Source: a virus
Taxonomy: Duplodnaviria > Heunggongvirae > Uroviricota > Caudoviricetes
Strand: one strand, 5' to 3'
Virus record (IMG/VR): IMGVR_UViG_3300028832_000129
Coordinates: 11,528 to 75,527 of that record
Length of the DNA stretch: 64,000 bases
Positions 1-64,000 of the stretch are shown piece by piece. The number at the start of each line of letters is the position of its first letter. The stretch's first letter is position 1. Under the pieces are notes generated by a model. That model searched no databases. It was given only the letters and a program-made list of their open reading frames with translations, and was not told the DNA's origin. The position numbers were made by a program, and so were the translations under genes.

Positions 1-23
1 GCTACCAGGAATCCTGCCACAAC

Positions 24-1547
24 ATGTCCATGGTTACCCGGCTGTTCCCCATCGCCAGCTACGAGCTTACAGCGACGAGCGAGCCGTCGACTAATGACCC
101 GAACAGGAGCGAACGCGGAAGCGCGAAGAGTATCAAGTACGTAATCCGGATGGACCTGAAGTCCGCATATCAGGGCGTCCGCGCATATCTCGATACTTTG
201 ACTTATCAGAAGAGCGATACCGAAGGGGTTGAGCCGGAAGACATCGCAGTGTATACTTCCAAGAAACCGAACTCTTTCAAGTTCAACCGTATCGGTATTT
301 ACGCGGTTCCCGTCACAATCAGGCATTTCTACAAGGAAGGCGATGCTGCTAACCGTAAGGATTGCAGGGCGACCCATTACCAGATGGAGATTTCCCCGGA
401 TGCGAAGCCCGAACTGTTCGCCGTGATGCAGGTCGACGAAGTGTGCATGTCGGAAGACGGCTCTTTCGGCCTCAGCGACTACAATACGACTTTCGTGCTC
501 AACCTGGAAAACGTATCGGACAATACTTCTCTCTGCACCAACCCGGAAGTGTACTACAACCTTGCCGAGAACGAGGCCATTACCTGGTACCAGAACCAGC
601 TTATCGCTACGGCCGGGTTGTCCGAGGCGGTGACCAACCTTGGCGTGAACATGGCCCACATGATGAACCGTCTGAATACCGGCAACGGAAATTGCGGGCC
701 TTCCGAACTTACCAACGTGACTACAGTGTCGAACGAGACGGCACAGGTTAACTCTGACTGGGAGGCCGACTGCGGTGTCGCGATGATTCTGAATAAGCCG
801 GATGTACCGGTAATAGATTCTGATACGGGTGCAGTCAGCGTGAATGGGACGACCAAGGGGTATGTCATCCCTAACCAGCTTCAGCCTGCTGGTGACACAA
901 CTACCCCAGTATATATTAACGAGCAGAAGCAATTTGTCGCTTGTTCTGACGTTGGTTATAGTGATAGAAATACCATATCAAGCTGGTGTGACAGTTCATT
1001 CAGATTTCAATCAACAAGTACCAGTGATAATTGGAGACAGCTAAGTAGGAATCCTGCGTATTTTAGCAGTCCTTCGGGAATGGCATCACTCCATTATGAT
1101 GGTTATTGGTATGTAATGCTTAACTGCTACTGGCCAGCTTTTTGCCCTGATGGCACAGGTACAATACATGTAGCAGTAGAAATTATTCCAACTAACTGTA
1201 CAATATCTTTTCCCTCCGTGACTGGTGGCGTTATAGGTACCATTAATGACCATCAAGCGATTATTACCGAGAATGTTAATTGCCTGTCGAATGAATGTTT
1301 GAGTGTACTCCATGAATTGATGATGGTGGTCTCGGGTTTTGACAGCGGCGCGAGCGCCATAGCATTCCATTGGTGGTTTAAAATCGTTGGCACGACAACT
1401 GAACGGTGCGATGTTGATGCGTCTGGCCCGTCATCTCCGTCAGGAAATGCTTGGACGGCATTGCCATGGCATGTATATGATGAGCGTAGGGAGTCATTGG
1501 ACGTATATCGCCCAAAGCGCTTGACTATGTATGCACAGCGTATATAA
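24..1547 (+). CDS. Hypothetical virion or tail-fibre-like protein, 507 aa. The C-terminal half is Cys-rich and of lower GC.
   Basis: Long intact ORF at the head of the + strand structural block. The 5' ~850 nt is high-GC and the 3' ~650 nt is clearly AT-richer, suggesting a mosaic. No recognisable catalytic motif. Confidence 0.5.
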   Translation: MSMVTRLFPIASYELTATSEPSTNDPNRSERGSAKSIKYVIRMDLKSAYQGVRAYLDTLTYQKSDTEGVEPEDIAVYTSKKPNSFKFNRIGIYAVPVTIRHFYKEGDAANRKDCRATHYQMEISPDAKPELFAVMQVDEVCMSEDGSFGLSDYNTTFVLNLENVSDNTSLCTNPEVYYNLAENEAITWYQNQLIATAGLSEAVTNLGVNMAHMMNRLNTGNGNCGPSELTNVTTVSNETAQVNSDWEADCGVAMILNKPDVPVIDSDTGAVSVNGTTKGYVIPNQLQPAGDTTTPVYINEQKQFVACSDVGYSDRNTISSWCDSSFRFQSTSTSDNWRQLSRNPAYFSSPSGMASLHYDGYWYVMLNCYWPAFCPDGTGTIHVAVEIIPTNCTISFPSVTGGVIGTINDHQAIITENVNCLSNECLSVLHELMMVVSGFDSGASAIAFHWWFKIVGTTTERCDVDASGPSSPSGNAWTALPWHVYDERRESLDVYRPKRLTMYAQRI

Positions 1548-1642
1548 TTCGGCAATAATGATGTAAATATCGAGTTCAGGCCGTTTTCTGGCCAAATGAT
1601 ATAGTTTTCCTCTCGTAGAACCCTACAGAGAGGAAATTTTAT

Positions 1643-2155
1643 ATGAAAATGACCGTCAAGCACAGCTATCTTATCCAGCTTGCCAACATTCTTGCAAATT
1701 CCGCCAGGATTTTCACCGGCGACTGCCAGGGAAGCGTCGCCTACAAGGTGTACATGAACCGCAATACCGCCAAGACCTACCTTGACGGCTTCATCCAGGC
1801 CTTCCCGGAAGACCCGAAATGGTTCGAATACACCCAGAAGCACGACAGCGTGTATGCCGAGGCCAACGTGCAGACGGCAGCCGAACTCGCCGCCCTTCCC
1901 CAGGAAAAGCAGGCCGAAATCACCGAAGCCGTGGCAAAAATCGATGCCGAATACAAGGACGTCATCGAAAAGAACCGCGCCATGGAGGCAGAACGCCGCA
2001 AGACCCTCGAGGAGATGGTGGAAGTGGACCTCTACACGGTAAAGCCGACCGACATCCATATCAAGGGTGAAAACTCCTGGGAAATCTGGGAAATCCTCTA
2101 CAACGACGGCAACGGCATCATCCGCGATGACGAAGCCAAGCCGATGGAGGCATAA
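1643..2155 (+). CDS. Hypothetical protein, 170 aa.
   Basis: Intact ORF. The AGAGG upstream is the inferred RBS. Coiled-coil-like KQAEITEAVAKIDAEYKD segment. Confidence 0.5.
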   Translation: MKMTVKHSYLIQLANILANSARIFTGDCQGSVAYKVYMNRNTAKTYLDGFIQAFPEDPKWFEYTQKHDSVYAEANVQTAAELAALPQEKQAEITEAVAKIDAEYKDVIEKNRAMEAERRKTLEEMVEVDLYTVKPTDIHIKGENSWEIWEILYNDGNGIIRDDEAKPMEA

Positions 2156-2158
2156 CAT

Positions 2159-3301
2159 ATGGCAACACTGAGTGCTTGCATTGTCGTCAAGAACGGCAAG
2201 GGCAGCATACTCAGGTGCCTGGACGCGTTGCTGCCCATGGCAAATGAGTATGTCGTAGTGGATACCGGCTCAGTTGACGGTACACTGGAACTCATTGCCG
2301 ACTGGCAGAAACACCATCCCAAGCAGAGGCTTATCCTCGACAAGGTTGGGCGGAAGTTCCACGATGCCGACGGGGTGTTTGACTTCGGCGCGGCAAAGGA
2401 CTATGCTATCTCCCTTGCCACTTGCCAATACGTCATGTGGGTGGATGTCAACGACATCCTCCTTGACGGGAAGCACGCCAGGGAGCTGTTCCAGAAAATC
2501 GTCTCGAAGTACCCAACGGCCGGCATCAGCATGCTGACCAAGGTCACTCCGACCCATTCGTTCCCGAGGCTGCGCATCCTCCCGAGGGAAAGTGCTAAGT
2601 TCAAGGGGATTATCCACGAGATGGTGGTCAACACTAACCCGGACGCCCCCACGATACATACCAAGTGCACGTTCGAGAACTACAAGTCCAGCAGGGACAT
2701 CCTCCGCAATATCGCCGGGCTCAAGAAGTCCTGGGAACAGGAACGCACCCAGCGCACGGCGTTCTATTTCGGCAATTCCTATATCGACCTGAAGGACTAC
2801 GGGCACGCATACGAATGGTACAGTGTGGCTGTAGACGCCTTCCCCGACCAGCACAACGAGGACAGGCTGAAGTCGCTGGAACAGATTTGCTCCATGATTG
2901 TGGCCACTAGGACAGACCTGGAGGAACTCGGCGCCCGGTCGCTGCAGCTAATCGAGGAGTTCCCTACCAGGGGCGAAGGGTACTATTACAGGGCCCGGTA
3001 CAATTTCGAGACCGGGAACTACAACATGGCCCTCAAGTGCCTCGACCAGCTGATGACCATCAAGGCGCCCAAGATGCACAACCTCTGGCTCAACTCGAAG
3101 ATATACGACAAGGAGGAAATCCGTTCGATTATCTTCATGGTGAAGGAGGAACTGCAGCGCAACGAGTCGGCCAGCCTAATCGACGCCGACCCGATGCAGC
3201 CCGACATGATAGACGCCGGATACGGGTACGGGGGGTATGACGGGCTGCCCGCCCACCTGAATTTCGGCACTACCGCGCCGGGATACAACGCGTTCATTTA
3301 A
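2159..3301 (+). CDS. Family 2 glycosyltransferase with a C-terminal helical, TPR-like extension.
   Basis: N-terminus CIVVKNGKGSILRCLDAL...YVVVDTGSVDGTLELI matches the GT2 DxGSxDGT nucleotide-sugar binding fold. Followed by a rho-independent terminator. Confidence 0.65.
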   Translation: MATLSACIVVKNGKGSILRCLDALLPMANEYVVVDTGSVDGTLELIADWQKHHPKQRLILDKVGRKFHDADGVFDFGAAKDYAISLATCQYVMWVDVNDILLDGKHARELFQKIVSKYPTAGISMLTKVTPTHSFPRLRILPRESAKFKGIIHEMVVNTNPDAPTIHTKCTFENYKSSRDILRNIAGLKKSWEQERTQRTAFYFGNSYIDLKDYGHAYEWYSVAVDAFPDQHNEDRLKSLEQICSMIVATRTDLEELGARSLQLIEEFPTRGEGYYYRARYNFETGNYNMALKCLDQLMTIKAPKMHNLWLNSKIYDKEEIRSIIFMVKEELQRNESASLIDADPMQPDMIDAGYGYGGYDGLPAHLNFGTTAPGYNAFI

Positions 3302-3303
3302 GC

Positions 3304-3332
3304 GGGGGCGGTGAGGAACCGCCCTTCTTTTT
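3304..3332 (+). terminator. Rho-independent terminator.
   Basis: GGGCGGT-gagga-ACCGCCC hairpin followed by TTCTTTTT. Confidence 0.6.
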
Positions 3333-3383
3333 GGCCCACAACAATCATAAACTACGGAAAACTGACTGTCCAAGGTACTAGCG

Positions 3384-6300
3384 ATGAACACTCTTTACGA
3401 CTTGGTTACTAAAATCGACGCGCTTACGGCAAATTCGCAGCAAGTCCTGAACGCCCTAATCAGGTCATGCGTGGCCTCCGGGTCGTCCAGCGGCTACAAG
3501 GTGAAAAAATACGGCGAGGAGATAGAGCTGGACCGGGCGGACATCTACCATCTTTACGATTTCTACCAGTCATGGGAGGCCGAGGGCTTCCCGTCCGACG
3601 AGTCCGAGTTCAATTCGCTGCTCGCCAGGGCAGATGCCCGCTGGAGGGTCGGCGAGGGCGATACGAGTACCCTGGCCAGCGACGCCGTCGCCAAGCACGC
3701 GAAGATTCTGTACCTCACCAAGGAACAGGCCGCCAAGCTAGAGGACGAGAATACCAGGGAAGCGACCGAGGCTCAGCTGAATACGAGCTACTGGGTCAAC
3801 CGGATTAGGGAATCCGCTACCCCGAAGGGCACCATTTCTAGTGCGCCAATCCCTCTCAACCTGCGTACCCCGCTGTACGACGAGAACCTTTCGGTCAAGT
3901 CTTTCAGTCAGTTCGAGACTTACCTGTTCCCCATGGGCTACCACCGTGCGGAAATCCTCGGGACTCCCGGGAACGGCGAGGACTATGTCGCCGGCGGACG
4001 CAACTGGACTATTGACGTCACTGACTTCCTTACACTCAGCGGGAACCATATCCTGCTCGGCAACAACAGCCTCCCCGTAAACAAGCTAGAAGGATACGGC
4101 GACAAGAGCCTCAATATCAGCTGGGGCAACGAGAGCTACGCCTTCGGTAACCTGTCGCTCGCCTTCGGCGACCATTCCGTGGCGCAGGCTGACGGTTCGC
4201 TCATATTCGGCAACCACTGCTATGGCCAGGGAATAGACTCGTTCATTGCCGGCGGCGACCGCAATCTCACGGTAATGGACAACGCGTTCGCGACGAACCA
4301 GCGCAATACGGCTGTCGCCAAGAACAGCTTTGCGGCAAATTACAACAACTATGCCGGCGGCTGGGGTTATGACTTTACCTTTATCGGGTCCGCCGACCCG
4401 AACGTGGTGAATACCGAGTGCGACGTGACCTATATCGAGTCCGAGGACGTTTGTGTATCGAATAAGACTGTAACCGATGTGCTCGGCGACAGTGCACTAT
4501 ATAAGGTGCTCTGCATTTCTGCTGATGACGTGACGCTTGCCAAGCTTCCGTTTGAGGAAACCATGCAGGTGGGCGACTATGTCGTTATCTATAACATGTG
4601 GGTAAAGAAGGATGGTTTCCAGAATACTGCCACTAGCATAGACGGGTATGCCGCCGATACGGTGATTGCCAAGATTACCAATATTACAAGGGTTAACATC
4701 GAGGGCACTAGTGACCTGGACCACTATGAAGTCACTCTGTCTACTCCGGTTCCTATCAAGAGCAAGAACGGCGTGTTTGGGGGCGGAACGGTTTCCTCAT
4801 ACATGAGGAGGGTTGTCCGGCATGATATCGACGGGAATCTCCTGGACAGGGACGATGTGTTACTTGGACTCAACTCGACTACCTTTGGACATGGCCATTC
4901 GGCAATCGGGCATAACCAGACCGTTGTGGGCCAGATGAGCGTTCCGAACATCGATGCAAAGTTTGTCGTCGGTACAGGCAGCTCCTACATATTCAGCAAG
5001 GACGAGGACGTATACAGGTCAAATTCGCTCGTTATCGGCGATACGTACAGCTATATGAAGCTGGCCAACGGCAGGAGCTATATCGGCGTGTCTACGCATA
5101 GCCAGCAAATCGATGACATGGGGGCGGACGATAATGGGACGGTGACATTGCCTAAGGGAACGGTGATGGCCACCAGGGACAAGTACACTCATGATTCAAC
5201 TAGGGTAGCCACCGATTCGAAGCTTGCATTCATGCAGGCCGAAAACAACCAGGGACCTGTGTCCAGGGTATGTATAGGCAGTACGATGCCTAGCACTGCC
5301 GGAGTCGGAACCTATCCTACCGCGTTGATGCAGAGCGTAAAGGGCACGACGGTAATTGCCGGCGGCGTCACGTATGTCGACGAGGTAACCGAACAGAAGC
5401 GTAACCTTGTGGAGACTCTTATCGATGCATCCCAGGTCATCATTTCCGGGGACGACAACGCTGTCGGAATCTATGCAAAGGATGGAATCGACATCAGGAA
5501 CGTCAACCCGTCCCGAGGCATCAACATCGAGACAAAGAACTGCATTGCGCTCAGGTTCAAGAACCTTGTTCTTGACGGGGATGATACGTTCGGGTCATTG
5601 ACCGCTACCGGTCGGGCACTGTCGTTCATCCTGGACAAGCAGGATGGGTCTGACAATAACGGGGCGCTTGATTCCATCCTCTGGGGTCATACCACGGGCA
5701 AGAGCGGCTTTTACTACATTGACGGTGGCAACAGCAATTCCAGACTGTTCGATGCAGCTGCCATTACCATGGGGACGACATCCAAGTATGACGGGAACCG
5801 GCTCCATCTGTACAACAGCGTACAGGCAAGCATAACCGACAACAAGTATCACGTTGCATCCCTGTCTATCCCGGAAGTCTCTACTGTCGTTCCCAGTGGC
5901 TATGCGTTACGCCCGAAAGTAACTACCGGTATAATTGACGGTGTAGGCGGTGCCGTTGGCAATGTGCTGACCAGCAAGGAAATCCCTTACATGGACGATA
6001 TCGGCGTATGGTCTTCTGCCCCGATGTCATGTTTCGGATTTATTAGGGGAGGCTCGTCGGTTTCGACACTTGACGCGGCATGCGATTTGTCCGATATCGA
6101 CGACTACGTGTATATGCCGTTGTTGCGGTTTGATAGAGATAGTAATGCATGGGTCTATAACCCTAGTAAAATATATGCCAAGATTTCTGCATCCGGTGGC
6201 TCCCGGAATGAATCCTATCTTCTAAGGTACAACGAGGCACGTATTGAATTGATGCATAATGACAACGGCACCACAGTTAAGTTTGGTGAAATGTCGGTAA

Positions 6301-6845
6301 TGTCTACATCTATCAATGATAATGAGGTTGATGTACAGGGAGAACTCACGTTTATAGTTAACGGTGAAACAAGCGAATTTTTAACGCGAATAAGTGATGG
6401 CTTCAGAATACCATTCATACCGGGATTTGCTACCCAGAGTACGGGTGACAAGTTTGTGCAGGCGGGCACTCCGCTGGCGAATAACGCCATATACAAGCGT
6501 ATAGCCGGTCGTCAGCAGTTGGTTACTAGACTCGACGGCGGTTATTATAGTTCATGGGGATGCAGCGGTGACGATGCCGACGACGACAATGTTTCGTATT
6601 ATGGTTTTGGCATTCAGCCGGGAATTCTGTGTATGGAAATACGGCGGCATACTAATTTTGCTACTCACTGGGAAGGCGATAAGCCGTACAGGTTCCGCTT
6701 ACAGGGGAAAGTGCCATTCGAGGCAACCAGCGAATGCATGGGGATGAACATCAACACTAGATGGAATGACGCATTGCGGGCATGTTATAAGAACAGGGTA
6801 TTGTATCCGATAAGTGAACTGGCCGCCATTCTGCAGGGAGTATAA
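3384..6845 (+). CDS. Large tail-fibre or receptor-binding-like protein, 1,153 aa.
   Basis: Repetitive Asn/Gly/Ser-rich beta-helix-like repeats (NISWGNESYAFGNLSLAFGDHSVAQADGSLIFGNH...). The last ~250 codons, from about 6100, are markedly AT-richer than the rest. Confidence 0.55.
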   Translation: MNTLYDLVTKIDALTANSQQVLNALIRSCVASGSSSGYKVKKYGEEIELDRADIYHLYDFYQSWEAEGFPSDESEFNSLLARADARWRVGEGDTSTLASDAVAKHAKILYLTKEQAAKLEDENTREATEAQLNTSYWVNRIRESATPKGTISSAPIPLNLRTPLYDENLSVKSFSQFETYLFPMGYHRAEILGTPGNGEDYVAGGRNWTIDVTDFLTLSGNHILLGNNSLPVNKLEGYGDKSLNISWGNESYAFGNLSLAFGDHSVAQADGSLIFGNHCYGQGIDSFIAGGDRNLTVMDNAFATNQRNTAVAKNSFAANYNNYAGGWGYDFTFIGSADPNVVNTECDVTYIESEDVCVSNKTVTDVLGDSALYKVLCISADDVTLAKLPFEETMQVGDYVVIYNMWVKKDGFQNTATSIDGYAADTVIAKITNITRVNIEGTSDLDHYEVTLSTPVPIKSKNGVFGGGTVSSYMRRVVRHDIDGNLLDRDDVLLGLNSTTFGHGHSAIGHNQTVVGQMSVPNIDAKFVVGTGSSYIFSKDEDVYRSNSLVIGDTYSYMKLANGRSYIGVSTHSQQIDDMGADDNGTVTLPKGTVMATRDKYTHDSTRVATDSKLAFMQAENNQGPVSRVCIGSTMPSTAGVGTYPTALMQSVKGTTVIAGGVTYVDEVTEQKRNLVETLIDASQVIISGDDNAVGIYAKDGIDIRNVNPSRGINIETKNCIALRFKNLVLDGDDTFGSLTATGRALSFILDKQDGSDNNGALDSILWGHTTGKSGFYYIDGGNSNSRLFDAAAITMGTTSKYDGNRLHLYNSVQASITDNKYHVASLSIPEVSTVVPSGYALRPKVTTGIIDGVGGAVGNVLTSKEIPYMDDIGVWSSAPMSCFGFIRGGSSVSTLDAACDLSDIDDYVYMPLLRFDRDSNAWVYNPSKIYAKISASGGSRNESYLLRYNEARIELMHNDNGTTVKFGEMSVMSTSINDNEVDVQGELTFIVNGETSEFLTRISDGFRIPFIPGFATQSTGDKFVQAGTPLANNAIYKRIAGRQQLVTRLDGGYYSSWGCSGDDADDDNVSYYGFGIQPGILCMEIRRHTNFATHWEGDKPYRFRLQGKVPFEATSECMGMNINTRWNDALRACYKNRVLYPISELAAILQGV

Positions 6846-6846
6846 T

Positions 6847-8643
6847 ATGGCCGACAATCAAAAATACATTCGTGCCAACATACGTGACATCAACGCATTG
6901 GAACACATCACTTCCGACGTGGCAAAATCCAGGTCGAACTACGAGTCCATCCTCAACGGCCTCGTCGCCTGGAATACCACGGACAACCCGAACGTCACGG
7001 TCCGCCTTTCGACGGACAACTACCCGTATTTCGTCGACTACACTTTCCCGTCAAGGTCGACCTTCGCTACAGGCGGCGGCACAGTCGCCGAGGAGGGGCT
7101 GTATCCGGGAATCTTTGACTATGCCAACATGATAGACATGGTGGCCACCACTTCGGACGAGGCGACGCTCAGGCTGACGGTCGCGTCGGGAAACCGTGGA
7201 AGCTGGACACTGTTCGAGGAAGCCATGGTCACCGAGGATGGCACCACGGCGTCGATGCCGTACAAGAAGGGGCAGTTCATCCGAAGGCCCAACACCAATA
7301 CGGGAACGTACCTCGTATGCGTCGCCACGGCCGATATAGACGAAGGCACCACGCTCGACGAGTCCAATACCAGGAAAGTAGTGACACGATGGAAAATTGA
7401 CGACTACGCGTCATACGGGGAATATCCCGGTACAGTCACGTTTACTGTCGACACGAGTTCCGACACGGTCAAAATCGTATCGGCCTATGTCCTCCGCGGG
7501 CCCAGTACCAATGCTGCCCCAGGACGCCCGAACAGCGCATGGGAACGTATAGCCGACTCGATTTCGGGAAAAAAGGTAGGCACGATGTTCGAGCCGGGGA
7601 AGCTCTACATCTATTCTTCCCAGGACGACCTTTCCGATGCCGCCCTGTACATGTACATAGGCGACCCCAAGGAGAAGCCTGCGGACAATTCGCTGGTACC
7701 CGTGGACGAACACGGGGAGCTCGATGACAAGGACTGGTACGGCCCGGTAATCATGGTTCCGGTAACCAACATCACCAGGTCAGCGGTGCTGCACCACGTG
7801 CCTACCACGGACATCAACGGGTTCATCCTCAGGTCCAACTCGTACGACACGACGTCCGTATCCGCCATTTCGAACCTGGCTGTACACGAGGGGACTTCCG
7901 AGCCGAACAAGGGCCTCAAGATATTCGGCACTAGCAACTATGCCAGGTGGCCGGATACCGAGTCAAGGATATGGCATACCGGCATTGACTACTCCACTTC
8001 GAGCCACTACACGGCAGAGATGGTGTTCCACCATGCAAGCGACGAGGTGAAGACCTGCAACATCGTCAACTACGACGGGCCTGACCTTGACCGCGGCCTA
8101 GCAATCTACCTCCCGGTAAACGACCGCATCGTCGGCGACAACGGGGAGGATGCTTACGTTGAGCCGAAGGACGGCGCGATGTTCGAGTTCCTGTTCAGGA
8201 TTTGGCCGAACACGGCATACAACGGCGCGACCACGCCCGACCTCATCATCAACAAGGCCCAAATCTACGTGTACAGCGCGAAGCGTTCCGACGAGCTTGA
8301 CAGCGCGAGGGTGCTCGCCAAGTTCAGCATGGCAAGGCTCACCAACTTCTACCTGTGGGCGGAAAACGTGGCCGTCCCGGCTCGTCCCGTGTTCTACAAG
8401 GCTAAGTTCATCTACTCGAGGGACGACAAGGAATGGCGCACCTACGACTATTACCAGGTGCCCGACCATGTGTTCCTGTCCCCGAAGGGCTTCGTCGACC
8501 CGGCAAACCGCAATGACGACACCTACGGCGAGGACGGAGATTTCAGCGGCGTGCAGACGGCGGGCTTCCCGCTCATGCAGGACCCGTTCGCTGAACTGGA
8601 CATGTCTCCCGTGCGGATGAACCGCATCGAGCACAACGACTGA
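6847..8643 (+). CDS. Hypothetical structural protein, ~598 aa.
   Basis: The ATG at 6847 directly after the upstream TAA is the likely start, rather than the track's 6814. Long intact ORF followed by a terminator hairpin. Confidence 0.5.
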   Translation: MADNQKYIRANIRDINALEHITSDVAKSRSNYESILNGLVAWNTTDNPNVTVRLSTDNYPYFVDYTFPSRSTFATGGGTVAEEGLYPGIFDYANMIDMVATTSDEATLRLTVASGNRGSWTLFEEAMVTEDGTTASMPYKKGQFIRRPNTNTGTYLVCVATADIDEGTTLDESNTRKVVTRWKIDDYASYGEYPGTVTFTVDTSSDTVKIVSAYVLRGPSTNAAPGRPNSAWERIADSISGKKVGTMFEPGKLYIYSSQDDLSDAALYMYIGDPKEKPADNSLVPVDEHGELDDKDWYGPVIMVPVTNITRSAVLHHVPTTDINGFILRSNSYDTTSVSAISNLAVHEGTSEPNKGLKIFGTSNYARWPDTESRIWHTGIDYSTSSHYTAEMVFHHASDEVKTCNIVNYDGPDLDRGLAIYLPVNDRIVGDNGEDAYVEPKDGAMFEFLFRIWPNTAYNGATTPDLIINKAQIYVYSAKRSDELDSARVLAKFSMARLTNFYLWAENVAVPARPVFYKAKFIYSRDDKEWRTYDYYQVPDHVFLSPKGFVDPANRNDDTYGEDGDFSGVQTAGFPLMQDPFAELDMSPVRMNRIEHND

Positions 8644-8668
8644 CCGGATACGCGAATGGATTAGTTTA

Positions 8669-8700
8669 GTGGGCGGCCATGCGGCCGTCCACTTGTTTTT
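8669..8700 (+). terminator. Rho-independent terminator.
   Basis: GTGGGCGGCC-atgc-GGCCGTCCAC hairpin plus TTGTTTTTGGG. Confidence 0.6.
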
Positions 8701-8741
8701 GGGCACCCGGGAGCATAAACTACGAAAAACGCGAGAGTCTT

Positions 8742-11700
8742 ATGAGCGAAACGAACCCCTACATTGTCAAGGAACACAAAGGCGATTTCGAGAACACCAT
8801 CCAGTATTTCGTTACTGGCAGGCCTCTTACCACCGATGAGGAAATGCGCCCGGACAGCCACGGGGTGCACCCGGTGAGTCCCCTGGGGTTCATGATTAAG
8901 GAGGACGGCACCACCCTGGCGCCGGCCGAGCCATTGAGCGGGTTCTCCGCGTACGGGGATTCCGGATGTACCGCGCAGGAGGCGTACGACGACTCGTATA
9001 AGGTATCCGGCAAGTACTATATGTACGGCAGCGACGTCATCTCGTTCCCCGTGCTGGACATACACCGCAGCGAGGACGGTACCAAGATTCTGGTTACCGT
9101 GAACGGCCTCCTTCCGCAGCCGGAAAACTCGCAGAGCTTCTATTTCAGGAATATTACTTCCGACGACTATACGCCTACAGGACTCGTCGGCACTACGTTC
9201 AGCAATCTTGACTCGTTGACCCAGGATGTCGGCAGCGGCACCACGGCAATCGCGCTTACGACCGACATCGTCTTTGACGGTACTGTTGGCGAGGGCAAGC
9301 TGGCATTTTGTGTAAACCATGAGGTCAGCGGCCACAAGTTCCTTACTGTCGAGGACCCGGATTCCGATACGCTTAGCGGCATATATGTATGGGGTGAATC
9401 CGAGGGCGAGCCTATCCGCAAGATATTCAACTGGGGAAGCTGCGAAGTCGGCGAGACGGAGGATACCGGCGGGCCGTGCTATGAAGGGAACGGGTACAGC
9501 GATACAGAGGTTGCCAAGTGGGTAAACGAGAAGGTCGGCGCGATGACGCACTACGGGTGCCATCCGTCGAGCGAGCCCGGTGACATCCGCGATGCGGGTG
9601 GACTAGTGAACTGGTTCGTCACCAACGGCGACGTGGACATTACCGGGGGTGCCGGGAATACTTCCGTGATGATTCCGGGGTTCGGACTGGGCCAGGGATT
9701 CCAGGGAAAATATGCCGTGGACACCGGTACCAACGTAAGGACAGAGGACCCGGACGAAACTTCGGAACATAAGTGGCTCACGTTCGGCTACGGCACCAAG
9801 CACGATGCATACGCTGCCGACGTGGGCAAGACTGCACTCCCGCTCGACTGGCCGTTCTCCCATTCGTCTGATTACGCCGACGAGAAGAGGGACAACAACA
9901 TAACACTGATTAAGGACGGGGTGCAGTTCTACGACGGGACTGACACGAGCGTGGTAGGCGGGCTCACCCGGATTTCCCGGGAGTGCCACGTGTGCGACGG
10001 TACTGGGGTCGTAATAGAGGGGCCATGCCATAACTGCGGCGGTACCGGCGAGGAGCCGGATTGCGAGACTTGTGGCGGCTCGGGCAAGGTAATTGACTCC
10101 GTTACTCAAGAGGAACACGAGTGTCCCGATTGCCATGGTATGGGCTTCCTGGGAGGTCACCGCTACGTTATGGACAAGGTACACGTGTGCCTATATAACG
10201 ACTTCAAGCCGAGCGACGGTGCGCATGACCATACTGCCGGCACTACCGTACTGAAGAAGACATTTGTAAATCTCGCCACCCCGATTACCCAGAAGGACGG
10301 CGATACGTTCGAGGTGACCGTGTCCTTGCCGAACGTCAACATCCCTGACGCATATTCCGGCAACGACGCGATGCAGAACCTCAGCGGGTACTATGCATAC
10401 GTATCGCAACCGAGAGTGTATGTCGTAAGCGGTACGTGGGAATTCAGCGACACCAGGGTGTTTTTCGATACCAAGGATTTGCTGACGTATGACCTTGGCG
10501 ACACGATGTTCAAGGCCAGGAAAGGCTTTCAACTCGATAACAATACCGAGGTAAAGGTTAAGATTAGCTTCGACGCTTACAGCAGAAAGAAGTTTGCCGG
10601 CATTGGCATCATTGCGGACGGACGGTATGTCGTGCTGAAAGAAGCACTGAATATTCCGGCTGTACTCCTGCGCAAAATCAAGAGGAGCGCAGATTCGGAC
10701 GGAAACATCAAGGGCTCCATCTGCGGTGCCGCCTACGTGGAGGCAAACAACGATACGCTGACACAGGCAATACAGACCGATATCGGTCTGAATGCCGTGC
10801 GAAATGAAGAGGGTGCTCTTGGAAAGGACATGGGAAATGGTGAGGCAAACTCTCTCCAGCAATACAACAAGCTTTATACGGCCGATATCGAGAATGGTAC
10901 CAGGAAGCATGTCCTGTTTGAAGCCGACGGGACTCCCAGGAAAGACCAGCGGCAGATTGTGGCGACTGTCTACCCGACCACCACGAATACGTTCCCGTGG
11001 GCGCTGACGCACCGACGGAAGCTCGGCTTCCTCGACAAGCTGATGACAATGGAGTCCGACGCCGGGGTCAACGGGATGTTCGCCAGGGTTTACAGGATGA
11101 ACCGGGCAATCCTTGAAAGCATACCGATGTCCGAATCGCTGGCTCCCGAGGACTACCCGCTGGACATGTACAGCACGGCATCCTGGAATTCCCAGGAGAA
11201 CGACAGGCTATCAATCATAGGGGCGCTGCTCACGGTCGTCATGGACCCGGATGTCGACGTTTCCAGGAAATCTCAGGCCCAGCCAGTACGCCGTGCTCTT
11301 GCCGCGGTGAAGATGCTGGCCGAGGACTACAGGAACGCCAGGGTATCCAGGCTCGGGGATGTCGGCGCCGGCGTCACGTCCTATGTGTCTTACGCCAAAA
11401 TTCGCAAGGACGGGTCGGCACTTTCGGACTATTCGAGCCTCGGCAGCACGGTCGACCTGAATTCCCGCAACGACTACGAGGGAATGGCTAACGCCATAAG
11501 GCTGCGGCATCTCCCGGAATTCCTGGCTGCGGCCGGGACGGACGAGTATACCGGGGAACCGCTTTCCCCCAGCCTGGACGCTTATCCGTACAGGGATAAC
11601 TCCAAGTATTCATACTACAGCGGCAACCCGTATGGCTACGGTACATTCGACACGACGACACGCACCGAGGAGGTGCCGTGCGAGGTCGCTTCCTCTACCG

Positions 11701-13172
11701 GAACCGAGGCGTGGCCGATGAGCAACAGCATAGTAAAGGCGTGCATAGGAAAGGTGGATGACACCGTTACCGTGGAGGAGCTGTACCGCTCGGCGGAACT
11801 GCACGCAATCGACTTCAGCGACATAGGCGACATCCTGCAGCCGCAGGCACACCGGTCGGGGACGGACATATCCTGGCTTGACGCAATCGACGCGTTCACG
11901 AAGATTGTATCGCCGGACAACATACCTGTACCGAGCACGGGCGGCATTGATTACACCCTGTTGTTTGACCAGAAGGAAGACCAGCTACCGTTCATCATGG
12001 CCGATGCGTACGGATACTACAGGGTACTTACTGCTATTGACTGGGACGGTGCGGATTACTTCATAGCCACTACGATGCCGACCGACGATTCGCTGGCATT
12101 GTTCCTCAAGGACTACGTTCCTGGCTATGCGGCGCGGCTTGCCGTCAGAAACTGGGACAGTTACCGAGTGAAGGTGACAAGCCCGGCGACGCCGTCACCT
12201 GATACGGCCTATCTTACCAGGATGCACTGGTATGACCCTGAGTGCGACGCGGCGAGCCGCGGTATCTATGCGTCCGACGCGTTCATTGTCGGCAACGAGT
12301 TCTCCGACATGAACATGAACAGGATTGAGTTCAGCAGCGCGGACAAGGCCCGTTCGCTGAACTGCAGCGTCCCTCCGTACAGCGTGAAGGACGACTACAA
12401 TATTCTGGCGCCGTTCGCTACCGAGAACGACCCGTACTCGGTCAGCTACATCCGCGTGTTCATGAAGTTCGCATTCTCCGAGGATGCCGGCCGATGGTAC
12501 TGCATGGACTACAGGCAGGCACCGGTTTCCTACCTGAGCCCGCTTTACGGCGCGAAGGCGCTCGACCAGACTGTCGACGGAAAGAGACTATGGTCTCGCC
12601 CGGAATGCGTGTCCGCGAAGTGGCAGGCCCCGTTGATGCATACGTACGAGGAGTACTGCCCGCTGGACATCAACCCGTCACTAGTCCGCTCGGTGATGCG
12701 CAAGGACGCCAACGGGGAATGCCCGCTGATGTTCCCGTATCTCCCGGTGGATGACGGCGGTCTCGGCCTGAACGCTCCCGTGAACAAGGCGGGGACTTCT
12801 ACGGCGGAGTCAATCGCCTCGATGCCGCACGCGAACTTCTGGAGCGTCCGGGAGTTCCTACGTCCAGCCACGGGCGCCGCGAACGTGGGCGACATACCGA
12901 GATACTACAAGGACCATGGTGAATGGACATGGGGAGAAACCGGAGGTATCATGTCGGATGCGGTCCTTTGGGGACAGTACGACTATCCACACAAGGGAAA
13001 CCCGGAATACCATATTCCGGACACCGATATCCCGGATGCTGACCTCAGCAAGCGCAGCATGGTATATGCACGGCGCAATGGCACTACTCAACTGATGGAC
13101 ACCGGCGATATACAGGTGGGGCCGCATGAGAATACTGTGCTCGCCGTATCGTACGGGGCAGGCCGCGAATAA
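8742..13172 (+). CDS. Giant virion or tail protein, ~1,477 aa, with an internal DnaJ-type CXXCXGXG zinc-finger domain.
   Basis: The ATG at 8742 (MSETNPYIV) lies downstream of the terminator, so the track start at 8679 sits inside the hairpin. Residues CHVCDGTGVV...CHNCGGTGEEPDCETCGGSGKV...CPDCHGMGF (about nt 9982-10150) form four CxxCxGxG repeats. Confidence 0.55.
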   Translation: MSETNPYIVKEHKGDFENTIQYFVTGRPLTTDEEMRPDSHGVHPVSPLGFMIKEDGTTLAPAEPLSGFSAYGDSGCTAQEAYDDSYKVSGKYYMYGSDVISFPVLDIHRSEDGTKILVTVNGLLPQPENSQSFYFRNITSDDYTPTGLVGTTFSNLDSLTQDVGSGTTAIALTTDIVFDGTVGEGKLAFCVNHEVSGHKFLTVEDPDSDTLSGIYVWGESEGEPIRKIFNWGSCEVGETEDTGGPCYEGNGYSDTEVAKWVNEKVGAMTHYGCHPSSEPGDIRDAGGLVNWFVTNGDVDITGGAGNTSVMIPGFGLGQGFQGKYAVDTGTNVRTEDPDETSEHKWLTFGYGTKHDAYAADVGKTALPLDWPFSHSSDYADEKRDNNITLIKDGVQFYDGTDTSVVGGLTRISRECHVCDGTGVVIEGPCHNCGGTGEEPDCETCGGSGKVIDSVTQEEHECPDCHGMGFLGGHRYVMDKVHVCLYNDFKPSDGAHDHTAGTTVLKKTFVNLATPITQKDGDTFEVTVSLPNVNIPDAYSGNDAMQNLSGYYAYVSQPRVYVVSGTWEFSDTRVFFDTKDLLTYDLGDTMFKARKGFQLDNNTEVKVKISFDAYSRKKFAGIGIIADGRYVVLKEALNIPAVLLRKIKRSADSDGNIKGSICGAAYVEANNDTLTQAIQTDIGLNAVRNEEGALGKDMGNGEANSLQQYNKLYTADIENGTRKHVLFEADGTPRKDQRQIVATVYPTTTNTFPWALTHRRKLGFLDKLMTMESDAGVNGMFARVYRMNRAILESIPMSESLAPEDYPLDMYSTASWNSQENDRLSIIGALLTVVMDPDVDVSRKSQAQPVRRALAAVKMLAEDYRNARVSRLGDVGAGVTSYVSYAKIRKDGSALSDYSSLGSTVDLNSRNDYEGMANAIRLRHLPEFLAAAGTDEYTGEPLSPSLDAYPYRDNSKYSYYSGNPYGYGTFDTTTRTEEVPCEVASSTGTEAWPMSNSIVKACIGKVDDTVTVEELYRSAELHAIDFSDIGDILQPQAHRSGTDISWLDAIDAFTKIVSPDNIPVPSTGGIDYTLLFDQKEDQLPFIMADAYGYYRVLTAIDWDGADYFIATTMPTDDSLALFLKDYVPGYAARLAVRNWDSYRVKVTSPATPSPDTAYLTRMHWYDPECDAASRGIYASDAFIVGNEFSDMNMNRIEFSSADKARSLNCSVPPYSVKDDYNILAPFATENDPYSVSYIRVFMKFAFSEDAGRWYCMDYRQAPVSYLSPLYGAKALDQTVDGKRLWSRPECVSAKWQAPLMHTYEEYCPLDINPSLVRSVMRKDANGECPLMFPYLPVDDGGLGLNAPVNKAGTSTAESIASMPHANFWSVREFLRPATGAANVGDIPRYYKDHGEWTWGETGGIMSDAVLWGQYDYPHKGNPEYHIPDTDIPDADLSKRSMVYARRNGTTQLMDTGDIQVGPHENTVLAVSYGAGRE

Positions 13173-13198
13173 ACTTTTAGAGGAATTGACGGTAGAAT

Positions 13199-14821
13199 AT
13201 GGCACAGATTGAACAAGAACGAATTTCCGCGCTGGATAGCTTGGTTACCCAGTCAGCGGACGGCGTTAACGAGCTCATAGAGTCCACTGTTGAAGCAGCA
13301 AAGTGGGCCATGGCGGTGGACTACATTGTCCCCGATAGTGATACCGCCAACCAGGAAGACTTGGTAGACCAGGGTACAAAGCGTATACCGGTAAGCCGAA
13401 TTGGCTTGCTGACTGATAGCCGTACCGTTCCACAGTCCATGTTACCTCACCAGATGGACGAGATTCTTAATGGACGAATGGTGCATGATACAGGTACCGG
13501 AAAATGGACATTCACCACTACCGTCGACGGGGTGCAGGTGGTATATGTATGCCCTGGTCCCCCGGTAGGAGATGAACGGCGGCCGGACATTAGTACTATA
13601 TACCGGGATGTAAGTGACGAAGACCAGGATGGAAACCCAATCTACACTCAGTATAGATATGTGCCGGATGACAATGCTGATGTTGGAACTGCCTCCGAAA
13701 CAGGGAGTTTCGTTCCTATTCCGAGTGACCTAGTCATGATAAATGGTGCCGGGACGGTAGTATCTGATAACGATGGCTCATACACCAGGGCCGTTGATAT
13801 TGTTATCGGTGCCCCTGCGGCGGAAACCAATACACATAATAGTCTCTTAATCAGCAGTGGCAAACTTTCGCATGCTACGAGTGGTGTGGCTGCCGGTACG
13901 TATCCAACCCCTCCGCAATCGTCTCAGTTGACGTTTGGCGGCACATTCGCCGTAGATGCATTTACCGTTAACTCGACTGGCCATGTTACCGCAGTCACTC
14001 CGTATTCGCTGACTGTGCCTAATACGGCGGCTTCACTATCTACCGAGGGATTGGTAAAGATAGGCAGTACCGATGACATACAAAATATAGGCCAGCAAAA
14101 ATCGGCGGGTACAACGACACCGAGTCCTTATGTAAAGGTTGCCGCCGCCGACCATGTCCATGCAGCATCCCATTTGATTCTGGAAAATATCAATGATTCC
14201 ACCAATTTCCAAAATGGGAGATTGGAATATACGGGTGCTGGTTCGGATATTGAATATAGTTTCAAGAATATTTTGAAGGCTACACTTCCGACTAATGGGC
14301 CGACTGCTGCCGGACAACTGTTGGTCAGCGTCGGAAATTCCGTTGCTAATATGCAGGCCGTCTGGAGAAATCCCGATGATGTATTTGCGCCAGAGTATGC
14401 ATTTGTGAAGGTTGCTAGCGGATGTACGTGTGGTACCTCTCCGGTTACCGTTCCATTCGATACATCAACGGAAACCCATGGCGGTAGCATGACGGTTGCA
14501 CAAACCGAATTTGGCGGGCTGAAGGCAGGCAAGGCATATGTCGTGTGCTTTAACTTTGGGTTCTCACATTCGTCAGCGACAACGTTTATTGAAGATGCCG
14601 TTGTAACAGTACAGACCGGCGCCGATTCCCAGTGGACAAGTGCGGCGGAGTATCGTTATTATCTGGACGGCTCAATTACTGGCGTATCAAACTATATAAA
14701 CGGTTGCATCATATTCTCGGTACCCAATGGTCATACATTAGCGAGACTCCGGCTGAATACAGGCCGGTCAACGTGGAACATTACTACTGACAGTAGCGTA
14801 CAAATTGCAGAGGTTAAGTAG
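13199..14821 (+). CDS. Tail-fibre or receptor-binding-like protein, paralog A, 540 aa.
   Basis: Shares a long collinear block with the next ORF: DIVIGAPAAETNTH...TFGGTF..DAFTVNSTGHVTAVTPYSLTVPNTAASLSTEGLVKIG...QQKSAGTTTPSPYVKVAAADHVH. Moderate GC. Ends with TAG. Confidence 0.55.
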   Translation: MAQIEQERISALDSLVTQSADGVNELIESTVEAAKWAMAVDYIVPDSDTANQEDLVDQGTKRIPVSRIGLLTDSRTVPQSMLPHQMDEILNGRMVHDTGTGKWTFTTTVDGVQVVYVCPGPPVGDERRPDISTIYRDVSDEDQDGNPIYTQYRYVPDDNADVGTASETGSFVPIPSDLVMINGAGTVVSDNDGSYTRAVDIVIGAPAAETNTHNSLLISSGKLSHATSGVAAGTYPTPPQSSQLTFGGTFAVDAFTVNSTGHVTAVTPYSLTVPNTAASLSTEGLVKIGSTDDIQNIGQQKSAGTTTPSPYVKVAAADHVHAASHLILENINDSTNFQNGRLEYTGAGSDIEYSFKNILKATLPTNGPTAAGQLLVSVGNSVANMQAVWRNPDDVFAPEYAFVKVASGCTCGTSPVTVPFDTSTETHGGSMTVAQTEFGGLKAGKAYVVCFNFGFSHSSATTFIEDAVVTVQTGADSQWTSAAEYRYYLDGSITGVSNYINGCIIFSVPNGHTLARLRLNTGRSTWNITTDSSVQIAEVK

Positions 14822-14823
14822 GA

Positions 14824-16374
14824 ATGGACCCGATAATCTACAAGAGAACCCACAAGAGGATACGCGAGCTTAATCAGTTCGAGGAAACTCAGGGTGGAGT
14901 TGACCCAATCGGAACACTGATGGGCTCGTCGGTGGCAAGTAAATGGTGTACAGCATTTGATGCGAGTGATTCATCCGTTGAACCTGATGATTCGTATAGC
15001 GTGCCATTAAGCCGATTGATTCTTCTTAGCCCGAACCGGAAAGTTCCGGCTGCGTTTTTGCCATCCTCGGTTTCTTCCGGCGAACTGCTGGTTACCCGCA
15101 CATATTCAGGTAGCGGCGACCCGAGGGAATGTCTACCTAATGTGGGTGAACAATATTACGGCAACATGAACCTTATCTTTAAGGTGGAAAGAACTGGACA
15201 GCCCGATGCATTTTATAGGTACGCATACACTGATTCCATGGATATACAGGAATGGTATGAAGTATACCATTCGCTATCGGACCGGCATGGGTTCTCTAAC
15301 GGTCAGGGTACAGTTGTTAGCGATACCATAAATCCGTCGACTGGAGCATATCATAGGGAAATTGATATCAATATCGGAACACCGGCTGCACATACGGACA
15401 CTATATTATCGATTACGAGTAGCAGTCCGTATAAGCTCGTGCATACGTTGAGCCAGAACACCAATGTCGATGCACCGGTACCTGCATCCGAGCCTGTGTT
15501 GTCGTTTGGGGGGTCATTATATACCCCAACACTAACTGTTGACAGTACAGGACATGTATCTAGCATAGTGTCGCAATCTTATACTTTGCCGAACACCCCC
15601 GCGGAAAAGGGTACGAACACTGATATTGCCGGTCTTGTTCGGATAGGGAACAGCAGTACATCTATAGGAACCCAGAAATCCGCCGGGCATACATCGGTGG
15701 ACAGTGAGCACCCATATATTCTGGTATCGGCCGCCGACCACAAGCATGATATGGCGAAGCTTGCATTTGTCGACAGCAATGATGACATTTCATATCAGGG
15801 CATGACGGATGTACCTGGTGTGGGAACGATAAGATATGATTTCAACCATATCGTGCAGGCCACGCTGCCAAGTGCCCCATTGTCTGCCGGACAGTTTGTC
15901 CTTACTGCCGAGTCGGCAACGACCCAGTCCAATTATGGAAGTACACGATGGACCACTATCGATAATGCGTTGCCGAACCAAGAGGGTATTGGTTCCGGGA
16001 CGGCTGTAATGCGAACCGTAGCTACTTCGCTTGGGTCGATTGCGCCGTTGGTTCAAGGTGGTATCTATCTGGTTACAATGAACATCATGGTTGAAGTTAC
16101 CGGTGGAGTCGGTGCACAGTCGGTTGCGCCTGTGCCTACGTTGCATGAACTTGAACTGACCATAGGAAACCATGTTGAAAAAATTACAATTCCCGGTTCC
16201 TGGACATGCACTGCACTTCCGAATAGTGGCATGCGATGGCTTGGCATGGCGACATTTATAATGATGGCGGCCGGTACAGCTGCACCAATGTCTGGCCGTA
16301 TGCCGGCACCGGACACCACTTATGATGGCGTATTTAAAGTAACGTGCGGTGCAATAGCCGAGCGTCTCAGGTAG
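14824..16374 (+). CDS. Tail-fibre or receptor-binding-like protein, paralog B, 516 aa.
   Basis: Tandem paralog of 13199..14821: DINIGTPAAHTDT...SFGGSLYTPTLTVDSTGHVSSIVSQSYTLPNTPAEKGTNTDIAGLVRIG...TQKSAGHTSV...ILVSAADHKH. Confidence 0.55.
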   Translation: MDPIIYKRTHKRIRELNQFEETQGGVDPIGTLMGSSVASKWCTAFDASDSSVEPDDSYSVPLSRLILLSPNRKVPAAFLPSSVSSGELLVTRTYSGSGDPRECLPNVGEQYYGNMNLIFKVERTGQPDAFYRYAYTDSMDIQEWYEVYHSLSDRHGFSNGQGTVVSDTINPSTGAYHREIDINIGTPAAHTDTILSITSSSPYKLVHTLSQNTNVDAPVPASEPVLSFGGSLYTPTLTVDSTGHVSSIVSQSYTLPNTPAEKGTNTDIAGLVRIGNSSTSIGTQKSAGHTSVDSEHPYILVSAADHKHDMAKLAFVDSNDDISYQGMTDVPGVGTIRYDFNHIVQATLPSAPLSAGQFVLTAESATTQSNYGSTRWTTIDNALPNQEGIGSGTAVMRTVATSLGSIAPLVQGGIYLVTMNIMVEVTGGVGAQSVAPVPTLHELELTIGNHVEKITIPGSWTCTALPNSGMRWLGMATFIMMAAGTAAPMSGRMPAPDTTYDGVFKVTCGAIAERLR

Positions 16375-16666
16375 GCGTCCCGCCGAATTTTACCATGTTG
16401 TGAATGAAGAACCTGATTCCGCAGTCACTGCATTCGCGGAAGGTTCCCTTTATGTCCCTCCCGGAAATCCCGGGACCTCCCGTGGGTTCCCCGCAGGACG
16501 GACAGGTGAACTGCCCGAGGAACGAGTCGAGCGTAACCGACTTGGGAAGGGTTATGTCGACCGTGCCGTCATCCCAGAAGCGCACGGTGCATTCCGGGTG
16601 CTCCTTCATGAAGGAGGCCACCTTTACCAGCTTCGGGTTGATTTCCAGCAGCTTCTCGGGTGTCAT
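16367..16666 (-). CDS. Small zinc-ribbon protein, 99 aa.
   Basis: Minus-strand ORF with CPSCGEP...CSDCG Cys pairs. Part of a four-gene minus-strand island. Confidence 0.4.
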   Translation of the reverse strand: MTPEKLLEINPKLVKVASFMKEHPECTVRFWDDGTVDITLPKSVTLDSFLGQFTCPSCGEPTGGPGISGRDIKGTFRECSDCGIRFFIHNMVKFGGTPT

Positions 16667-16670
16667 GGCT

Positions 16671-16901
16671 CTACCACAGGTACTTTATCGCGGCGAACGT
16701 GGCGAACGCGCAGCTCGCCAGGACCGGGATTGTGAGGCATATCCCGACGACGGCCCAGAAGATTCTCCGGTAGTGCCATTCGTCAGTGTCGATGTCGTAC
16801 AGCCTGAGGAAGTTCATCGATATGATGAACTCGGCCGCGAGGAACAGCCAAACCACCTCGAAGATGTTGAGGTACTGGTCGTCTTTGACTCTAGCAATCA
16901 T
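16671..16901 (-). CDS. Small membrane protein, 76 aa.
   Basis: Two hydrophobic helices (WLFLAAEFIISMNF, AVVGICLTIPVLASCAF). Confidence 0.4.
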   Translation of the reverse strand: MIARVKDDQYLNIFEVVWLFLAAEFIISMNFLRLYDIDTDEWHYRRIFWAVVGICLTIPVLASCAFATFAAIKYLW

Positions 16902-16905
16902 GCTA

Positions 16906-17595
16906 CTAAATTACATCAAAACTGTCCGGAACTTCAGGTTCCTCGCCCTGTTCGTTGGGTTCTTCCCCCGCGTTGTCTACCCACAGCTGGACCGGATACT
17001 TGGCGGTCTCGTCGTCCACCTGGGCGATGAACTGGTACCCGCTCTTCGCCAGGCCCTCGATGCAGTCCTTGTCGGTGGTGTCCACGACGATGAAAGTGGG
17101 GGTGTCCAGGGCGTTAATCTGGGCCCTGAGCTCCTCCCCCAGGCCGTGGTTGCGGTATTCCTCGGCCACGGCGAAGAATTCCTGCTGGACGCGCCCGTCG
17201 AGGTTGTAGCCGCTCAGGAGGCTGTAGTACTTGATTGGCACCACGCCACGGTAGTCCTCCCTGGTCGGGTCGATGAGGTTGGCGGCGGCCACCGGGAAGT
17301 CGTTGTCGGTGATGTACACGATGGTGACGGAGTTGAGCAGCCTGTCCACCGTGCTTGGGGTCGCCACGGGGACGGTGTTGTCCGGCGGCGGGGTAATGTC
17401 GTTCTTCCCGTCGATGACCGCGGCGATGTCGCGGAGGGTTCCCTCCTCGATGTCGGAGGGGGACTTGACGTAGGCCTTGAACCTCTCCGGGTCAAGCGAC
17501 GGCTGTTCCGCCGGGGCTTCCTGGGTGTCGCCTATCGCCTCGCACAGGACGAGGGCGGCATCCATCTTGTTGATGCTCTCGAAAAGGTTCCGCAT
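16906..17595 (-). CDS. Hypothetical protein, possibly a GNAT-like acetyltransferase.
   Basis: The C-terminal segment EEYRNHGLGEELRAQI resembles the GNAT acetyl-CoA motif R/Q-x-x-G-x-G/A. Weak. Confidence 0.4.
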   Translation of the reverse strand: MRNLFESINKMDAALVLCEAIGDTQEAPAEQPSLDPERFKAYVKSPSDIEEGTLRDIAAVIDGKNDITPPPDNTVPVATPSTVDRLLNSVTIVYITDNDFPVAAANLIDPTREDYRGVVPIKYYSLLSGYNLDGRVQQEFFAVAEEYRNHGLGEELRAQINALDTPTFIVVDTTDKDCIEGLAKSGYQFIAQVDDETAKYPVQLWVDNAGEEPNEQGEEPEVPDSFDVI

Positions 17596-18143
17596 TAGTT
17601 GTACTCCAGCATGCCGGTCTCCTCGTTGTACACGGGGCCGCGGTACTCGTAGTTCTGAAGGTCGTTGTTGTTGTACTCCTTGTCGTCGCAGCAGGGAGGG
17701 GCGTTGAACAGCTCGTTCTTCTTCCGGTTGATTGTCCTGGCGAACATGTCAGCCAGGTCCTTGCGGTTGTCCTTCACGAGCTTGCCGTAGATGTCCTTGG
17801 CGGCCTTCCACGACTGGGTGGACGTGACACTGTTGGAGTCGGCCATCTCGTCGACGATGCCGTTGGCGATGTCCAGGGCCAGCTGGTTGACAGAATCCGC
17901 GTTCACCGGGACGTTTTCCGGGATGGTCAGGACATGTTCGTGGGAACCGGGCTTCTGGACGTTGCCGGCGCAGCCGGAGAATATCGTGCCGGCCACCAGG
18001 GCGCCAATCGTCATGAGTTTGCCGAGGACTCCCTCCTCGAGGGGCCTGCCTGTCGAGGCCGTGCCAAGGCCGGCGAACAGCGCTTCGGCCAGGGCCTTGT
18101 CCTTGGTTCCACTCATCCTCTGTATGTCTTCGATAGTGTACAT
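17595..18143 (-). CDS. Putative lipoprotein. The real start may be the internal Met near 18017.
   Basis: Internal MTIGALVAGTIFSGCAGN signal peptide with an FSGC lipobox. The upstream 42 codons may not be translated. Confidence 0.45.
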   Translation of the reverse strand: MYTIEDIQRMSGTKDKALAEALFAGLGTASTGRPLEEGVLGKLMTIGALVAGTIFSGCAGNVQKPGSHEHVLTIPENVPVNADSVNQLALDIANGIVDEMADSNSVTSTQSWKAAKDIYGKLVKDNRKDLADMFARTINRKKNELFNAPPCCDDKEYNNNDLQNYEYRGPVYNEETGMLEYN

Positions 18144-18204
18144 AAGGTACCCAACTTTTCACTTTTTCGTAAGTTTATACCGTATTTCCGACGCCAATAA
18201 ACTA

Positions 18205-18223
18205 GATTTATGCTATATTTACC
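18205..18223 (+). promoter_or_regulatory. Phage promoter motif, variant TTTATGCTATATTTACC.
   Basis: Member of the recurrent TTTTGCTATATTTGG family. Lies in the AT-rich divergent intergenic region upstream of the + strand early-type genes. Confidence 0.5.
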
Positions 18224-18238
18224 AGAGAGGGTTCATCT

Positions 18239-18505
18239 ATGAATGCCAGGATTGAAGACTTTGCAGCAGATTACGTGGTCGTCCCGCTCTTCTCGGCGGG
18301 CAGTTACGGAATCGTCAACGTGAACCGCGGCGACATGACCGACAAGGAATGGGCCGTATGGAACCGCGCACGCACTGCCCCGGAAATCAAGGAAGCCATC
18401 AACAAGGCAGCTCGCCCGTCGGAAATCCCGGGAAGGGTGATTGCTGTCCTAGACGAAAGAGGAATACCGAGATGCCTTACAAATCAGGAACGTCCTATTA
18501 TGTAA
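18239..18505 (+). CDS. Hypothetical protein, 88 aa.
   Basis: First ORF after the promoter motif. Overlaps the start of the next gene. Confidence 0.35.
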   Translation: MNARIEDFAADYVVVPLFSAGSYGIVNVNRGDMTDKEWAVWNRARTAPEIKEAINKAARPSEIPGRVIAVLDERGIPRCLTNQERPIM

Positions 18506-19311
18506 CCGACAAGGACTGCGAGACTGCCTTCGCGCAGTGCAAGGCGTGCGAGTTCGTGTCCGACAACAAGAACTACAGGTCCATTGTCGAGAGCACGTAC
18601 CTAACTGTCCGCGATACGGATGACATCAACGCGTCGTGCGGAAGGCTCACCGATGCTGTCAGGAACCACCTGAACCAGTATTACCCAGTGGTGGACTGGA
18701 ACCAGTACACGCATATCCTGTCGGTATACGCCGGGATGCTCCGGTGGGTCAACATGGTCGCACACGTGTGCGAGTACATCGACCGCACGCACAGGATTGG
18801 CGAGGCGAAGAAGATGCTCGCCTGGTCGGCCACAAGGCTCACCTCGTTCGAGGCCGGCAGCGACTTCGTGCAGAGGTTCCTCGACGAGTTCCACATCCAG
18901 TGCGACGGGCATCGCGAGGAAGTTGTCAGGATGTACGCAATCGCCATCCTTGTCGGCCTCATCGGCCACGAGCTCGGCCACGCGTGCCTCGGTCACTACG
19001 GCCAGCCGGACCAGAACTCGATTTCCAGGAACAACGAGCGCTGCGCCGACATGTTCGCCTCCTCGGTCGCCCAGTCAATCGGCAACGGGTACGCCGGCGC
19101 AATCGGCGCCGTGGTGCTCGACGTGTCGTTCATGTGGCTCGCCGGGAAGCATTCCGCATACGTGACCAACGGCAGCGCCAAGGACAACAAGTTCATGTCG
19201 CACCCGGTGTCCATCGACCGAGTGAAGGCTTTCGTCGAGTCCTTCAACACGGTGCTGGTAACGTCGCCCGTGACGGCCAAGATGCTCATGAAGCTCACGA
19301 AGGATGCATAG
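18471..19311 (+). CDS. Putative Zn-dependent metallopeptidase with an HExxH motif.
   Basis: ATG at 18471 (MPYKSGTSYY) preceded by GAGGAATA. LIGHELGHACLGH is an HExxH zinc-binding motif, as in ImmA/IrrE-like peptidases. Confidence 0.55.
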
Positions 19312-19789
19312 CATGGCTTTCGCCGACGTAACAGTAAGCAAGTTCACCGTACAGTACATGCTCAAGGACCTTGAGAGGGACATGCCGACCATGCTCCCGC
19401 TCAAGGCGTATTCCGTCGACTTGACCCTGGAAGTTCCCGACGAGCTTTCCCAGTATCTCCCGGCGTACGTCAAGGGTTTCCAGGGGTTGGACCCGAACGC
19501 CGCGGAGGCCAGGGTAATCCCCGAATACAGCGCACCGTCGGAAGTGGTGAAGAAGTGGAAGAAGATTCTCACCAAGGAGTACCCGGACGCGTTCAACGCC
19601 AAGCAGACCAAGCCCGACATGGTAATCGACTGCGCCATCAGCTGTACGCTGGAGGACGCAATCAAGGACGCCCTGGAGGAACTGTGGGACAAGAGCCTGG
19701 CCGAGTCGCTCAAGGCGGTACCCGACGTACCTGACGGATACAGGATAGGGGCCAGGTACATCCACCTGGTCGATTGGAACGTGAAATGA
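19304..19789 (+). CDS. Hypothetical protein, 161 aa.
   Basis: Intact ORF. A terminator follows. Confidence 0.5.
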   Translation: MHSMAFADVTVSKFTVQYMLKDLERDMPTMLPLKAYSVDLTLEVPDELSQYLPAYVKGFQGLDPNAAEARVIPEYSAPSEVVKKWKKILTKEYPDAFNAKQTKPDMVIDCAISCTLEDAIKDALEELWDKSLAESLKAVPDVPDGYRIGARYIHLVDWNVK

Positions 19790-19812
19790 CACAAGGCCGC
19801 CCCGGGACGGCC
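19784..19812 (+). terminator. Rho-independent terminator.
   Basis: GGCCG-ccccggga-CGGCC hairpin plus TTTTGATTT. Confidence 0.55.
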
Positions 19813-19844
19813 TTTTGATTTAGTTTAAATGGAGAGGAAATCCG

Positions 19845-20672
19845 ATGCACGAATTTTTCGAAAGAGTTGACAACGCGTTCGGCATGATTAAGGCCGATAC
19901 GAAGTGGAATACGTTCACCATCAACGCGGTGAAGCTGCTTGGCGTGAACAAGCTGGTGGAGTCATACATTCCGCCGTTTGATTCTGATGCGCAGGCACCG
20001 ATAACCGCACAGAAGATGTCTGCCGAGCAAGGCAAGACGGTAACCGCCGAGGAAGTGAAGGCCATGTGGAAGCGCAAGGCAAAGATTTCCACCGAGCTCG
20101 GCGTCAGGGTACACTCGTACATCGAAGCCGCCATGGCAAACAAGTTCTACAGGTACGACGATGCTTCCATCAAGGAGGCATTCCCTAACGATACGGAAGA
20201 CCCCATAAGGGAACGCTACAACCGCATCATTCTCCAGGTAGACCAGTTCCGCGAGTCTATCCGGGGCAAGCTGATTCCTGTTGTTTCCGAACAGGTCATC
20301 GGTTCTCCCAAGTACATGGTGTGCGGAATCGTCGACCAGATTTTCTGGAACAAGAAGGCGAACGAGTTCCAGATTTGGGACTGGAAGTCCAACGAGAAGT
20401 TCAACCTCGACTCGAATTTCAAGTTCAATCCGCCGTTCGGGCATCTCGCCAACTGCGAATACCACAAGTATTCCATGCAGCTCTGCATGTACAAGCACCT
20501 GTTCACCGAAGCCACGGGCATTCCTATCGGCAAGTGCTACCTGTGCTGGTTCTCCAGCGAGGCACCCACGCAGCAGATGTTCCCGGTGCAGGACTTCAGC
20601 AACGAGGTGACGCAGATGCTGGCCATGCGTGCGCAGCAGCTCGGCCTAGTCGACCAGGGGAGTGTGTTCTAA
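19845..20672 (+). CDS. PD-(D/E)XK superfamily nuclease, RecB/Cas4/YqaJ-like.
   Basis: CGIVDQIF (motif II Asp), IWDWK (D-x-K) and QLCMYK (QxxxY) in canonical order. Confidence 0.55.
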   Translation: MHEFFERVDNAFGMIKADTKWNTFTINAVKLLGVNKLVESYIPPFDSDAQAPITAQKMSAEQGKTVTAEEVKAMWKRKAKISTELGVRVHSYIEAAMANKFYRYDDASIKEAFPNDTEDPIRERYNRIILQVDQFRESIRGKLIPVVSEQVIGSPKYMVCGIVDQIFWNKKANEFQIWDWKSNEKFNLDSNFKFNPPFGHLANCEYHKYSMQLCMYKHLFTEATGIPIGKCYLCWFSSEAPTQQMFPVQDFSNEVTQMLAMRAQQLGLVDQGSVF

Positions 20673-20977
20673 TGGACATGAAGAAGATTGAAAAGATTAA
20701 GGCGTCCTTCACCGACGAACAGTACAACCTGTACAACGTGCTGCTCGGCGACAAGGACAAGCTGAAGGCGGAATGGATGCTTTGCCGCCGCATGTACGAC
20801 CAGGCGGTCGCAATCATCAAGGCGAAGGAGACCGGTCCTGAAGTGCGGCTCCTCCTGATGAAGGCGTCCACCGACTACTGGAGCCGCCGCCGGCTGGCCC
20901 TGGAAAGGACGATGGAGGAAGTAGGCATGAACGCCGACCTCGCCGAATGGAGGAAGGAAGCAGATGCCAAGAGCTAA
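20672..20977 (+). CDS. Hypothetical protein, ~101 aa.
   Basis: ATG at 20672 (MDMKKIEKIK) overlapping the upstream stop. The longer 20321 ORF in the track is an out-of-context extension. Confidence 0.45.
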   Translation: MDMKKIEKIKASFTDEQYNLYNVLLGDKDKLKAEWMLCRRMYDQAVAIIKAKETGPEVRLLLMKASTDYWSRRRLALERTMEEVGMNADLAEWRKEADAKS

Positions 20978-21386
20978 GAAGCCGTTGGGACACATCCAGG
21001 TAGAACTGCTGGTCGCCGGGCAACCGACCAGGAGCGGCCACGTGTATACCCCGGAGGCCATAGAGAAGCTGTGCGCCGACATCAAGGAAACCCCGGTGAC
21101 CATCGAGGAGGTTTCCCCGCTGGAGCGCAGGGCCCGCAAGATTCCTGTCTGCAATTCCTGGCCGGAGCACGCAATGGCGGTATCCACGGATGCCTCCGTC
21201 GAGAACGGCGTCCTCAAGGTGGATTTCGACATCAAGAACAACAAGTACGGCTCCCTCCTCATGAAAAGCATCGAGGCGGGCGAGGTGGTGTACAAGCCGG
21301 TCGGCGTGACGACGGACGAGGGCGACGTTATTTCCAACTACAGGATGAACTACGTAACTATTGACGTGAAGTATGGGACAAATTAA
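20964..21386 (+). CDS. Hypothetical protein, 140 aa.
   Basis: Intact ORF in operon-like tight spacing. Confidence 0.5.
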   Translation: MPRAKKPLGHIQVELLVAGQPTRSGHVYTPEAIEKLCADIKETPVTIEEVSPLERRARKIPVCNSWPEHAMAVSTDASVENGVLKVDFDIKNNKYGSLLMKSIEAGEVVYKPVGVTTDEGDVISNYRMNYVTIDVKYGTN

Positions 21387-22500
21387 CATCATAATGAGCT
21401 ATGACTGCGAGAAGCAGGACTTTGACGACGCCAACATCTTCTGCAGGAAGAAACTGTGGGATACGGCCGAACTGACGGACGTGTTCTACGGGCAGGTGGC
21501 CGTAATGACTGACACGATGGCCGAATCCGGGGCGATTCCCGGTATCCTCGCCCTGTGCCCCACGGTAGTCCCGATTACCGGGAACTGGCTGTTCCGCCGC
21601 GTGGTCGAGCGTCTCGGCGAGAGCGGCAGCGGCATAAAGACTAGCGTCTTCCTTGACAGCAAGAACTACAAGTCGGTGCTTGACTGCGACGGGATATCGA
21701 GCTTCTACGTCGTCCTGTGCGGATGCTCCGCGTCGGAATGCGAGTCCAAGGTGCCGTCCTTCCGCGGATGGGTCTACGACAAGTATACCGAAATCTACCC
21801 GGACATGTTCCTGGTGGGCATGAAGAAGAATGCCGGCCTATCCATCAGCGACGCCGACCTGGACGACGAAATCAGCCGCATGGAGGTGGAGATGAACGAG
21901 CCCACCGAGGACGAGCTCACGTCGAACTCCCAGAAGGAACTCGAGCGCCTCATCAACACCATCCTGCAGAGCTGGGAGGTTTTCGGCAAGTACGACTACG
22001 ACATGCCGAAGTTCCTGTCGCAGACCGATGGACTCGGAGCATGCGGCTCGATAGAGGTGGGAGAGGACGGGCTCGACGGCATGTTCGAAGGCGCTGCCGA
22101 CATGATGTCCGGCGACGACGACCTGCGCGAGCAGATGAACGGGCCGAACGGGGAAGCCCTGGAAGCCCCGGCGTCACTACGCGTGGTCAAGGTGATGGCG
22201 AACACCATCAGCAGGATTTCGGACTTCAGCATGAAGGTCCACGGCGCGGCCGTGCAGGCCCTGGCGAAGGCCAACTCCAACGAGAAGAAGCTGGCCGAGA
22301 TGGACGCGATGGTCGTCGACGCGATGAAGGCGATGGACGAGAAGTGTGACAGCGTCAGGGACTACAGCGACGAGCGCATTTCCGGGCTTCGCCACCAGAT
22401 TGCCATCCTCGTCATGCACGACAGGGCGAAGCAGTATATCCCCCTGGCCGTATCCCTGCTGTCGCTGGTAGTTGTCGTGCTCTCGCTGATACTTCGCTGA
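21373..22500 (+). CDS. Hypothetical protein, 375 aa, with a C-terminal transmembrane anchor.
   Basis: Acidic central region and terminal hydrophobic helix PLAVSLLSLVVVVLSLIL. A terminator follows. Confidence 0.5.
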   Translation: MGQINIIMSYDCEKQDFDDANIFCRKKLWDTAELTDVFYGQVAVMTDTMAESGAIPGILALCPTVVPITGNWLFRRVVERLGESGSGIKTSVFLDSKNYKSVLDCDGISSFYVVLCGCSASECESKVPSFRGWVYDKYTEIYPDMFLVGMKKNAGLSISDADLDDEISRMEVEMNEPTEDELTSNSQKELERLINTILQSWEVFGKYDYDMPKFLSQTDGLGACGSIEVGEDGLDGMFEGAADMMSGDDDLREQMNGPNGEALEAPASLRVVKVMANTISRISDFSMKVHGAAVQALAKANSNEKKLAEMDAMVVDAMKAMDEKCDSVRDYSDERISGLRHQIAILVMHDRAKQYIPLAVSLLSLVVVVLSLILR

Positions 22501-22522
22501 TTTTGGCGGTACGTCCCTTAAA

Positions 22523-22549
22523 GGCCCCCGGTACGTGGGGCCTTTCTCT
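22523..22549 (+). terminator. Rho-independent terminator.
   Basis: GGCCCC-cggtacgt-GGGGCC plus TTTCTCT. Confidence 0.55.
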
Positions 22550-22578
22550 ATAAACTGTTCCAGTAAGGGGGATGAACC

Positions 22579-22893
22579 ATGCTCAGAAACATCGATGTAC
22601 TCCATAGGGCCGTAGTCAAGTCATGCGGGGATGCCCCGGGTTATTTCGCCGAGAGCGTATCGGCCGCGTTCACCGCAATGTTCGAGGATGGAGAGACCAT
22701 CCCGGTAAACGTGGACAACCTCGTCAAGAGCGACGAGGCCGACACCATCCCTGCCCAGCTCAAGAGCGCACAGGATGCGGCAAAGACGGCCGACGACAAG
22801 GTGCGGAACCTCCGGGATACTCTCGGTATTGCATCCAAGGATACGAACGGGGTGACTGGCACTCAGCAGGGGACTACGAATGCAACGGCATAA
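22579..22893 (+). CDS. Hypothetical protein, 104 aa.
   Basis: Intact ORF with a GGGGGA RBS-like sequence upstream. Confidence 0.45.
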   Translation: MLRNIDVLHRAVVKSCGDAPGYFAESVSAAFTAMFEDGETIPVNVDNLVKSDEADTIPAQLKSAQDAAKTADDKVRNLRDTLGIASKDTNGVTGTQQGTTNATA

Positions 22894-23464
22894 CGCCATA
22901 CTCAAGTTCATGGACGACATGTACCGGGAAACCCAGTCCCCGACCGTGCTCGAGGCAGCGAAGATTTACCGGAAGCTGTTCATGGAACAGCAGTTCATGC
23001 CCGCGTCCGCCACCAGGCAGACCCCGGCAATCGACTACAAGGGATTCATGCACGTTGTTCCCCATGCGGCTTCCGGTACGAACCAGCCAGATGTATGTCC
23101 GGCACAGGTGAACACCATCATCAACGGCACTTGCACCAGGGACACCGGCGAGGAAACAGCGAAGGAAAAATGGGAAGTCCCGGACTTTGCCCAGTTCAAG
23201 AAGGGACAGCTCAACAGTGCGCTTCTCCACGGCAGGACTGCAGGTACGCCTACCCCAGCAAACTTCGGGAAGTACAACAACGCAGTCATGGATGAACTTT
23301 CGAAGACCGGCAAGAAGAACCAGCGGGACCGCCTGTTCATGGGTGTCCCGAACTGCACAATGCCGATGCGCTGCGGGTACACGATTACCAATCCTCTGGA
23401 CTACCAGGGAACCGACGTCGGATATGCCGATGGCGGAGGTGGTGCCGGGGGAGCGGCCCAATAA
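22880..23464 (+). CDS. Hypothetical protein, 194 aa.
   Basis: Intact ORF ending at a bidirectional terminator. Confidence 0.5.
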   Translation: MQRHNAILKFMDDMYRETQSPTVLEAAKIYRKLFMEQQFMPASATRQTPAIDYKGFMHVVPHAASGTNQPDVCPAQVNTIINGTCTRDTGEETAKEKWEVPDFAQFKKGQLNSALLHGRTAGTPTPANFGKYNNAVMDELSKTGKKNQRDRLFMGVPNCTMPMRCGYTITNPLDYQGTDVGYADGGGGAGGAAQ

Positions 23465-23471
23465 TTTAAAA

Positions 23472-23500
23472 GGCGGTGGAAATCCACCGCCTTTCTTTTT
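23472..23500. terminator. Bidirectional rho-independent terminator between convergent genes.
   Basis: GGCGGTGGA-aat-TCCACCGCC hairpin flanked by A-run and T-run. Confidence 0.6.
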
Positions 23501-23522
23501 GGCATGCAGGAAGCATGCGATA

Positions 23523-24431
23523 TCAACCTGTAATGAATCCAATGAAGTATCGTTTGTTTTCTTCATAATATTTTTCCCATATATCGATAACTGCCTGCAC
23601 ATGTTTCTTTTCTACGTTATCCATCTTATGGATACAATCGGTGTATGGTGATGCGAGTGCAACATTATCGGCTCCTATATCAGCTATTACCTCATATTCG
23701 TTGCTTTTGCCTGCGCGAGCTACCCATTCGGTTAACATATAGTCTGCCCATCCAAGCAAGGTTTTGTTTTCAATCTTGTTGTTTGGGTGGTCCATGCCAG
23801 TATTGAAAGCCAGAATCTTAAGATTTCCATTATATTCTGACCGTTTTAGACCGGCGTTCAGCACGGCGATTGGCGAATTTGCCCAGCATCCACCGTCAAT
23901 ATATGATTGTCCATCCTTTATGACAACGTCAAAATAGGACGGAGCGGCAGTGCTGGTCAGAATAGCCAACCATTTGTCCGTATCGGTATCACCTAAATCC
24001 CATACTTTTTCTACGCTTTTTCCATTGGTGTGTGTAGTTGGAATAAATATAGGTTTTTTCCAATCGGAAACTTTCCCAGTAAACTTAGATTTTAGTATTT
24101 TAATGAGATTAGTGTTGTCATATGTTGGACATGTAGGTTGTACCCGTTTGTACCATGGATATTTTGTGAATATCTTCCCTAGGTTATTGTAATACAGGTC
24201 GAATAGGTCATGCGCTGAATATCCCTCGTCTAGTCCACCCGCAATGATGGCCCCGGTTGATGTACCGGCAAATGCGATTGCAATATCACCCAGCTTTTTG
24301 CCGATGTCCTGTTCGAGCCTACACATGAAGGCAAGTGGGCCGATACCCAGTGCGCCGCCACCGTTTACGCTGATAGCTATATTCTTCATAATTATACCCC
24401 TGTTTTCTTGCAGTTTATTCGGGTGCCGCAT
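23523..24431 (-). CDS. Patatin-like phospholipase (PNPLA family).
   Basis: GGGALGIG oxyanion motif, AGTSTGAIIAG (GxSxG nucleophile elbow) and DGGCWANSP (catalytic DGG). Alternative start at the internal Met (24389). It is the only minus-strand gene here. Confidence 0.75.
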   Translation of the reverse strand: MRHPNKLQENRGIIMKNIAISVNGGGALGIGPLAFMCRLEQDIGKKLGDIAIAFAGTSTGAIIAGGLDEGYSAHDLFDLYYNNLGKIFTKYPWYKRVQPTCPTYDNTNLIKILKSKFTGKVSDWKKPIFIPTTHTNGKSVEKVWDLGDTDTDKWLAILTSTAAPSYFDVVIKDGQSYIDGGCWANSPIAVLNAGLKRSEYNGNLKILAFNTGMDHPNNKIENKTLLGWADYMLTEWVARAGKSNEYEVIADIGADNVALASPYTDCIHKMDNVEKKHVQAVIDIWEKYYEENKRYFIGFITG

Positions 24432-24461
24432 AAACTATGGATATCGAAGTGGACGGTTGCC

Positions 24462-25922
24462 ATGGACGTATTGAGAGAATTGCTGAGTGAAATCCCGGGA
24501 AACACATTGTGCCGCAATGTACTTACCGAGGCATACTGCGCCCTGTTCGAGGACGTGGCCTCAGTAGCCACACACAAGTCCAAGAACGTTATCCGCAGCC
24601 TGTTCCCGCAGCTTGCATCCAGATGGGATGACATTGCCGTGGACGACGCCGGGAACCCCGTGCTGACCATGAGCGGGAAGCAGCAGACATACATCGAGTA
24701 TTTCGAGCGCACAATCAGGAACATGTTCTTCCATGACGGTGCGAACCAGAAGTTCGAACCGGGGGTCACCAGGATTGCATACGGGGAACTCAAGCTGGAG
24801 AATCGTGGACAGGACAGCCGGAAGCTGGCTTCACTCAAGAAGATTGTCAAGCTGATTTCCGAAGGGCACGCCGGCGAGTATGACGGCGACCTCAACGGCA
24901 TGTCCTACGATGAACTGGAGACGCGGTTCGGCACTGTCGTGCAGAAGGCCGACGACGAACTCAAGGAGAAACTCGCATCGGCTGATTACCAGGCAAGCGA
25001 CTACGTAATCAAGGAGATTCCGGATTACAAAAGCGCGACGAAATTCTTCAAGTACACTAACCCGGATTCCCCGTGGTGCATCACCCACATGGAGAACATG
25101 TGGCGTTCGTACACCGCCGACGGGATGAACAGGGTATATTTCGCGTACAGGCCGAACTTCAGGCGGATGAAACCCGTAAAGGGCCCGGACGCGCCGCTAG
25201 ACAGCTACGGATTGTCGCTCATATCCATCATAGTAGACCCGTGGGGCACGCTGCGGGCGGTGACGACCCGGTGGAACCATGCCAACGGCGGTTCGGACCA
25301 GGCGATGGACGCCACCCAGCTGTCCAACGTCCTCGGGGGGAACGTGTTCGAGCTGTGCCCGCCCACGGCAATGCCGGAACGGCATGTCGAGCGCATCGAC
25401 AACGATTCGATACGCATCGGCGACCAGGTATGGATGAGCCACAACCTGCAGATGCGCACGAACAGGAGGCGCGGGATAGTCCACGTCGGCGACGAGACCT
25501 ACTTTACCTGGAATGCCGCAATGGAAGTGGCTGCCGCGTACGGAAACGGCTGGCGGCTCCCTACCATGGACGACTGGGACAAGCTCATAGAGACATGCGG
25601 CGGTTATAAAAAGGCGGGGCTCAACCTCAAGTCGACCGAAGGATGGAGACCGGGCGTCGATGACGAAAACGGAAACGGGTTCGACACGTACGGGTTCGAC
25701 GCGAAACCGGCCGGAAAGTACAACCGCTATCATGGTCGTAGGGGCGTGGGATGTAAGCGGCACTTCGCCTTCTTCTGGACCAGTGACAGGTGTGAAGACA
25801 GTTTCGAGTGGGCCCGCTATGTTGAATTAAATTACCTTGACACTGGGGCCAGTACTAGCATAGGGAAACTCAGTGGTACGGACATGGTCGGACTGTCGGT
25901 CCGTCTTGTCAGGAATGCGTAG
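24462..25922 (+). CDS. FISUMP-domain protein, paralog 1.
   Basis: C-terminus ...YFTWNAAM...GWRLPTMDDWDKLIE..GG..AGLNLKSTEGW..NGNGFDTYGFDAKPAGKY...FFWTSD...GLSVRLVRNA matches the Fibrobacter succinogenes major paralogous (FISUMP) domain. The N-terminal ~300 aa are paralogous to 29042..31648 (RIAYGEL, RWNHAN, ELCPP). The start is moved to the ATG at 24462 to avoid overlap with the patatin gene. Confidence 0.6.
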   Translation: MDVLRELLSEIPGNTLCRNVLTEAYCALFEDVASVATHKSKNVIRSLFPQLASRWDDIAVDDAGNPVLTMSGKQQTYIEYFERTIRNMFFHDGANQKFEPGVTRIAYGELKLENRGQDSRKLASLKKIVKLISEGHAGEYDGDLNGMSYDELETRFGTVVQKADDELKEKLASADYQASDYVIKEIPDYKSATKFFKYTNPDSPWCITHMENMWRSYTADGMNRVYFAYRPNFRRMKPVKGPDAPLDSYGLSLISIIVDPWGTLRAVTTRWNHANGGSDQAMDATQLSNVLGGNVFELCPPTAMPERHVERIDNDSIRIGDQVWMSHNLQMRTNRRRGIVHVGDETYFTWNAAMEVAAAYGNGWRLPTMDDWDKLIETCGGYKKAGLNLKSTEGWRPGVDDENGNGFDTYGFDAKPAGKYNRYHGRRGVGCKRHFAFFWTSDRCEDSFEWARYVELNYLDTGASTSIGKLSGTDMVGLSVRLVRNA

Positions 25923-25947
25923 TCCGCCCGTCATGAAATTATGGAAG

Positions 25948-25970
25948 GTCGCCGCCGGGCGGCCTTTTTG
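25948..25970 (+). terminator. Rho-independent terminator fused to the promoter motif.
   Basis: GC palindrome GCCGCCgGGCGGCC plus TTTTT, running directly into TGCTATATTTGG. Confidence 0.55.
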
Positions 25971-25980
25971 CTATATTTGG
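25964..25980 (+). promoter_or_regulatory. Phage promoter motif CTTTTTGCTATATTTGG.
   Basis: Exact family member, 5 nt upstream of the ligA start. Confidence 0.55.
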
Positions 25981-25984
25981 GGAT

Positions 25985-28093
25985 ATGATAGACTTCAAGC
26001 AGTATGCAGAGATGTGCGACGTTCTCACCCAATGGGCAAGGGAATACGCCGCTGGCACGCCGTCCGTACCGGACGACGTATACGACAAGAATTACATCCT
26101 CCTCAAGGAATTCGAGGCGGCAAACCCCAGTGTCATCCTGGATACCTCGCCAACGCGCCACGTGGAGGACGGGGCTGACGGATTCCGCAAGGTGAAGCAC
26201 GAAATCCCGATGATTTCAATCGCCAACTCCAACGGTATCGAGGAGACCCGCGAATGGGCCACCATGATGTTCAACAACGGAGTCAAGCGTCTGGAAGGCG
26301 AATACAAGCTGGACGGCCTGAGCCTAGCATTGAAGTTCAAGGATGGCCAGCTGGTCGATGCCGTTACCCGCGGCAAGGACAACATCGGCGACTCCGTGTT
26401 CGAGAATGCGCTCCGCGTCAAGGGTGTGCTCACTAAGATTCCCTGGCTCGGCGAGGTGGAAATCCGTGGCGAGACCGTATGGAAATACGCTGACTTCGAA
26501 CCAATCAACGACCAGCTCATTGCCGAGGGGAAGAAGGCCTTCGCCAACCCCAGGAACGGCGCATCGGGTACGCTGAAGTCCCATGACCCGGACGAGGTAG
26601 AATCCCGTGGTCTGTCGTTCGTTGCATATCTCATCGTCAAGGGAAGCCCCAACCGCTTCCAGGATACCGACATCATGCAGTTGCAGGAGTTCGGTTTTGA
26701 AGTACCGGAACACTGGGTTGCCGAGACTGTAGACGAAGTAGTTGAGCTTGCCGAGAGGATGCGCGAGAAGCGTTTCGAACAGCCCTATCCCATTGACGGC
26801 GTAGTGCTGAAGGTGGACGACAAGGAAGACCAGAAGCGCTTCGGATACACCGCGAAGTCCCCGAACTTCTACCGTGCATACAAGTTCCCGCCGGAGGAAA
26901 AGGAGACCGAGCTGCTTGACATCGAGCAGTCCATCGGCATGTCCGGCGCAATCACTCCCGTCGCCATCATCAAGCCGGTGCATCTGGCAATGACGACGGT
27001 ATCGCGCTGTTCCCTGCACAACTGGGACCTCGTCGACTATCTCGGCCTGCACAAGGGTTGCCATGTAGTAATCCGTAAGGCCGGCGAGATTATCCCGGAA
27101 CTGGTCAAGTGTACGGAGACCGACCGTTCCAAGGATACCTACGAAGTCGAACGTACCAAGTGCGACAAGGACAAGATTCCGCATGTCAAGCCGTGGGTTC
27201 CCACGAATGATACGGAGAAGGCATATGAACGCTACCTCCGTCCGGTTACCTGCCCGTGCTGCGGCGGGGAACTGAAGTGCCAGGTGAACAATGAAGGCAA
27301 GGAACTGGTCGCCTGGGTATGCTCCAACGAGGAATGCCGTACACAGATTGGCGGCAAGCTCGCCAACTTCGTATCCCGTGAATGCATGAACATCATGGGT
27401 ATCGGCGAGTCGATAGTGGAACAGCTGCTGGAGGCAGGCAAGCTCCGCTTCTTTACGGACTTCTATACGTTGACCATACAGGACATCATGGACGCATGCG
27501 GCAAGACTGAAGCCGGTGCGAAGAAACTCCTGCAGAGCATCGACAAGTCGAAGGGAAACTACCTCCATCAGCTTATCGAGGGCTTCTCCATTCCTGGCCT
27601 AGGTCACCAGGTAGCCCCGGCCGTGGCCAAGTGTGTCCATGATGCCGGTGGCTTCATCCGTATCTATCAGGATGGCGACCCTACCGGGTTCATCGACGAC
27701 TTCTGCTACCGTGCCCAGAAGGCCGGCATCTCCCCGGTAATCGTCGGAAAGTTCTGTGAGTTCGTCACCAAGTATGAGGGTGCCCTTACCGAGTTCGCTA
27801 CATGGGGTGTCGCCCAGAACGTGAAGGAAGTGCAGTCCGCGAAGCTCGCCGGGAAGGTGTGCATCATGACCGGCACGTTCGAGAAGCTCGACCGAGACGT
27901 GTTCAAGGACATGGTCGTTGCCAACGGCGGCACCATCTGTTCTTCCATTACAAAGAAGTGCAACGTGGTGCTCATGGGAGACAACGCCGGGCCGTCCAAG
28001 GTACAGAAGATTGACGAGCTCAGGAAGGCCGGCCAGGAGATTACGGTGTACACCCCGGAAACCCTGCAGCAGTTCCTGGACCTGCTCAAGTGA
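25985..28093 (+). CDS. ligA: NAD-dependent DNA ligase.
   Basis: Adenylation motif EYKLDGLS (KxDG). Cys4 zinc finger CPCCGG...CSNEEC. C-terminal BRCT-like segment KVCIMTGTF...VVLMGDNAGPSKVQKIDELRKAGQEI. 702 aa. Confidence 0.9.
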   Translation: MIDFKQYAEMCDVLTQWAREYAAGTPSVPDDVYDKNYILLKEFEAANPSVILDTSPTRHVEDGADGFRKVKHEIPMISIANSNGIEETREWATMMFNNGVKRLEGEYKLDGLSLALKFKDGQLVDAVTRGKDNIGDSVFENALRVKGVLTKIPWLGEVEIRGETVWKYADFEPINDQLIAEGKKAFANPRNGASGTLKSHDPDEVESRGLSFVAYLIVKGSPNRFQDTDIMQLQEFGFEVPEHWVAETVDEVVELAERMREKRFEQPYPIDGVVLKVDDKEDQKRFGYTAKSPNFYRAYKFPPEEKETELLDIEQSIGMSGAITPVAIIKPVHLAMTTVSRCSLHNWDLVDYLGLHKGCHVVIRKAGEIIPELVKCTETDRSKDTYEVERTKCDKDKIPHVKPWVPTNDTEKAYERYLRPVTCPCCGGELKCQVNNEGKELVAWVCSNEECRTQIGGKLANFVSRECMNIMGIGESIVEQLLEAGKLRFFTDFYTLTIQDIMDACGKTEAGAKKLLQSIDKSKGNYLHQLIEGFSIPGLGHQVAPAVAKCVHDAGGFIRIYQDGDPTGFIDDFCYRAQKAGISPVIVGKFCEFVTKYEGALTEFATWGVAQNVKEVQSAKLAGKVCIMTGTFEKLDRDVFKDMVVANGGTICSSITKKCNVVLMGDNAGPSKVQKIDELRKAGQEITVYTPETLQQFLDLLK

Positions 28094-28100
28094 GTGCGCC

Positions 28101-28262
28101 ATGAAGGGATACATAATTGCGATTGTCCTGGTGCTCCTGCTCGCCGTGATGAACGTCTGTTTTCTCGGGTGCTCCACCGGAGAGACCGGCGCTGACGCGT
28201 GGTGTACGTCGACCGACTCGACTGCAACCTGCGGAGACGTGCAGTACGAGATACATCGGTGA
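28101..28262 (+). CDS. Small putative lipoprotein, 53 aa.
   Basis: MKGYIIAIVLVLLLAVMNVCFLGCSTGE has a signal peptide and a FLGC lipobox. Followed by a strong terminator hairpin at 28283-28314. Confidence 0.4.
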   Translation: MKGYIIAIVLVLLLAVMNVCFLGCSTGETGADAWCTSTDSTATCGDVQYEIHR

Positions 28263-28342
28263 CATGTATTGAATCATACGGAATGCCGCCCCTAGCGGGC
28301 GGCATTTTGTGTTTCGCTAAACTTACAATTGGAGATAATGAT

Positions 28343-28570
28343 ATGAAGAAGATTCTGATTGTATTGGCACTGCTCGCATGTTCAGTATTCGCCGGGAAGC
28401 CCGTCAAGGTGGAGGTGTGCCGCCCGAGCTTCTGCTACACCTACGTGTTCAACGACGTGAGGAAGGCGGAGTACAGCGTAGACCTGACCGGGAAGAGGTT
28501 CGTCCGGGTGTATTTCATCAACGGGAAAATCCTGGATATCACCGGGGACGTTAAAATCCTGAAGAAATAA
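28343..28570 (+). CDS. Small secreted protein or lipoprotein, 75 aa.
   Basis: GGAGATAAT RBS-like. MKKILIVLALLACSVFAG has a signal peptide and an LLAC lipobox. Confidence 0.45.
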   Translation: MKKILIVLALLACSVFAGKPVKVEVCRPSFCYTYVFNDVRKAEYSVDLTGKRFVRVYFINGKILDITGDVKILKK

Positions 28571-28604
28571 TTCACTTTTTTCGCGGTACCCGCCTCCACG
28601 CCAG

Positions 28605-28624
28605 GAGTTTTTTGCTATATTTGG
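28605..28624 (+). promoter_or_regulatory. Phage promoter motif TTTTTTGCTATATTTGG directly upstream of a tRNA.
   Basis: Exact motif. tRNA-Gly(CCC) begins 8 nt downstream. Confidence 0.55.
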
Positions 28625-28631
28625 TATATCA

Positions 28632-28704
28632 GCGGGAATAGCTCAGTTGGTAGAGCGCGACCTTCCCAAGGTCGATGTCGAGGGTTCGAGCCCCTTTTCC
28701 CGCT
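28632..28704 (+). tRNA. tRNA-Gly(CCC).
   Basis: GCGGGAATAGCTCAGTTGGTAGAGCG..CGACC-TTCCCAA-GGTCG..GGTTCGAGCC..TTCCCGC. Clean cloverleaf. The CCA is not encoded. Confidence 0.85.
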
Positions 28705-28964
28705 CTAACAAGTTGGCGTACATGCGCCGCATCACGCGGAGTTGGCCATTCGAATGTTCCTAGGTTCGAAACTGGGGACAGGAGAGCCACCTAGGGCTCC
28801 GTGAAACGTGCGGGTCGGGCCTGGCGCTGCGCTTGGTTTGATGCTGTCCTGTGCTGTGGCCCTCCGCGAGGAGTCTAAACGGCTTGCGGTGCGGTCGACG
28901 GTGTCGCCTCCGTCGCGGTGCGTGCAAAACCCGGTCTGCACAGATGTTGCGCATGAACGCCAAC

Positions 28965-28980
28965 TTTTTGCTATATTTGG
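28965..28980 (+). promoter_or_regulatory. Phage promoter motif TTTTTGCTATATTTGG.
   Basis: Exact motif ~60 nt upstream of the 29042 gene. Confidence 0.5.
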
Positions 28981-29041
28981 GGTAGGCCATACGTGCCTAC
29001 CCTTTATTATATTGTCAACACCATAACTATCAAGGTTATAA

Positions 29042-31648
29042 ATGAGCGAAAAGGAACTTGGCCCGGGAAGCGAGGGCGACGCATACAGGTACACCAAGAA
29101 GGTGCTTCTTTCCCTTCCGAACTTGAACGAAATCCGCCGCATCTATACCGAGATTGCGTTCAACAGGAATATATCGTCCTGGACCCGTGCATGCTACGAG
29201 GAACTCCGCAGGCAGTTCTTCCGTGACGGCCAGTGCAAGATTAAGTTCGCCCCGGGGCTTGCCCGTATCGCATACGGGGAGCTCCTCTTCGGTACGGGCG
29301 ACGAGGACTTCCGCCAGCTTGCCGACCTCCGCGACTTCGTGCGCATCATCTCTATCGCGCACTTTACAGAATTTACCCGCCACATCGCAATCGACGGCAA
29401 GGAACTCTCGTTCAAGGACCTCGTCGACCGCTTTGGCAGCACCGTGTCCGGTAACTGGAAGGAACTGAAGCGCGAGCTTGGCAAAATCCAGTACGGCCCG
29501 CGTCGATACAAGGTAATCTGGCTGGATTCGTTTGCCACTGCCAACAAGTATTACCAGTACACCGCCCCGCATAACTGGTGCCATCTAGGTTCCAAGAGCA
29601 TGTTCAAGTCGTATTCCTACAGCCGGAAGACCGATTCCAAGGGAAACTCCAGGATTTCCGTGGTGAAGCTGTACCTTGCCGTGCTTCCCGGTTTCGAGAC
29701 GATGACGGAAGACGACCCGCTGTATGGCGAGTCCATGCTCGGCATCGATATCGGTCCCGATGGCCGTCTCATGCACGTGAACAACCGCTGGAACCACGCG
29801 CACGACAATATCGACGAACGCAAGGGCGACAACAAGTATTCCGAGAGGGAACTGTCCGAACTCATGGGCGGCCCGTTCTATAAGCTTTGCCCTCCGTTCA
29901 GCAAGAGGGACTACCAGCACATCGAGAGTGTAATGAAACGCGCCCGCCAGAAGGACAACAGGGTATGCCTCAGCTGGGCAAAGAAGCTCGCCAACAAGAT
30001 AACCAATGCGGTGACTGCAAAGTGCAGTACTCGTGAACGCAAGTTCGTCGACGATAGGGATGGCCGCGCATACCGCACGGCGGTAATCGGTAATCGCGAA
30101 TGGATGCTTGACCCGGTATCCTATATCTCGGTCCCGGATATCCGTGAGAGCACCGGGGTTGCCGACAACCGCAAGGCTCTTGAATATGACTGGTATTGTT
30201 TCGATGAACTGCATTCGAAGAAGGGTCTCCGCTATGAGTCCGAAGGTCGCATCACTGTAGGCAACAGAGGAGTTGTCTATCACCCGGAGGGAGATACTGA
30301 CATCGATATGGATGGGGACATGGTTGAGGGCTGTGTACAGGACGAGGAAATCATTCCGGACCCGGTGTGTCTCAACAAGTTCATGCCGCTTACATCCATT
30401 GACATCGACCGTAACGGTCACGCAAAGGTGTACCTGTCTTCCGACGTGTACAAGATGAGCGACTCCGGCAACTACGACTCGTACGAGAGCCATGCCTATC
30501 AGCAGGCATGCGATAATTACCGTCAATGGCGTGCAGACACAATCGACCCCGGCGAGAACAAGCTGGACAAGGACGGAAAGTATGTCATGTACAGTGACGA
30601 CAATTACTGCGGCGTGTTTGTTGATGAGTACAGCGCCCTTGAGATGATTACCCCGCTTGGCTTTGACAAGACTCGCTGGAAAACTCTCAATGAAGGCAAG
30701 CAGAGGATTCTGGTGAACGACCTGGATGCCGATAGGAACTTTGTATTCTACAGTGCAAGGACTGTGCTGCATGCAATCCCCGCAGGCTGGCGTGTCCCTA
30801 CCTTGTTCGAGTTCTTGGGCATGGCTATTGCGAAGGGAGCCAAGTTCAGGTTCAGCCATGGAATCGGTGTATCCAAGGACGAGAACGCTGTCCTGGTTAC
30901 ACGTGAAGGTGTCGTGTCAAAGGAAGATGCGGTCGATGACCTGAAGGGCCTTGTATTCGAGGAACTTATTGAAGGCAAGATTGAACGCAAGTACGATACC
31001 CAGACGACGAATGCGTTGCGTGAGCGTATCACTGCTGCACCCAGGATAGTTGATGCCGGGCAGGACGCGGATGAAGACATCGAGGAAACCGTTGAAGACC
31101 CGGGAGATACGGACGATGCACAGCAACGGCAGCCGCAGCAAGATGACGGCTTCGGGTTTGACCTCAACTCTGCAGTACCTCCCCTGAATATCCGTCTTCC
31201 GGCTATGGAATTCGCAATGAAAAAGTTCGGGTTCGCATTCCCGGAAGAGATTAGGCAAGAGGCCAAGCCGTTCGCTATTGATGAAGCCACGCCGATGCTT
31301 GCAAGGCCTATCCTCCTGTCTCTCGACGGAGTGGACAAGATGAATGAAACAGAGGTAAAGAAGTTCTGCCGCAAGTTCGGGAAGGATGGTTCCTTCAAGT
31401 ATTGGCATGACGATGACTATACGGAAGAACTGGAAAATGCCGTGCATGACCTTCTTGACGCAGTAGATGCCGAGACTGCACACGCAAATGGTGCGGATGA
31501 TGTCCCAAAGAAACCGTATGCGTGCGCTACCTGGAGCGAATCCGACAATACGTTTACCATTTCGGTAAAGGACCGGTTCGACACGAGCGACAGTTACTTC
31601 ATGCTCTACTGCGTGAAGGACAGCAAGCAACTGATGCCTACCATTTAG
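29042..31648 (+). CDS. FISUMP-domain protein, paralog 2, 868 aa.
   Basis: N-terminal ~300 aa collinear with 24462..25922 (RIAYGELLFG, NNRWNHAHD, KLCPPF). Internal FISUMP-like segment (AGWRVPTLFEFLGMAIAKGAKFRF). Acidic Gln/Asp-rich C-terminal region. Confidence 0.6.
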   Translation: MSEKELGPGSEGDAYRYTKKVLLSLPNLNEIRRIYTEIAFNRNISSWTRACYEELRRQFFRDGQCKIKFAPGLARIAYGELLFGTGDEDFRQLADLRDFVRIISIAHFTEFTRHIAIDGKELSFKDLVDRFGSTVSGNWKELKRELGKIQYGPRRYKVIWLDSFATANKYYQYTAPHNWCHLGSKSMFKSYSYSRKTDSKGNSRISVVKLYLAVLPGFETMTEDDPLYGESMLGIDIGPDGRLMHVNNRWNHAHDNIDERKGDNKYSERELSELMGGPFYKLCPPFSKRDYQHIESVMKRARQKDNRVCLSWAKKLANKITNAVTAKCSTRERKFVDDRDGRAYRTAVIGNREWMLDPVSYISVPDIRESTGVADNRKALEYDWYCFDELHSKKGLRYESEGRITVGNRGVVYHPEGDTDIDMDGDMVEGCVQDEEIIPDPVCLNKFMPLTSIDIDRNGHAKVYLSSDVYKMSDSGNYDSYESHAYQQACDNYRQWRADTIDPGENKLDKDGKYVMYSDDNYCGVFVDEYSALEMITPLGFDKTRWKTLNEGKQRILVNDLDADRNFVFYSARTVLHAIPAGWRVPTLFEFLGMAIAKGAKFRFSHGIGVSKDENAVLVTREGVVSKEDAVDDLKGLVFEELIEGKIERKYDTQTTNALRERITAAPRIVDAGQDADEDIEETVEDPGDTDDAQQRQPQQDDGFGFDLNSAVPPLNIRLPAMEFAMKKFGFAFPEEIRQEAKPFAIDEATPMLARPILLSLDGVDKMNETEVKKFCRKFGKDGSFKYWHDDDYTEELENAVHDLLDAVDAETAHANGADDVPKKPYACATWSESDNTFTISVKDRFDTSDSYFMLYCVKDSKQLMPTI

Positions 31649-31664
31649 TACAAAGGAGTACCAT

Positions 31665-32015
31665 ATGCTTGTATATGTACCGAATTTTATTACCCTATTG
31701 CGACAGAGGTATTCTACTCTGAAGTTGCCTGGCGGCATCCATTATGATAATTCTGCAGTGCTGTGTCGCATGCAGTATGAGGTGCGCCTTGAGAAGAAGG
31801 TAGGCTCGAAAACTATCGTCGTGGAACTCGTGGCAAGATACGGTAAAGTCGAATTCCGGAAGCCGTTCACCGAGGATTTCTTGACAACTGGAGACCCGTC
31901 AAAGGTGATGGAGAAAATCAACGAGTATGCTGACGATGGATACGTCGTGTCGCATCAGACGCTGATGTACGGGGCGTCTGACAGCTGCGCCTATACACCA
32001 ACGAGTAGAATGTAA
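31665..32015 (+). CDS. Hypothetical protein, 116 aa.
   Basis: Intact ORF immediately after the paralog. Confidence 0.45.
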   Translation: MLVYVPNFITLLRQRYSTLKLPGGIHYDNSAVLCRMQYEVRLEKKVGSKTIVVELVARYGKVEFRKPFTEDFLTTGDPSKVMEKINEYADDGYVVSHQTLMYGASDSCAYTPTSRM

Positions 32016-32431
32016 CGAAAATTTTACACATTTTTCTTGCATTTTCCCTTGCCATTTCATTCGTTTTTATCTACTATTGCTATAAACATTACGTCAAAGG
32101 AATTAAAGATGCTAAAGCAACTCAACAATCTGTGCAAATTAACAGCTGCGGCCCAGGACGCACGTTATTTTGGCATTTTGGGTTTCGCAGGAAAAGCGGA
32201 GGCTGATGCAACTTAGTTCCAGGTAGACGAAAAGGTTTACGAGAGACGAAAAGGGCGGTTGCATCAGCAGGCAACCGCCCTTTCCGTTTAACCATTCGGG
32301 GGCGCATGTTCCAAGGTGGCGAATGATGCTGGCAGCATCGTTGAGAAGGATTCGATTTCCTTCGCTTCCATTAAAGCAAGGCTCGAGCAGCCTTGCGGTA
32401 GATTGACAGTTCGGATGCGATATGTTTTATG

Positions 32432-32504
32432 GGCCATTAGCTCAGTTGGTAGAGCGCCTGATTTGCACTCAGGAGGTCATCGGTTCGACCCCGATATGTG
32501 TCCA
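32432..32504 (+). tRNA. tRNA-Ala(TGC)-like. The acceptor stem is imperfect.
   Basis: GGGCCATTAGCTCAGTTGGTAGAGCG CCTGA-TTTGCAC-TCAGG ..ATCGG-TTCGACC-CCGAT. The 3' acceptor ATGTGTC pairs poorly with the 5' GGGCCAT. Preceded by the repeated 20-mer AGATTGACAGTTCGGATGCG. Confidence 0.5.
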
Positions 32505-32595
32505 GTATAATATGGGCTGCTAGAAGCAAGGGTAGCCAGCAACTACCCGATGGGCACTGCCTGGACAGATAGTAATCTATCCGTATTCCTAGGAA

Positions 32596-32697
32596 CCAAC
32601 CGTCGCCGTTGCCGGCGGCAGTGTTCCGACATGATGGGATAAGGACATTACGGGACTGGGGTCCATGCGAGGCCGGTTCGATTCCGGTGCGGTCCAC
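32596..32697 (+). ncRNA. tRNA-like element: canonical T-arm plus 3' acceptor, with the 5' partner unresolved.
   Basis: ...GCCGG-TTCGATT-CCGGT-GCGGTCC-A. No clean complementary 5' acceptor was found by eye. May be a degenerate or split tRNA. Confidence 0.25.
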
Positions 32698-32704
32698 TAT
32701 TTCG

Positions 32705-32775
32705 GGTCATTAGTTCAATGGTAGAATTCCCGGTCCGCATCCGGGGGATACCGGTTCGACCCCGGTATGTATCCA
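32705..32775 (+). tRNA. tRNA with an atypical anticodon loop TCCGCAT (anticodon CGC?). The acceptor stem is imperfect.
   Basis: GGGTCATTAGTTCAATGGTAGAAT..CCCGG-TCCGCAT-CCGGG..ACCGG-TTCGACC-CCGGT-ATGTATC. Shares the same acceptor oddity as 32432. Confidence 0.4.
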
Positions 32776-32791
32776 TTAGTTTGTTTGTATT

Positions 32792-32865
32792 CTCATCTAT
32801 ATCAACTGGTTAGATAGTCGCTCTGATAAGGCGGAGGTTCTTGGTTCGAGTCCAAGGGTGAGAAC
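32792..32865 (+). tRNA. tRNA-Ile(GAT).
   Basis: Acceptor TCTCATC/GGTGAGA, anticodon arm TCGCT-CTGATAA-GGCGG, T-arm CTTGG-TTCGAGT-CCAAG. Confidence 0.75.
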
Positions 32866-32872
32866 TATCATG

Positions 32873-32946
32873 CCACTGTAGCTCAGTCCGGTAGAGCGGG
32901 GGCCTGAAGAGCCCCGCGTCGAAGGTTCGATTCCTCCCGGTGGCAC
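32873..32946 (+). tRNA. tRNA-Phe(GAA).
   Basis: GCCACTGTAGCTCAGTCCGGTAGAGC G GGGGC-CTGAAGA-GCCCC ..GAAGG-TTCGATT-CCTCC-CGGTGGC. Confidence 0.85.
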
Positions 32947-33029
32947 TAAAATATGTTCGACAAATATATGAATGACATAATGAACAAAATTATGTATTTT
33001 TATATAAGGTTTATCGAAGAGTTGACAAT

Positions 33030-33767
33030 ATGAACTATAGACATATTTACTTAAACATTATCTTCCGTGCGCAAAATGATTATTTATCACGGTTAAAATT
33101 GAAGAAACATGGGATGTATTTTGAAAAGCACCATGTTCTCCCGCGGTCATTAGGTGGTAAAAATATCGCAAGTAATATAGTCTTATTGACGGGGAGAGAA
33201 CATTTTATTTGCCATTGGTTGTTGTTTAAAATGTTTAATAAGGGGACTATAGAGAGGAGCAAGATGCTATTTGCTTTATGGTGTATGAAATCGATTGAAC
33301 GCGGTCATACAGGAAGATATATTAATGCGAGAACATATGAATATATTCGGGCCGAGTTTGCGAGTATGGTAGGCCAGCTTAACTCAAAGCTGCAATCAGG
33401 TAGCCAAAATTCGCAATATGGAAAAATATGGTATACTAATGCATACACTGGTGCATCCACGTCATCCATAATTCCGTTAAAATATCCTTGGTATAAAGGC
33501 CGTAGACTGTTTCGCGGGGAAACAATGGTACTATTTAATAAAACCCAGCAATGTAGTATGATTCTGGCCAAACAAATATGGGACTTATTTCATAGTGGAA
33601 ACTACACATCATTTAGTGAGTTTACCAGCATGACTAATTTGCCGTTAAAGCGGCCTGGTATTCTGGCATTATTTAATAAATATGTGCCAATATCACGAAC
33701 TTTATGGAAGGATTCCACTAAGCCAAAACAGTCGGACAGTGCATATGTTGGACGATACTATAAATAA
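33030..33767 (+). CDS. HNH homing endonuclease.
   Basis: EKHHVLPRSLGGKNIASNIVLLTGREHFICH is an HNH motif. The gene sits in an AT-rich islet (32950-33890) inside the tRNA array. Confidence 0.75.
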   Translation: MNYRHIYLNIIFRAQNDYLSRLKLKKHGMYFEKHHVLPRSLGGKNIASNIVLLTGREHFICHWLLFKMFNKGTIERSKMLFALWCMKSIERGHTGRYINARTYEYIRAEFASMVGQLNSKLQSGSQNSQYGKIWYTNAYTGASTSSIIPLKYPWYKGRRLFRGETMVLFNKTQQCSMILAKQIWDLFHSGNYTSFSEFTSMTNLPLKRPGILALFNKYVPISRTLWKDSTKPKQSDSAYVGRYYK

Positions 33768-33892
33768 GAATTCCAGCATTATATAATAGGTATTAATATA
33801 TTTAGGGTGAATGTCACGATGAACGCAGCGTGTCATCCCGTAATACTGACTCGTTTGACTAACCAATATAAGTTTAACCCAGTAATTATTAT

Positions 33893-33965
33893 TCCACCTT
33901 AGCTCAGTTGGTAGAGCACCCGACTGTTAATCGGGTCGTCCCTGGTTCGAGTCCAGGAGGTGGAG
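33893..33965 (+). tRNA. tRNA-Asn(GTT).
   Basis: TCCACCTTAGCTCAGTTGGTAGAGCA CCCGA-CTGTTAA-TCGGG..CCTGG-TTCGAGT-CCAGG-AGGTGGA. Confidence 0.85.
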
Positions 33966-33969
33966 CTAT

Positions 33970-34055
33970 GCCGGTTTCGCCTAGCGGTCAATGGCAGGAG
34001 GCTGTAACCCTCCCGTTCTCACGAACTTCCGGTGGTTCGAATCCATCAGCCGGCA
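33970..34055 (+). tRNA. tRNA-Tyr(GTA), class II with a long variable arm.
   Basis: Acceptor GCCGGTT/AGCCGGC. Anticodon arm GGAGG-CTGTAAC-CCTCC. Variable stem-loop CGTTC-TCAC-GAAC. Confidence 0.8.
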
Positions 34056-34069
34056 CTATATATTCTTAT

Positions 34070-34144
34070 GCGGCATTAGCTCAGTTGGCTTAGAGCGCAA
34101 CCTTGCCATGGTTGAGGTCACGAGTTCGATTCTCGTATGCCGCT
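34070..34144 (+). tRNA. tRNA-Gly(GCC).
   Basis: GCGGCATTAGCTCAGTTGGCTTAGAGCG CAACC-TTGCCAT-GGTTG..ACGAG-TTCGATT-CTCGT-ATGCCGC. Confidence 0.85.
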
Positions 34145-34147
34145 TAC

Positions 34148-34220
34148 TGCCCGTTCGCCAAGTTGGTAAGGCACACGACTCTGACTCGCGCATTCGGTGG
34201 TTCGAGTCCATCACGGGCAA
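34148..34220 (+). tRNA. tRNA-Gln(CTG).
   Basis: Very close to the E. coli tRNA-Gln architecture: TGCCCGTTCGCCAAGTTGGTAAGGCA CACGA-CTCTGAC-TCGCG CATTC GGTGG-TTCGAGT-CCATC ACGGGCA. Confidence 0.75.
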
Positions 34221-34224
34221 CTAC

Positions 34225-34304
34225 CTCGACGTGGGGGAACTGGTAGACCCGCCGGCTTCAGGAGCCGGTGCATTTGCGTGCAAGTCCGAGTCTTGCCGTC
34301 GAGA
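34225..34304 (+). tRNA. tRNA-Leu(CAG).
   Basis: Acceptor CTCGACG/CGTCGAG. Anticodon arm CCGGC-TTCAGGA-GCCGG. T-arm GCAAG-TCCGAGT-CTTGC. Extra arm present. Confidence 0.75.
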
Positions 34305-34317
34305 CTAATGGAAACTC

Positions 34318-34401
34318 CGGCGATTGCTGGAATAGGTAGACAACCCGGTCTTAAAAACCGGGGCACTTGCGTGCGTATCGGTTCGAGCCCGATATCGCCG
34401 A
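34318..34401 (+). tRNA. tRNA-Leu(TAA).
   Basis: Acceptor CGGCGAT/ATCGCCG. Anticodon arm CCCGG-TCTTAAA-CCGGG. Long variable arm. T-arm ATCGG-TTCGAGC-CCGAT. Confidence 0.8.
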
Positions 34402-34485
34402 TAGGAGGTACACACGATGAAGAAGATTCTTAAACGCACCCGATTATGATGGTTGCAGTTGCCATGCTCTTATCAACTGCACTCT

Positions 34486-34557
34486 GCGGGTGTAGCTCAG
34501 AGGAAGAGCAACGTACTTTTAATACGTGGGTCGGGATTTCGAAATTCCCCACCCGCA
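34486..34557 (+). tRNA. tRNA-Lys(TTT).
   Basis: GCGGGTGTAGCTCAGAGGAAGAGCA ACGTA-CTTTTAA-TACGT..TTCGAAA..CACCCGC. Confidence 0.8.
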
Positions 34558-34561
34558 CTAT

Positions 34562-34633
34562 GCGAATATGGTGTAATTGGCAACACGACAGCCCTCCAAG
34601 CTGTAGTTTCCGAATCGTTGTCGGATATTCGCT
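34562..34633 (+). tRNA. tRNA-Gly(TCC) with a non-canonical T-loop.
   Basis: Acceptor GCGAATA/TATTCGC. Anticodon arm ACAGC-CCTCCAA-GCTGT. T-arm TCCGA-ATCGTTG-TCGGA has a perfect stem but an unusual loop. Confidence 0.65.
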
Positions 34634-34639
34634 TATCAT

Positions 34640-34715
34640 CCCCGGGTAGCCGAACTGGCATAGGCGGGCGATTCAAAATCGCCGACATCTGAAGGTTCGA
34701 TTCCTTCTCCGGGGA
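34640..34715 (+). tRNA. tRNA with anticodon CAA (Leu-type anticodon) but a short variable loop, which is atypical.
   Basis: Acceptor CCCCGGG/TCCGGGG. Anticodon arm GGCGA-TTCAAAA-TCGCC. 7-nt variable region. T-arm GAAGG-TTCGATT-CCTTC. Confidence 0.55.
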
Positions 34716-34725
34716 CTAAACGATT

Positions 34726-34799
34726 GGCGGCATAGCTCAATGGATTAGAGCGACAGATTTCTAATCTGTTGGTTCCAAGTTCGAGTCTTGGTGTCGTCA
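34726..34799 (+). tRNA. tRNA-Arg(TCT).
   Basis: GGCGGCATAGCTCAATGGATTAGAGCG ACAGA-TTTCTAA-TCTGT..CCAAG-TTCGAGT-CTTGG-TGTCGTC. Confidence 0.8.
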
Positions 34800-34803
34800 T
34801 AAT

Positions 34804-34874
34804 TGGCTTATGGTGTAGAGGTAGCACGGGTGGTTTTGAGCCATCAGGGCTGGGTTCGAGGCCTGGTTGGCCAA
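34804..34874 (+). tRNA. tRNA-Gln(TTG).
   Basis: Acceptor TGGCTTA/TTGGCCA with one mismatch. Anticodon arm GGTGG-TTTTGAG-CCATC. T-arm CTGGG-TTCGAGG-CCTGG. Confidence 0.6.
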
Positions 34875-34877
34875 TAT

Positions 34878-34959
34878 CCCGCAGTGGCGGAACTGGTAGA
34901 CGCGTGCGCCTTAGGAGCGCATGCCGAAAGGTGTGCAGGTTCGAGTCCTGCCTGCGGGA
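34878..34959 (+). tRNA. tRNA-Leu(TAG).
   Basis: Perfect acceptor CCCGCAG/CTGCGGG. Anticodon arm TGCGC-CTTAGGA-GCGCA. Long variable arm. T-arm GCAGG-TTCGAGT-CCTGC. Confidence 0.85.
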
Positions 34960-34978
34960 CTAAACAAAGGAGGAATAT

Positions 34979-35416
34979 ATGAGAAGACTGTTCATCATTC
35001 GCAAGGACCTGGACTTGTCCAAGGGAAAGCTTTCGGCGATGGTAGCCCATTGCGCCGAAGGTTTCTGGACACGCCTCATCTCCCGAAGTGCGACGAAGGA
35101 AGGCGACTCATACTCCGTCAAGTTCGAACTGGATTCAGCCACGATGGACGAGTATGTCCGCGGGCTGTTCGTTAAGACCGTGTGCGAGGCGAAGAACCTC
35201 ACCCACCTCATGAAGGTGGAGGAAGTCGCCAAGGGGTTCGGCCTTGTCGAGAATGTAGACTACGGCTTCATCGACGACGCGTGTCTTACCGAGCTTACCC
35301 CGGAGTCGACCGACGAGAACGGCAACGGCTACTGTAGGGTGGGCATCTGGTTCAGGCCGCTGCCGGACGACGTGAGCCATGCCCTCAGCAGGAAGTACCA
35401 GCTTTTCCGGGGATGA
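34979..35416 (+). CDS. Peptidyl-tRNA hydrolase, PTH2 family.
   Basis: Strong AAAGGAGGAATATATG RBS. N-terminus RLFIIRKDLDLSKGKLSAMVAHCAEG matches the Pth2 signature (..vvR.Dl.mgkGKiaAQ.aHAa). Collinear mid and C-terminal blocks. Embedded between tRNA genes. Confidence 0.7.
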   Translation: MRRLFIIRKDLDLSKGKLSAMVAHCAEGFWTRLISRSATKEGDSYSVKFELDSATMDEYVRGLFVKTVCEAKNLTHLMKVEEVAKGFGLVENVDYGFIDDACLTELTPESTDENGNGYCRVGIWFRPLPDDVSHALSRKYQLFRG

Positions 35417-35425
35417 CCCGGGATA

Positions 35426-35507
35426 TGTCGGGGTGGTGGAATTGGTAGACGCGCTGGTCTGAGAGGCCAGTGGGGAGACCCGTGCAGGTTCAAGTCCTGT
35501 TCCCGAC
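35426..35507 (+). tRNA. tRNA-Leu(GAG).
   Basis: Acceptor GTCGGGG/TCCCGAC. Anticodon arm CTGGT-CTGAGAG-GCCAG. Long variable arm TGGGGAGACCCGTG. T-arm GCAGG-TTCAAGT-CCTGT. Confidence 0.85.
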
Positions 35508-35513
35508 ACTATA

Positions 35514-35587
35514 CGCACTCGTAGCCAAGTGGATTAAGGCGGGGGCCTGCAAAGCCCCCATGCGGGGGTTCGAGTCCCTCCGAGTGC
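35514..35587 (+). tRNA. tRNA-Cys(GCA).
   Basis: GCACTCGTAGCCAAGTGGATTAAGGCG GGGGC-CTGCAAA-GCCCC..GGGGG-TTCGAGT-CCCTC-CGAGTGC. Confidence 0.85.
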
Positions 35588-35629
35588 TCTATTTGACCAT
35601 GTTTAGCAGAAAGGACTCCACTCGGGTCG

Positions 35630-35645
35630 ATTTTTGCTATATTTG
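35630..35645 (+). promoter_or_regulatory. Phage promoter motif TTTTTGCTATATTTGG.
   Basis: Exact motif at the start of a ~450-nt ORF-free structured region. Confidence 0.5.
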
Positions 35646-35703
35646 GTTAGCAAGAATTTCGTGCCAAGATATAAACAAAAACCACCAGGTTGACGTTTTT
35701 GCA

Positions 35704-35720
35704 GAAAATTGCTATATTTG
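35704..35720 (+). promoter_or_regulatory. Phage promoter motif AAAATTGCTATATTTGG.
   Basis: Second motif copy 60 nt downstream of the first. Followed by the repeated 20-mer AGATTGACAGTTCGGATGCG at 35751. Confidence 0.5.
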
Positions 35721-36088
35721 GTACACCGGGAAGCCCGTGAGGTTCCCCAGAAGATTGACAGTTCGGATGCGTTTCCTTTGCAGTTCGGGTTAAACTGCGC
35801 GTTGCAACCAACGATAGGTTGCTCGCATTTTGAAGATTTTACGAAATCTTACCCCGGCGGGAGGCGTCCCGCCCGAAGCCACGCGCTTTGGCGTGGTGGA
35901 ATACCTTTAGCATAAACGTGAGTGCGCCCGGGTTCGCAACCGGGAGGTGTCTTCTGCTCAGGAAGGCAAGGGAAATTAACTAATGAGTTCGGCGTGAGCC
36001 GGGACGGGCGGACGTATAGGGCTAGTTCCATTGCCCTTCTCCTTTTTGGTTGTGTCGAGGTCCCCCGTCCCGCTCGCGCCGTTCGCAT

Positions 36089-36161
36089 GGCGATGTCGTC
36101 TAGAGGCCTAGGACACAGGATTTTCATTCCTGGAACTCGGGTTCGAATCCCGGCATCGCTA
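36089..36161 (+). tRNA. tRNA-Glu(TTC).
   Basis: Glu-type D-arm TCGTCTAGAGGCCTAGGAC. Anticodon arm CAGGA-TTTTCAT-TCCTG. T-arm TCGGG-TTCGAAT-CCCGG. Acceptor GGCGATG/CATCGCT with G1·U72. Confidence 0.75.
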
Positions 36162-36169
36162 CTAATCAT

Positions 36170-36242
36170 CGCGGGATGGAGCAGTTGGTAGCTCGCGAGG
36201 CCCATAACCTCGAGGTCGTCGGTTCGAGTCCGACTCCCGCTA
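36170..36242 (+). tRNA. tRNA-Met(CAT), initiator-like.
   Basis: CGCGGGATGGAGCAGTTGGTAGCTCG CGAGG-CCCATAA-CCTCG AGGTC GTCGG-TTCGAGT-CCGAC TCCCGCT. Closely parallels E. coli tRNA-fMet, including an unpaired position 1-72. Confidence 0.75.
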
Positions 36243-36250
36243 CGAAACAT

Positions 36251-36355
36251 TGCCAAATGGCGGAAAGTGCATCGACGATGCCGTTAGACGCAGGGGAATC
36301 TAAGTCCCCGGCCCTCGCGCGAAAGGGTGTCCAGGTTCGAGTCCTGGTTTGGTAA
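36251..36355 (+). tRNA. Atypical long tRNA-like gene with a CUA (amber-reading) anticodon arm.
   Basis: Acceptor TGCCAAA/TTTGGTA (7 bp incl. G·U). T-arm CCAGG-TTCGAGT-CCTGG. Perfect anticodon arm GGGGA-ATCTAAG-TCCCC (anticodon CTA at 36300-36302). A ~16-nt palindromic hairpin (GCATCGACGATGC) is inserted in the D-region. Total ~105 nt. Confidence 0.4.
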
Positions 36356-36380
36356 CTATGATTTTGCCGTCGCTAAGACT

Positions 36381-36454
36381 GGGTGGGTAAGCTCAGGTGG
36401 TAGAGCTCGGGTGGAAAACAACCCGGGACACCGGTTCGAGTCCGGTTCTGTCCT
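36381..36454 (+). tRNA. tRNA-like or pseudo-tRNA with a possible 8-nt anticodon loop.
   Basis: D-arm TAAGCTCAGGTGGTAGAGCT and T-arm ACCGG-TTCGAGT-CCGGT are canonical. The acceptor GGGTGGG/TCTGTCC is mostly G·U. The anticodon stem CGGGT/ACCCG encloses GGAAAACA. Confidence 0.3.
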
Positions 36455-36579
36455 GTTGATTGCGGCGGAAGTGCCGGGAAGACGTCCCCGGCGCGGCGCT
36501 ATTAAGTCATTTTCGGATTAGGGCCCCGACGCACCAGCAAAACCGTTTGGTACCTATAGAAAATGACCGCCGTTCCCAT

Positions 36580-36668
36580 GGCCACGTAGCTTAGCAAGGT
36601 GGACGAGGCCTCGTCAGAGCGCCCGGCTAACCAGGCCGGGAGACGCCGGTTCGATTCCGGCCGTAGAT
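36580..36668 (+). tRNA. tRNA-like element with a hairpin insertion. Not resolvable by eye.
   Basis: 5' GGCCACG-TA-GCT..., a perfect inserted palindrome GACGAGG/CCTCGTC, CCCGGC-TAACCAG-GCCGGG arm and T-arm GCCGG-TTCGATT-CCGGC. The 3' acceptor does not pair cleanly. Confidence 0.25.
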
Positions 36669-37273
36669 TGGGACGGCAAACCTTTAACGACACAGTCGCC
36701 TGTTAGGCGAACCGCCCGAGAGCATGTTCCTGCTGCCGTATAATTTTCCGGCGGACGCTCTAGGGGGTCAGCAAAATGATGCCGTGTGTTAGGACGCACT
36801 TGGCAGCATAGAGAAGGTGGTCTCCGGAGGCCGGCGGACTCAGTCCCTGTTTCCGGTATGTGCTCTAGGGTAACGGCCGAACATGAAATCCCGTGGGCCG
36901 ACCCGTGACGGGGAATTAACGAAAGTCACGGAAGGCCCGGCGTGATTCTCGCGGGAGACGGCTGTGTCATACGTTTAGGCGCAAAGGGAGTTCCTATTGA
37001 AACTTCCAACAACAGTGACTTACTCCCAGCGCTTGCTTTTAGACACCAAGGCGGTTCCTACCCAAAGCTTGGTCTGCAAAACCGATTTACCGCCAGTGTC
37101 GCTTTTAAATGTGTACCCGGACGTATTTTTCGTTGTGGGTTGATGATTTGTGCCAATCCGAGTACATGAATTTGCGTGCCCAAACGAAGTTCCTCGTTTG
37201 ATGGTTGACTTACTTCCCGGGCACGCATTTTGTTTGATGAGTGCTAGAACGGTTGCTGATTTAGTTCATCTTT

Positions 37274-37348
37274 GCTCTCGTCGTCTAATGGAATTAGGAT
37301 TACGAGAATCCGAATCTTGTGATAGCAGTTCGAATCTGCTCGAGAGTA
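37274..37348 (+). tRNA. tRNA-Arg(CCG)-like.
   Basis: Acceptor GCTCTCG/CGAGAGT (G1·U72). Glu-like D-arm. Anticodon arm CGAGA-ATCCGAA-TCTTG. T-arm AGCAG-TTCGAAT-CTGCT. Confidence 0.55.
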
Positions 37349-37371
37349 CTATATTACCGTAGGAGATTTCA

Positions 37372-38232
37372 ATGAAGCGGAAATATATGCAAGTTACCAA
37401 GCAGCATCCCAAATTTAGGGCACTGATTACGCCATATGATGACTATCATTCGGCTGGCCCACGATTAAAATCTGATGGCCGGATGTATATAGATATACTA
37501 AAGAATGAAACGGATTGCTTTCTCGGTATGCTATATGCTCGGTATTTATTGGAAGTGAAGTTAGGACGGCGCTTGAGGGATGGTTATGTAGTAGACCATA
37601 TCGATGGGTGTAGCTGGAATGATGATATGACGAATTTACAGGAAATTCCTGCTGCTGATAACGAAAGAAAGGGAATATCTGGAATTAGGCTAGACATGCA
37701 ACACGCTCGCACGTTCATACAGATAAAATGCCCTTGGTGTGGTACATGGTTTGAAAAGCAGAAAACATCTATTAACGGTAAATTATCGTTTTGCTCAAGG
37801 GCATGCGTGTCGAAATATTATAGGTCGGACCGGGCATGCAAAAATGAAACGCGTACTATGCGGGCCGTGCCTGCACCGGATAGCAGCATAGTTCCTAAAC
37901 GCTATTCTGTTCCGTTCGAACAAGTATCTACTGTGTATTTTTATAGTGTCCGTGTTCCGACGTGTCTATGCGGTAATCCGATTTCTTCGAAGTCAAGCAT
38001 ATACTGTGACCAATGCTTGGATATGAAGGTAAAAGCTACCGTGGAACAAGCTGATATGGAAAGAAAAGCTATTGCGGACCGTATACGGTTGATATATCAA
38101 GAAGAAGGCAAAGTGCCTATGTGCAAGCTAGCTGGATACATGGGTTATAGTGACAAAGGACTTGCGAAGGCAATACTTAGGTTATTCGGTAAGCCGCATA
38201 AAGAGGTAATCAATTCGATATGCGGAAAATGA
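37372..38232 (+). CDS. HNH endonuclease (AP2/HNH_3-like homing endonuclease).
   Basis: YVVDHIDGCSWNDDMTNLQEIPAADNERKG is an HNH motif. Multiple CxxC pairs follow. AT-rich gene adjacent to tRNAs. Confidence 0.65.
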   Translation: MKRKYMQVTKQHPKFRALITPYDDYHSAGPRLKSDGRMYIDILKNETDCFLGMLYARYLLEVKLGRRLRDGYVVDHIDGCSWNDDMTNLQEIPAADNERKGISGIRLDMQHARTFIQIKCPWCGTWFEKQKTSINGKLSFCSRACVSKYYRSDRACKNETRTMRAVPAPDSSIVPKRYSVPFEQVSTVYFYSVRVPTCLCGNPISSKSSIYCDQCLDMKVKATVEQADMERKAIADRIRLIYQEEGKVPMCKLAGYMGYSDKGLAKAILRLFGKPHKEVINSICGK

Positions 38233-38255
38233 TGACAAATAAAATTTTGGCGTAA

Positions 38256-38418
38256 GCAAGGCCGCTTGTACATGTATCCAGGTTCAGGTACTTCCTGCTC
38301 GAACATCAAGAACCGGGGCATACGCCATTACCATTAGAAAGGGTTGACATTGGCAAGGCCGCTTGTTCTGCATCCAGGTTCAGGTACTTCCTGCGAACAT
38401 CAAAATACGGGGCATGTG
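38256..38418. repeat. Pair of ~65-nt direct repeats (38256-38323 and 38353-38418) separated by a TTGACA-containing spacer.
   Basis: GCAAGGCCGCTTGT(A/T)C(A/T)TG(T/C)ATCCAGGTTCAGGTACTTCCTGC(TC)GAACATCAA(G/A)A..CGGGGCAT occurs twice. Confidence 0.6.
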
Positions 38419-38606
38419 TCACCAGTCCAGCCGGGAGGACGCTCCCGGACGTAGCTCCACCCTGACGCCGTTACCTCCCCTGGTAGAAAACACGGCTATA
38501 CGGGTTCCGACCCGCCTAAGGTACAATATGGCGGGGTGCCGGGCAACACCGGTATCGTATGGTGCGGACGGATTTCCGCTCTCCGGGTGTGTGAGCGGAA
38601 CCTTTT

Positions 38607-38679
38607 TCCGGCTTAGCTCAGCTGGTAGAGCACATCATTCGTAATGATGGGGTCCGCCGTTCGAGCCGGCGAGCCGGAG
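38607..38679 (+). tRNA. tRNA-Thr(CGT).
   Basis: TCCGGCTTAGCTCAGCTGGTAGAGCA CATCA-TTCGTAA-TGATG GGGTC CGCCG-TTCGAGC-CGGCG AGCCGGA. Confidence 0.85.
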
Positions 38680-38776
38680 CGAACATTGAGATAGAATGGC
38701 TACCGCGCGTCTGAGATTTCTGGATATTCGCGTGGCAAGTTCCTTGGCCCGACAGGAATCTAGGGTCATGCTCTTC

Positions 38777-39135
38777 GGGGGTGCTTGGTTTCGACTGGGC
38801 ATCGGACTGTGGAGACCTCACACGAAGTTGGTCTGTGGCTTCGTAAAAACGGACCGAAAAGATAAATGCTGACAATGCATTCGCCTACGCCGTTGCTGCT
38901 TAATCGGTAGCACGCCGTTGCCCGGGTCAAGTGGGATGAATAAAGCCCGGGACCAAGTAGATAAGTCCCGAATTTAGCCGTGAGTTACTGGTCGTAGACC
39001 GGCTATCTTACACTGGACCAGGACCCCTCAAGGATACATCTCCCCGGGCAACAGGTCAGGGCCCAAAACGATGGATTGTGATACGGTTGAAACGGAATGG
39101 CGTTTAGGACAGGGGTTCGACTCCCCTCACCTCCA
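38777..39135 (+). ncRNA. ssrA: tmRNA (transfer-messenger RNA).
   Basis: 5' GGGGGTGCTTGGTTTCGACTGGGC parallels E. coli GGGGCTGATTCTGGATTCGACGGG. 3' tRNA-like domain GGACAGGGGTTCGACTCCCCTCACCTCCA (T-arm plus acceptor pairing with the 5' GGGGGTG). Internal tag reading frame GCT GAC AAT GCA TTC GCC TAC GCC GTT GCT GCT TAA = ADNAFAYAVAA-stop at 38868-38903. Length 359 nt. Confidence 0.8.
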
Positions 39136-39380
39136 CGAAATTTACGTCCTGCTGCCGGTAGGACCGCCCTTCAGCACGGGGTAGAACGCGAGTACGACCA
39201 TGGGTGTGGCCGGCTTGCGCGAAGGCGGTGGACTAAAATCTTGGCACGATGCCATATCACCAATCCCACTCCGGGAAAGGTTGCAGGCGTGTAGCCGCGT
39301 ACCGGCCACGCGAGCGTAAAGCGGTAAGGGCCCGCTAATAGGCCCAGTGTGTTTGAAAAGTCTCGACGGTGATGAGGTAA

Positions 39381-39397
39381 TTGTCCTATATTTGAAT
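39381..39397 (+). promoter_or_regulatory. Promoter motif variant TTGTCCTATATTTGAAT.
   Basis: Matches the TATATTTG core inside the ORF-free region between the tmRNA and the next tRNA block. Confidence 0.35.
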
Positions 39398-39847
39398 ATG
39401 GCGTAGTCTGGCTCATTTAGAAGCCATAAAACATACCAAATCAACACTTTGGGTGGACATCGCCTAGCATAAGTTGCGGAACAGTGGCTAGGGTAACTTT
39501 CTGGTAATCCTAGTAATGCGCCGTCGAGACTCTTAGTTTGGGTGTACCCGTGATTAGCCTAGGTTTAAATTGCGGGAGCCCATTAGGGACGCGCCGGGTA
39601 TGCACCGGCAAGCCCCGACGTCGGGTGCGCCCGTCGAAACGACGTAAAACAAGACAGAGTGCGGCTACGTCCTGGTAACGTGGAGCATTAAGGACCCGTT
39701 GGCCACACTGGTTACAGTGGCCTAGCCGGCTGGGAGTTAGCCGGATGGTTTCCGCATCGGCGGAATGAGTACAGTCCCCGCAAGGACACCGAGAGGGAAC
39801 TGGGCGATGACGCGTTCTAGAAGCTAGGATATCGCCGTTCCCACCAT

Positions 39848-39924
39848 GTTGCGGTAGCTTAATGGTTAGCGCATGCCTGGACTGCAGCCGGCATGAGATG
39901 GTGGTCCGAATCCACCCCGTGACA
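39848..39924 (+). tRNA. tRNA-like gene with an extended or bulged anticodon stem. Identity unresolved.
   Basis: Acceptor GTTGCGG/CCGTGAC (two G·U). D-arm TAGCTTAATGGTTAGC. T-arm GGTGG-TCCGAAT-CCACC. Central CATGCC(T)GG-ACTGCAG-CCGGCATG helix. Confidence 0.35.
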
Positions 39925-39938
39925 CTAACAGAAATTTT

Positions 39939-40014
39939 GGACCGGTAGCTCAGTTGGTCTTAGAGCAGCTGACTCATAACCAGCGGGTCCCTGGTTCAAA
40001 TCCAGGCCGGTCCA
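39939..40014 (+). tRNA. tRNA-Met(CAT), elongator or lysidine-Ile type.
   Basis: Perfect acceptor GGACCGG/CCGGTCC. Anticodon arm GCTGA-CTCATAA-CCAGC. T-arm CCTGG-TTCAAAT-CCAGG. Confidence 0.8.
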
Positions 40015-40024
40015 CTACTGTTTC

Positions 40025-40100
40025 GCCTCCTTAGCTCAGTAGGATTTAGAGCGTCGCGCTACGAACGCGGAGGTCCCAGGTTCGAGCCCTGGAGGAGGTA
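40025..40100 (+). tRNA. tRNA-Arg(ACG).
   Basis: GCCTCCTTAGCTCAGTAGGATTTAGAGCG TCGCG-CTACGAA-CGCGG AGGTC CCAGG-TTCGAGC-CCTGG AGGAGGT. Confidence 0.8.
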
Positions 40101-40313
40101 CTAAAATCCTGGTCTTCTAAATGAGCCTACGCTAAAAACGGGGGTGCTTAGGAATCCGGCGGCAGATGGGCGGGCGACGGCCGGCCAAATACCGCGGGCG
40201 ATGCTGGTTCTACTAACTCCAGCGCAGGTCGCGTTTCATGGTGCGCATAGCTCAACTGGTAGAGCCACGGCTTGTGGAGCCGTACGTTGTCGGTTCGAAA
40301 CCGGCTGTGCACC
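40040..40313 (+). tRNA. tRNA-His(GTG), with an encoded G-1.
   Basis: G-GTGCGCA TA GCTC AACTGGTA GAGC C ACGGC-TTGTGGA-GCCGT ... GTCGG-TTCGAAA-CCGGC TGTGCAC C. The extra 5' G pairs with the C73 discriminator, as is typical of tRNA-His. Confidence 0.85.
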
Positions 40314-40329
40314 CTACACTTCTCATCTT

Positions 40330-40402
40330 GTCTCGATAGTTAAACAGGATATAACTAGTCCCTCCTAAGGACTGATTCCACGTTCGAGTCGTGGTCGGGA
40401 TA
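40330..40402 (+). tRNA. tRNA-Arg(CCT).
   Basis: Acceptor GTCTCGA/TCGGGAT (two G·U). Anticodon arm AGTCC-CTCCTAA-GGACT. T-arm CCACG-TTCGAGT-CGTGG. Confidence 0.75.
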
Positions 40403-40413
40403 CTAAGACATAA

Positions 40414-40502
40414 GGAGGGTTGGCAGAGTTGGTCTATCGCACCCCGGTGCTAACGGGGAGGGGCCCAAAAAGCCCCCACAGGTTCGAATCCTGTACCCTC
40501 CT
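40414..40502 (+). tRNA. tRNA-Ser(GCT), class II.
   Basis: Acceptor GGAGGGT/ACCCTCC. Anticodon arm CCCCG-GTGCTAA-CGGGG. Long variable arm AGGGGCCCAAAAAGCCCCC. T-arm ACAGG-TTCGAAT-CCTGT. Confidence 0.85.
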
Positions 40503-40534
40503 CTACAGAATAAACTTCGTAACTGGAGTAAATT

Positions 40535-40831
40535 ATGGACATCACGTCGTTTTCTATATGGAAATTCAGGTTTATCGAAGGGTACCTGCAGGATATGCAC
40601 GCGTACGACGTGCATACCACGAAGTATGTCGACCACCGGACGTCGGATACAGCATGGATTAGGTATGACACCGCCAAGGATGTCGCCACTATCGAGCGGG
40701 AGGGCCTCACGCTGGACTGCAAGTTCGGCGAACTTGAAAAGACACTGAAGGACCTCGGGATGTACCGGGAGCGGCCATTGGGCGAGAGACACAGCCTGGC
40801 CGGACCGCAGCATGACGAGGAGAAACCGTAG
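40535..40831 (+). CDS. Hypothetical protein, 98 aa.
   Basis: Intact ORF following the tRNA block. Two further tiny ORFs (28-aa basic peptide at 40850-40936; ~53-aa Cys-rich zinc-ribbon-like peptide from ~40953) follow and are not listed separately. Confidence 0.4.
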   Translation: MDITSFSIWKFRFIEGYLQDMHAYDVHTTKYVDHRTSDTAWIRYDTAKDVATIEREGLTLDCKFGELEKTLKDLGMYRERPLGERHSLAGPQHDEEKP

Positions 40832-41124
40832 AGGTATCAATGAAAGGCGTATCACTAAAGTCAAACCCCGCGTTCGAGCGGGCTTTGAAGCGTTTCCTGC
40901 GGGAGCAGAAACGGAAGAAAAAGTAGCATGGCGGAGGACCTATGGTAACATGCGATATTTGCGGGGAACCGCGTGAGTGCAAGATGTACAGGTGCACGTT
41001 CGGCCAGTATACCGAATTCATGTGCCTCTGTGACGATTGCGTGAAGGTGCAGGAGAAGGAAGGCCCGGTTGTCGAGGACAAGTCGTGCAGCCCGGGATAT
41101 TAACCAATCAAAAAGGAGTCTACC

Positions 41125-41382
41125 ATGACCAAAGAAGAAGTTTCCAAGAAGGTTATCGCGCACATCGCACGACTTCTCGGCATGCAACAGCATGAAGTGA
41201 AGCCCGAGAGCCTCGTAGGAGCTGACCTCGGGGCCGATTCACTCGACCTGGTAGAGATTGTCATGGCGGTCGAGGACGAATTCGAAATCGAGGTTCTCGA
41301 CAGCGAGATGGCAATGCTTTCGACCGTGCAGGACTGGATTAACCTGGCCGCCGAAAAGGTCGGCGCACAAAATAAAGATTAA
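41125..41382 (+). CDS. Acyl carrier protein.
   Basis: AAAAGGAG RBS. DLGADSLDLVEIVMAVEDEFEIE is the canonical ACP helix II with the phosphopantetheinylated Ser in the DSL motif. 85 aa. Confidence 0.8.
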   Translation: MTKEEVSKKVIAHIARLLGMQQHEVKPESLVGADLGADSLDLVEIVMAVEDEFEIEVLDSEMAMLSTVQDWINLAAEKVGAQNKD

Positions 41383-41387
41383 GGACG

Positions 41388-41461
41388 CGGGGTGTAGCTC
41401 AGCCTGGTAGAGCGCATGCCTTGGGCGCATGAGGCCGTGGGTTCGAATCCCGCTACCCCGA
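41388..41461 (+). tRNA. tRNA-Pro(TGG).
   Basis: C1-G72 acceptor CGGGGTG/TACCCCG. Anticodon arm CATGC-CTTGGGC-GCATG. T-arm GTGGG-TTCGAAT-CCCGC. Confidence 0.8.
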
Positions 41462-41753
41462 GTATCCCACAGAATTTTCGCGCCGATTCCCCTAGAATAT
41501 TCACCCGGCGCGAACATGGGAGCCCGACCATGGATAAGACGGGCAGCATTGAGATTGCCGCCGCATTGATTAAATTGGGTTCAAGTCCCGGCGGTCGGGA
41601 AAGTGTACGCGAGTCCACCGGTACCGGCAGCCAAGAAGGAAACAGGATTCCCGGCGGCATGGCACTAAACTGTCTGCCACAGAAATGACGGTGAGACCTT
41701 CGGCAGTTAATACGGGAAAGTCCAGGAGATGTCTTTTGGTAAAGCTGCCATTT

Positions 41754-41826
41754 TCCGGTGTAGCTCAGTTGGTAGAGCACCCGATTTGTAATCGGGCGGT
41801 CGGGAGTTCGAGCCTCTCCACCGGAG
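41754..41826 (+). tRNA. tRNA-Thr(TGT).
   Basis: TCCGGTGTAGCTCAGTTGGTAGAGCA CCCGA-TTTGTAA-TCGGG CGGTC GGGAG-TTCGAGC-CTCTC CACCGGA. Confidence 0.85.
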
Positions 41827-41835
41827 CTAACTTAT

Positions 41836-41908
41836 GGCCTCGTCGAATAATGGCTAGTTCGCTGCCCTCTCAAGGCGGAAATTCGGGTTCGAAACCCGAC
41901 GTGGCTAC
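41836..41908 (+). tRNA. tRNA-Glu(CTC), copy 1.
   Basis: Glu-type D-arm TCGAATAATGGCTAGTTC. Anticodon arm CTGCC-CTCTCAA-GGCGG. T-arm TCGGG-TTCGAAA-CCCGA. Acceptor GGCCTCG/CGTGGCT with one mismatch. Confidence 0.6.
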
Positions 41909-41931
41909 TACAGGAAAACAAGCTAATTTAT

Positions 41932-42004
41932 GGCTCCGTCGAATAACGGTTCAGTTCGTCGCCCTCTCAAGGCGGAAATTCGGGTTCGAGTCCCGACGGG
42001 GCTA
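41932..42004 (+). tRNA. tRNA-Glu(CTC), copy 2 (tandem near-duplicate).
   Basis: GGCTCCGTCGAATAACGGTTCAGTTCG TCGCC-CTCTCAA-GGCGG AAAT TCGGG-TTCGAGT-CCCGA CGGGGCT. Confidence 0.6.
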
Positions 42005-42020
42005 CTAAGGAGAAAACACG

Positions 42021-42494
42021 ATGCATACATTGCACTTGATGATTGGCATTCCCGGGTGCGGCAAGTCTACGTACGCCAGGAAACTCGCGGAGTATACCGG
42101 GGGACGCATAGTGTCGTCCGACGGAATCCGCAAGGAGCTCACGGGTACCGAAGAATACCTGTATCCCGAGCTGAACACGAAGGTGTTCGGCATTTTCGAG
42201 TCCCGGGTCGCGGAATGGATTAAGGACACCGACGTGATAGCGGACGCCACCAACATACACGTGAAGGACTGGAAGAAGTACGTCGGCCTGTGCCCGGAAG
42301 GGACCGTGGCCAAGGCTTACTGGTTCCTCGTAGGTCCGGACATAGCCATGGAGAGGATGGAAGGGCGCGACCGCAAGGTCCCGAGGGAAGTCGTTGAGCG
42401 CATGTGGGAAACCATGTTCCAGAACAGGAAGTACCTCCCGGAATATTTCAAGGAAGGCTGCATACAGATAATCAATCCGGACGAAAAGATATAG
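42021..42494 (+). CDS. P-loop polynucleotide-kinase-like protein (AAA_33/PNK family).
   Basis: AGGAGAAAACACGATG RBS. Walker A MIGIPGCGKSTYA followed by SSDGIRKEL, as in the T4 Pnk kinase domain. 157 aa kinase-only architecture. Adjacent to the tRNA genes. Confidence 0.55.
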   Translation: MHTLHLMIGIPGCGKSTYARKLAEYTGGRIVSSDGIRKELTGTEEYLYPELNTKVFGIFESRVAEWIKDTDVIADATNIHVKDWKKYVGLCPEGTVAKAYWFLVGPDIAMERMEGRDRKVPREVVERMWETMFQNRKYLPEYFKEGCIQIINPDEKI

Positions 42495-42518
42495 TTTGTT
42501 GGCAAAAGAGAGGTTACA

Positions 42519-42707
42519 ATGAAGAAGCACAAGACGGAATTCGTGGAAGAGACAGAAGAACAGAAGCAGGCCCGCTGGGACAAGCAGAAGAAGGCTGCCA
42601 GGGGCATGGCCAAGCTGTGCGGCATCGACCTCAAGAAGCTCGCCAAGGAACGTGAACGCAATTACCGGGAGAAGATGTCCCTGAACGGCTCCCGATACAG
42701 TTACTAG
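42519..42707 (+). CDS. Small basic hypothetical protein, 62 aa.
   Basis: AGAGAGGTTACAATG RBS. Lys/Arg-rich. Confidence 0.35.
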   Translation: MKKHKTEFVEETEEQKQARWDKQKKAARGMAKLCGIDLKKLAKERERNYREKMSLNGSRYSY

Positions 42708-42715
42708 GGACTACC

Positions 42716-42798
42716 GGAGGGTTAGGCTAACTGGTAAGTCAGCGGTCTTGAAAACCGCCGCGGGAAACTGCTTGGGGGTTCGAGTCCCTCACCCTCCG
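42716..42798 (+). tRNA. tRNA-Ser(TGA), class II.
   Basis: Acceptor GGAGGGT/ACCCTCC. Anticodon arm GCGGT-CTTGAAA-ACCGC. Long variable arm. T-arm GGGGG-TTCGAGT-CCCTC. Confidence 0.8.
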
Positions 42799-42835
42799 CG
42801 AATTTTACGCATCCGGAACTGTCCGTAAATTTCCA

Positions 42836-43669
42836 ATGAAAGTCCTATTCATATCAGACCTGCACCTCGACTCATATACGTGTCTTACCGACAACGAGTC
42901 CATACTGCAGACGGCCTACGCCGTATTCGTCAACCGGTTCCTTACTCCGGCTGACGCTATTTGTATAGCGGGGGACCTGGCAAACTATGAAGGACTCGAG
43001 GTATCGTTCCTCAAATTCATCGCTCCACTTTACAAGAAGGTATATTTCGTACACGGTAACCATGACCTTGTAGTCAAGAGGGAATATCCCGGTAGACGCT
43101 TTGATACAAGCGAGGAACGCAAGGCATACGTGCAGGAAAACCTATCAGGACTAAAGAATGTCTTTATACTTGATGGCACCGTGTCCAATGATGGGATTGT
43201 TGGCGGAACAATGGGCATGTGCGACCTGTCCTATCGGCCACCCGAGGAGGAATCGTTCGACGCGTACGATTTCTGGTGCAAGAGATGGTTCGACGGACGC
43301 ACGTGGAACTACTGCAACCAGGTGCTCCCGGATATCATGCGACGGGAATTCGACAACCTGGAACGGATATGCATGGCGAAGCCGAAGATAGTCATGACCC
43401 ATTTTTGCCCGATGCAGATGGGCGTGGCGGACGAGTTCAAGGCGGACCCGAAGACCTCGCTGTTCTATTTCGAGGCTGCGAAATACCTGGACATGCTCGA
43501 TGACGGAACGATATGGGTATGCGGCCATACCCATGGGCAGCATGACGTTACGCATGTCAATTCCAGCGGTAACCGCATCAGAATCATATGCAATCCACTG
43601 GGCATGCCGGAGGAAAAGAACGCATTTGCCCTATGCAGGGATGCTGGAGTGTATCTTGTGGACGTCTAA
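42836..43669 (+). CDS. Calcineurin-like metallophosphoesterase.
   Basis: Motifs FISDLHLD (DxH), IAGDLAN (GD) and FVHGNHD (GNHD/E) in canonical order. 277 aa. An RNA-end healing role is inferred from the neighbouring genes only. Confidence 0.7.
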   Translation: MKVLFISDLHLDSYTCLTDNESILQTAYAVFVNRFLTPADAICIAGDLANYEGLEVSFLKFIAPLYKKVYFVHGNHDLVVKREYPGRRFDTSEERKAYVQENLSGLKNVFILDGTVSNDGIVGGTMGMCDLSYRPPEEESFDAYDFWCKRWFDGRTWNYCNQVLPDIMRREFDNLERICMAKPKIVMTHFCPMQMGVADEFKADPKTSLFYFEAAKYLDMLDDGTIWVCGHTHGQHDVTHVNSSGNRIRIICNPLGMPEEKNAFALCRDAGVYLVDV

Positions 43670-43677
43670 CGGCGTCC

Positions 43678-43695
43678 ATTTTTGCTATATTTGTA
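43678..43695 (+). promoter_or_regulatory. Phage promoter motif ATTTTTGCTATATTTGTAG.
   Basis: Follows the weak hairpin GGACGTC-taac-GGCGTCC. Lies 14 nt upstream of the 43709 gene. Confidence 0.5.
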
Positions 43696-43708
43696 GACGG
43701 AGAAACCA

Positions 43709-43978
43709 ATGAAGAAGATGCTGGACTTTCTTGACCGCGCAGAGACATTTCTTGAACAGGCGTTCATAATTTTCGTTGCATGTGCAATGTTCGTAGCCAT
43801 ACTTACCGGGTGTGACTGTAATTGCGGCCCGAAGGGAACACTGATGCTTCGCGATGGGAACGGGGGCTACAGCTACGTATGCCATGGACGCTATTATGCA
43901 GTCAAACATAACCCGAGATTCAGGTGTGACGACGGACGAGAAATCCTGAACCCAACAAACTTCATATTGGAGAAATAG
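43709..43978 (+). CDS. Small secreted or membrane-anchored Cys-rich protein, 89 aa.
   Basis: Hydrophobic N-terminus FIIFVACAMFVAILTGCDCNCG. Confidence 0.4.
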   Translation: MKKMLDFLDRAETFLEQAFIIFVACAMFVAILTGCDCNCGPKGTLMLRDGNGGYSYVCHGRYYAVKHNPRFRCDDGREILNPTNFILEK

Positions 43979-43988
43979 AGGATAGCTT

Positions 43989-44333
43989 ATGGATATCAAC
44001 GTATTACAACTTTCGTTCTGGATTCTGGCCGTCGTATATCTGGTTGCCGCATTCGTTGCTGTACTGAAGAAGGGCAAGGAAGCCGAATTCATTACGAAGA
44101 AGCAGGTAGTTCTTTTGAAAGTGACTGCCGCAGTTATCAACCTGGCATTTTGCGTGGTCATGATAGTTCTATCTATATACCACGACACCATGGCCGGGAC
44201 TATAGGTGGGGTATTGTTCGCAATACTTACCGGGTTTGCGGTTTCGGAGGCTCGGCAGAAAGGTTCTATGTGGCAAGCCGTTGGGTACTTGCTGGTGCTG
44301 GTGCTCATTGTAGCCGGACTTCTTCAACATTAA
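43989..44333 (+). CDS. Integral membrane protein, 114 aa.
   Basis: Four predicted TM helices (ILAVVYLVAAFVAVL, VTAAVINLAFCVVMIVL, IGGVLFAILTGFAV, AVGYLLVLVLIVAGLL). Confidence 0.5.
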   Translation: MDINVLQLSFWILAVVYLVAAFVAVLKKGKEAEFITKKQVVLLKVTAAVINLAFCVVMIVLSIYHDTMAGTIGGVLFAILTGFAVSEARQKGSMWQAVGYLLVLVLIVAGLLQH

Positions 44334-44355
44334 CAAATAAAACCAAGGAATAACT

Positions 44356-45159
44356 ATGAAAAAAATCAAACTCATTCTCGCCATCGCAATCTTCGCACTC
44401 GCAGGTTGCTCCCAGGTTGACCAGACAGACCGCGCCGTCGTTAAGGTGTGGGGTGAAGTCGACGGGGTCGCCGGTCCCGGCCTGATATGGTACAACCCGA
44501 TTTCGACATCTTTGCACAAGATGCCCATTACCAACCAGCAGGCGAAGGGCCACATGGAGGCAAGCTCGAAGGACATGCAGAAGGTCAATACCGATGTGCT
44601 TGTTAACTTCCATTATGTACCCAATAAGGTGGACAGCATCTACTCAAGGTTTGGTGACGATTTTTGCCACGGCTTCCTTGACGCTCGCATCATCGAGGCA
44701 ATCGGTATCGTGATTTCGCAATACAAGGCCGACACTATTCTCGCAATGCGTGACAGGATGCAGCATGAAATGAAGGCTGCGATAAAGGCTAAGATGGATT
44801 CTGCCAACGTTCCGGCAATTATTGATGGTTTCGTGATTGCAAATATCCGTTTCTCCGACGAATACAGCAGGGCAATCGAAGCCAAGCAGGTGGCTGAACA
44901 GGAAGCCGCGAGGGCCGAAAAGATTTTGGACAAGGTCGATAAGGAAAACCAACAGAAAGTTATCGCTGCAAAGGCTGATTCCTCGGCTAAGGTCATTAAC
45001 GCCATCGCTGACTCTATCGAGACTGCCATCAAGCTCAAGGTGCTCAAGATGTCCAACGTCAAGGAATACATCACCTTGAAGTGGATTGAGAGCTGGGACG
45101 GCAAGCTCCCGAGCGTCATTGGCAACGACAAGATGATGCCCATTGTCGACATCAAGTGA
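44356..45159 (+). CDS. SPFH/band-7 (prohibitin/HflK-like) domain lipoprotein.
   Basis: Signal peptide with LAGCS lipobox. Core VLVNFHYVP...SRFGDD...ARIIEAIGIVISQYKADTILAMRDRMQHEM followed by an Ala/Lys/Glu-rich coiled coil, typical of the SPFH family. Confidence 0.6.
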   Translation: MKKIKLILAIAIFALAGCSQVDQTDRAVVKVWGEVDGVAGPGLIWYNPISTSLHKMPITNQQAKGHMEASSKDMQKVNTDVLVNFHYVPNKVDSIYSRFGDDFCHGFLDARIIEAIGIVISQYKADTILAMRDRMQHEMKAAIKAKMDSANVPAIIDGFVIANIRFSDEYSRAIEAKQVAEQEAARAEKILDKVDKENQQKVIAAKADSSAKVINAIADSIETAIKLKVLKMSNVKEYITLKWIESWDGKLPSVIGNDKMMPIVDIK

Positions 45160-45580
45160 AGGGACCGGGGAACCTATGGAACACGACAAACGGTACAAAG
45201 TTACCAGGAGAATCCTGGACGAAATCATCAAGGCATCGGACTCCCGGATAGTGGATACGATGGACTACAAGCTGGCCAAGGCTATCGAGAAGGCCAAGGC
45301 ACAGCTGGAAGTATTGGACGAACTGGCGGACGACAGTCTGACTATGGACCTTACCGCGCCGGGACCGAAGACTATACCGACGCCGCATCAGGGACCCAAT
45401 ACGATTACAGTCCCTATACCGGGTCAACCCCAGCCTATCCCCTGTGAGCCGTATATCGGCTCCTCGTCTCCGTGGATTAAGCCGACCATCTGCGAGTTTA
45501 CTGAAGCGAAGGACCAGAACGTATGGCCTCCCAGGCAAGAGATTGCACCACACCTAGAACCATTGCAGACAGGAAGGTAG
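45143..45580 (+). CDS. Hypothetical protein, 145 aa.
   Basis: Intact ORF. Pro-rich C-terminus. Confidence 0.45.
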   Translation: MSTSSEGTGEPMEHDKRYKVTRRILDEIIKASDSRIVDTMDYKLAKAIEKAKAQLEVLDELADDSLTMDLTAPGPKTIPTPHQGPNTITVPIPGQPQPIPCEPYIGSSSPWIKPTICEFTEAKDQNVWPPRQEIAPHLEPLQTGR

Positions 45581-45583
45581 GAC

Positions 45584-45868
45584 ATGATATCAGTACAGGA
45601 AGTAGCCGACTCGTTTGCCGGGCATCACGGAAGCGTTGGTGACGCGAACACCCTACGCGATTGCATTATCGAGTCCCTGGTGTCGCTCGGGGCATCCCCG
45701 AACGCCGGGTGGGATTTCGACGGCCCCCGCCGCAAGACGGTGTATACGCTTGACGATGCCGCCGAACAGCTCGTAGAGCGTTACCTCGGGGGAATACCCC
45801 ACGTTGGCGAGGTGGACGTCATCAAGGAAGGAATCGTACGCGGGTTGAAGAAAATAGGCCGTCTGTAA
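45584..45868 (+). CDS. Hypothetical protein, 94 aa.
   Basis: GGAAGGTAGGACATG RBS. Intact ORF. Confidence 0.45.
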   Translation: MISVQEVADSFAGHHGSVGDANTLRDCIIESLVSLGASPNAGWDFDGPRRKTVYTLDDAAEQLVERYLGGIPHVGEVDVIKEGIVRGLKKIGRL

Positions 45869-45893
45869 GGCGCCGGTAAGCAACGCCTAAGCG

Positions 45894-45913
45894 AAAAATA
45901 TACTATATTTGGG
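45894..45913 (+). promoter_or_regulatory. Promoter motif variant AAAAATATACTATATTTGGG.
   Basis: ACTATATTTGG core. A second degenerate copy TTTGCTTTTATATGG lies at 45936-45950, just before the ATG at 45961. Confidence 0.4.
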
Positions 45914-45960
45914 ATGTGCACCATGCGCACACCCCTTTGCTTTTATATGGAATTTACGAC

Positions 45961-46281
45961 ATGATTAAGGAAAAGATTTACAGGCTGATGTTCCATAACT
46001 TTATCAGTAACCGAATCCGCCAGATTGCGTGCGGGTGGCGCCGAGAGCTCCGCCACGGCGTGTCCATCTGGTACAAGCCGGTGAAGCACTATCCGGGCTA
46101 CGGGGACTACGACTACGAGCCGATGTTCGAGCGCGCCGTGCGCACCGTCAGGCAGAACCGGAAGAAGTTCCCGGGAAAGCGCGTGGCCGTCGAGGTCGAG
46201 GTGTTCTACTCGGGCGGACGCCCGGGCATCGGTACCAGGCTGGTACAGTACAGAATCAAGCCGTACAGGAAAGTGTTCTAG
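45961..46281 (+). CDS. Hypothetical protein, ~106 aa.
   Basis: ATG at 45961 (MIKEKIYRL). The track's GTG at 45916 overlaps the promoter motif. Confidence 0.4.
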   Translation: MIKEKIYRLMFHNFISNRIRQIACGWRRELRHGVSIWYKPVKHYPGYGDYDYEPMFERAVRTVRQNRKKFPGKRVAVEVEVFYSGGRPGIGTRLVQYRIKPYRKVF

Positions 46282-46331
46282 TGGACTACCGCAAGGAACA
46301 GCTGGCAGGACAGGCCCTCAGGAAGGCCGTC

Positions 46332-48119
46332 ATGATGATGCAGAAGACCGCCCCCGGTCTCCTGCCCGTCTACATGGGTATCACCGGGATTCCCACGGAC
46401 AACCCGAACGTGGCCGTGCGTGTCGGGGTCAACGGCGGCACCCCGGTCATGGAATACAACGTGGACTTCGTCGCCGCCCTGGAGCCGTCGCTTCTCGGGG
46501 CGATAGTCTACATGGAGTGCGAGCGCATAGCCCTGCACCACTGCGACAGGCGCAAGCAGGAGCCGCTCGACATGCTGAAGCTGGCGAGCGACGTGGTCGT
46601 CGCCGAATACGCCAGGAAGCTCGTGGACACTTCCGTGGGCAAGAACCTGGAGATTGTCAACAGGCTGTTCCCCAGCTACTGGAACTACTGGCCGGTGCTG
46701 CAGAAGCACGGGTTCAACCCGGAGACCGACCTCACCCTCGAGAAGCTCTTCAAGATATTCAAGGAAGAGTACGCCACGATGAAGCCCGAGGAGGAAGAGG
46801 AGGACGGGGAACAGGAGAAGGGGCAGTCCGACGGCAAGTCCAAGGACGAGCACGAGACACAGTCGAAGGGCACCAAGGACGACGCCAGGCAGCGGGAAGA
46901 TAGCAAGGAAGGCAGCAAGAACGGCAGCGAGAATGCCGAAACTTCCGGTTCCCCCGGTGAATCCGGCGAGCAGGGCGACGGCAAGGAAGACGGCAGTTCC
47001 GGCGAGGACGGCAAGGACAAGGGAGAGGAAGATTCCGGCGAGGACGGCGACGGCGGCGAGGGAGAATCCGGTGAGGGCGAAAGCGAATCCGGAGAGAATT
47101 CGGACAAGGATTCCTCCGGGGAACCCGGCGACGGGGAGAGCGACGGGCAGGACGGAAGCCAGGACGGCACCCCCGAAGAAAGCGACGACGACCCGGGAAC
47201 TCCCGGGAAAGGCGGAGGCGACGGCTCGAGCGGCGAAGGTGCCGACGGCGGTTCCGAACCGGGAAACGACCCGGGCGACGGGGCCGACGGCGACGGGGAA
47301 GGAAATGACGGCGACGGCAACTGCGAGGACGGCTCCGAGGGTGATTCCGGGAGCCCGTCCGAAGACATAGACGGCGGTTCCGGGCAGGGCGAACAGAAGA
47401 AGGACGATTTCGACAGCATGTCAAGGTACTTCTCCCTGACGAACGCCGGAAGCGACCTTTCCCGATGGGGGCAGGACGACGTGGCGAGGGACGCTGTCAC
47501 CGCCACGGTCAATGACGCACTGGACAAGGGTATGTTCGACAGGGTGCGCGGGCAGCTGCCGGTAATGCTCAGGAACGCCAACCGGGTGAAGGTCGACAAG
47601 GAGGCCATGTTCAGGAAGTTCATGACCAGCCTGCAAGACGACGAGCGTGAGGAGACCTGGAGCAGGCGCAACAGGAAGTTCATCCACTACGGAATGATTG
47701 CCCCGGGCCACGTATACAGGGAGACCCAGAGGATACTGTTCTGCGTCGACGTGTCCGGCTCGATGTACCAGGGGGACTCCATAGTCAACTGCCTTACAGT
47801 CATGGAGAACGTCGTGAACGGGCTGTCCATCGACCTCGTCTACTGGGACGCGGTGTGCAGCCCGGTGTTCACCGCGCCGAAGAGCATAAGGGACATGGCG
47901 ATATACGGCGGGGGCCGCACCGACCCGGAATGCGTCCTGCGGAAGCTGGGGCCCGACAGGTACAAGTACGACGGGCTGATATTCCTCACGGACTGCATAT
48001 TCACCTGGAGGCGTCCGCCGAGACACAAGCAGATTATGATTCTGCGCACTCACGGGGAGCAGGAGTTCCCGGAATGGTGCGTATACAAGGACGACCTGGA
48101 GAAGTTCATTGGACATTAG
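46332..48119 (+). CDS. VWA-domain protein with a ~200-aa acidic D/E/G/S-rich low-complexity spacer.
   Basis: ATGATGATG at 46332 preceded by AGGAAGG. The track's 46029 start overlaps the previous gene. C-terminal ILFCVDVSGSM is a MIDAS DxSxS motif of von Willebrand A domains. The central region encoded at about nt 46800-47400 is almost pure E/D/G/S. Confidence 0.6.
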   Translation: MMMQKTAPGLLPVYMGITGIPTDNPNVAVRVGVNGGTPVMEYNVDFVAALEPSLLGAIVYMECERIALHHCDRRKQEPLDMLKLASDVVVAEYARKLVDTSVGKNLEIVNRLFPSYWNYWPVLQKHGFNPETDLTLEKLFKIFKEEYATMKPEEEEEDGEQEKGQSDGKSKDEHETQSKGTKDDARQREDSKEGSKNGSENAETSGSPGESGEQGDGKEDGSSGEDGKDKGEEDSGEDGDGGEGESGEGESESGENSDKDSSGEPGDGESDGQDGSQDGTPEESDDDPGTPGKGGGDGSSGEGADGGSEPGNDPGDGADGDGEGNDGDGNCEDGSEGDSGSPSEDIDGGSGQGEQKKDDFDSMSRYFSLTNAGSDLSRWGQDDVARDAVTATVNDALDKGMFDRVRGQLPVMLRNANRVKVDKEAMFRKFMTSLQDDEREETWSRRNRKFIHYGMIAPGHVYRETQRILFCVDVSGSMYQGDSIVNCLTVMENVVNGLSIDLVYWDAVCSPVFTAPKSIRDMAIYGGGRTDPECVLRKLGPDRYKYDGLIFLTDCIFTWRRPPRHKQIMILRTHGEQEFPEWCVYKDDLEKFIGH

Positions 48120-48171
48120 CGGTTGGATGGACTAAACTGAACCATACCGCAGAAAAGAAACGGTGTAGCTG

Positions 48172-49428
48172 ATGGAAGAAATGGTTATCAAGGAAGCGGC
48201 CGAGCTGCCGCAGGTTGCAGAAGGATTGAAGCTCGCCAGGGCCATTAACGACCTTGGTTACGAGGCATACCTTGTTGGCGGTTGCGTAAGGGACCTTGCC
48301 CGCTGGAAGCTCGGGCTGGACTCCGAGCCGGGAATCCACGACGTTGACCTGGCAACGAACATGCCGGCGGACGAGATGGCGAAACACTTCAGGACGGCCA
48401 GCAACAACGGCGAGAAGCACGGTACGATACTGGTGTTCATGGACGGCGAGCCTTTCGAGGTGACGAGGTTCCGTGCGGACGGGGACTACAGCGACGGGAG
48501 GCACCCGGACTCGGTGGCGTTCGCCGATACATTCGAGGAGGACACCAGACGGCGCGACTTCACTATGAACGCCATGGGCATGGACGCCGACTGCAGGATA
48601 GTCGACTATCACGGCGGAGTGGAGTCGATACGCTCGGGGGTCCTTTCTACCGTGGGCGACCCGGTGGACCGTTTCAACGAGGACGCGCTGAGGATACTCC
48701 GTGCAGGCAGGTTTTCCTCCAAGTTCGGTATGAAGCCCGACCTGGTGATGAACTCGGCATGCCACGCGCTTGCCACGCGGCTGAAGTTCCTTTCGATGGA
48801 GCGGGTACACGACGAGTTCACCAAGTGTTCCACGGCGAAGGCGTTCGCCGGCATGATGCACTTCCTCGAGGACGGCATAGGCAAGGTGCTATCCGACGCT
48901 ATAGACTGGAAGGCCGCCGCCAGGGCCGTGGACAACTGGGCGGTATACCACCAGAAGCCATGGGACACGGTGACGGGTATGGCGATACTGTTCATGTCGT
49001 GCAGGTCGATGGCCGAGTTCGAGATGCGCAAGTTCAAGTGCACCGTAGAGGAAATAGACGCGTACAAGTACGCCAAGGTCATGACGATGGAATACCAGTC
49101 CGGGAGGATGGACCTTGTCGGGATGGTGGACCTGGTCGAGAACCGCAGGTGGCCGTATTTCGTCGGCGTGGTCAACGCGTATGGCGGGAAGTGTGCAATC
49201 GACTCCGCGCAGGAGGAGAAGCTCCTGTCGATGGGGAGGTCGTACCCTACGCCCAAGGACATATCGTCGGCGATGAAGGATGCCGGTGTCGAACAGGGGC
49301 CGCTGTTCGGCCGGATACTCCGCCGGGTGCGGCTCTGCGTCTACAAGCGGAAGGTGGCTGGACGCGGCGCGGTAGACCGGGAGTATCTCGATAAACTGGT
49401 TGCCGAAGTAATAAAAGAGTGCAGCTAA
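48172..49428 (+). CDS. cca: tRNA nucleotidyltransferase (CCA-adding enzyme).
   Basis: Head-domain motifs LVGGCVRDL and HDVDLAT, plus the class II signature RRDFTMNA. 418 aa. Confidence 0.8.
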   Translation: MEEMVIKEAAELPQVAEGLKLARAINDLGYEAYLVGGCVRDLARWKLGLDSEPGIHDVDLATNMPADEMAKHFRTASNNGEKHGTILVFMDGEPFEVTRFRADGDYSDGRHPDSVAFADTFEEDTRRRDFTMNAMGMDADCRIVDYHGGVESIRSGVLSTVGDPVDRFNEDALRILRAGRFSSKFGMKPDLVMNSACHALATRLKFLSMERVHDEFTKCSTAKAFAGMMHFLEDGIGKVLSDAIDWKAAARAVDNWAVYHQKPWDTVTGMAILFMSCRSMAEFEMRKFKCTVEEIDAYKYAKVMTMEYQSGRMDLVGMVDLVENRRWPYFVGVVNAYGGKCAIDSAQEEKLLSMGRSYPTPKDISSAMKDAGVEQGPLFGRILRRVRLCVYKRKVAGRGAVDREYLDKLVAEVIKECS

Positions 49429-49432
49429 CCGT

Positions 49433-49717
49433 ATGACACCCGTCGGCATCGCCTGTTGGATAATGGGAATCCTTTCCGCAATTTCGTTCGCGTTCAACCT
49501 GTATCCGCAGTACCGTCTCGCGAAGAGGACACACAAGACAGGGCTCGCATACGGCTTCTTCGTACTCGCCTACGTAGGCAACATCGGGGCCGCCATATTC
49601 GTGCTCTACACGAACCTGCAGACCGGGGATTTCCAGTGGCCGCTGTACGGCAACTACGGGGTTGCGACCTACTTCACGACCCGCCTGTTGATAATGAGGA
49701 TAAGGTTCGGGAAATAA
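49433..49717 (+). CDS. Small membrane protein, 94 aa.
   Basis: Three hydrophobic helices (IACWIMGILSAISFAF, FFVLAYVGNIGAAIFVLY, YGVATYFTTRLLIM). Confidence 0.45.
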   Translation: MTPVGIACWIMGILSAISFAFNLYPQYRLAKRTHKTGLAYGFFVLAYVGNIGAAIFVLYTNLQTGDFQWPLYGNYGVATYFTTRLLIMRIRFGK

Positions 49718-49767
49718 TCCACGAAAGATGCAATTTTCTTACACGGAGGCCGTCACGGTAGCCGCGT

Positions 49768-49785
49768 CTTTTACTATATTTGCTG
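49768..49785 (+). promoter_or_regulatory. Phage promoter motif variant CTTTTACTATATTTGCTG, placed to drive the IscB leader RNA.
   Basis: ACTATATTTG core ~300 nt upstream of the iscB ATG with no ORF in between. Confidence 0.5.
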
Positions 49786-50088
49786 TAGGACCCATGGAGT
49801 AATCAACTACTCACCGGCTAAAGACTGGTGGGTTTGAGGAAACCCCTCGAACCCATAGTTGATTAGGCTAAGTGATAGGAGGCAACTCCTTGAACTACGT
49901 TGATAGAATCATGGCACCCCGGAATGTTTGTCCAAGTTCCCCGCTCTGCCGTATGTCATTAAAAGTCCTGATGGGTAGGGACGGTGTGGCATACCTAGTA
50001 AGTTCTTCCAACATTGCCGATGGACACCCACAGGGAGAAATCCCTGCATTACCTATTAAGTTAGGTTAAGACAAAAAGGAAACGATAG
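49786..50088 (+). ncRNA. Putative omega-RNA (OMEGA guide RNA) scaffold upstream of iscB.
   Basis: ~300-nt ORF-free, promoter-preceded leader with multiple stable stem-loops (e.g. AATCAACTA...TAGTTGATT; GGGTTTGAGGAAACCCC) immediately 5' of and abutting iscB. This is the canonical position of IscB omega-RNAs. Confidence 0.5.
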
Positions 50089-51357
50089 ATGGTATATGTT
50101 TTGAGCATTGATGGCAAACCGCTGATGCCAACCGAACGGTTTGGCAGGGTTCGCCGTCTGTTGAAAGCACGTAAGGCCTTTATCGTAAACTACCACCCGT
50201 TCACAATCAAGCTAACCTACAAGTGTCCCGACCGGACACAGGAGGTATCACTGGGTGTAGATGCAGGCAGCAAGCACGTAGGCCTGTCTGCTACCACAAA
50301 GAAGAAAGTATTGTTCGAGGCTCAACTGGAATTACGGAATGACATCGTAAAGAAGCTGGCTACCAGACGCGAGTTCCGTAGGACTAGACGCTACCGGAAA
50401 ACTAGATATCGTAAAGATAGATTTCTTAACCGTACCAAGAAGGAAGGATGGCTCGCTCCATCTGTTAAGCACAAGGTATGGGCACACCTATGGAACATCG
50501 TTAGAATCAAACGAATACTGCCTATAAGCAAGATAACCATAGAGGTGGCACAGTTCGATACCCAGTTGCTCAAGGCTCAAGAACTAGGCTTGCCGGTACC
50601 CCAAGGCACGGACTACCAGAGAGGCGAACAGCTTGGATTCTGGAATGTAAGGGAGTACGTGCTGTTCCGTGATGACCACAAATGCCAATGCTGCAAGGGA
50701 AAGTCGGGAGATTCCGTTCTCAACGTGCATCATATAGAGTCTCGGAAGACCGGAGGGAATGCGCCCAACAACCTTGTGACTCTTTGTGAGACTTGCCACA
50801 AGAAATATCATAAGGGTGAAATCAGGCTCCCTGCATCTATCAGGCGTGGTGCAAGTTATAAGGATGCTGCATTTATGGGCATTATCCGAAAGGAAGTATA
50901 CCGAATGTCTCGGATAGTGAACAATACGCTTACATGTCCTGTAGACATTACCTATGGCTACATCACCAAGAATACCAGAATCCGGTGTGGATTGCCTAAA
51001 GAACATACTATTGATGCTAGATGCATCAGCGGAAATCCGATGGCTAAAAGCAATGGAACAACTTATATAATTAAGCCTTTGAGACACAATAACCGACAGC
51101 TACACAAGGCATCTATCTTATCTGGAGGCATACGTAAGAACAACCAGGCTCCTAAAGAAGTGTTCGGTTTCCGCATTATGGATACCGTACTATACAATGG
51201 ACAGGTATGCTATGTCAATGGCCGTAGGGCGTCCGGCTATTTCTCCCTGGTAGATATCTACGGGAAAGTTTTAACCAACTCTGTCAGTTACAGGAAACTG
51301 GCCAGAATCAACCACAATAACTACATCATAGGAGGCGCAATTCCTCTCACCCACTAA
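50089..51357 (+). CDS. iscB: IscB, RNA-guided RuvC/HNH nuclease (OMEGA system; IS200/IS605-type Cas9 ancestor).
   Basis: N-terminal PLMP domain MVYVLSIDGKPLMPTERFGRVRRLLKARKAFIV. RuvC-I LGVDAGSKHVGLS. Arg-rich bridge RREFRRTRRYRKTRYRKDR. RuvC-II ITIEVAQFD. HNH CQCCKG...VHHIESRKTGGNAPNNLVTLCETCHKKYH. RuvC-III HTIDARCISGN. 422 aa. Confidence 0.85.
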   Translation: MVYVLSIDGKPLMPTERFGRVRRLLKARKAFIVNYHPFTIKLTYKCPDRTQEVSLGVDAGSKHVGLSATTKKKVLFEAQLELRNDIVKKLATRREFRRTRRYRKTRYRKDRFLNRTKKEGWLAPSVKHKVWAHLWNIVRIKRILPISKITIEVAQFDTQLLKAQELGLPVPQGTDYQRGEQLGFWNVREYVLFRDDHKCQCCKGKSGDSVLNVHHIESRKTGGNAPNNLVTLCETCHKKYHKGEIRLPASIRRGASYKDAAFMGIIRKEVYRMSRIVNNTLTCPVDITYGYITKNTRIRCGLPKEHTIDARCISGNPMAKSNGTTYIIKPLRHNNRQLHKASILSGGIRKNNQAPKEVFGFRIMDTVLYNGQVCYVNGRRASGYFSLVDIYGKVLTNSVSYRKLARINHNNYIIGGAIPLTH

Positions 51358-51363
51358 AGATGG

Positions 51364-52650
51364 GTGAGTTTCCTTGCGTATTTTATTATGATTACTGACA
51401 AGACAGGCATAAGCTTTGCCCAGTTCTTTGACTTGATGGTATGCTGCGGCCCTGATTCGGCCGTATTGCTGGAAGGTGACACCGGTATAGGCAAGACGAC
51501 CATTTCCAGGTACTTCGCAGAGAAGATTGTGAAGCTTCCTTTCTGCGTGATACAGGTTTCCGAGAACACCGACATGACCGACGTGTTCGGGCTACCAGAC
51601 TTCGCCAACGGCCGCACCGTATACAAGCCGCCCTCATGGTATCTCGGGCCCGACACCAAGTGCGTGCTGCTCCTTGACGAGGTCAACCGTAACAAGACGG
51701 TCATGAAGGGCCTGATGCGTCTCGCCACCGACCACAGGATTGGCGACCTTACGTTACCTGACGGCAGCTACGTCCTTGGTGCAATCAACCCGGAATACGG
51801 CTCGCTCTACCAGGTCGTCGAGATGGACCCGGCACACAGGGCCCGTTTCCAGGTTGCACAGCTGAACCCGACCATGCCCGAATGGGTGAAGTTCGCCCGA
51901 GAGGAAGGGCTGCCGAACGTGGTAATCGAGTACGTCCAATCGCACGAACTCGACCTGGACACCTTCAAGAACCAGGAGAACGTGAACCAGGCCGAGGGAC
52001 AGTTCTACCACCACGTGCTGCCGTGCCGCCGCCAGTGGCACCAGTTCGCCAAGCAGGTCGTACGCGGCGAGAACTTCAAGGGCACCGGCATATCCCGCTT
52101 CGACCCGAAGCACTTCGACGACGCCGAGAACTTCATGTACGCGATGGCTGCAGGCCGTCTCGGCACCGGTGTAGCCGAGCGTTTCACCAAGTTCTACTAC
52201 AATTTCAAGTTCAGGAACGACGACTGCTGGATTACGGCTGAGCAGCTCCTTTTCGGAACGGACAAGGACTGGGCACCCGGCGGGAAGATGGTCAAGGAGC
52301 TCAAGCGGATGGCGGACAAGGATATCCCGGGGCTCACCAGTCTCGGCGAGGAGCTGCTCGACCTGACCGCACGCAACGAGGACAAGATGTGGAACGACTT
52401 CCACAGCGGTCCCAGCTCCACCGCGAAGGCATACGGGACCAACATATTCAAGTTCATGTACACCTGCCCGCACGAAGTCGTGTGCAGCCTGTACTATTCT
52501 AAGATTGCCCCGGCGAACCAGGAGGCCAAGCGCAGGAAGGCGCTGGCCAAGCAGGGAGTCGGCAAGGACGACGGGCCGAAGTGGGAGAACCTGATGTGTC
52601 TCGGGTTCCCCAAGCTGGCCGAGCTACTCAAGGACATAGTCAACCCGTAA
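51364..52650 (+). CDS. AAA+ ATPase, MoxR/AAA_5-like.
   Basis: Walker A GDTGIGKTT and Walker B VLLLDEVNRN. GTG start at 51364 (alternative ATG at 51388). 428 aa. Confidence 0.65.
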   Translation: MSFLAYFIMITDKTGISFAQFFDLMVCCGPDSAVLLEGDTGIGKTTISRYFAEKIVKLPFCVIQVSENTDMTDVFGLPDFANGRTVYKPPSWYLGPDTKCVLLLDEVNRNKTVMKGLMRLATDHRIGDLTLPDGSYVLGAINPEYGSLYQVVEMDPAHRARFQVAQLNPTMPEWVKFAREEGLPNVVIEYVQSHELDLDTFKNQENVNQAEGQFYHHVLPCRRQWHQFAKQVVRGENFKGTGISRFDPKHFDDAENFMYAMAAGRLGTGVAERFTKFYYNFKFRNDDCWITAEQLLFGTDKDWAPGGKMVKELKRMADKDIPGLTSLGEELLDLTARNEDKMWNDFHSGPSSTAKAYGTNIFKFMYTCPHEVVCSLYYSKIAPANQEAKRRKALAKQGVGKDDGPKWENLMCLGFPKLAELLKDIVNP

Positions 52651-52664
52651 CGAAGGAGAAAACG

Positions 52665-53096
52665 ATGCAGCAGGATGGACAGGCGGAAAACGCCAAGCCT
52701 ACCAGGGAAGAGATAATGGCCGACAGGGAGGCCATCAGGGCGAAGTACAGCAAGCCCGTTGCCGAAAGGTACGACGAGGCGTGCGACCGCGACGAGGACT
52801 ACGGCGCGAACATAGTAATGTTCGACGAAATGGAGGCCGCCATGGTCGGCACCACGGTCAACGCGGCCGGCGTAGTGGTGCCGGTGTACGAGCGCGAGCT
52901 GTGCATCAAGGCGCTCGCCAAGAAGTACATGGCGAGCGGCGACTACAAGGACGATGACGAGGCATACACCGCGGCTACCGAGTGGTTCGAGTTCAACACG
53001 GAGCGCACCCTTCCCTACCTGAAGGAACAGGCCCCGGTCATAATCGACGGGTTCTTGAGGGACGCCGGACTGTGGGAGGGCTTCCTCGATGAATAG
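52665..53096 (+). CDS. Hypothetical protein, 144 aa.
   Basis: GAAGGAGAAAACGATG RBS. Intact ORF. Confidence 0.45.
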   Translation: MQQDGQAENAKPTREEIMADREAIRAKYSKPVAERYDEACDRDEDYGANIVMFDEMEAAMVGTTVNAAGVVVPVYERELCIKALAKKYMASGDYKDDDEAYTAATEWFEFNTERTLPYLKEQAPVIIDGFLRDAGLWEGFLDE

Positions 53097-53634
53097 CACT
53101 ACGGTTTCGACCAAAGACGTTCTCCTGATGGCGTCGCGCCTCGGGTTCAAGCACGGGAAGAACGACAAGGGAATCCCGGCGTTGACCTATTCCTCCGCCA
53201 ACGGGTTCGTCATGGAGTTCCTGGTGCCGTGGCTCAAGGATGACGGTACCTACCTGTATGACCAGGTGTGCACCCAACTCAACGCGATGAAGACGTCGGC
53301 CAGGATGGACGAGGAAGTGTACGACTTCCTGCGGAACAAGGACAACCAGGAGAAGATTAACAGGGCGTGCCTCGACTTCGGCATGGTGTACGACAACAAC
53401 GACCACATGTTCTACTACGTGAAGGGCGGGAAGGCGCTGTTCGGCGTGGACCACGACTACATCGCGAGCCTGATATGCACCGGGAAGGCGAGCATCGACC
53501 ACCTGGACGACATGCTGGCCACTTTCCTCGACACGTCGGAGTTCGAACACGAACAGAGCGCCAAGGCGTCTGGAAAACAGCTTCTGGAAAAGGGAAAGAA
53601 GGGGAAGAAAGGTGGAAGAAAGAAAGCGGGCTAG
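53089..53634 (+). CDS. Hypothetical protein, 181 aa.
   Basis: Overlapping-start operon arrangement. Lys-rich C-terminus. Confidence 0.45.
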   Translation: MNSTTVSTKDVLLMASRLGFKHGKNDKGIPALTYSSANGFVMEFLVPWLKDDGTYLYDQVCTQLNAMKTSARMDEEVYDFLRNKDNQEKINRACLDFGMVYDNNDHMFYYVKGGKALFGVDHDYIASLICTGKASIDHLDDMLATFLDTSEFEHEQSAKASGKQLLEKGKKGKKGGRKKAG

Positions 53635-54064
53635 GATAGCGGTGGACTTCGACGGGACCCTCGCCAGGAAGTCATGGCCGTCAATCGACAAGGATACCGT
53701 ATGGAACGACGTGCTGTGCGCGTGGCTCCAGAAAAGGAAGGCCATGGGCGACTACGTCATGCTGTGGACCTGCCGGGAGAACTACGGGGGAATACGTTTC
53801 CCTGACCACGAATACCTCAACGACGCGGTCAGGATGTGCACCAGGCACATGCTGTTCTTCGACGGGGTCAACCGGAACGTCGGCGAGGCGTTCGGGGAGT
53901 ACCTGTCCGGGACCGAGAGGTATGGCAGGAAGCTATGCGCCGACATTTACATCGACGACAGGTCGCTCCCGTTCAGCCCGGACGGCAGGTTCGCCAGGCT
54001 CTACTGGAAGGTATACCTGTGGCTGATGGACAGGAAACTGGCCAAAATGGAGAAAATCGACTAA
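53612..54064 (+). CDS. HAD-superfamily phosphatase-like protein; possibly a polynucleotide 3'-phosphatase.
   Basis: N-terminal RIAVDFDGTLARKS is the HAD motif I (DxDGT), as in the T4 Pnkp phosphatase domain. 150 aa. Confidence 0.5.
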   Translation: MEERKRARIAVDFDGTLARKSWPSIDKDTVWNDVLCAWLQKRKAMGDYVMLWTCRENYGGIRFPDHEYLNDAVRMCTRHMLFFDGVNRNVGEAFGEYLSGTERYGRKLCADIYIDDRSLPFSPDGRFARLYWKVYLWLMDRKLAKMEKID

Positions 54065-54073
54065 GAATCCTGG

Positions 54074-54099
54074 ACCCGCGCCGCACGCGCGGGTTTTTG
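54074..54099 (+). terminator. Rho-independent terminator fused to the promoter motif.
   Basis: ACCCGCGCC-gcac-GCGCGGGT plus TTTTT, running into TGCTATATTTGGC (motif at 54094-54110). Confidence 0.6.
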
Positions 54100-54152
54100 C
54101 TATATTTGGCATAACGATACAATACAATTCACGCCCTTCAGGGCGTGGGTAG

Positions 54153-54491
54153 TTGACCATATCAGTCAAGGAGTTACACATGTACGCAATCATTCGTTCC
54201 ACCACAAAGCATGGGACGCATGCGCAGGAGCGCCCCCAGATGATATGCCACGGGGACTTCAAGAGCCTCCTGGTTCCGCGCCTCTGCGAGCAGATTGAGG
54301 GTTGCCTCAAGAAGGGGGCGTCGCTCTATGCCAGTATTCCCGGCGCTGCCGAGGAGAGGATTACTCCATCCAACAATATCTACGGGGTTATCTCGGCAAT
54401 CGACCGCGGATGCGACCATATCGTCATTGATGTTCCCGGTGAATACGAGAGACAGTCGTACAGCGTGCATTTCGTAATCGAGGAACTATAG
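54153..54491 (+). CDS. Hypothetical protein, 112 aa.
   Basis: Intact ORF after the promoter motif at 54094-54110. Confidence 0.45.
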   Translation: MTISVKELHMYAIIRSTTKHGTHAQERPQMICHGDFKSLLVPRLCEQIEGCLKKGASLYASIPGAAEERITPSNNIYGVISAIDRGCDHIVIDVPGEYERQSYSVHFVIEEL

Positions 54492-54515
54492 TTCTGCAGA
54501 CACCGTCCTGCGGGA

Positions 54516-54531
54516 CTTTTGCTATATTTGC
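54516..54531 (+). promoter_or_regulatory. Phage promoter motif CTTTTGCTATATTTGC.
   Basis: Exact core. The 54571 gene starts ~40 nt downstream. Confidence 0.5.
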
Positions 54532-54570
54532 AATACAATAAGTATACCACCATACAGAAGGACATACACA

Positions 54571-55527
54571 ATGAATAACGCATACGAAGCGGCCATGACC
54601 GCACTACAGAAAGCACACCTCGATTTTGAGGCAGTGATGCGCCCGGTCTCGTTCCTCGGGGTTGATGGCGAATACCACGAAACCAAGATGTTCACTCCTG
54701 TCCGCAGCGACAACGGAACCATCATTTCCGACCACACCTTTACCAAGGCCTACCATCCCATCCAGAACAGCGACGCGTTCAAGGTCATTGCCGACATCGC
54801 CAGCGTCACCGACATCGAATTCAAGAATGTCGGGTGCTGGGGCAACGGTGCCGGCGTCTATGCCCAGATTGCCCTCGGCGACGATATGGTTGTCGGCGGC
54901 GGAGACGACCGCGTCGGCCGCTACCTGTCCGTGGTGAACTCCCATGACGGGACCCGCGGATGCACTATCCTCATTACACCGTTCCGTTTCTTCTGTCAGA
55001 ACCAGATTGCGGCCGCACTCAGTCATGCTGACAGGGACAACCTGTTCCGCGTCCGCCACAATTCCCTCGCGGAAGGCCGCCTCCGTATTCTCGGCGAAAG
55101 CCTCAAGATTGCCGAAGGCGTTTTCGTGAAGACCGCTGAAGTATACAACCGCCTTGCGGACAAGATTATCGACATGGATTTCGTCCGCGAAGGCATCGCC
55201 CGTAGCCTCCCGTTCAAGGGCGAAGAGGAGACCCCGGAAGAACCGACGACGCATTTCGAGAACATGCTCACGGGCATGATTAACCGCTTCAATTCCGCGG
55301 ACCACGGCAACGTGGAGAAGATGACCGCCTGGAACCTCTACAACGCTATCCAGGGCACCTTCCAGCACGACAGCCGCAACACCGCGAACAAGAACTTCTC
55401 TGTTCTGTGTGGCGGTATCGCCGGCAAGAGCCAGACCGCCCTCAACCATATCATCGAGATGGTTGACCGCGGGTATGAAAAGACCAGCACCACCCTGTTC
55501 GACAGGGCATTCGCACGAGTTGCATAA
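54571..55527 (+). CDS. Hypothetical protein, 318 aa (DUF932-like?).
   Basis: Contains SVVNSHDGTRG, reminiscent of the NSHDGS motif of phage/ICE DUF932 proteins. Tentative. Confidence 0.45.
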   Translation: MNNAYEAAMTALQKAHLDFEAVMRPVSFLGVDGEYHETKMFTPVRSDNGTIISDHTFTKAYHPIQNSDAFKVIADIASVTDIEFKNVGCWGNGAGVYAQIALGDDMVVGGGDDRVGRYLSVVNSHDGTRGCTILITPFRFFCQNQIAAALSHADRDNLFRVRHNSLAEGRLRILGESLKIAEGVFVKTAEVYNRLADKIIDMDFVREGIARSLPFKGEEETPEEPTTHFENMLTGMINRFNSADHGNVEKMTAWNLYNAIQGTFQHDSRNTANKNFSVLCGGIAGKSQTALNHIIEMVDRGYEKTSTTLFDRAFARVA

Positions 55528-55871
55528 TGACAAAGACAGTAAGGAACGAACGCGGCCACGAGGTGGACCGCCTCCGCAAGGAGGTGGAGCGCCTGGCCGC
55601 AGCCCTCGCCTCGGTGAAGAACCAGAAGGACGCATACGTGCTCGAGGTCCGCAAGGAGGACGGGGAAAGTTTCTCTATCACCCGCACCTACTACCACGCC
55701 AAGAAGGACGCCATGAACGACCTTTGCGTGGAGCGGGCGAAGTTCGCGGGGGACGACAAGGAGCTCATGAGCAAGGAACCGAGACAGGTCACCCGCGGCA
55801 ACACCGAACTTACAATATCGACGGAAGACCGGGTATTCCGGGGAACCGTCAGCAGGATTAAGATAATCTAG
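55527..55871 (+). CDS. Hypothetical protein, 114 aa.
   Basis: Intact ORF with a start overlapping the upstream stop. Confidence 0.45.
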   Translation: MTKTVRNERGHEVDRLRKEVERLAAALASVKNQKDAYVLEVRKEDGESFSITRTYYHAKKDAMNDLCVERAKFAGDDKELMSKEPRQVTRGNTELTISTEDRVFRGTVSRIKII

Positions 55872-55880
55872 GAGAATACA

Positions 55881-56420
55881 ATGCCAGTAGCAGTCAACCG
55901 CATACGCAAGCTCGGCACGCCGAGACTTGACCTTGAACCCGGGGCATACCCGGCACATATCGTCGGGATGGTATACCCCAAGGAAGTCAACGGCGAATGC
56001 CGCCACACGTTCGGCGAGTACCTCCTGCAGGTTCACAAGGGGGACCTGGTGTGCTATCTCGCCACCAAGCCGTTCGACGTGAGCATCAACGAGGAGAGCC
56101 CCCTCAGCAAGCTCCTGCAGGGCCTGACCGGTACGAAGAACAGCGACGAGCTGTTCAAGTGGCTTGAAGGAAATGGATACTTCGAAGACGGAGTGTTCGA
56201 CGAGCGCGACTTCATCGGCGTGCCTCTCATGGCGCATGTGGAGAGATTCTGCCGCAGGTCGGACGCGACCGCCAGGTACAACGTGGTAACCGGCTTCGCC
56301 CCAATCCCGGAATCGGCGGTGCCTACGCTGAACACGACCCGTCTCATCCCGTACAGCTTCGCCCGTCCCCACAAGTACGAACTCGTCAAGCTCGACGCGC
56401 TCTCCATCGACGAGGCGTAG
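55881..56420 (+). CDS. Hypothetical protein, 179 aa.
   Basis: GGAGAATACAATG RBS. Intact ORF. Confidence 0.45.
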   Translation: MPVAVNRIRKLGTPRLDLEPGAYPAHIVGMVYPKEVNGECRHTFGEYLLQVHKGDLVCYLATKPFDVSINEESPLSKLLQGLTGTKNSDELFKWLEGNGYFEDGVFDERDFIGVPLMAHVERFCRRSDATARYNVVTGFAPIPESAVPTLNTTRLIPYSFARPHKYELVKLDALSIDEA

Positions 56421-56438
56421 CTTTGCTATATTTGAACT
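56421..56438 (+). promoter_or_regulatory. Phage promoter motif GCTTTGCTATATTTGAAC.
   Basis: Core TGCTATATTTG 12 nt upstream of the 56450 gene. Confidence 0.5.
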
Positions 56439-56449
56439 GAGGAACTACC

Positions 56450-57202
56450 ATGCCAAACAATTCCGGTATAATACTGAACCTGATTACGGGAAAAAACGGG
56501 GCCGGCAAGAGCACGGTCTCCAAGCGACTGAGAGAGCTGGGGTATTCCGTCCTGGATACAGACGTACTGTTCAAGGACATCATCAGTAACGACACGATGG
56601 TCAGGACGGCACTGTATGCCAGGCTAGGCATGCCGGTGACTGACGATAAAGGCAACCTCTCCGGCGAGATTACATCCAAGTACATCAACGACAAGGCAAC
56701 CTACGACATGGTGTGGGCAGAAGTGTCCCACCGCATGGCAGAGGTAATCGGGTCCATCCGGGCAAGCTTTGTCGAGGTTCCCGTGCTGTACCCGTGGCTG
56801 AACGCATGGCTGGAATCCCAGGGAAGGATGCGCCAGCCGCCATGGTCGCCCGGTTCCATGGTACACCAGTTTACCGTGCGGGAGTTCCGCATCGAGGTGA
56901 GCAACGACGCCGAACGAATCGAACGACTTGTATCCGACTTCGTGAAGAAGGAAGACCTGTACCTGGGAGGAGGCGGTTCCACCATGGACCTGCTGTTCCA
57001 TTCGAGGGAAGAGATTGAACGCAACAAGAATGCGGTGACCGCATACCGAACGGTAATCAAGACCCTGGATGAACGGCAGTCCGCATGCTCGGTTGCCGAA
57101 AACAACTGCTTCACGGAAATCGAGCTCCATACATACAGGAACGACAACCCGGATTCACCGGTACTGATTGCAGAGAAGATAGTAGAGGAGATAAACGGAT
57201 GA
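56450..57202 (+). CDS. P-loop kinase, dephospho-CoA kinase (CoaE)-like.
   Basis: ILNLITGKNGAGKSTVSKRL...GYSVLDTDVL mirrors the CoaE N-terminus (GxxxxGKST...viDaD). 250 aa. Confidence 0.5.
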   Translation: MPNNSGIILNLITGKNGAGKSTVSKRLRELGYSVLDTDVLFKDIISNDTMVRTALYARLGMPVTDDKGNLSGEITSKYINDKATYDMVWAEVSHRMAEVIGSIRASFVEVPVLYPWLNAWLESQGRMRQPPWSPGSMVHQFTVREFRIEVSNDAERIERLVSDFVKKEDLYLGGGGSTMDLLFHSREEIERNKNAVTAYRTVIKTLDERQSACSVAENNCFTEIELHTYRNDNPDSPVLIAEKIVEEING

Positions 57203-57492
57203 ACCGAGAGATGGTGTTCGGCGATGCGCTGATGCAGATGTGCGACGGTATCCACCGTCCGCATTCCTTTATGTACGTAGTTGACGATAAGGTCACCTAC
57301 CGCAACATCCGCGACGCCAAGGAGCTCCTCCGCGTCGAAATCAAGAAGATGCACCGGGACGAGTTCCTGGAATACCTCGAGTCGATAGGCGCTGACTTCT
57401 GCGACATGGAGAAGGTGTACGGCGAGTACAACTCGTTTGCCAAGGCATTCGACGGAAAGTCATATTTCGCCTGGTACAATAACGACATGTAG
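57199..57492 (+). CDS. Hypothetical protein, ~97 aa.
   Basis: ATG at 57199 overlapping the upstream TGA (ATGA). Confidence 0.4.
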   Translation: MNREMVFGDALMQMCDGIHRPHSFMYVVDDKVTYRNIRDAKELLRVEIKKMHRDEFLEYLESIGADFCDMEKVYGEYNSFAKAFDGKSYFAWYNNDM

Positions 57493-57500
57493 GATATGCT

Positions 57501-58109
57501 ATGTTTGGAATAACTGGAAGAAAACCCGTCAACAAGCAGGCCCCGAAGGACGCCACCGACAAGGCCAAGGAAATACTGGCACGTGCACACGAGATGTGGA
57601 GGGAAATTTCCCCGGTGTGCACGGTGGACGCCACGAAGGACGACGAGTGGAACACCTACCTGATGTGGCGAGGCAACAAGATGGCCATGCTCACGCTCGG
57701 CGTGAACGAGGTCGCTATTACGTACAAGATGGAGATAAACCCTCCGACGATTAGGCTGTCCGGCGTGAGCATGCTCGACGAGGAGGCCGGCCAGAAGAAG
57801 TACGGGAAGTTCTGCGGCGAGGTCGCTTACGTGGAGAACATCATCAGGACGTGGCCGACCGTCCTGTCCGACACGGTCGGCAACCTGAGGCTGATGGTGG
57901 ACAAGGGCGAGTACGGACGCATAGAGTTCTGCTCCACCGAGGTGAAGTACGCCAGGATAACCCAGTATTCCGACAAGGAGAAGCACGGCAGATGGGGATA
58001 CGTAGATTCAAGAGAAATGCTGAAGTACACCCTGAAGATAACGGGTCAGATAGACAGCATCGACGACAGGAAGCTCGAGAAGGAGCTGGACAGCCTGATG
58101 GAGCTGTGA
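57501..58109 (+). CDS. Hypothetical protein, 202 aa.
   Basis: Intact ORF. Confidence 0.5.
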   Translation: MFGITGRKPVNKQAPKDATDKAKEILARAHEMWREISPVCTVDATKDDEWNTYLMWRGNKMAMLTLGVNEVAITYKMEINPPTIRLSGVSMLDEEAGQKKYGKFCGEVAYVENIIRTWPTVLSDTVGNLRLMVDKGEYGRIEFCSTEVKYARITQYSDKEKHGRWGYVDSREMLKYTLKITGQIDSIDDRKLEKELDSLMEL

Positions 58110-58381
58110 GCTGGGTAAACGGCGAGCTGGAGACGGCCGAGAAGGAACTCGAGGAACGTGCGACGCCGTTGAGGCTGCGCGACGCGAGGGCCGCAAGCGA
58201 CGACGGCTACGAGGACTACCTGACAATGGCCGAGGAACTTACGCGGTCGGTGCGGGTGGCAGTAAGCAAGGAGAAGATTAAGATACTTAGGGATTGCAAG
58301 GACATCCTAGAGGAGATTGATGGACATGATAATGGACTTGGATTCATACCTGGAGATGATGAGGGGGAGACCGTTCCCTGA
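58108..58381 (+). CDS. Hypothetical protein, ~91 aa, with a GTG start overlapping the upstream stop.
   Basis: GTGAGCTGG start inferred. Acidic coiled-coil-like sequence. Confidence 0.3.
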
Positions 58382-58613
58382 AGTCGAACGTGAACTAGTG
58401 GCAGACGGGTACGTCAGGGGCAAGGCCGTCAAGGACAGGACGAGCGGGGGCGCGAAGGTGCGCTTCTCCAAGGGCCACCACGAGGACGCCATCGTACTGG
58501 ACGTGACGCATGCCTGGGACGTGGACCATTACGGAATAGGGAAGCCCGGCAAGGTGATATCCGGGACGATAGTCGATACAGGAGCAAGGTATGACAATCT
58601 CAGAAGCTTTTGA
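58317..58613 (+). CDS. Hypothetical protein, 98 aa.
   Basis: Intact ORF overlapping its neighbours by a few codons. Confidence 0.4.
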   Translation: MMDMIMDLDSYLEMMRGRPFPEVERELVADGYVRGKAVKDRTSGGAKVRFSKGHHEDAIVLDVTHAWDVDHYGIGKPGKVISGTIVDTGARYDNLRSF

Positions 58614-58902
58614 CGAAGTGCTCGCCTCGTGCGAGGAAACGGATGAACTGAAGAACATCATGGATGCCCTCGGGGTTGCCCTTCCGGAGGACGAGTACGG
58701 GCCCGACACGTCCCTGATACAGCCGGAAATCAAGGTAATCGCCGGTATCCTCCTGGTTGACAACAAGAGCGGCGACCCGTCCCACGACGCAAAGAAGACG
58801 CTCAAGGACGCGCTGGCGAAGATATGCGACGGAAAGCCCGTGGAGGGAGTATCGGAGACCGCGATGGACGGCGAGGTGGAAAATAACCTGGACCTGTTCT
58901 AG
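58591..58902 (+). CDS. Hypothetical protein, 103 aa.
   Basis: Intact ORF. Confidence 0.4.
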   Translation: MTISEAFDEVLASCEETDELKNIMDALGVALPEDEYGPDTSLIQPEIKVIAGILLVDNKSGDPSHDAKKTLKDALAKICDGKPVEGVSETAMDGEVENNLDLF

Positions 58903-58906
58903 TGGA

Positions 58907-59365
58907 CTATTTCTTCTTGCGCCGCTGTTCCTGGTAGCGCTGCCGGTAATCGTCGCGGGAATCCCGCATGTAGTCCAGCTTGTCACTGTAGCTGTCGCGG
59001 GTCTTGTAAGCCTTCTCCTTGTCCTTTACGGCGCGGTCGAACAGCTTGCCGTACTTGGTTATCTCCCGGAGAATCGCCATGCGCATGCTGTCGATGCGGT
59101 CCATGGTAGCCCGGTCCAGACCCTGGGAGAACGACGGCGTGTAGCCGGTGGTCATCCTGTTGTTGAAGCGCTGTCTGCGGACGCCTTCCGACTCGTAGAA
59201 CTTCTCGAAGATGCCGTTCACCTTGTTGGCCAGCTCCTGCGAAGGAGTCTGCTTGCGGCCGAACAACCAGCTCAGCAGTCCCTCCTGGAGGGGCTTCCCG
59301 GAAACGGCGGCATATCCTTCGATAAGTGCCTGTTCTGTGTTGTTGTCCATGCTGTCGGTGTCCAT
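58907..59365 (-). CDS. Hypothetical protein, 152 aa, on the minus strand.
   Basis: One of few minus-strand genes. Basic RQRYQEQRRKKK C-terminus. Confidence 0.5.
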   Translation of the reverse strand: MDTDSMDNNTEQALIEGYAAVSGKPLQEGLLSWLFGRKQTPSQELANKVNGIFEKFYESEGVRRQRFNNRMTTGYTPSFSQGLDRATMDRIDSMRMAILREITKYGKLFDRAVKDKEKAYKTRDSYSDKLDYMRDSRDDYRQRYQEQRRKKK

Positions 59366-59415
59366 CTGAGTACCTTGGGGTCGGTTAACCGGTAGTTTAT
59401 GCCGCCGGAGAATCT

Positions 59416-59433
59416 ATTTTTTGCTATATTTGG
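59416..59433 (+). promoter_or_regulatory. Phage promoter motif ATTTTTTGCTATATTTGG.
   Basis: Exact motif ~30 nt upstream of the 59466 gene. Confidence 0.5.
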
Positions 59434-59465
59434 TTTAACACAATCTTTCTAAGAGGATATTCACT

Positions 59466-59696
59466 ATGAAAATCAACCTTATCAATACAGCAAAGGCCGC
59501 CGCAATCGTCACGGCCGTCGTAATCACAGTCAAGGCGGTCAAGGCCGTAGTGGCCAAGCTCAAGGCCAAGAAGGTCACCTCCGAGGATATCGAGGAAGAG
59601 TCCATCACTTCCGCCAAGATTTTCTCCGGCAACGAACGCGAGGACTGCGACTGCGGAGCCTGCGACTGCGCCGCAGAGGAAGCATTCGGCCGCTAG
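59466..59696 (+). CDS. Small protein, 76 aa, with an N-terminal hydrophobic helix and a C-terminal Cys cluster.
   Basis: AGAGGATATTCACTATG RBS. AAAIVTAVVITVKAV helix. CDCGACDC. Confidence 0.4.
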   Translation: MKINLINTAKAAAIVTAVVITVKAVKAVVAKLKAKKVTSEDIEEESITSAKIFSGNEREDCDCGACDCAAEEAFGR

Positions 59697-59778
59697 CGGG
59701 TACCTCCTGCAGTGCAGGAAACTGGACGGGACCGCTTCTGCGGTCCCTTCATGATAAACTATGCAATAAGAGGACAAT

Positions 59779-60588
59779 ATGGCTATAACCGTTATCTATT
59801 CCGACATGGGCGACGTAGACTGCGCCAGCATCCCCCTTCTCTGGAAGGACGTACCGGACGTTCACGTAATGCGCCTGGCACGCGACACCGACTACACCAA
59901 GGACGACATCAGGGAAGCAATCCGTAACGAGGACGACACCCTCATCATGTGCGGCCACGGGACTCCCCGGGGCCTCCTGGGCTACGTCTGCGAGGAGCGC
60001 GAGGAGCGCATCCCGACCGCCGGCTCCTGGGGCTACACGCCCGGCAGCAGGCAGCGCGGCAGCCTGACATCCCGTTACGGGAGCGGCAGGATGATGAGCA
60101 TGTCCGAGATGTACGCTAGGCTCAAGCACGACGAGAATCTGCCGGGTGCAATCGGCCCGATGGTCGACCGCAAGCCGGCCCCCAAGCCAGTGGACAAGCC
60201 GGCCGAGAAGCCGGAACAGAAGACCCGCATCGTGAAGTACCGCCACATGGACAACGCCGTCGACGCGTCCATGGTGAACGACATCCACGCCGAGAGGGTT
60301 ATCGCCGTATGGTGCCACGCCACCTCGTTCGCCGAGGCGCACCACCTGTACGGGTTCTGGTCCTCGATGTTCATCTCCAACAGCGGAGAGGCCCGCATGT
60401 GCGGGTACAACGGGGTGACCCAGGAGACAATCGTCGCCGAGACCTACAAGTTCTGGCGCGACGCGAACACCCTCCTGAAGAACGACGTGCCGCTCGACGA
60501 GTGGATTGACCGCCTGATGGAGATGGGCAACCTGAACTACCCGACCACCAGGTTCAACTACGAGGGGCTCCGGTACTACCCGCGCTAA
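59779..60588 (+). CDS. Hypothetical protein, 269 aa.
   Basis: Intact ORF. A terminator follows. Confidence 0.5.
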   Translation: MAITVIYSDMGDVDCASIPLLWKDVPDVHVMRLARDTDYTKDDIREAIRNEDDTLIMCGHGTPRGLLGYVCEEREERIPTAGSWGYTPGSRQRGSLTSRYGSGRMMSMSEMYARLKHDENLPGAIGPMVDRKPAPKPVDKPAEKPEQKTRIVKYRHMDNAVDASMVNDIHAERVIAVWCHATSFAEAHHLYGFWSSMFISNSGEARMCGYNGVTQETIVAETYKFWRDANTLLKNDVPLDEWIDRLMEMGNLNYPTTRFNYEGLRYYPR

Positions 60589-60612
60589 AGTAAATTGAAA
60601 GTTTACAACAAA

Positions 60613-60650
60613 ATGCCTGACGAAAGTCGGGCATTTTTGCTATATTTGGG
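60613..60650 (+). terminator. Rho-independent terminator fused to the promoter motif.
   Basis: ATGCCTGAC-gaaa-GTCGGGCAT plus TTTTT, running into TGCTATATTTGGG (motif at 60634-60650). Confidence 0.6.
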
Positions 60651-60670
60651 TTACAACCAAAGGGAAAACT

Positions 60671-61231
60671 ATGTACGAGAAGAATTCACATACCGGACTG
60701 GACCTGTTCCTGCTCATAGTAATACTGGCCGGCTCTTTCGTGATTACGCGATGCGAGAACGTCCTAGCGGACGCCGACTTGCAGAAGGTGTCGCCTACCG
60801 CCAAGTCCGACTACCTGGAGTACAACACGGAGACCTGGTTCGAGCAGAAGGTAAAGGGTGGCAACCGCATGAAGAAGGCTGTGTACGCCACGTATACCTC
60901 CATAGCGAAGGAGAACGGCATTACCGTCTATGATGCGGTGAAGGGAAGCAGGGCGAAGTTCGCGGGGCAGTTTAGGAACAGCTTCCGCAGCTTCAGTAAC
61001 TTCCTTTCGTTACCCAACGTGCAGAACGTGTACCGCACGGAAAGCTTTGGTACTCCCGCGGTAATCGTGCATTTCACCTGGGAGGAATGCAGCGGCTCCG
61101 GGGATGACCGGCACTGTCACACTGAGCACGACGAAGTTACCATCCCGGAAGTCAATCTCCCGGAACAGGAAGTGGAGCACGACGGACAGGTCGACATCGA
61201 TTACGAAGGATTCGACATGGTGGTAAATTAA
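60671..61231 (+). CDS. Hypothetical protein, 186 aa.
   Basis: Intact ORF after the promoter motif. Confidence 0.5.
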   Translation: MYEKNSHTGLDLFLLIVILAGSFVITRCENVLADADLQKVSPTAKSDYLEYNTETWFEQKVKGGNRMKKAVYATYTSIAKENGITVYDAVKGSRAKFAGQFRNSFRSFSNFLSLPNVQNVYRTESFGTPAVIVHFTWEECSGSGDDRHCHTEHDEVTIPEVNLPEQEVEHDGQVDIDYEGFDMVVN

Positions 61232-61248
61232 TTTTTACAATAAATCTA

Positions 61249-61284
61249 TTGACAACGTCCGTAGATTAGGGTATATTTGTAGTT
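61249..61284 (+). promoter_or_regulatory. Promoter: TTGACA-N17-TATATT overlapping the GGGTATATTTGTAG motif variant.
   Basis: TTGACA at 61249-61254, a 17-nt spacer, TATATTTG at 61272-61279. The 61317 gene lies downstream. Confidence 0.4.
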
Positions 61285-61316
61285 GTAAAAGAAACGATAC
61301 AACCAAGGAGTACACC

Positions 61317-62006
61317 ATGTCCTACAAGAATTTTCTCGGCCGCTTTGGCCACCGCTGGTTCACGGATTACGACCGCAAGATGGTACTTATCGACTTTTCC
61401 GCAGACGAATACGATGTCGAGGTGACGTTCACCGACGACAAGCCGGACACTCCGCTCAAGGACTGCACCGGCACGGAAACCAACGTGGACGCCATCATGA
61501 TTTACTACAAGGATGGCACCGGACGCCGTGACCCCGAGCCGTTCCGTTGGCAGGTCACCGGCGTGTTCCACTGGAGCGACTTCTCCACTACTGTCGGGGA
61601 CAGCAATCCGAGAACCTACTTCTGGAACAGGAGCAAGAACCGCAAGCTGTTCCCGCAGACGAGGAACGAACCGGTCGCTGATATCGCCAAGTACCGCCGT
61701 GCAGTACGCGAGAAGTTCGTCAACTTCCTGCACATGAACGGAATCGACGACAACAGGGAAGGCGTGCTCCGTGTGCCCGTCAACGTGTTCAACGACGACG
61801 CCAGGAAGAACCTGATGCGTTTCCTGGGCACGCTGGATATGGACGGGATACAGACCTTCGTCACGGTGCATTTCGAACGCAGCACAATCGACCAGCTTAC
61901 CCGTCTCGACACCGAGATTGAACTCGGCGACCTCGGGGAAGTACTGGAAATTGCCGAAGAACGTAACCACGGAAACACCGATGATTCTGCAGACTACGGA
62001 AATTAA
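61317..62006 (+). CDS. Hypothetical protein, 229 aa.
   Basis: CCAAGGAGTACACCATG RBS. Intact ORF. Confidence 0.5.
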   Translation: MSYKNFLGRFGHRWFTDYDRKMVLIDFSADEYDVEVTFTDDKPDTPLKDCTGTETNVDAIMIYYKDGTGRRDPEPFRWQVTGVFHWSDFSTTVGDSNPRTYFWNRSKNRKLFPQTRNEPVADIAKYRRAVREKFVNFLHMNGIDDNREGVLRVPVNVFNDDARKNLMRFLGTLDMDGIQTFVTVHFERSTIDQLTRLDTEIELGDLGEVLEIAEERNHGNTDDSADYGN

Positions 62007-62017
62007 GGAGACATATC

Positions 62018-62560
62018 ATGGGAAGGCATTTCAAGAAACGAGAATACCGGTACTGGACCGAGCCCGAAATCGAGAAGCTACGCAACGGGCAGATTCCGGA
62101 AGGCCGCACCTACGTGCAGTGCTGCGCGAAGGCGGACTTGCTCGGTTTCCCTCGCCCGGATTCCCCTACTGGACGCCACAAGTGGACGAAGGAAGACCTG
62201 GAAACCATGAAGAGCGGGAAGGTGCCGCCGGGACGCACGGCGACTGCCTGCATCACCAAGGGATACGGCCTCGGCTACCGCGTGGCGGACCTGGGGGACG
62301 GCAACCTGCAGGTGGAATCGATGCGCGACGAGACTCCGTCTGAGGTCGCGACGATGACTAAGGCCGCCCTGCTGTCCAAGATGAGGGACGAGGGGCTCAC
62401 CTACCCACAGATAGCCGAGCTCGCCGGGATTTCCAAGCAGTACGCATGCGACCTGGTGAACAGGTACCGCAGGAGCGCACGGTATGCGGCCAAGAAGGCC
62501 AAGTCCGGCAACCGGGTGGAAGACCTGGTACGGAAATTCAACGAGGCCAGGAAACGCTAG
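62018..62560 (+). CDS. Putative DNA-binding protein with two tandem ~30-aa repeats and a C-terminal helix-turn-helix.
   Basis: Repeats YWTEPEIEKLRNGQIPEGRT and KWTKEDLETMKSGKVPPGRT. HTH-like LTYPQIAELAGISKQYACDLVNRY. Confidence 0.5.
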   Translation: MGRHFKKREYRYWTEPEIEKLRNGQIPEGRTYVQCCAKADLLGFPRPDSPTGRHKWTKEDLETMKSGKVPPGRTATACITKGYGLGYRVADLGDGNLQVESMRDETPSEVATMTKAALLSKMRDEGLTYPQIAELAGISKQYACDLVNRYRRSARYAAKKAKSGNRVEDLVRKFNEARKR

Positions 62561-62587
62561 TATTGCAAAAAGAAGGCACCCTTACGG

Positions 62588-62746
62588 GTTGAATACCTCG
62601 ACACCGTACTCGGCACATCGTTCGAGTCTGACCTGGTGAAGGACATCCTGTCAATCATTATGGTGTTCTCAGCCAAGCTGTACGGTAAGCGAAGCAAGGA
62701 AAACAAGCTGAAAATGAAGGAACTCAACCAGATAGGCGTTGCCTAA
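62588..62746 (+). pseudogene. Remnant of the C-terminus of an IS607-family TnpA (serine recombinase).
   Basis: In-frame translation ...EYLDTVLGTSFESDLVKDILSIIMVFSAKLYGKRSKENKLKMKELNQIGVA* closely parallels the IS607 TnpA C-terminal block (..EDLLAIVTSFSGRLYGMRSHK..). There is no start codon or N-terminal catalytic domain. The AT-richer region begins here. Confidence 0.5.
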
Positions 62747-63104
62747 AGGAGATATGAATATGGCATCAGCTGCGTTTAAGTCAGAAGTACGGTCGCAGAT
62801 ATATAATCGTCTTATGAAAGACAAAAATGCGATGAACATTGCGTCGCACTTGGTCAACGAATGTAGTGAGTTTGTTGAATACTGTGCCGAGCATTTTGCA
62901 GAAGAGCACAATGAAGCATATCGCTGCGCCGTGGGCATAATGGCAAAGCTGGATTCGCAAAATCACCCGGAACGGTACAAGGGATATAACATGAGTTCGA
63001 TGTTTGAAGTTCATCTGTGTGCCGGTCGCATCATTGAGCACGAGGACATAGTTGCTATTAGTCAGCTGGAAGATGAGGTCATTGCATCTCTTGGGAAAGG
63101 ATAA
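62739..63104 (+). CDS. Hypothetical protein, ~121 aa, AT-rich.
   Basis: Intact ORF of lower GC than the phage backbone. Confidence 0.4.
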   Translation: MPKGDMNMASAAFKSEVRSQIYNRLMKDKNAMNIASHLVNECSEFVEYCAEHFAEEHNEAYRCAVGIMAKLDSQNHPERYKGYNMSSMFEVHLCAGRIIEHEDIVAISQLEDEVIASLGKG

Positions 63105-63264
63105 TGGTATGGAGCCACTCGTATGTCGTATGAAACTTGCTGATGGCAGCATTCTTCGTTGCCCTAAACGATTTATGGACTGGTGGCGTAGCACTCCTGT
63201 TAATGAACGGGAACCCAAGTTTATGCGAGAACAATTAGAATGGTATAGGCAAATGGATAATGAG

Positions 63265-64000
63265 TAAACACTGTTGGACATTGAAAGATAGGTACGAATC
63301 GCAGTTCTCCGCTGCGTTCTATCCTATCATGCTGTCCGACACTAAGCGAGCCGAAATCATCCATAGGGCAGAGGAAATCCGTGCTGTAAGGAACGACATA
63401 TCGGAAGTGTTCTTCTCGGATATGCTCGGCTTCCAGGACATGTCCAAGTTCGAGGCGTTCAACTACTTCAATCCGACATTCAACACCCGGCTTTCCAGCC
63501 ACTACTTGAAGAAGGCAGTAGAAGATGTATGGAGAGCCTATCAGTTGAGGTTCGATGCCATCCGCAAGAAGATTGAGTTCACCAAGGTTGAAAAACTTGT
63601 ACCGTCCTTCTACAAGATAAACGTCAAGGGACACAAGAAAGGTGAACTTAAATCCATTGAAGTTCATATCAAGAAGACAGAACTTACCAAGGTACTGACT
63701 TGGCTTGCACGATACGGCAAGGATGAAACTGTTTACTGGCTTGAATCCGTCATCCCTACCGCTGTAGAATCCAAGCAGAAGTTCTATCGAGCGATACTAG
63801 ATAAGATTCGCAAGTTCGGGGTCGACCGTCTCATGAGGTTAGCCCTATCTAGGAGAACCACCGTATTTTCTGAATACGAGAAGCGCGGAAAGATTACCTT
63901 TGAATCACTTACATTCAGCGGTCGCAGCCGAATCAAGCGTCCTATCGTGGACGCTAGAAGAAATGAGCATGGTAAGTTCGACTACTTTATCGAGATTTCA
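63265..64000 (+). CDS. Hypothetical protein, 5' partial, running off the window end.
   Basis: ATG at 63265 (MSKHCWTLKDRYESQF...) with an open frame to position 64000. AT-rich. Not in the supplied track, presumably because no stop lies inside the window. Confidence 0.35.

Follow-up and report, generated by a model that had tools for sequence, protein, structure and literature searches.

A stand-alone patatin-like acyl hydrolase of an uncultivated huge phage, probably from a subfamily exchanged with Fibrobacter and not a CBASS CapV

The 64,000-nucleotide stretch of viral DNA analysed in this study (hereafter the window) carries on its minus strand a gene for a patatin-family protein. We consider this protein to be, on balance, a stand-alone acyl hydrolase of a subfamily found in Fibrobacter and in phages, which was exchanged between the two more than once, was recently reinserted in the present lineage in the manner of a moron, and is not the CapV of CBASS systems. 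The subfamily, of which the glycine-rich motif GGGALG is the hallmark, is specific to Fibrobacter and huge phages and has passed between host and phage; together with the recent moron-like insertion in this lineage, this is the new information presented here. The patatin gene itself is real, and a fairly ordinary accessory gene.

The open reading frame for the patatin covers positions 23523..24431 on the minus strand (302 aa). All of the more than 100 homologues compared with it start at its second Met, and the coding sequence is therefore likely to be confined to 23523..24389. As the homologues start at the position of Met15, the segment 24390..24431 is probably 5' untranslated rather than coding. 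The gene and its motifs are as follows.

23523..24389, minus strand: coding sequence of the patatin-family acyl hydrolase, 288 aa plus stop, with the start at the second Met (MKNIAISV...)
24390..24431, minus strand: possible N-terminal extension of 14 codons; the upstream ATG at 24431 is used by the JGI gene call
24345..24362, minus strand: oxyanion motif GGGALG, residues 10-15, from the translation and the family alignment
24252..24266, minus strand: nucleophile elbow GTSTG with Ser44, aligned with GTSIG/GTSVG (Ser58) of CapV
23988..24011, minus strand: family-specific strand-loop EKVWDLGD, residues 127-134, at the position of the cGAMP-contact loop of CapV
23889..23897, minus strand: DGG motif with the catalytic Asp165, aligned with Asp192 of AbCapV

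An earlier note on this DNA had claimed a complete patatin catalytic set, and we reached the same result. GGGALG, GTSTG and DGG are all present in the translation, and the protein matched the Pfam Patatin profile (PF01734) with an E-value of 7.6e-16 and 59.3 bits, against a cut-off of 27.7, over positions 2-189 of the 191 in the profile. The phage protein has the alpha/beta/alpha fold of patatins. The three motifs are unvarying in an alignment of 45 family sequences, and the catalytic residues show no exchange in a set of more than 100 sequences. The earlier note had also proposed a profile alignment as a check on the catalytic Ser and Asp, and in the HMMER alignments with the solved CapV chains both fall on their CapV counterparts, the three motifs corresponding to the GGG, Ser58 and Asp192. 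The enzyme is most likely catalytically competent, with a Ser44-Asp165 dyad. Neither a signal peptide nor a transmembrane segment was found in the protein, which has a pI of 6.2, and we regard it as a soluble, stand-alone protein.

The search for homologues of the open reading frame returned 413 database entries, and the closest 120 share 57-88% identity with the query over ~289 aa. When 1.84 billion representatives were searched exhaustively with HMMER, ~10 clusters scored more than 280 bits and E-values below 1e-30 were obtained for 45 representatives, a narrow subfamily embedded among 3,504 patatins below 1e-10. The literature on Fibrobacter megaphages, Fibrobacter patatin and phage-encoded patatin yielded nothing specific. 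Judging from sequence similarity, the nearest characterised relative is CapV. The PADLOC 'Effector: Phospholipase' models PDLC00758 and PDLC00757 matched at 1.7e-33 and 2.2e-31, respectively, the NCBIfam model CBASS_lipase (NF041079) matched at 4.7e-27, and the CapV chains in the PDB were recovered at an E-value of 1e-18 with the family profile. The plant patatin Pat17 (PDB 1oxw/4pk9) and the catalytic domain of iPLA2-beta (6aun) were much less similar, with E-values of 3.5e-6 and 1.1e-5, respectively, for the same profile. CapV is the patatin phospholipase that serves CBASS as a cGAMP-activated effector, and is represented by AbCapV (PDB 8zr9/9jeh and 9kh6/9kh7) and by NF041079.

That CapV-type models are the best matches in PADLOC, in NCBIfam and among the PDB chains would fit a signal-gated toxin resembling CapV, auto-inhibited until a trigger (a small molecule, not necessarily cGAMP, or a protein) leads to oligomerisation and destruction of the membrane, and serving in superinfection exclusion, conflict between phages or abortive infection. 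In addition, (i) EKVWDLGD, which occupies the site of the CapV ligand loop, is an invariant motif, (ii) the patatin gene forms a moron-like unit, (iii) in one lineage it directly follows a gene for a Tad3-like protein (a Thoeris inhibitor), and (iv) many patatin enzymes require an activator (PMC12871566). Nevertheless, we find such a toxin unlikely. The phage patatin scored 95.1 bits against NF041079, far below the equivalog cut-off of 200 bits. No cyclase was present among the 12 PADLOC families matched by the 66 ORFs that cover the whole 64-kb window, no SMODS/CD-NTase was found in Pfam scans of 30 genes adjoining phage or Fibrobacter patatins, and the precomputed Pfam labels of five further patatin contexts contained no cyclase either. 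The PADLOC comparison of 128 neighbour proteins covers the best 25 of 119 families by member count, which were filled with methyltransferase models, and it carries no weight against a cyclase. The orthologues in the putative host lie beside housekeeping genes, not in defence islands. The adjacency to the Tad3-like gene is confined to a single lineage (L004 and L005), in which this gene lies directly upstream of the patatin gene and scores 61 bits against a cut-off of 27. We considered and rejected this adjacency as a general anti-defence association; neither the window nor any of the 120 remaining loci has a Tad3 homologue.

The residues that CapV uses for its substrate and its ligand differ as well. 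In AbCapV, Arg21 is directed at the lipid phosphate, and the R21A mutant is nearly without activity; cGAMP is contacted by F147, K149, D159, E207 and R279 (PMC12480259). In the phage patatin, Arg21 is replaced by Leu14, which is invariant in the 45-sequence alignment. When the segment F147-D159 of CapV is aligned to EKVWDLGD, F147 is replaced by Val and K149 by an invariant Asp, D159 is kept, and E207 and R279 fall outside the alignment. Seven residues of the AbCapV loop (TPHNPMF) are deleted in the phage protein. Compared with the solved CapV chains, this protein is shorter by ~55-75 residues, mostly at the C-terminus, and it leaves the last ~35 positions of the PADLOC profile uncovered. The surface of AbCapV is strongly basic (PMC12480259), whereas the pI of the phage patatin indicates an acidic to neutral protein. 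As no cyclase partner was detected in the window or beside the homologues examined, the phosphate-binding Arg is lacking and the cGAMP pocket is partly missing, the phage patatin is best classified, as far as the sequence tells, as other than a CBASS CapV. CapV, which the earlier note had named as an example of a toxin effector, is indeed the nearest in sequence among characterised proteins, but membership does not follow, as the cut-off of NF041079 was not reached. A toxin of the CapV type is not supported on three counts, namely the equivalog cut-off, the lack of a cyclase in the window, and the absence of Arg21 together with part of the cGAMP site. The second toxin named there, ExoU, is likewise unsupported as a model. 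The secreted toxins ExoU and VipD have the patatin catalytic core in common with the phage protein, but the phage protein does not have the large, multidomain form with a C-terminal targeting/activator-binding domain that is secreted by a T3SS or T4SS.

The glycine-rich motif requires a refinement. The GGGxxG reported in the earlier note is present, but its precise form is GGGxLG, without the canonical Lys/Arg of GGGx[K/R]G. Among the 120 close homologues, 100 bear GGGALG and 10 another GGGxLG variant, so that Leu occupies the position of Arg21 in 110 of the 112 in which the motif was detected. Nearly all of the Fibrobacter and close viral copies that we fetched have Leu at the Lys/Arg position. 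In the next-nearest relatives, of ~285 aa, this position is likewise hydrophobic, being L, M, W or F, and GGGxRG or GGGxKG is back in more distant patatin relatives. Both Pat17 and iPLA2-beta have the canonical GGGx[R/K]G. In the neutral-lipid lipase ATGL the corresponding motif is GCGFLG, with a hydrophobic residue where phospholipases have Lys/Arg. This likeness to ATGL (PNPLA2) would suggest independence from a phosphate head-group, and we take it as a lead only: ATGL differs in its GxGxxG motif, its lipid-droplet context and its co-activator CGI-58, and no close sequence relationship was seen. By this analogy, Leu in place of Arg/Lys argues against a strict dependence on a phosphate head-group, and suggests that the substrate may be recognised without such a head-group, or may be a lysolipid or another acyl ester.

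Patatins encoded by other viruses also appear as stand-alone proteins, namely those of PHROG 25573 (E-value of 7.7e-19), Wolbachia phage WO and Catovirus CTV1 (TMq of 0.84). These distant viral patatins differ from the present subfamily in sharing only 20-27% identity with the phage protein, in having the canonical GGGx[R/K]G in those fetched, and in their hosts and contexts. Patatins are encoded by a wide range of viruses, phage WO and giant eukaryotic viruses among them, and we know of none with an established role.

The window is a fragment of the genome of an uncultivated huge phage, the size of which is probably 200-450 kb. The phage-like character assumed in the earlier note is borne out by 33 tRNA genes and a tmRNA within 28.6-42.8 kb of the window, and by close relatives on IMG/VR contigs of 220-422 kb. 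The window also encodes an NAD-dependent DNA ligase, a CCA-adding enzyme, PTH2 and many HNH endonucleases. The closest relatives of the patatin lie on these IMG/VR viral contigs and on metagenomic contigs of 150-466 kb, and the metagenomic contigs with close patatins carry TnpB, T4 RNA ligase, ClpP, dUTPase and thymidylate kinase. In a megablast comparison of 8 kb around the patatin gene with 50,697 deposited phage records we found no match, and the phage is therefore not among the deposited ones. The host is probably a member of Fibrobacter. The samples and the titles of the metagenome-assembled genomes (MAGs) indicate rumen and gut habitats.

A scan of IMG/VR detected ~50 patatin homologues (45-88% identity) on viral contigs, and clustering of the neighbouring ORFs separated their contexts into at least eight syntenies. 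Examples are a ClpP...patatin...dUTPase arrangement, a patatin after sigma-like and HSP20-like genes, a patatin between a SprT-like gene and genes for DUF4422 glycosyltransferases, and a patatin followed by a helicase gene. Patatins that seemed to be fused to a long N-terminal part (345-479 aa; L033, L036-L038 and L088) were discarded as artefacts of longest-ORF gene calling, because a SprT-like gene overlaps on the other strand. In most viral contigs, over a range of genome GC contents of 30-57%, the GC content at third codon positions (GC3) of the patatin gene equals that of its flanks, which indicates that the gene is an old, ameliorated resident of this group of huge phages. The coding sequences L001 and L002 differ at 119 codons synonymously and at 35 codons non-synonymously out of 289 codons, and the gene is under purifying selection.

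These contexts bear on the possibility that the lipase is an accessory of lysis or egress, which attacks the inner or outer membrane late in infection and helps to release very large virions. The LysB-type lipases of mycobacteriophages provide the model for such a role. An apparently intact lipid hydrolase, kept across many huge phages under purifying selection, would suit it. Activated relatives of CapV rupture membranes (PMC12480259), and the Wolbachia phage WO patatins were the sole matches (27% identity) in a tblastn search of the 50,697 deposited phage records. However, in the contexts inspected the patatin gene has no endolysin, holin or spanin gene beside it; its neighbours encode DNA ligase, ClpP, a sigma-like factor, a helicase, SprT-like proteins, DUF4422 glycosyltransferases, dUTPase and a CCA-adding enzyme. 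The protein has neither a signal peptide nor a membrane anchor, and the host carries the same enzyme without undergoing lysis. We therefore rate a function in lysis or egress as decidedly unlikely, and the routine lysis gene considered in the earlier note is not supported by the homologues examined, none of which is located in a lysis cassette.

Members of the family also occur in bacterial genomes. When each GTDB species was represented by a single genome, 39 patatin loci were recovered, and those with 44-53% identity (~34-35 loci) belong almost entirely to MAGs assigned to Fibrobacter or Fibrobacterales. One Fibrobacter copy lies on a 650-kb contig beside genes for GH8, a polysaccharide deacetylase, an MFS sugar transporter and IleRS, and in the cultured Fibrobacter sp. 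UWB13 the gene lies on a 2.3-Mb contig between PFOR and GlgC/NifU/PurH genes. Six Fibrobacter patatin genes are divergent from a gene for an LpxL-like lipid A acyltransferase. The Fibrobacter patatins are chromosomal and have housekeeping neighbours, and none of these contexts is a defence island. Both these chromosomal family members and the long residence in related huge phages had escaped the earlier note. In a neighbour-joining tree the Fibrobacter sequences form two clades, supported by 100/100 and 99/100 bootstraps. The host copies were monophyletic together in 0/100 bootstraps, and one of the host clades groups among the phage sequences, which implies at least two exchanges between phage and host; the deep nodes of this tree have bootstrap support of 12-39%.

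The host homologues also enter into the idea that the phage patatin is a counter-defence decoy or sponge, that is, a CapV look-alike that soaks up cyclic-nucleotide signals or poisons the assembly of a host patatin effector. The resemblance to CapV and the Tad3-like neighbour in one lineage would be in line with this idea, and co-assembly with host homologues of 44-53% identity is conceivable. Nevertheless, invariance of the catalytic residues in more than 100 sequences is unexpected for a decoy, the residues with which CapV contacts its ligand are not kept, and there is no defence context around the host homologues. A decoy, which was also entertained in the earlier note, is scarcely credible for a gene with invariant catalytic residues that is under purifying selection.

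Returning to the window, the patatin gene is the only called gene on the minus strand from ~18.3 to 28 kb. Its surroundings are as follows.

22880..23464, plus strand: convergent flanking gene, 194 aa, no family match, kept in the sister phages
23469..23494, no strand assigned: bidirectional hairpin resembling an intrinsic terminator, with an 11-bp stem (7 G-C pairs) and a 4-nt loop
24390..24461, no strand assigned: divergent intergenic region of 72 bp, from the patatin ATG to the Fib_succ_major ATG, presumed promoter region
24462..25922, plus strand: divergent flanking gene with a Fib_succ_major (FISUMP) domain (Pfam PF09603), ATG at 24462

The layout described in the earlier note, a single minus-strand gene between a bidirectional terminator and the FISUMP gene, is confirmed by the hairpin at 23469-23494, which has T-runs on both strands and is common to the two convergent genes, and by the 72-bp divergent gap. 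A promoter presumably lies within 24390..24461. A consensus scan, which does not cover the promoter rules of Fibrobacter, revealed no convincing minus-strand sigma-70 site in this region.

The gene is isolated and self-contained, and its composition agrees with the acquired gene that the earlier note had suspected. Its GC content is 0.42 and its GC3 is 0.41, whereas the GC3 values of the six genes around it are 0.70-0.85; the stretch of low GC content coincides with the coding sequence. The two sister phages, L002 and L006, display the same tendency, with a GC3 of the patatin gene of 0.59 against 0.74 in the flanks for L002 and of 0.46 against 0.68 for L006. The patatins of the window, L002 and L006 form a single clade with 100% support in the neighbour-joining tree, which is nested near phages with the patatin gene in the ClpP/dUTPase context. 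In these three genomes the patatin gene is placed between the gene for the 194-aa protein and that for DNA ligase, a synteny that is new relative to the nearest clade. The Fib_succ_major gene is absent from the patatin site in both sister phages: besides the patatin gene, this slot contains the FISUMP gene here, an unrelated gene of 237 aa in L002 and nothing in L006. The contrast in GC3, the new synteny and the terminator together argue for a recent arrival in the lineage of the window, and fit an insertion or relocation from a relative of lower GC content. Its own terminator, the opposite strand, the deviant composition and the variable slot fit the pattern of a moron.

If the patatin is a stand-alone acyl hydrolase, as we favour, the phage would express, from a gene of its own, a cytoplasmic lipid deacylase of the host type. 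The enzyme would cleave ester-linked acyl chains from the host envelope or from neutral or lyso-lipids, and the lipids of the host would be remodelled or dismantled to the benefit of the phage during a long infection. We assume here that the phage and host enzymes catalyse the same reaction. The recurrent LpxL-like neighbour in Fibrobacter hints, through guilt by association, at the turnover of acyl lipids of the envelope. EKVWDLGD is among the most conserved non-catalytic motifs of the subfamily, with E127, K128, D131 and D134 invariant in the 45-sequence alignment, and its conservation at the ligand site of CapV could mean that the activity is regulated rather than constitutive. It is attractive, albeit a long shot, to speculate that the subfamily represents a class derived from CapV, in which the sensing of cyclic dinucleotides was swapped for another trigger, so that the enzyme became a timed or conditional switch that destroys membranes or lipids, and in which Leu in place of Arg retargets it to a non-phospholipid. 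If this is the case, EKVWDLGD may bind another ligand or a protein, and the switch may serve, for instance, to fend off competing phages or to bring about a programmed shutdown of the host.

For the annotation of phage genomes, a strong match to a 'CBASS effector' model alone does not indicate a function in defence or counter-defence; before a patatin is called CapV, it should be examined for a cyclase partner, for the Arg of GGGxRG and for the ligand loop. Fibrobacter is a key fibre-degrading genus, and the subfamily is abundant in the huge phages of the rumen and gut. The host and phage enzymes thus constitute a tractable pair with which to address which lipid reaction a huge phage has to supply for itself.

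The low third-codon-position GC content (GC3) was also found in genes of the window other than the patatin gene, with values of 0.47, 0.48, 0.37, 0.40 and 0.52 as opposed to roughly 0.7-0.85 for the norm of the window. The phage genome is a compositional mosaic, and the window likely contains imports beyond the patatin gene. The first segment listed below comprises tandem paralogues (13199-14821 and 14824-16374), both of which belong to c52, a cluster of ORFs neighbouring patatin homologues.

Low-GC3 genes besides the patatin gene (window coordinates)
13199-16374, tandem paralogues
33030-33767
37372-38232
50089-51357

The gene beside the patatin gene (24462-25922) carries a Fib_succ_major domain and is missing from the equivalent slot in both sister phages. 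The earlier note regarded this gene as a paralog, a wording left unconfirmed because the domain was detected in no other of the 66 window ORFs scanned.

The neighbours of patatin homologues were surveyed in related huge phages as well. In two loci, a gene matching PF25185, 'Type I Thoeris inhibitor Tad3' (61 bits, E 1.2e-16), lies immediately upstream of patatin and comes after a ClpX-like AAA+ gene. No homologue of the Tad3-like gene was found in the remaining patatin loci or in the window. The Tad3-bearing huge-phage contig sits in a bin labelled Fibrobacter sp. (GCA_024399065.1). TnpB/Cas12f-like genes (OrfB_IS605, Cas12f1-like_TNB) lie less than 10 kb from the patatin gene in three related huge-phage contigs.

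Genes near the patatin gene in related huge phages
L004 7651-8451, Tad3-like gene
L005 7192-7992, Tad3-like gene
L002 1-730, TnpB/Cas12f-like
L003 1-302, TnpB/Cas12f-like
L004 1-557, TnpB/Cas12f-like

Patatin-bearing huge-phage contigs also occur in public MAGs named Bacteroidaceae (L088, 317 kb), Methanobrevibacter (L090, 173 kb) and Prevotella (L086). As their gene order is identical to that of IMG/VR viral contigs, these three look like binning errors, i.e., contamination of the public MAGs.

In six Fibrobacter genomes (L098, L099, L101, L105, L106 and L114; about 9000-9950), the chromosomal patatin gene is divergent to a gene whose product resembles the lipid A acyltransferase LpxL (27.8 bits to Lip_A_acyltrans of Pfam). 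A protein of ~1050 aa (cluster c51), for which we obtained zero Pfam matches, follows patatin in L098 and L101, and one of similar size does so in L099.

The window also carries 33 tRNA genes representing most amino acids, densely arrayed at 28632-42799 with HNH endonucleases and small ORFs scattered among them, and a tmRNA gene. ARAGORN called a second, permuted tmRNA overlapping the first, which is doubtful.

38777-39136, tmRNA, tag ADNAFAYAVAA

Further Pfam matches among the window ORFs were RRXRR (E 1e-59), family-2 glycosyltransferase, DUF932, PTH2, CCA-adding enzyme, DnaJ-type zinc finger, SPFH/Band 7 (E 1e-24) and Peptidase_M48. Of these, SPFH and M48 are membrane-associated proteins, and they might have a bearing on remodelling of the envelope.

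Follow-up and report, generated by a model that had tools for sequence, protein, structure and literature searches.

Results

Gene content of the island

The stretch of DNA analyzed here, hereafter the window, is 64 kb long and comes from an uncultivated huge phage of rumen Fibrobacter, the main cellulose degrader of the rumen. A syntenic relative of this phage is represented by a 472-kb scaffold, and a megablast comparison of positions 28600 to 48600 with 50,697 deposited phage records returned no match. The window's 28.6- to 42.8-kb portion is a translation-support island. Its features and those of the adjoining DNA are as follows.

25985 to 28093: NAD-dependent DNA ligase (LigA) with adenylation, OB, and BRCT domains
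28632 to 42799, plus strand: tRNA island, 34 tRNA genes of at least 40 bits for 17 amino acids, all co-oriented
33030 to 33767, plus strand: HNH endonuclease ORF (weak Pfam HNH/HNH_5 match, below gathering score)
34979 to 35416, plus strand: PTH2 peptidyl-tRNA hydrolase of the archaeal/eukaryotic type (Pfam PF01981, 38 bits; gathering score, 23)
36381 to 36454, plus strand: atypical tRNA-like gene whose acceptor stem is rich in G-U pairs and whose anticodon loop has 8 nt (Rfam, 33.8 bits)
36580 to 36669, plus strand: atypical 90-nt tRNA-like gene with acceptor-stem mismatches (Rfam, 33.8 bits)
37372 to 38232, plus strand: second HNH endonuclease ORF, within the island (Pfam HNH_3, 25.2 bits)
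38777 to 39138, plus strand: tmRNA (Rfam RF00023, 101 bits, full length over model positions 1-374; also ARAGORN)
39848 to 39924, plus strand: atypical tRNA with an extended anticodon arm (Rfam, 48.4 bits, and fold)
41125 to 41382, plus strand: acyl carrier protein (ACP) with a GADSLD attachment motif (Pfam PP-binding, E 1.2e-8)
42021 to 42494, plus strand: predicted stand-alone polynucleotide 5'-kinase (Pnk), 157 aa (Pfam AAA_33; P-loop GIPGCGKST)
42519 to 42707, plus strand: 62-aa ORF between the kinase and tRNA-Ser(UGA), no Pfam match
42836 to 43669, plus strand: PptH-like dinuclear metallophosphoesterase (MPE), 277 aa (Pfam Metallophos; all five metal motifs intact)
48172 to 49428, plus strand: predicted class II tRNA nucleotidyltransferase (CCA-adding), HD-less (Pfam PolyA_pol head, 102 bits)
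53612 to 54064, plus strand: small capless HAD phosphatase of the BT0820 family, with a DFDGT motif

The preliminary description had counted about 35 tRNAs and a tmRNA, which agrees with the 34 tRNAs of at least 40 bits, the two genes at 33.8 bits, and the single tmRNA found here. It had also placed PTH2, the CCA-adding enzyme, the stand-alone kinase, the phosphoesterase, the HAD protein, and LigA, all of which Pfam or NCBIfam searches recovered in the same positions.

tRNAs and tmRNA

ARAGORN called 33 tRNAs and one tmRNA, all on the plus strand between 28632 and 42799. A default Rfam run recovered 31 of those 33 tRNAs along with one that ARAGORN had missed, and the remaining two appeared in a permissive run, for a total of 34 tRNAs scoring 40.2 to 68.7 bits with RF00005 (gathering score, 29 bits). 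All tRNA calls passed covariance-model scoring. The anticodons listed earlier match overall, except that there are two tRNAs for Ala and four for Arg; neither ARAGORN nor Rfam placed tRNAs for Val, Asp, or Trp in the island. Syntenic arrays occur in the related phages L001, L011, and L012. For the two low-scoring tRNA-like genes, the 33.8-bit scores were obtained by searching the gap alone, with the cloverleaf or call taken from relaxed ARAGORN; blastn showed 75% conservation with L001 for the stretch containing the 90-nt gene. The atypical tRNA at 39848 was missed by standard ARAGORN and has 84% identity to its L011 counterpart.

The tmRNA encodes the tag peptide ADNAFAYAVAA*, and the tag of its L001 orthologue is ANDNAFAFRAAA. 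A second, "permuted" tmRNA proposed by ARAGORN at 39044 to 39558 had no support from Rfam (about 23 bits; gathering score, 47). The HNH ORF at 33030, which lies between tRNA clusters and has a homologue in L011, is probably a mobile homing element.

Maturation and recycling functions

As had been stated in the preliminary description, the island's tRNAs lack an encoded 3' CCA. Reading of the 3' flanks found it in 0 of 34 tRNAs and likewise not in the tmRNA, whose 3' end reads ...CCTCCA-CGA so that CCA is not encoded, and the count across four related phages was 0 of 96. Directly after the discriminator base, T-A follows in 25 of the 33 ARAGORN-called tRNAs of the window; the values for the four related phages were 25/33, 23/35, 16/20, and 5/8 versus a background of 4-5%. 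The lack of CCA combined with U at position 74 is a known RNase Z signature. Such CCA-less pre-tRNAs are cut by RNase Z, after which CCA is added (PMC4810234).

By sequence, the product of 48172 to 49428 is a class II CCA-adding enzyme, with CCA- rather than A-adding specificity being a prediction. Its best NCBIfam model is CCA tRNA nucleotidyltransferase PRK13299 (216.9 bits; cut-off, 290) versus 128 for PcnB, and Pfam returned a weak RNA-binding-domain match below the gathering score and no HD domain match. The gene is conserved in L001, L011, L012, and L019. Because none of the 96 tRNAs encodes CCA, this enzyme is needed in any case, and its first explanation is the maturation of the tmRNA and the 34 CCA-less tRNAs rather than repair.

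The PTH2 gene sits between tRNA clusters. Its product matches archaeal Pth2 AF2095 in the PDB (E 7e-5) without reaching NCBIfam equivalog cut-offs, and the L001 orthologue is 93% identical. Under simple wobble rules, the island's tRNAs cover 70.7% of codons.

Kinase, phosphatase, and ligase

The kinase lies within the last tRNA cluster and adjoins the MPE. Against PDB profiles, it matched the Clostridium thermocellum Pnkp (CthPnkp) kinase over 150 residues (E 4.5e-26), followed by PSTK (1.8e-19), Pnkp1 (2e-19), and T4 Pnk (3e-17), and NCBIfam assigned it to bacter_Pnkp (E 1e-9). NMP kinases matched at 1e-5 or weaker, mostly over the P-loop only. The protein carries a DxxR motif (D34, R37), D75, and R118; G12, G14, K15, S16, T17, D34, R37, and D75 are invariant, and R118 is nearly so. 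These profiles identify a true, full-length polynucleotide 5'-kinase of the T4 Pnk/CthPnkp clade and not a dNMP or nucleoside kinase, the alternative that the preliminary description had singled out for checking. A T4-type bifunctional Pnkp was rejected, given that the kinase and its homologues have no second domain and the HAD phosphatase is a separate gene. So was a bacterial Pnkp of the Pnkp-Hen1 system, the kinase having no central lambda-phosphatase-type metallophosphoesterase domain; nor did the window ORFs scanned contain a family match to the C-terminal ligase domain or the Hen1 methyltransferase.

L001, L011, and L012 also have the 62-aa ORF downstream of the kinase, and the order tRNAs-Pnk-sORF-tRNA-Ser-MPE...CCA is common to L001, L011/L043, and L044. 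LigA is an ordinary DNA ligase. The earlier observation that the window has no RNA ligase is upheld by the ORFs scanned, none of which matched an RNA-ligase or RtcB family, and by negative tblastn searches with two phage RNA ligases. The HAD protein, encoded about 10-11 kb downstream of the kinase and MPE, weakly resembles Pnkp phosphatases. The contexts of HAD genes are mixed, and a polynucleotide 3'-phosphatase is a possible function.

The PptH-like metallophosphoesterase

The MPE combines a metallophosphoesterase fold with an intact dinuclear site. It is structurally of the PptH type and is not a known RNA end-healing phosphatase, although its sequence is only 17% identical to that of PptH with a marginal profile match (E 0.003). 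PptH is a diesterase that has no monoesterase activity on pNPP and has been described as unique to mycobacteria (PMC8557913). An Mre11/SbcD-type nuclease, which the preliminary description had raised as a competing identity and which would call for a capping domain, Mre11/SbcD as the closest fold, and a Rad50/SbcC partner, was rejected for the MPE. The protein is a candidate phosphodiesterase on a macromolecular end.

The genomic surroundings of MPE homologues suggest RNA repair on the one hand and CoA/ACP and ADP-ribose metabolism on the other. In independent phage lineages, homologues sit between Rnl1 and a PF09414 RNA ligase with gaps of 15 and 44 bp (L018), follow an RNA ligase at a distance of three genes, about 0.9 kb (L075), occur near Rnl1 and a Pnk fusion (L087) or near Thg1 (L007/L010 and L082), and abut a CCA enzyme (L007/L010). 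At least nine tRNAs were found within 10 kb at 8 of 45 non-redundant MPE loci. Neighbors at these 45 loci also included CoaD-like proteins (7), CoaE (3), and PARG (5), which were as frequent as RNA-repair neighbors. RNA-repair families accounted for 7 of 128 MPE neighbors, most of which have no annotated function. Since huge-phage neighborhoods are loose, adjacency is weak evidence. The related phage L012 retains the kinase and has no MPE.

Discussion

Our results reveal a nearly complete phage-encoded tRNA life cycle, with genes for supplying tRNAs, completing their 3' ends, recycling them, and rescuing ribosomes, as well as for at least one true end-healing enzyme. We consider it fairly probable that the island joins tRNA supply, CCA completion, and ribosome rescue with the healing of tRNA ends. 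Phage tRNAs would be made as multi-tRNA precursors, with host RNase P cutting the 5' ends, an RNase Z-type enzyme cutting after the discriminator, and the phage CCA enzyme completing the cleaved tRNAs. They could then read about 71-82% of phage codons and sustain translation if the host tRNAs run short, are degraded, or come under attack, while tmRNA (with host SmpB) and PTH2 would free stalled ribosomes and recycle peptidyl-tRNA. During repair, the kinase would phosphorylate the 5'-OH RNA ends left by metal-independent tRNases, and a phosphoesterase (the MPE, the HAD protein, or both) would clear 2',3'-cyclic or 3'-phosphate ends. The CCA enzyme may also rebuild damaged acceptor ends, and sealing breaks in the anticodon loop would require a ligase from another part of the phage genome or from the host.

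The preliminary description had gone further by matching the kinase, phosphatase, and CCA enzyme to T4 end healing and by reading the arrangement as a counter to tRNA-targeting defenses and ribosome stalling. That interpretation is partly supported here. By profile the kinase is a polynucleotide 5'-kinase, but several parts of the repair reading are weaker than claimed: the MPE has a mixed comparative context, the HAD protein is only weakly Pnkp-like, tRNA maturation is the first explanation of the CCA enzyme, LigA is an ordinary DNA ligase, and the phage has no known sealing enzyme. The general idea that such genes work against tRNA-targeting defenses had already been published for huge phages (PMC7162821, PMC7824862).

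An argument can be made that the island serves tRNA supply and maturation only and that PTH2 and tmRNA maintain translation in general. The kinase, MPE, and HAD protein would then be unrelated auxiliary genes that share an early or auxiliary region by chance, and no tRNA would be repaired. Such an account fits the requirement for a CCA enzyme regardless of damage, the lack of a ligase among the window ORFs scanned, the heterogeneous contexts of the MPE and HAD genes, and the predominance of unannotated MPE neighbors. Yet the kinase falls in a polynucleotide-kinase clade in which every characterized match acts on nucleic-acid ends or tRNA, and it is kept in the tRNA array by tRNA-Ser across four relatives. 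Furthermore, RNA-repair families are several-fold enriched near the MPE compared with the roughly estimated 1% expected from random placement. We regard supply alone as rather unlikely. Somewhat less doubtful, though still on the unlikely side, is that the MPE has nothing to do with RNA and is a PptH-type phosphopantetheinyl hydrolase that strips 4'-phosphopantetheine from phage (41125) or host holo-ACP, after which CoaD/CoaE-type enzymes make CoA; the possible repair genes would then be the kinase and CCA enzyme only. The ACP, a possible partner or substrate of the MPE, is encoded 1.4 kb upstream of it in the window, L001, and L011, and L012 has neither gene. In L007/L010, CoaD (111.6 bits, above the equivalog cut-off) and CoaE lie 2-3 kb downstream of the MPE; L080 has the order MPE-x-CoaD-like-CoaE, L075 has a CoaD-like gene directly before the MPE, and the window itself encodes a CoaE-like kinase (56450-57202). 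Nevertheless, besides the distant similarity to PptH and the restriction reported for that enzyme, ACP orthologues were found only in L001 and L011/L043. Beyond the window's own clade, no ACP gene lies near the MPE in L044 or at any other viral MPE locus examined. The window has no phosphopantetheinyl transferase, and the tight Rnl1-MPE-ligase order in L018 is left unexplained.

Alternatively, the MPE could be an anti-defense "eraser" of phosphodiester-linked or pyrophosphate modifications, such as the nucleotides or pyrophosphate that AbiEii/MenT or CapRel/FaRel2-type toxins add to the tRNA 3'-CCA, or the AMP that Fic toxins attach to proteins, in which case the CCA enzyme would restore the tRNA end and no ligase would be needed. 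Toxins that act on tRNA 3' ends are known phage defenses (PMC9712102, PMC11559606, PMC10435456), and PptH itself hydrolyzes a phosphodiester carried by a macromolecule (PMC8557913). Of 20 loci with cellular homologues of the MPE (about 40% identity), 17 belong to Fibrobacter; the homologues occupy variable islands, next to Fic genes at 5 loci (three unrelated families) and also next to AbiEii/AbiEi-like pairs (weak matches), Schlafen-AlbA2, KAP NTPase, and RhuM; the abutting MPE and CCA genes of L007/L010 fit as well. However, these arguments are all contextual, the AbiEii match is below the Pfam threshold, defense islands contain many unrelated genes, the MPE has no PADLOC match, and classical end healing is the better explanation for its position next to RNA ligases. 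We think it quite improbable that the MPE is such an eraser. No less speculative is a broader proposal, that the PptH-like family of Fibrobacter defense islands and huge phages is an unrecognized macromolecular-end cleaner. Together with the CCA enzyme, and with Thg1 in relatives, it would provide ligase-independent repair or un-modification of toxin-damaged tRNA acceptor ends (cyclic phosphate, pyrophosphate, or added nucleotides), leaving Pnk for breaks sealed elsewhere.

The identity of the MPE matters because its family recurs by RNA ligases, Thg1, CCA enzymes, and Pnk, by CoaD/CoaE and PARG, and, in the host genus, by Fic and AbiE-like genes. Activity on tRNA ends would bring the phosphoesterase folds of RNA end healing to four and might provide a defense against tRNA 3'-end toxins; a holo-ACP substrate would make the MPE the first phosphopantetheinyl hydrolase from a phage.

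Comparison with known systems

Cluster C mycobacteriophages (Bxz1-like) carry about 30-35 tRNAs and a tmRNA in one genome, as does the window in its island, and the two also share a tRNA nucleotidyltransferase, which is annotated in Mycobacterium phage ScoobyDoobyDoo (one match). The lineage is unrelated and the host differs, the present phage has a genome about three times as large, and the window's array is interleaved with PTH2, Pnk, and the PptH-like MPE. Mycobacteriophage tRNA arrays are among the subjects of PMC5966550. In T4, kinase and HAD phosphatase form one polypeptide that works with Rnl1 in the repair of PrrC-cleaved tRNA-Lys, whereas the window encodes them as separate genes 11 kb apart, with a HAD protein of the BT0820 type and no Rnl1. 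The resemblance to the Clostridium thermocellum Pnkp-Hen1 system lies in the CthPnkp kinase domain, the best structural-database relative of the window kinase, and in gene order, as the metallophosphoesterase follows the kinase just as phosphatase follows kinase in bacterial Pnkp. The MPE differs from Mycobacterium tuberculosis PptH (Rv2795c) both in sequence and in a family context that includes RNA ligases, Thg1, CCA enzymes, and Pnk.

A parallel also exists with huge and jumbo phages, whose tRNAs, tmRNA, PTH2, CCA, and end-healing genes have been read as a counter to tRNA-targeting defenses (PMC7162821, Al-Shayeb et al. 2020; PMC7824862), and in which Pnk, HAD, a few calcineurin-like enzymes, CCA, Thg1, and PTH2 have been described as jumbo-phage RNA repair (Iyer et al. 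2021, PMC7824862). Shared with these sets are the large tRNA complement, tmRNA, CCA enzyme, Pnk, HAD protein, and calcineurin-like phosphoesterase, the replacement of bacterial Pth1 by PTH2, and the presence of Thg1 and Macro/PARG in relatives. What sets the window apart is its Fibrobacter-associated lineage with 54% GC, a stand-alone kinase inside the tRNA array, a phosphoesterase of the PptH-like subtype, and the lack of a ligase within 64 kb. This kind of toolkit is already published for huge and jumbo phages, and the window is a further, well-built example of it rather than a new type of system.

Results

Source phage and host

In a megablast search, 28600-48600 matched none of 50,697 deposited phage records, and protein homologues of the window were found on metagenomic contigs 200-470 kb long. 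The nearest relative (L001) is a 471,965-bp ENA scaffold that shares synteny with the window, with amino-acid identities of roughly 60-93%. Within the 20.8 kb examined, it carries 35 tRNAs along with a tmRNA. Further relatives include a 222-kb IMG/VR contig (L011/L043) and the loci L044, L019, and L012. Two large window proteins (24408-25922 and 29042-31648) contain the Fibrobacter-specific "Fib_succ_major" (FISUMP) domain, and one of them, 868 aa in length, lies within the tRNA island. They are a clue to host range and may be surface or receptor-binding proteins. Because of these proteins, and because 17 of the 20 cellular loci with a homologue of the window's metallophosphoesterase (MPE) belong to Fibrobacter MAGs from rumen and gut, we consider Fibrobacter very probably to be the host.

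The tRNA island and tRNA 3' ends

In the interval 28632-42799, ARAGORN called 33 tRNA genes and a single tmRNA gene, every one on the plus strand. At gathering score, the Rfam tRNA model recovered 31 of the 33, plus one gene that ARAGORN missed (39848-39924), and the last two ARAGORN tRNAs were recovered in a permissive Rfam run over 28000-43500. This brings the count to 34 tRNA genes, with scores of 40.2-68.7 bits (threshold, 29), so that the island of tRNAs with a tmRNA proposed in the preliminary description holds up under covariance-model scoring. When the 1-kb gap 36244-37273 was searched alone, two atypical tRNA-like genes also rose above the threshold.

RNA genes of note in the tRNA island
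36381-36454, plus strand: atypical tRNA-like gene, 8-nt anticodon loop, 33.8 bits
36580-36669, plus strand: atypical tRNA-like gene, 90 nt, poorly paired acceptor stem, 33.8 bits
38777-39138, plus strand: tmRNA, 101 bits, tag ADNAFAYAVAA*
39848-39924, plus strand: atypical tRNA-like gene with an extended anticodon arm, kept in L011

The three atypical genes may be decaying copies or, alternatively, odd decoders such as frameshift or suppressor tRNAs. Altogether, the anticodon set covers 17 amino acids, without Val, Asp, or Trp, and, under simple wobble rules, reads 70.7% of the 13,425 codons that make up 36 window genes; coverage is ~82% if the four U34 family-box tRNAs each decode all four codons. 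ARAGORN also reported a permuted tmRNA (39044-39558) that overlaps the genuine tmRNA at the latter's 3' end, but its Rfam score (~23 bits; gathering score, 47) indicates that it is probably a false positive. Extra candidates from relaxed ARAGORN settings (32300, 32508, 32614, 36270, 38521, and 41524) had no Rfam support.

As first described, CCA is not encoded by any tRNA gene in the window. The tmRNA gene does not encode it either, and it was encoded in 0 of 96 tRNAs when three related phages (L001, L011, and L012) were included. The dinucleotide T-A immediately follows the discriminator in 25 of the 33 ARAGORN-called tRNAs, against a background TA frequency of 4.5%, and does so in 23/35, 16/20, and 5/8 tRNAs of the same three relatives. 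This common pattern suggests a shared 3'-processing signal, which probably serves an RNase Z-type enzyme.

Proteins with proposed roles in tRNA maturation, end healing, and rescue

Profile searches bore out the protein assignments made from the sequence.

Protein genes considered
25985-28093: NAD-dependent DNA ligase (LigA) with the standard Pfam domain set
34979-35416: PTH2-type peptidyl-tRNA hydrolase (Pfam, 38 bits vs 23; archaeal Pth2 in PDB, E 7e-5)
41125-41382: acyl carrier protein (ACP), inside the tRNA island
42021-42494: P-loop kinase, 157 aa
42836-43669: metallophosphoesterase (MPE), 277 aa, metal motifs all intact
48172-49428: class II tRNA nucleotidyltransferase, PolyA_pol head domain, no HD-domain match
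53612-54064: HAD phosphatase, 150 aa, DFDGT motif
56450-57202: CoaE-like (dephospho-CoA kinase-like) P-loop protein, 15 kb downstream of the ACP gene

The nucleotidyltransferase scored 216.9 bits on the CCA-enzyme model vs 128 bits on PcnB, in agreement with its proposed role as a CCA-adding enzyme. It belongs to a conserved block (46029-54064), kept in five related contigs, that encodes a DUF2201_N-like 696-aa protein, the CCA enzyme, a PQ-loop membrane protein, a MoxR-like AAA_5 ATPase, two ORFs, and the HAD; the MoxR-type ATPase and the DUF2201 (VWA/metallopeptidase-like) protein are paired around the CCA enzyme. Between the PQ-loop and ATPase genes is a clean 1,582-bp insertion (49803-51384), consisting of a HEARO/omega RNA (49802-50031, 122 bits) and, after it, an IscB-type ORF (50089-51357, RRXRR and HNH). 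The insertion is absent from L001, where the flanks join at 16006/16007, and from L011 and L012. The neighborhoods of HAD homologues were mixed, with UDG and glycosyltransferases at one locus and PARG, NUDIX, and Thg1 at another.

No RNA ligase, RtcB, Hen1, Thg1, or SmpB came up when essentially all plausible ORFs of the window were scanned against Pfam, and tblastn with two phage RNA ligases likewise yielded no match in the window. LigA was rejected as the sealing enzyme, as its domain set is that of an ordinary NAD-dependent DNA ligase. PADLOC returned no match for the kinase, MPE, HAD, or PTH2. Elsewhere in the window, a patatin-like phospholipase on the opposite (minus) strand (23523-24431) matched the PADLOC "Effector Phospholipase" models PDLC00757/00758 (E 1.7e-33), which we take to be CBASS-type. 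Its GC3 is 0.42, compared to ~0.8 in neighboring genes, and no cyclase lies beside it; it looks like a defense-type effector recently acquired by the phage.

The kinase

A profile built from 25 homologues of the kinase aligned over its full length with the Clostridium thermocellum Pnkp kinase domain (E 4.5e-26), followed by PSTK (1.8e-19), Capnocytophaga Pnkp1 (2e-19), T4 Pnk (3e-17), and mammalian PNKP (7e-8). Small-molecule kinases, adenylate and dephospho-CoA kinases among them, matched at 1e-5 or weaker, mostly over the P-loop only, which argues against a dNMP or nucleoside kinase. Within the family, the P-loop, both the Asp and the Arg of DxxR, and D75 are invariant, R118 is nearly so, and all homologues are stand-alone proteins of ~157 aa, as the kinase-only reading had it. 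By these sequence features, 42021-42494 is a polynucleotide 5'-kinase.

PSTK was the top single-sequence PDB match of the kinase, and a tRNA-Ser always adjoins it: the order kinase, 62-aa ORF, tRNA-Ser(UGA) is common to L001, L011, and L012. Yet a selenocysteine role was rejected because the adjoining tRNA has the anticodon UGA (a UCN reader) rather than UCA, the kinase is without the C-terminal tRNA-binding domain of PSTK, and the profile ranks the C. thermocellum kinase well ahead.

Genomic contexts of the metallophosphoesterase

Searched against PDB as a single sequence, the MPE gave no match, and a profile search gave marginal matches only, so its structure had to be predicted. The reading as an Mre11/SbcD-type nuclease was rejected. 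For a census, we collected 79 viral loci with MPE homologues; 88 MPE-bearing viral and metagenomic loci formed 45 clusters at 70% identity. Genes were called by codon usage, and we scored the three nearest neighbors and everything within 10 kb.

RNA-repair links of the MPE were seen in several independent lineages, with L018, L075, and L080 being other huge-phage contigs. At L018 (6825-10207), Rnl1, MPE, and a PF09414 RNA ligase share a strand and are separated by 15 and 44 bp; L075 (6605-9447) has the order RNA ligase, CoaD-like gene, MPE; and at L087, 6 kb of sequence takes in Rnl1, a Pnk fusion protein, and MPE. Macro domain, Thg1, and MPE are followed by a convergent CCA enzyme at L007/L010, Thg1 is two genes 5' of MPE at L082, and one MPE neighbor bears a cREC cyclic-phosphate-processing domain. 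At least nine tRNAs occur within 10 kb at 8 of the 45 loci. The census also showed PARG directly upstream of the MPE at several loci.

Discussion

Our results describe a phage that supplies its own tRNAs and tmRNA, all CCA-less, and encodes PTH2, a true polynucleotide kinase, and a CCA-adding enzyme. RNase Z is known to process CCA-less genes with U74, after which CCA addition follows (PMC4810234, citing Pellegrini et al. 2012), so the phage CCA enzyme would serve first of all to mature the phage's own tRNAs once an RNase Z-type cut has been made. The tmRNA and PTH2 could clear stalled ribosomes and recycle peptidyl-tRNA. Ends left by tRNA-cleaving defenses would be healed by the kinase together with the MPE and/or the HAD; sealing would fall to a ligase from outside the window. 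Some bacterial CCA enzymes carry an HD phosphohydrolase domain. Because the phage enzyme is without one, a separate phosphoesterase beside it would be a reasonable division of labor.

We conclude that the MPE is a phosphodiesterase acting on macromolecule-attached phosphate, and that RNA-end healing is the best-supported reading for the module in the window. A serious rival is that the MPE acts on holo-ACP in the manner of PptH, the phosphopantetheinyl hydrolase of Mycobacterium tuberculosis. An ACP gene lies 1.4-3.2 kb 5' of the MPE in the window, L001, and L011/L043; CoaD-like genes are near 7 of the 45 MPE loci (that of L007 above the NCBI equivalog cut-off) and CoaE near 3, with the order MPE-x-CoaD-like-CoaE at L080 (10001-12971). 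Locus L044 has the MPE without ACP, L012 has neither, and the window yielded no phosphopantetheinyl transferase. More speculatively, the MPE might erase modifications made by toxins. Its Fibrobacter homologues (MAG contigs L023-L042) sit in variable islands where Fic genes of three unrelated families directly adjoin them at 5 loci, and where other neighbors include AbiEii/AbiEi-like pairs (weak matches), a Schlafen-AlbA2 protein, a KAP NTPase, and RhuM.

The RNA-repair repertoire of jumbo phages includes Pnk, HAD phosphatases, occasional calcineurin-like enzymes, CCA, Thg1, PTH2, and KptA/2H/Macro (Iyer et al., PMC7824862). With precedent for the toolkit published (PMC7162821, PMC7824862), the system in the window belongs to a known kind. 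We have not seen described a PptH-like MPE subtype with a double association to RNA repair and CoA/ACP, its near-restriction among cellular genomes to defense-type islands of Fibrobacter, or a stand-alone kinase wedged into a tRNA array.

Follow-up and report, generated by a model that had tools for sequence, protein, structure and literature searches.

The tRNA gene cluster of a huge cattle-rumen phage (about 35 genes) contains a 105-nt gene, E1, with the anticodon CUA (36251-36355, + strand; all positions are those of the window, i.e. the whole stretch of 64,000 nucleotides that was analysed). Judged from its sequence, E1 is derived from a class II tRNA-Leu gene of the same array. The whole molecule, including a hairpin within the D loop and the anticodon arm, is under strong purifying selection, and E1 is predicted to be, most likely, an amber-suppressor-type tRNA; this is the leading reading because E1 is well-formed and conserved, has CUA in a proper 7-nt loop, and has the flanks of a genuine tRNA. 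Two further elements inside the cluster, E2 (36381-36454, + strand) and E3 (36569-36677, + strand), are each best read as a non-decoding tRNA-like RNA. An earlier note on this DNA had treated the three as one class of atypical tRNA genes, possibly suppressors. The suppressor proposal stands for E1 (fold, conservation, flanks) and not for E2 and E3, which are not decoder-like, and the common class had to be given up: E2 has no hairpin and an unconstrained anticodon loop, and E3 has a degenerate acceptor stem, A or U at position 33, and the triplet ACC.

The phage, its tRNA array and its relatives

The window has a GC content of 54%, and the contigs of relatives comprise 340-460 kb. Orthologs of E1-E3 were found in contigs L023, L025, L037 and L038/L039 from independent rumen metagenomes, which are 91-99% identical to the window (L037, 99.4%); contigs with an identical PTH2 protein are 100% identical to the window and are uninformative for variation. 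The more distant relatives L028-L036 (PTH2 identity 72-80%) have the array, and E1-E3 were not found in them. E1-E3 are likewise missing from the sequences in IMG/VR that are related through the PTH2 gene (identity 44-49%), and a query with the HNH gene yielded no relatives in IMG/VR. BLAST of the region plus 12 kb of flank against GenBank phages matched tRNA-Glu and tRNA-Met genes only and gave no close phage; for an extension upstream via the protein at the start of the window, there was no database record of that protein. An exact-match search of IMG/VR with the 17-nt anticodon arm of E1 gave five matches, all of them unrelated chance matches, and the E1 anticodon arm combined with its T arm gave none in GTDB genomes. 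A degenerate pattern for a tRNA-Leu with a D-loop insertion was too loose, with at least 120 matches in IMG/VR and the acceptor stem in none among the matches listed.

Among the 39 ORFs of the window, no aminoacyl-tRNA synthetase, release factor or recognisable structural gene was found (Pfam and PHROGs). A gene with a profile match to PolyA_pol-head (CCA-adding type) is located at 48172-49428, a genuine tmRNA at 38777-39138, and HNH genes, not adjacent to E1-E3, at 33030-33767 and 37372-38232. Mobile HNH and DUF559 endonuclease genes and TnpB genes are scattered through the arrays, the relative L035 encodes RtcB, and the arrays of the clade also hold class I tRNAs with long variable arms. The tRNAs of the array show N73-C-T-A in 22 of 33 cases, and about half have AT directly 5' of the gene.

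The upstream genes for tRNA-Ala(UGC) (32431-32504, + strand) and tRNA-Ala(CGC) (32704-32775, + strand) had been described as sharing an unusual, mis-paired acceptor end. The end is indeed unusual and common to both, and it is better read as paired: the 8-nt 3' acceptor strand (AUG-U-GUCC in the first gene) contains one conserved bulged nucleotide and forms seven of seven pairs, with covariation in 12 of the 13 distinct tRNA-Ala genes of the clade. Both genes have G3.U70 and A73; the second has the same bulge, and U4-A69 replaces C4-G69. Further tRNA-like elements without anticodon arms are located at 32300-32372, about 32516-32697 and 41523-41600.

Fold, descent and conservation of E1

E1 folds into a cloverleaf as its minimum-free-energy (MFE) structure, and its length is exactly 105 nt, in agreement with the previous estimate. 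The acceptor stem (36251-36257/36348-36354, + strand) has seven of seven pairs, one of them a G.U for which all other variants have G-C, and A73 (36355, + strand) is followed directly by the trailer CTA. The D stem of 3 bp (GCG, 36260-36262; CGC, 36289-36291; + strand) encloses 26 nt (36263-36288) that have no GG and include the 13-nt hairpin GCATCGACGATGC (36269-36281, + strand; RNA GCAUC-GAC-GAUGC), which is the D-region palindrome first pointed out in the earlier note. When aligned with the tRNA-Leu paralogs, the hairpin belongs to an insertion of 15 nt (net) that takes the place of the G18G19 segment, and the covariance model aligns 23 bases in the D region where it expects eight. G18G19 normally lock the tRNA elbow; E1 is without them, and its D loop lies outside the canonical form (about 7-11 nt with G18G19). 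The anticodon arm (GGGGA/AUCUAAG/UCCCC, 36293-36309, + strand) has a 7-nt loop with U33 and A37, in which the MFE fold and the tRNA-Leu alignment agree in placing CUA (36300-36302) at positions 34-36, a placement that had been named beforehand as decisive for the amber-reading proposal. The position pair A32/G38 of this loop is unusual, and it, or the loss of G18G19, could impair the function of E1 on the ribosome. The molecule is completed by a 21-nt variable arm (36310-36330, + strand; 5-bp stem GCCCU/AGGGU, 8-nt loop) and a T arm (CCAGG-TTCGAGT-CCTGG, 36331-36347, + strand), which is canonical, as reported, in all three elements.

The class II tRNA-Leu traits (homology, long variable arm, 3-bp D stem, A73) are all present in E1. 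The best global pairwise matches are the tRNA-Leu(UAG/UAA) genes of its own array, the closest paralog being tRNA-Leu(UAG) at 34878-34960. A covariance model built for the tRNA-Leu genes of the clade gives E1 a score of 33.4 bits (16 kb searched, E about 6e-9), the insertion notwithstanding, and this score falls within the range of the genuine tRNAs of the array. The anticodon CUA is not of a leucine type (NAG or YAA). The flanks, 5' AT directly before the gene and 3' A73-CTA, are as in bona fide tRNAs of the array.

Default ARAGORN calls none of the three elements, and E1 and E3 are unreported by Rfam RF00005 even at E <= 10; E2 obtains 33.8 bits in RF00005 (threshold 29) with permissive filters only and is absent from the gathering-mode run. 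After in silico deletion of one hairpin, default ARAGORN calls E1 (anticodon cta) and E3 (acc), and in a control with 32 uncalled T arms (17 loci) only E1, E3 and their orthologs become callable; together with the tRNA-Leu covariance results, this indicates that the tRNA likeness of E1 and E3 is not due to chance. The intron mode of ARAGORN, as proposed in the earlier note, and its relaxed mode gave forced, poor models (Pyl, SeC or Leu with 'introns') that are not trusted, and the fold z-scores of E1-E3 (-0.7 to -1.4) are unremarkable and uninformative. The perfect palindromes reported for the elements exist as DNA in E1 and E3, and as RNA amount to 5-bp stems with 3-4-nt loops. A motif common to both hairpins, GACGA(K)(R)CC, has four matches in the window (0.42 expected), which makes the sharing suggestive; the two remaining matches are at unrelated places.

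Across five variants, two of the 105 columns of E1 vary, and both changes are G.U to G-C in predicted helices (e.g. 36328 U to C in the variable arm of L025); the hairpin and the 17-nt anticodon arm are invariant. For comparison, the variation is 24% in the PTH2 coding sequence, 10-15% in flanking non-coding DNA and 10 of 74 columns in tRNA-Met, and the low variation of E1 has a binomial probability of <=0.002. Relative to adjacent non-coding DNA of the same genomes, variation in E1 and E3 is 5-10 times lower. With two of 105 columns against 10-15% in nearby non-coding DNA, E1 is therefore a selected gene. Covariation is not visible in the hairpin because only five closely related variants exist.

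E2, E3 and the surrounding structured RNAs

The acceptor stem of E2 (GGGUGGG/UCUGUCC) has seven of seven pairs, four of them G.U and including G3.U70, and is followed by U73. The D arm (GCTC-AGGTGGTA-GAGC) and the T arm (ACCGG-TTCGAGT-CCGGT, 36430-36446, + strand) are normal, and the extra D-region palindrome that had been attributed to E2 is thus not there. In the anticodon arm (36408-36425, + strand) the base of the stem is kept and the loop is variable in sequence and length (7-8 nt), being different in each variant (GGAAAACA, GUAAACA, GGAACAU, GGAAUAU, GCGAUAU); the apparent 8-nt loop of the window, GGAAAACA, was borne out by RF00005, which aligns eight bases where seven are expected. The anticodon arm varies in 11 of 18 columns, compared to three of 56 elsewhere in E2, and already has three changes in the 99.4%-identical L037; the loop drifts while the 17-nt anticodon arm of E1 is frozen in the same genomes. 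A diversity-generating retroelement as a source of the loop variation was rejected, as a template repeat was not found. A tmRNA-type alanine-accepting domain was also rejected for E2, which combines G3.U70 with U73 and does not contain a tag reading frame.

E3 comprises a tRNA-like core (36580-36668) inside a 9-bp leader-trailer helix (GCCGU(U)CCCA, 36569-36578/UGGGACGGC, 36669-36677; + strand). The palindrome GACGAGG/CCTCGTC lies, as had been noted, in the D loop, and forms a 14-nt hairpin (GACGA-GGCC-UCGUC, 36602-36615, + strand) placed 3' of G18G19; in L023 the hairpin loop is UACC (palindrome centre GG to TA) and the 5-bp stem is kept. The T arm is canonical (GCCGG-TTCGATT-CCGGC, 36645-36661, + strand), and the acceptor stem has two mismatches and one G.U. 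The anticodon-like loop U(A/U)ACCAG (36628-36634, + strand) is polymorphic at position 33 (A in L025, L037 and the window; U in L023, L038 and L039), and an anticodon ACC is unnatural. Variation affects five of 106 columns (36570-36675), each of them either unpaired or changed in a way that keeps the pair. The pattern in E1 and E3 is one of purifying selection, not of decay.

Structured RNAs flank E2 and E3 within a structured non-coding RNA block of 1.7 kb (35590-37273). A conserved hairpin in the E2-E3 spacer (36473-36492, + strand) has compensatory changes at 36476 and 36489 in L037 (G-C to A-U). A second spacer hairpin (GUCAUUUUC...GAAAAUGAC, 36506-36567, + strand) has its inner part swapped for a different hairpin in L023, and the fold z-score of 36455-36569 is -2.44.

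Stop-codon use, alternative readings and known systems

TAG is the stop codon of 29-41% of genes (14 of 49 stops in the ORF set of this analysis; 21 of 51 in database gene calls for the same and related phages), and a suppressor would be notable because TAG is a frequent stop in this phage. The TAG at 14819-14821, cited earlier as a stop, is genuine: the next gene begins at 14824 in a different frame. The region examined for stops and recoding comprises about 74 kb of a genome of 340-460 kb, and no in-frame TAG was found in it. ORF coverage is 0.89 under code 11 and increases to 0.95, 0.94 and 0.95 when TAG, TGA and TAA, respectively, are read through, hence the gain is not TAG-specific. TAG-joined ORF pairs on the + strand are not in excess (seven for TAG, seven for TAA, five for TGA), and the only two TAG-joined cases that are coding-like are ordinary adjacent separate genes. 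The distance from TAG to a back-up stop is not significantly shorter than for the other stops (median 19 versus 34-40 codons, p = 0.1-0.2). In the 10 kb that adjoin the window, gene calls under the standard code are dense. In the wider group, the tail-sheath homologs (query, L031 sheath) are all full-length (about 1200 aa) under the standard code, none of them linked to an E1-bearing contig.

With moderate confidence, we propose that E1 is a Leu-derived amber suppressor for partial or timed read-through and that E2 and E3 are non-decoder modules. In a tRNA-Leu gene, the anticodon would have become CUA, the variable arm would have lengthened, and a hairpin would have replaced the G18G19 part of the D loop. 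The RNA would be co-transcribed with the array, cut by RNase P, trimmed, and supplied with CCA, perhaps by the CCA-adding-type enzyme that the phage encodes (48172-49428). Charging would be independent of the anticodon, with leucine as the likeliest amino acid because of the descent of E1 and its A73; LeuRS does not read the anticodon, which makes the charging of a CUA-bearing leucine scaffold with Leu plausible. The charged tRNA would read UAG and lead to some read-through. Since about a third of the genes terminate with TAG, and none was seen in frame over about 74 kb, suppression is probably partial or timed, or directed at genes in other parts of the genome. E2 and E3 would keep the parts that are seen by processing and tRNA-binding enzymes (acceptor/T-arm helix, elbow), E2 without a constrained anticodon loop and E3 without a usable acceptor end and U33, and they are most likely tRNA-like processing or protein-binding modules of the structured-RNA block at 35590-37273.

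A possible but distinctly less probable account is that E1-E3 are all non-decoding mimics, i.e. decoys or sponges for tRNA-targeting nucleases or tRNA-binding enzymes, or RNase P/Z punctuation that frees neighbouring RNAs, with CUA kept for recognition and not for reading of UAG. The bulky D-loop hairpin of E1 and its lack of G18G19 would fit such a role, as would the heavy use of TAG as a stop with no recoding seen, the other tRNA-like elements of the array without anticodon arms, and the structured RNAs that flank E2 and E3; phage tRNAs counter anticodon nucleases (PMC10264068, PMC11464382, PMC11555353), and t-elements are processing signals in plant mitochondria (PMC1920247). However, E1 retains all decoder elements (7-nt loop, U33, A37, 5-bp stem, A73, tRNA-type flanks), its loop is frozen in the same genomes in which that of the non-decoding E2 drifts, and a decoy of a host tRNA should bear a sense anticodon, not CUA.

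Rather improbable is a more elaborate form of the suppressor reading, in which E1 is active and its D-loop hairpin is a handle for dependence on, or protection by, a phage factor, so that UAG read-through is timed in a genome with TAG as an otherwise frequent stop, and in which E2 is a mimic with a loop under diversifying selection against host anticodon-directed nucleases. The contribution of the phage factor might be that of a synthetase or a modification enzyme, or protection from tRNA-cleaving defences.

We consider it unlikely that E1 serves a genome that is TAG-recoded in late genes outside the window (code-15-type, as in Lak and crAss-like phages), with the window as a standard-code early region. 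In recoded phages, early regions do remain readable in the standard code and CUA suppressors are present, recoding is comparatively frequent among rumen jumbo phages (8.75%), and the examined region is about 74 kb of 340-460 kb. Against this, TAG is abundant (29-41% of stops) at 54% GC, whereas recoding lineages are low-GC and TAG-poor, and E1 is Leu-derived and not of the Gln type; the tail sheaths of the wider group, none of them tied to an E1-bearing genome, also speak against it, as they are full-length under the standard code.

Even less credit is due to the reading of E1-E3 as decaying tRNA pseudogenes, i.e. insertion-damaged duplicates, possibly endonuclease-linked, whose conservation would reflect a short divergence time. 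Default tRNA finders reject all three, the E2 loop and the E3 acceptor stem are degenerate, and the arrays contain HNH, DUF559 endonuclease and TnpB genes. Yet E1 and E3 vary 5-10 times less than adjacent non-coding DNA, the few changes preserve base pairs, and the variation of E2 is confined to one arm, with the remaining 56 nt nearly fixed. Damage by homing endonucleases, as the earlier note had considered, is not supported, as the HNH genes lie apart from the elements and purifying selection acts on E1 and E3.

Removal of the D-loop hairpins as short intervening sequences (e.g. by cleavage and RtcB-type ligation) to yield ordinary tRNAs, also raised in the earlier note, is very improbable, for although deletion in silico gives ARAGORN-callable tRNAs and L035 encodes RtcB, there is no group I core, bulge-helix-bulge motif or Rfam intron-family match, we know of no precedent for 13-15-nt D-loop introns in bacteria or phages, the shortened E1 would still lack G18G19 and the shortened E3 would still have a mispaired acceptor and A33, and the hairpin stems show the same conservation as the remaining parts, as would be expected of a function in the mature RNA.

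TAG-recoded phages of gut and rumen (Lak, crAss-like, jumbo) carry CUA suppressor tRNAs (Borges et al., bioRxiv 10.1101/2021.08.26.457843; PMC13037316), and E1 resembles these as a phage-encoded CUA tRNA among other tRNAs of a huge gut/rumen phage. The known suppressors are detectable with tRNAscan-SE, occur with in-frame TAG in genomes that are low in GC and poor in TAG, and presumably insert Gln. In contrast, E1 is a class II, Leu-derived tRNA with a D-loop hairpin, missed by ARAGORN and Rfam's tRNA model, and its genome region is TAG-rich with 54% GC and standard code. Suppressor tRNAs were found in only 35-40% of stop-codon-recoded phages, for which non-canonical structures were proposed as the reason, and such non-canonical phage suppressors were predicted to escape detection (Borges et al., bioRxiv 10.1101/2021.08.26.457843). 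With E1 there is a definite, conserved case of a CUA tRNA missed by default ARAGORN and Rfam's tRNA model, so surveys of phage recoding and tRNA content may under-count such genes. E1 is also located where the current model expects none, in a GC-rich, TAG-rich and apparently standard-code region, and could therefore mark regulated read-through, an early recoding step, or a non-translational stop-reading tRNA.

The E. coli suppressor supP (Su6) is an amber suppressor tRNA-Leu(CUA) derived from leuX, and E1 is like it in having a leucine tRNA scaffold with CUA; supP differs from its parent by a single base changed in the laboratory and has a normal D loop, whereas E1 occurs naturally, is conserved, and shows remodelling of the D loop and lengthening of the variable arm. 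With tRNA-Sec and allo-tRNAs, some of which have stop-codon anticodons, E1 shares the enlarged D arm and the long variable arm (PMC7590224). These have acceptor/T helices of 8/5, 8/4 or 9/3 bp and a long continuous D stem, unlike E1, which is 7/5 and has a D stem of 3 bp, with the hairpin as a separate helix in the D loop. For tRNA engineering, a tRNA that works with a hairpin where G18G19 normally are would be interesting.

E2 and E3 resemble t-elements (PMC1920247) and mascRNA-type RNAs as acceptor/T-arm mimics with no working anticodon, located between transcribed RNAs; both have the structural prerequisites for cleavage by RNase P or RNase Z, and, in contrast to t-elements, the ends of E3 are locked in the 9-bp leader-trailer helix. 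Phage tRNAs evade or neutralise tRNA-targeting defences (PMC10264068, PMC11464382, PMC11555353), and E2 is like these as an array member whose anticodon loop is off the host norm and a hot spot of change; they are, however, functional decoders with defined anticodons, and E2 has none. The phage clade is a rich source of non-canonical tRNA biology, as bulged tRNA-Ala acceptors, class I tRNAs with long variable arms and anticodon-less mimics occur in the same arrays. The stable RNAs C and D of phage T4 are small, partly tRNA-like RNAs of the T4 tRNA operon; to our knowledge they have no stop-reading anticodon arm, and E1-E3 are like them, by description, as tRNA-like RNAs in a phage tRNA operon.

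Genome and tRNA array

The window has a GC content of 54%. Most of its genes are on the + strand, and read in the standard code they tile the sequence well. Several bovine rumen metagenomes contain DNA identical or near-identical to it, and contigs with relatives of its PTH2-type peptidyl-tRNA hydrolase gene (34979-35416, inside the tRNA array) measure 340-466 kb, which identifies a huge rumen phage; no close relative was found among GenBank phages. The array spans 28.6-42.8 kb of the window. ARAGORN predicted 33 tRNAs and a tmRNA (38777-39138), its second, permuted 'tmRNA*' (39044-39558) being probably spurious; beyond this set, Rfam predicted one further tRNA (39848-39924; 48.4 bits) and a HEARO RNA adjoining an IscB gene. 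CCA is encoded by none of the 33 array tRNAs; N73-C-T-A stands in its place after 22 of them, and AT directly precedes about half. A gene for a PolyA_pol-head (CCA-adding type) enzyme is located at 48172-49428.

The HEARO/omega RNA (122 bits) and, immediately downstream of it, the IscB-type gene (RRXRR and HNH, 50089-51357) together occupy 49802-51357; the arrays of related phages (loci L019, L028 and L040) carry inserted TnpB/Cas12f-like genes. The tRNA-Lys gene at 34486-34558 differs in its anticodon (position 34518) between the window (UUU) and the 99.4%-identical locus L037 (CUU), an anticodon switch between near-identical strains. An exact 20-mer, AGATTGACAGTTCGGATGCG, which includes TTGACA, is present twice (32400-32419 and 35752-35771), each time upstream of a tRNA-type gene block, and could be a promoter or regulatory element present in two copies. 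A tandem duplication of ~97 nt (38247-38415; copies 83-96% identical) contains a degenerate T-arm-like motif, CCAGGTTCAGGTACTTCCTG.

Structure and conservation of E1, E2 and E3

Between tRNA-Met (36170-36243) and tRNA-Arg (37274-37349), nothing was predicted by default ARAGORN or by Rfam at gathering thresholds. The Rfam tRNA model under permissive filters found E2 (36381-36454; 33.8 bits), aligned with 8 bases where a 7-nt anticodon loop is expected, and still left E1 and E3 unreported. After in-silico deletion of their hairpins, default ARAGORN called E1 (anticodon cta) and E3 (acc); the same deletion on all 32 uncalled T arms of 17 related loci rescued only these two and their orthologs. 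The sequence features listed for the three elements in the earlier note were all found in place, except that the D arm of E2, there also credited with a hairpin, is ordinary.

Free-energy minimisation alone folds E1 (36251-36355, 105 nt) into a cloverleaf. Its acceptor stem has 7 bp; the D stem has 3 bp and closes a loop that holds the hairpin GCAUC-GAC-GAUGC; and the anticodon stem, of 5 bp, carries the loop A-U-C-U-A-A-G. A variable arm (5-bp stem, 8-nt loop) and a canonical T arm follow, and the discriminator is A73. Among 249 tRNAs of the window and its relatives, the array tRNA-Leu genes were nearest in global alignment. In the multiple alignment, 'GGCGGAA-[15-nt insertion]-CCGU-UAGACGC' of E1 stands against 'GGCGGAA-CUGG-UAGACGC' of tRNA-Leu, hence the G18G19 segment was swapped for a hairpin-bearing insertion; the variable arm is ~6 nt longer than in the array tRNA-Leu genes. 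When 16 kb were searched, filters off, with a covariance model of the clade's class II tRNA-Leu genes (16 sequences), E1 obtained 33.4 bits (E about 6e-9). Genuine non-Leu tRNAs of the array have scores in this range; true tRNA-Leu genes scored 83-91 bits and the short-arm Leu(CAA) 51.5. The model placed U33 and CUA of E1 at its own U33 and anticodon. Both signatures of real tRNAs, the 5' AT and the 3' CTA, flank E1 (...ACAT before UGCCAAA, and UUUGGUA-A-CUA at the 3' end); the CTA trailer is absent from E2 and E3.

Orthologous loci were gathered with the PTH2 gene as anchor and one pattern scan of JGI metagenomes, yielding four more distinct locus versions, with identities to the window of 99.4% (L037), 94% (L038/L039) and 91-95% (L025 and L023). 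More distant relatives (PTH2 identity 72-80%) have the array and lack E1-E3. In the five-way alignment, variable columns numbered 2/105 in E1, 5/106 in E3 (counted over 36570-36675), and in E2 3/56 outside and 11/18 within the anticodon arm; the corresponding counts were 0/74 for tRNA-Glu, 3/83 for tRNA-Leu(GAG), 10/74 for tRNA-Met and 19/76 for tRNA-Cys, with 24% of columns variable in the PTH2 coding sequence and 10-15% in flanking non-coding DNA. Measured against the lowest background rate, E1 has significantly fewer changes than expected (p = 0.002). Its two changes, at acceptor pair 2:71 and at the basal pair of the variable arm, each convert G.U to G-C in a predicted helix, and neither the hairpin nor the full 17-nt anticodon arm varies. 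Taken together, these patterns of substitution mark E1 as a gene maintained by purifying selection rather than as debris.

The variants of E2 show next to no change in three parts: the acceptor stem (GGGUGGG/UCUGUCC, with G3.U70 among its pairs and U73 as discriminator), the D arm and the T arm. The base of the anticodon stem is also retained; two C-to-U substitutions there produce G.U pairs in L023 and L038. The anticodon loop reads GGAAAACA, GUAAACA, GGAACAU, GGAAUAU and GCGAUAU in the five variants; L037 differs from the window at 51 positions in 8.3 kb, yet three changes fall in this loop (corrected probability about 0.03). Such behaviour is not possible for a decoding tRNA, and E2 is, as judged from its variants, a tRNA-shaped RNA with a loop that is either unconstrained or diversifying.

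In the E3 core (36580-36668) the D stem has 4 bp, one U.G pair being replaced by U-A in L023; the D loop contains G18G19, after which comes the hairpin GACGA-GGCC-UCGUC (hairpin loop UACC in L023, stem retained). A 6-bp anticodon-like stem carries the loop U(A/U)ACCAG, the T arm is canonical, and the acceptor stem contains two mismatches and one G.U pair. The flanks pair with each other, GCCGU(U)CCCA/UGGGACGGC (36569-36578/36669-36677); the single bulged base of this helix is variable, and outside it variation restarts within a few bases. To our knowledge, an ACC anticodon is used by no bacterial tRNA-Gly. As modelled, E3 is most readily interpreted as a closed tRNA-like module, because its acceptor end is not free, U33 is not fixed and the 'anticodon' would be ACC.

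The D-loop hairpins of E1 and E3 have the motif GACGA(U/G)(G/A)CC in common (36272-36282 and 36600-36610), for which the window holds four matches, with 0.42 expected; the two hairpins may share an origin or a binding site for a protein.

Two hairpins lie in the E2-E3 interval: one (36473-36492) has a compensatory G-C to A-U change already in L037, and the other is remodelled in L023 yet retained. Downstream, ~560 nt (36676-37235) are conserved and non-coding; the consensus fold predicts 170 pairs with long-range helices (e.g. 36689-36698/36960-36969), most substitutions are pair-preserving, and no Rfam family matched. This segment may be a new structured RNA adjoining the tRNA-like elements. 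Given these hairpins and the folded segment, E1-E3 form part of a structured non-coding RNA block 1.7 kb long. The array has a second non-coding block (~500 nt, 35590-36088), with the region's best sigma-70-like promoter match (35690-35718) and a cluster of differences from the near-identical L037 (35866-35900).

Further unusual tRNA-like elements

Two tRNA-Ala genes had been noted for mispaired acceptor ends, and Rfam marks two non-standard pairs in each of these stems. With an 8-nt 3' strand containing one bulged base, both form 7/7 pairs with G3.U70 and A73. This model fits 12 of the 13 distinct tRNA-Ala genes of the clade, whose stems covary (GGGCCAU/AUG-U-GUCC, GGGUCAU/AUG-U-AUCC, GGGGGUG/CAC-G-UUCC, GGGUCUG/CAG-U-AUCC, GGGGGCG/CGC-G-UUCC); the supposed mispairing is a conserved bulge.

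An uncalled element at 32300-32372 has an Ala-type acceptor (GGGGGCG/CGCUUCC, G3.U70, A73), the T arm AAGGA-UUCGAUU-UCCUU and a 10-bp hairpin (32322-32342) in place of the anticodon arm; it scored 10.6 bits in the tRNA-Leu model (E = 0.1). Between the two tRNA-Ala genes lies an element of ~180 nt (about 32516-32697), also present in L031 (near 8054) and L035 (near 3262), whose 3' end comprises a T arm (32672-32688) and the Ala-type strand GCGGUCC-A-CUA pairing with GGGCUGC at 32516. This end is conserved in relatives with a PTH2 identity of only 72-76%, the element had no match in Rfam, and candidate identities are a tmRNA-like RNA and a greatly enlarged tRNA-Ala-like RNA. Another uncalled element (41523-41600; acceptor CCCGACC/GGUCGGG) scored 18.3 bits in the tRNA-Leu model and is conserved in L023 (near 17242).

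In relatives, class I tRNAs for Asn(GUU) and Arg(UCU) have gained long variable arms and measure 83-89 nt (L023 7867-7952, L035 4483-4571 and 8738-8826, L025 3955-4037), another type of structural expansion in this phage clade. In L032 (region 3315-5595), four uncalled T-arm elements (3315, 3456, 3622 and 3873) precede a gene (4174-5595) with a faint match to the TROVE (Ro60-like) domain; these elements could be tRNA mimics of the Y-RNA kind, carried by a huge phage. More distant huge phages encode, beside tRNA-Met, a tRNA with a four-base anticodon (CAUG) in an 8-nt loop (L011 4560-4634, L012 10816-10890).

TAG usage and comparison with known systems

Several tests within the window argue against recoding of TAG. 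The gain in ORF coverage from TAG read-through was no greater than from TGA or TAA read-through, and stop-joined ORF pairs on the + strand numbered 7 for TAG, 7 for TAA and 5 for TGA; only two of the seven TAG-joined pairs are coding-like on both sides, each with its own start codon directly past the stop. TAG terminates 14 of 49 + strand ORFs, among them genes of 540, 516, 504, 868 and 696 aa, and 21 of 51 database gene calls from the same and related phages. Back-up stops follow TAG after a median of 19 codons (34-40 otherwise), which is closer but not significant (p = 0.1-0.2). The 10 kb past the window's right end have dense gene calls under the standard code, and a search with the tail sheath gave full-length homologs only, none linked to an E1-bearing contig. 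Coverage comprises the window and these 10 kb, in genomes that extend for a further 270-400 kb. Lineages that evolve recoding have a low-GC, TAG-poor background (Borges et al., bioRxiv 10.1101/2021.08.26.457843); the TAG use of this phage is the opposite.

The finding of E1-E3 is a real, selected feature. An allo-tRNA or tRNA-Sec type is ruled out for E1 by its 7/5 acceptor/T helices, and no known mechanism fits an intron-bearing tRNA. E2 and E3 are closer, by analogy, to tRNA-like processing signals or decoys than to tRNAs; comparators are the t-elements (PMC1920247) and phage tRNAs set against tRNA-targeting defences (PMC10264068, PMC11464382, PMC11555353). CUA tRNAs are well known from TAG-recoded gut and rumen phages (Borges et al., bioRxiv 10.1101/2021.08.26.457843; PMC13037316), and it has been suggested that non-canonical structure hides many of them from detection (Borges et al., bioRxiv 10.1101/2021.08.26.457843), which E1 fits. 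E1 differs from the known phage CUA tRNAs in its class II Leu scaffold, in the hairpin that substitutes for G18G19, and in its TAG-rich setting with, as far as seen, the standard code.
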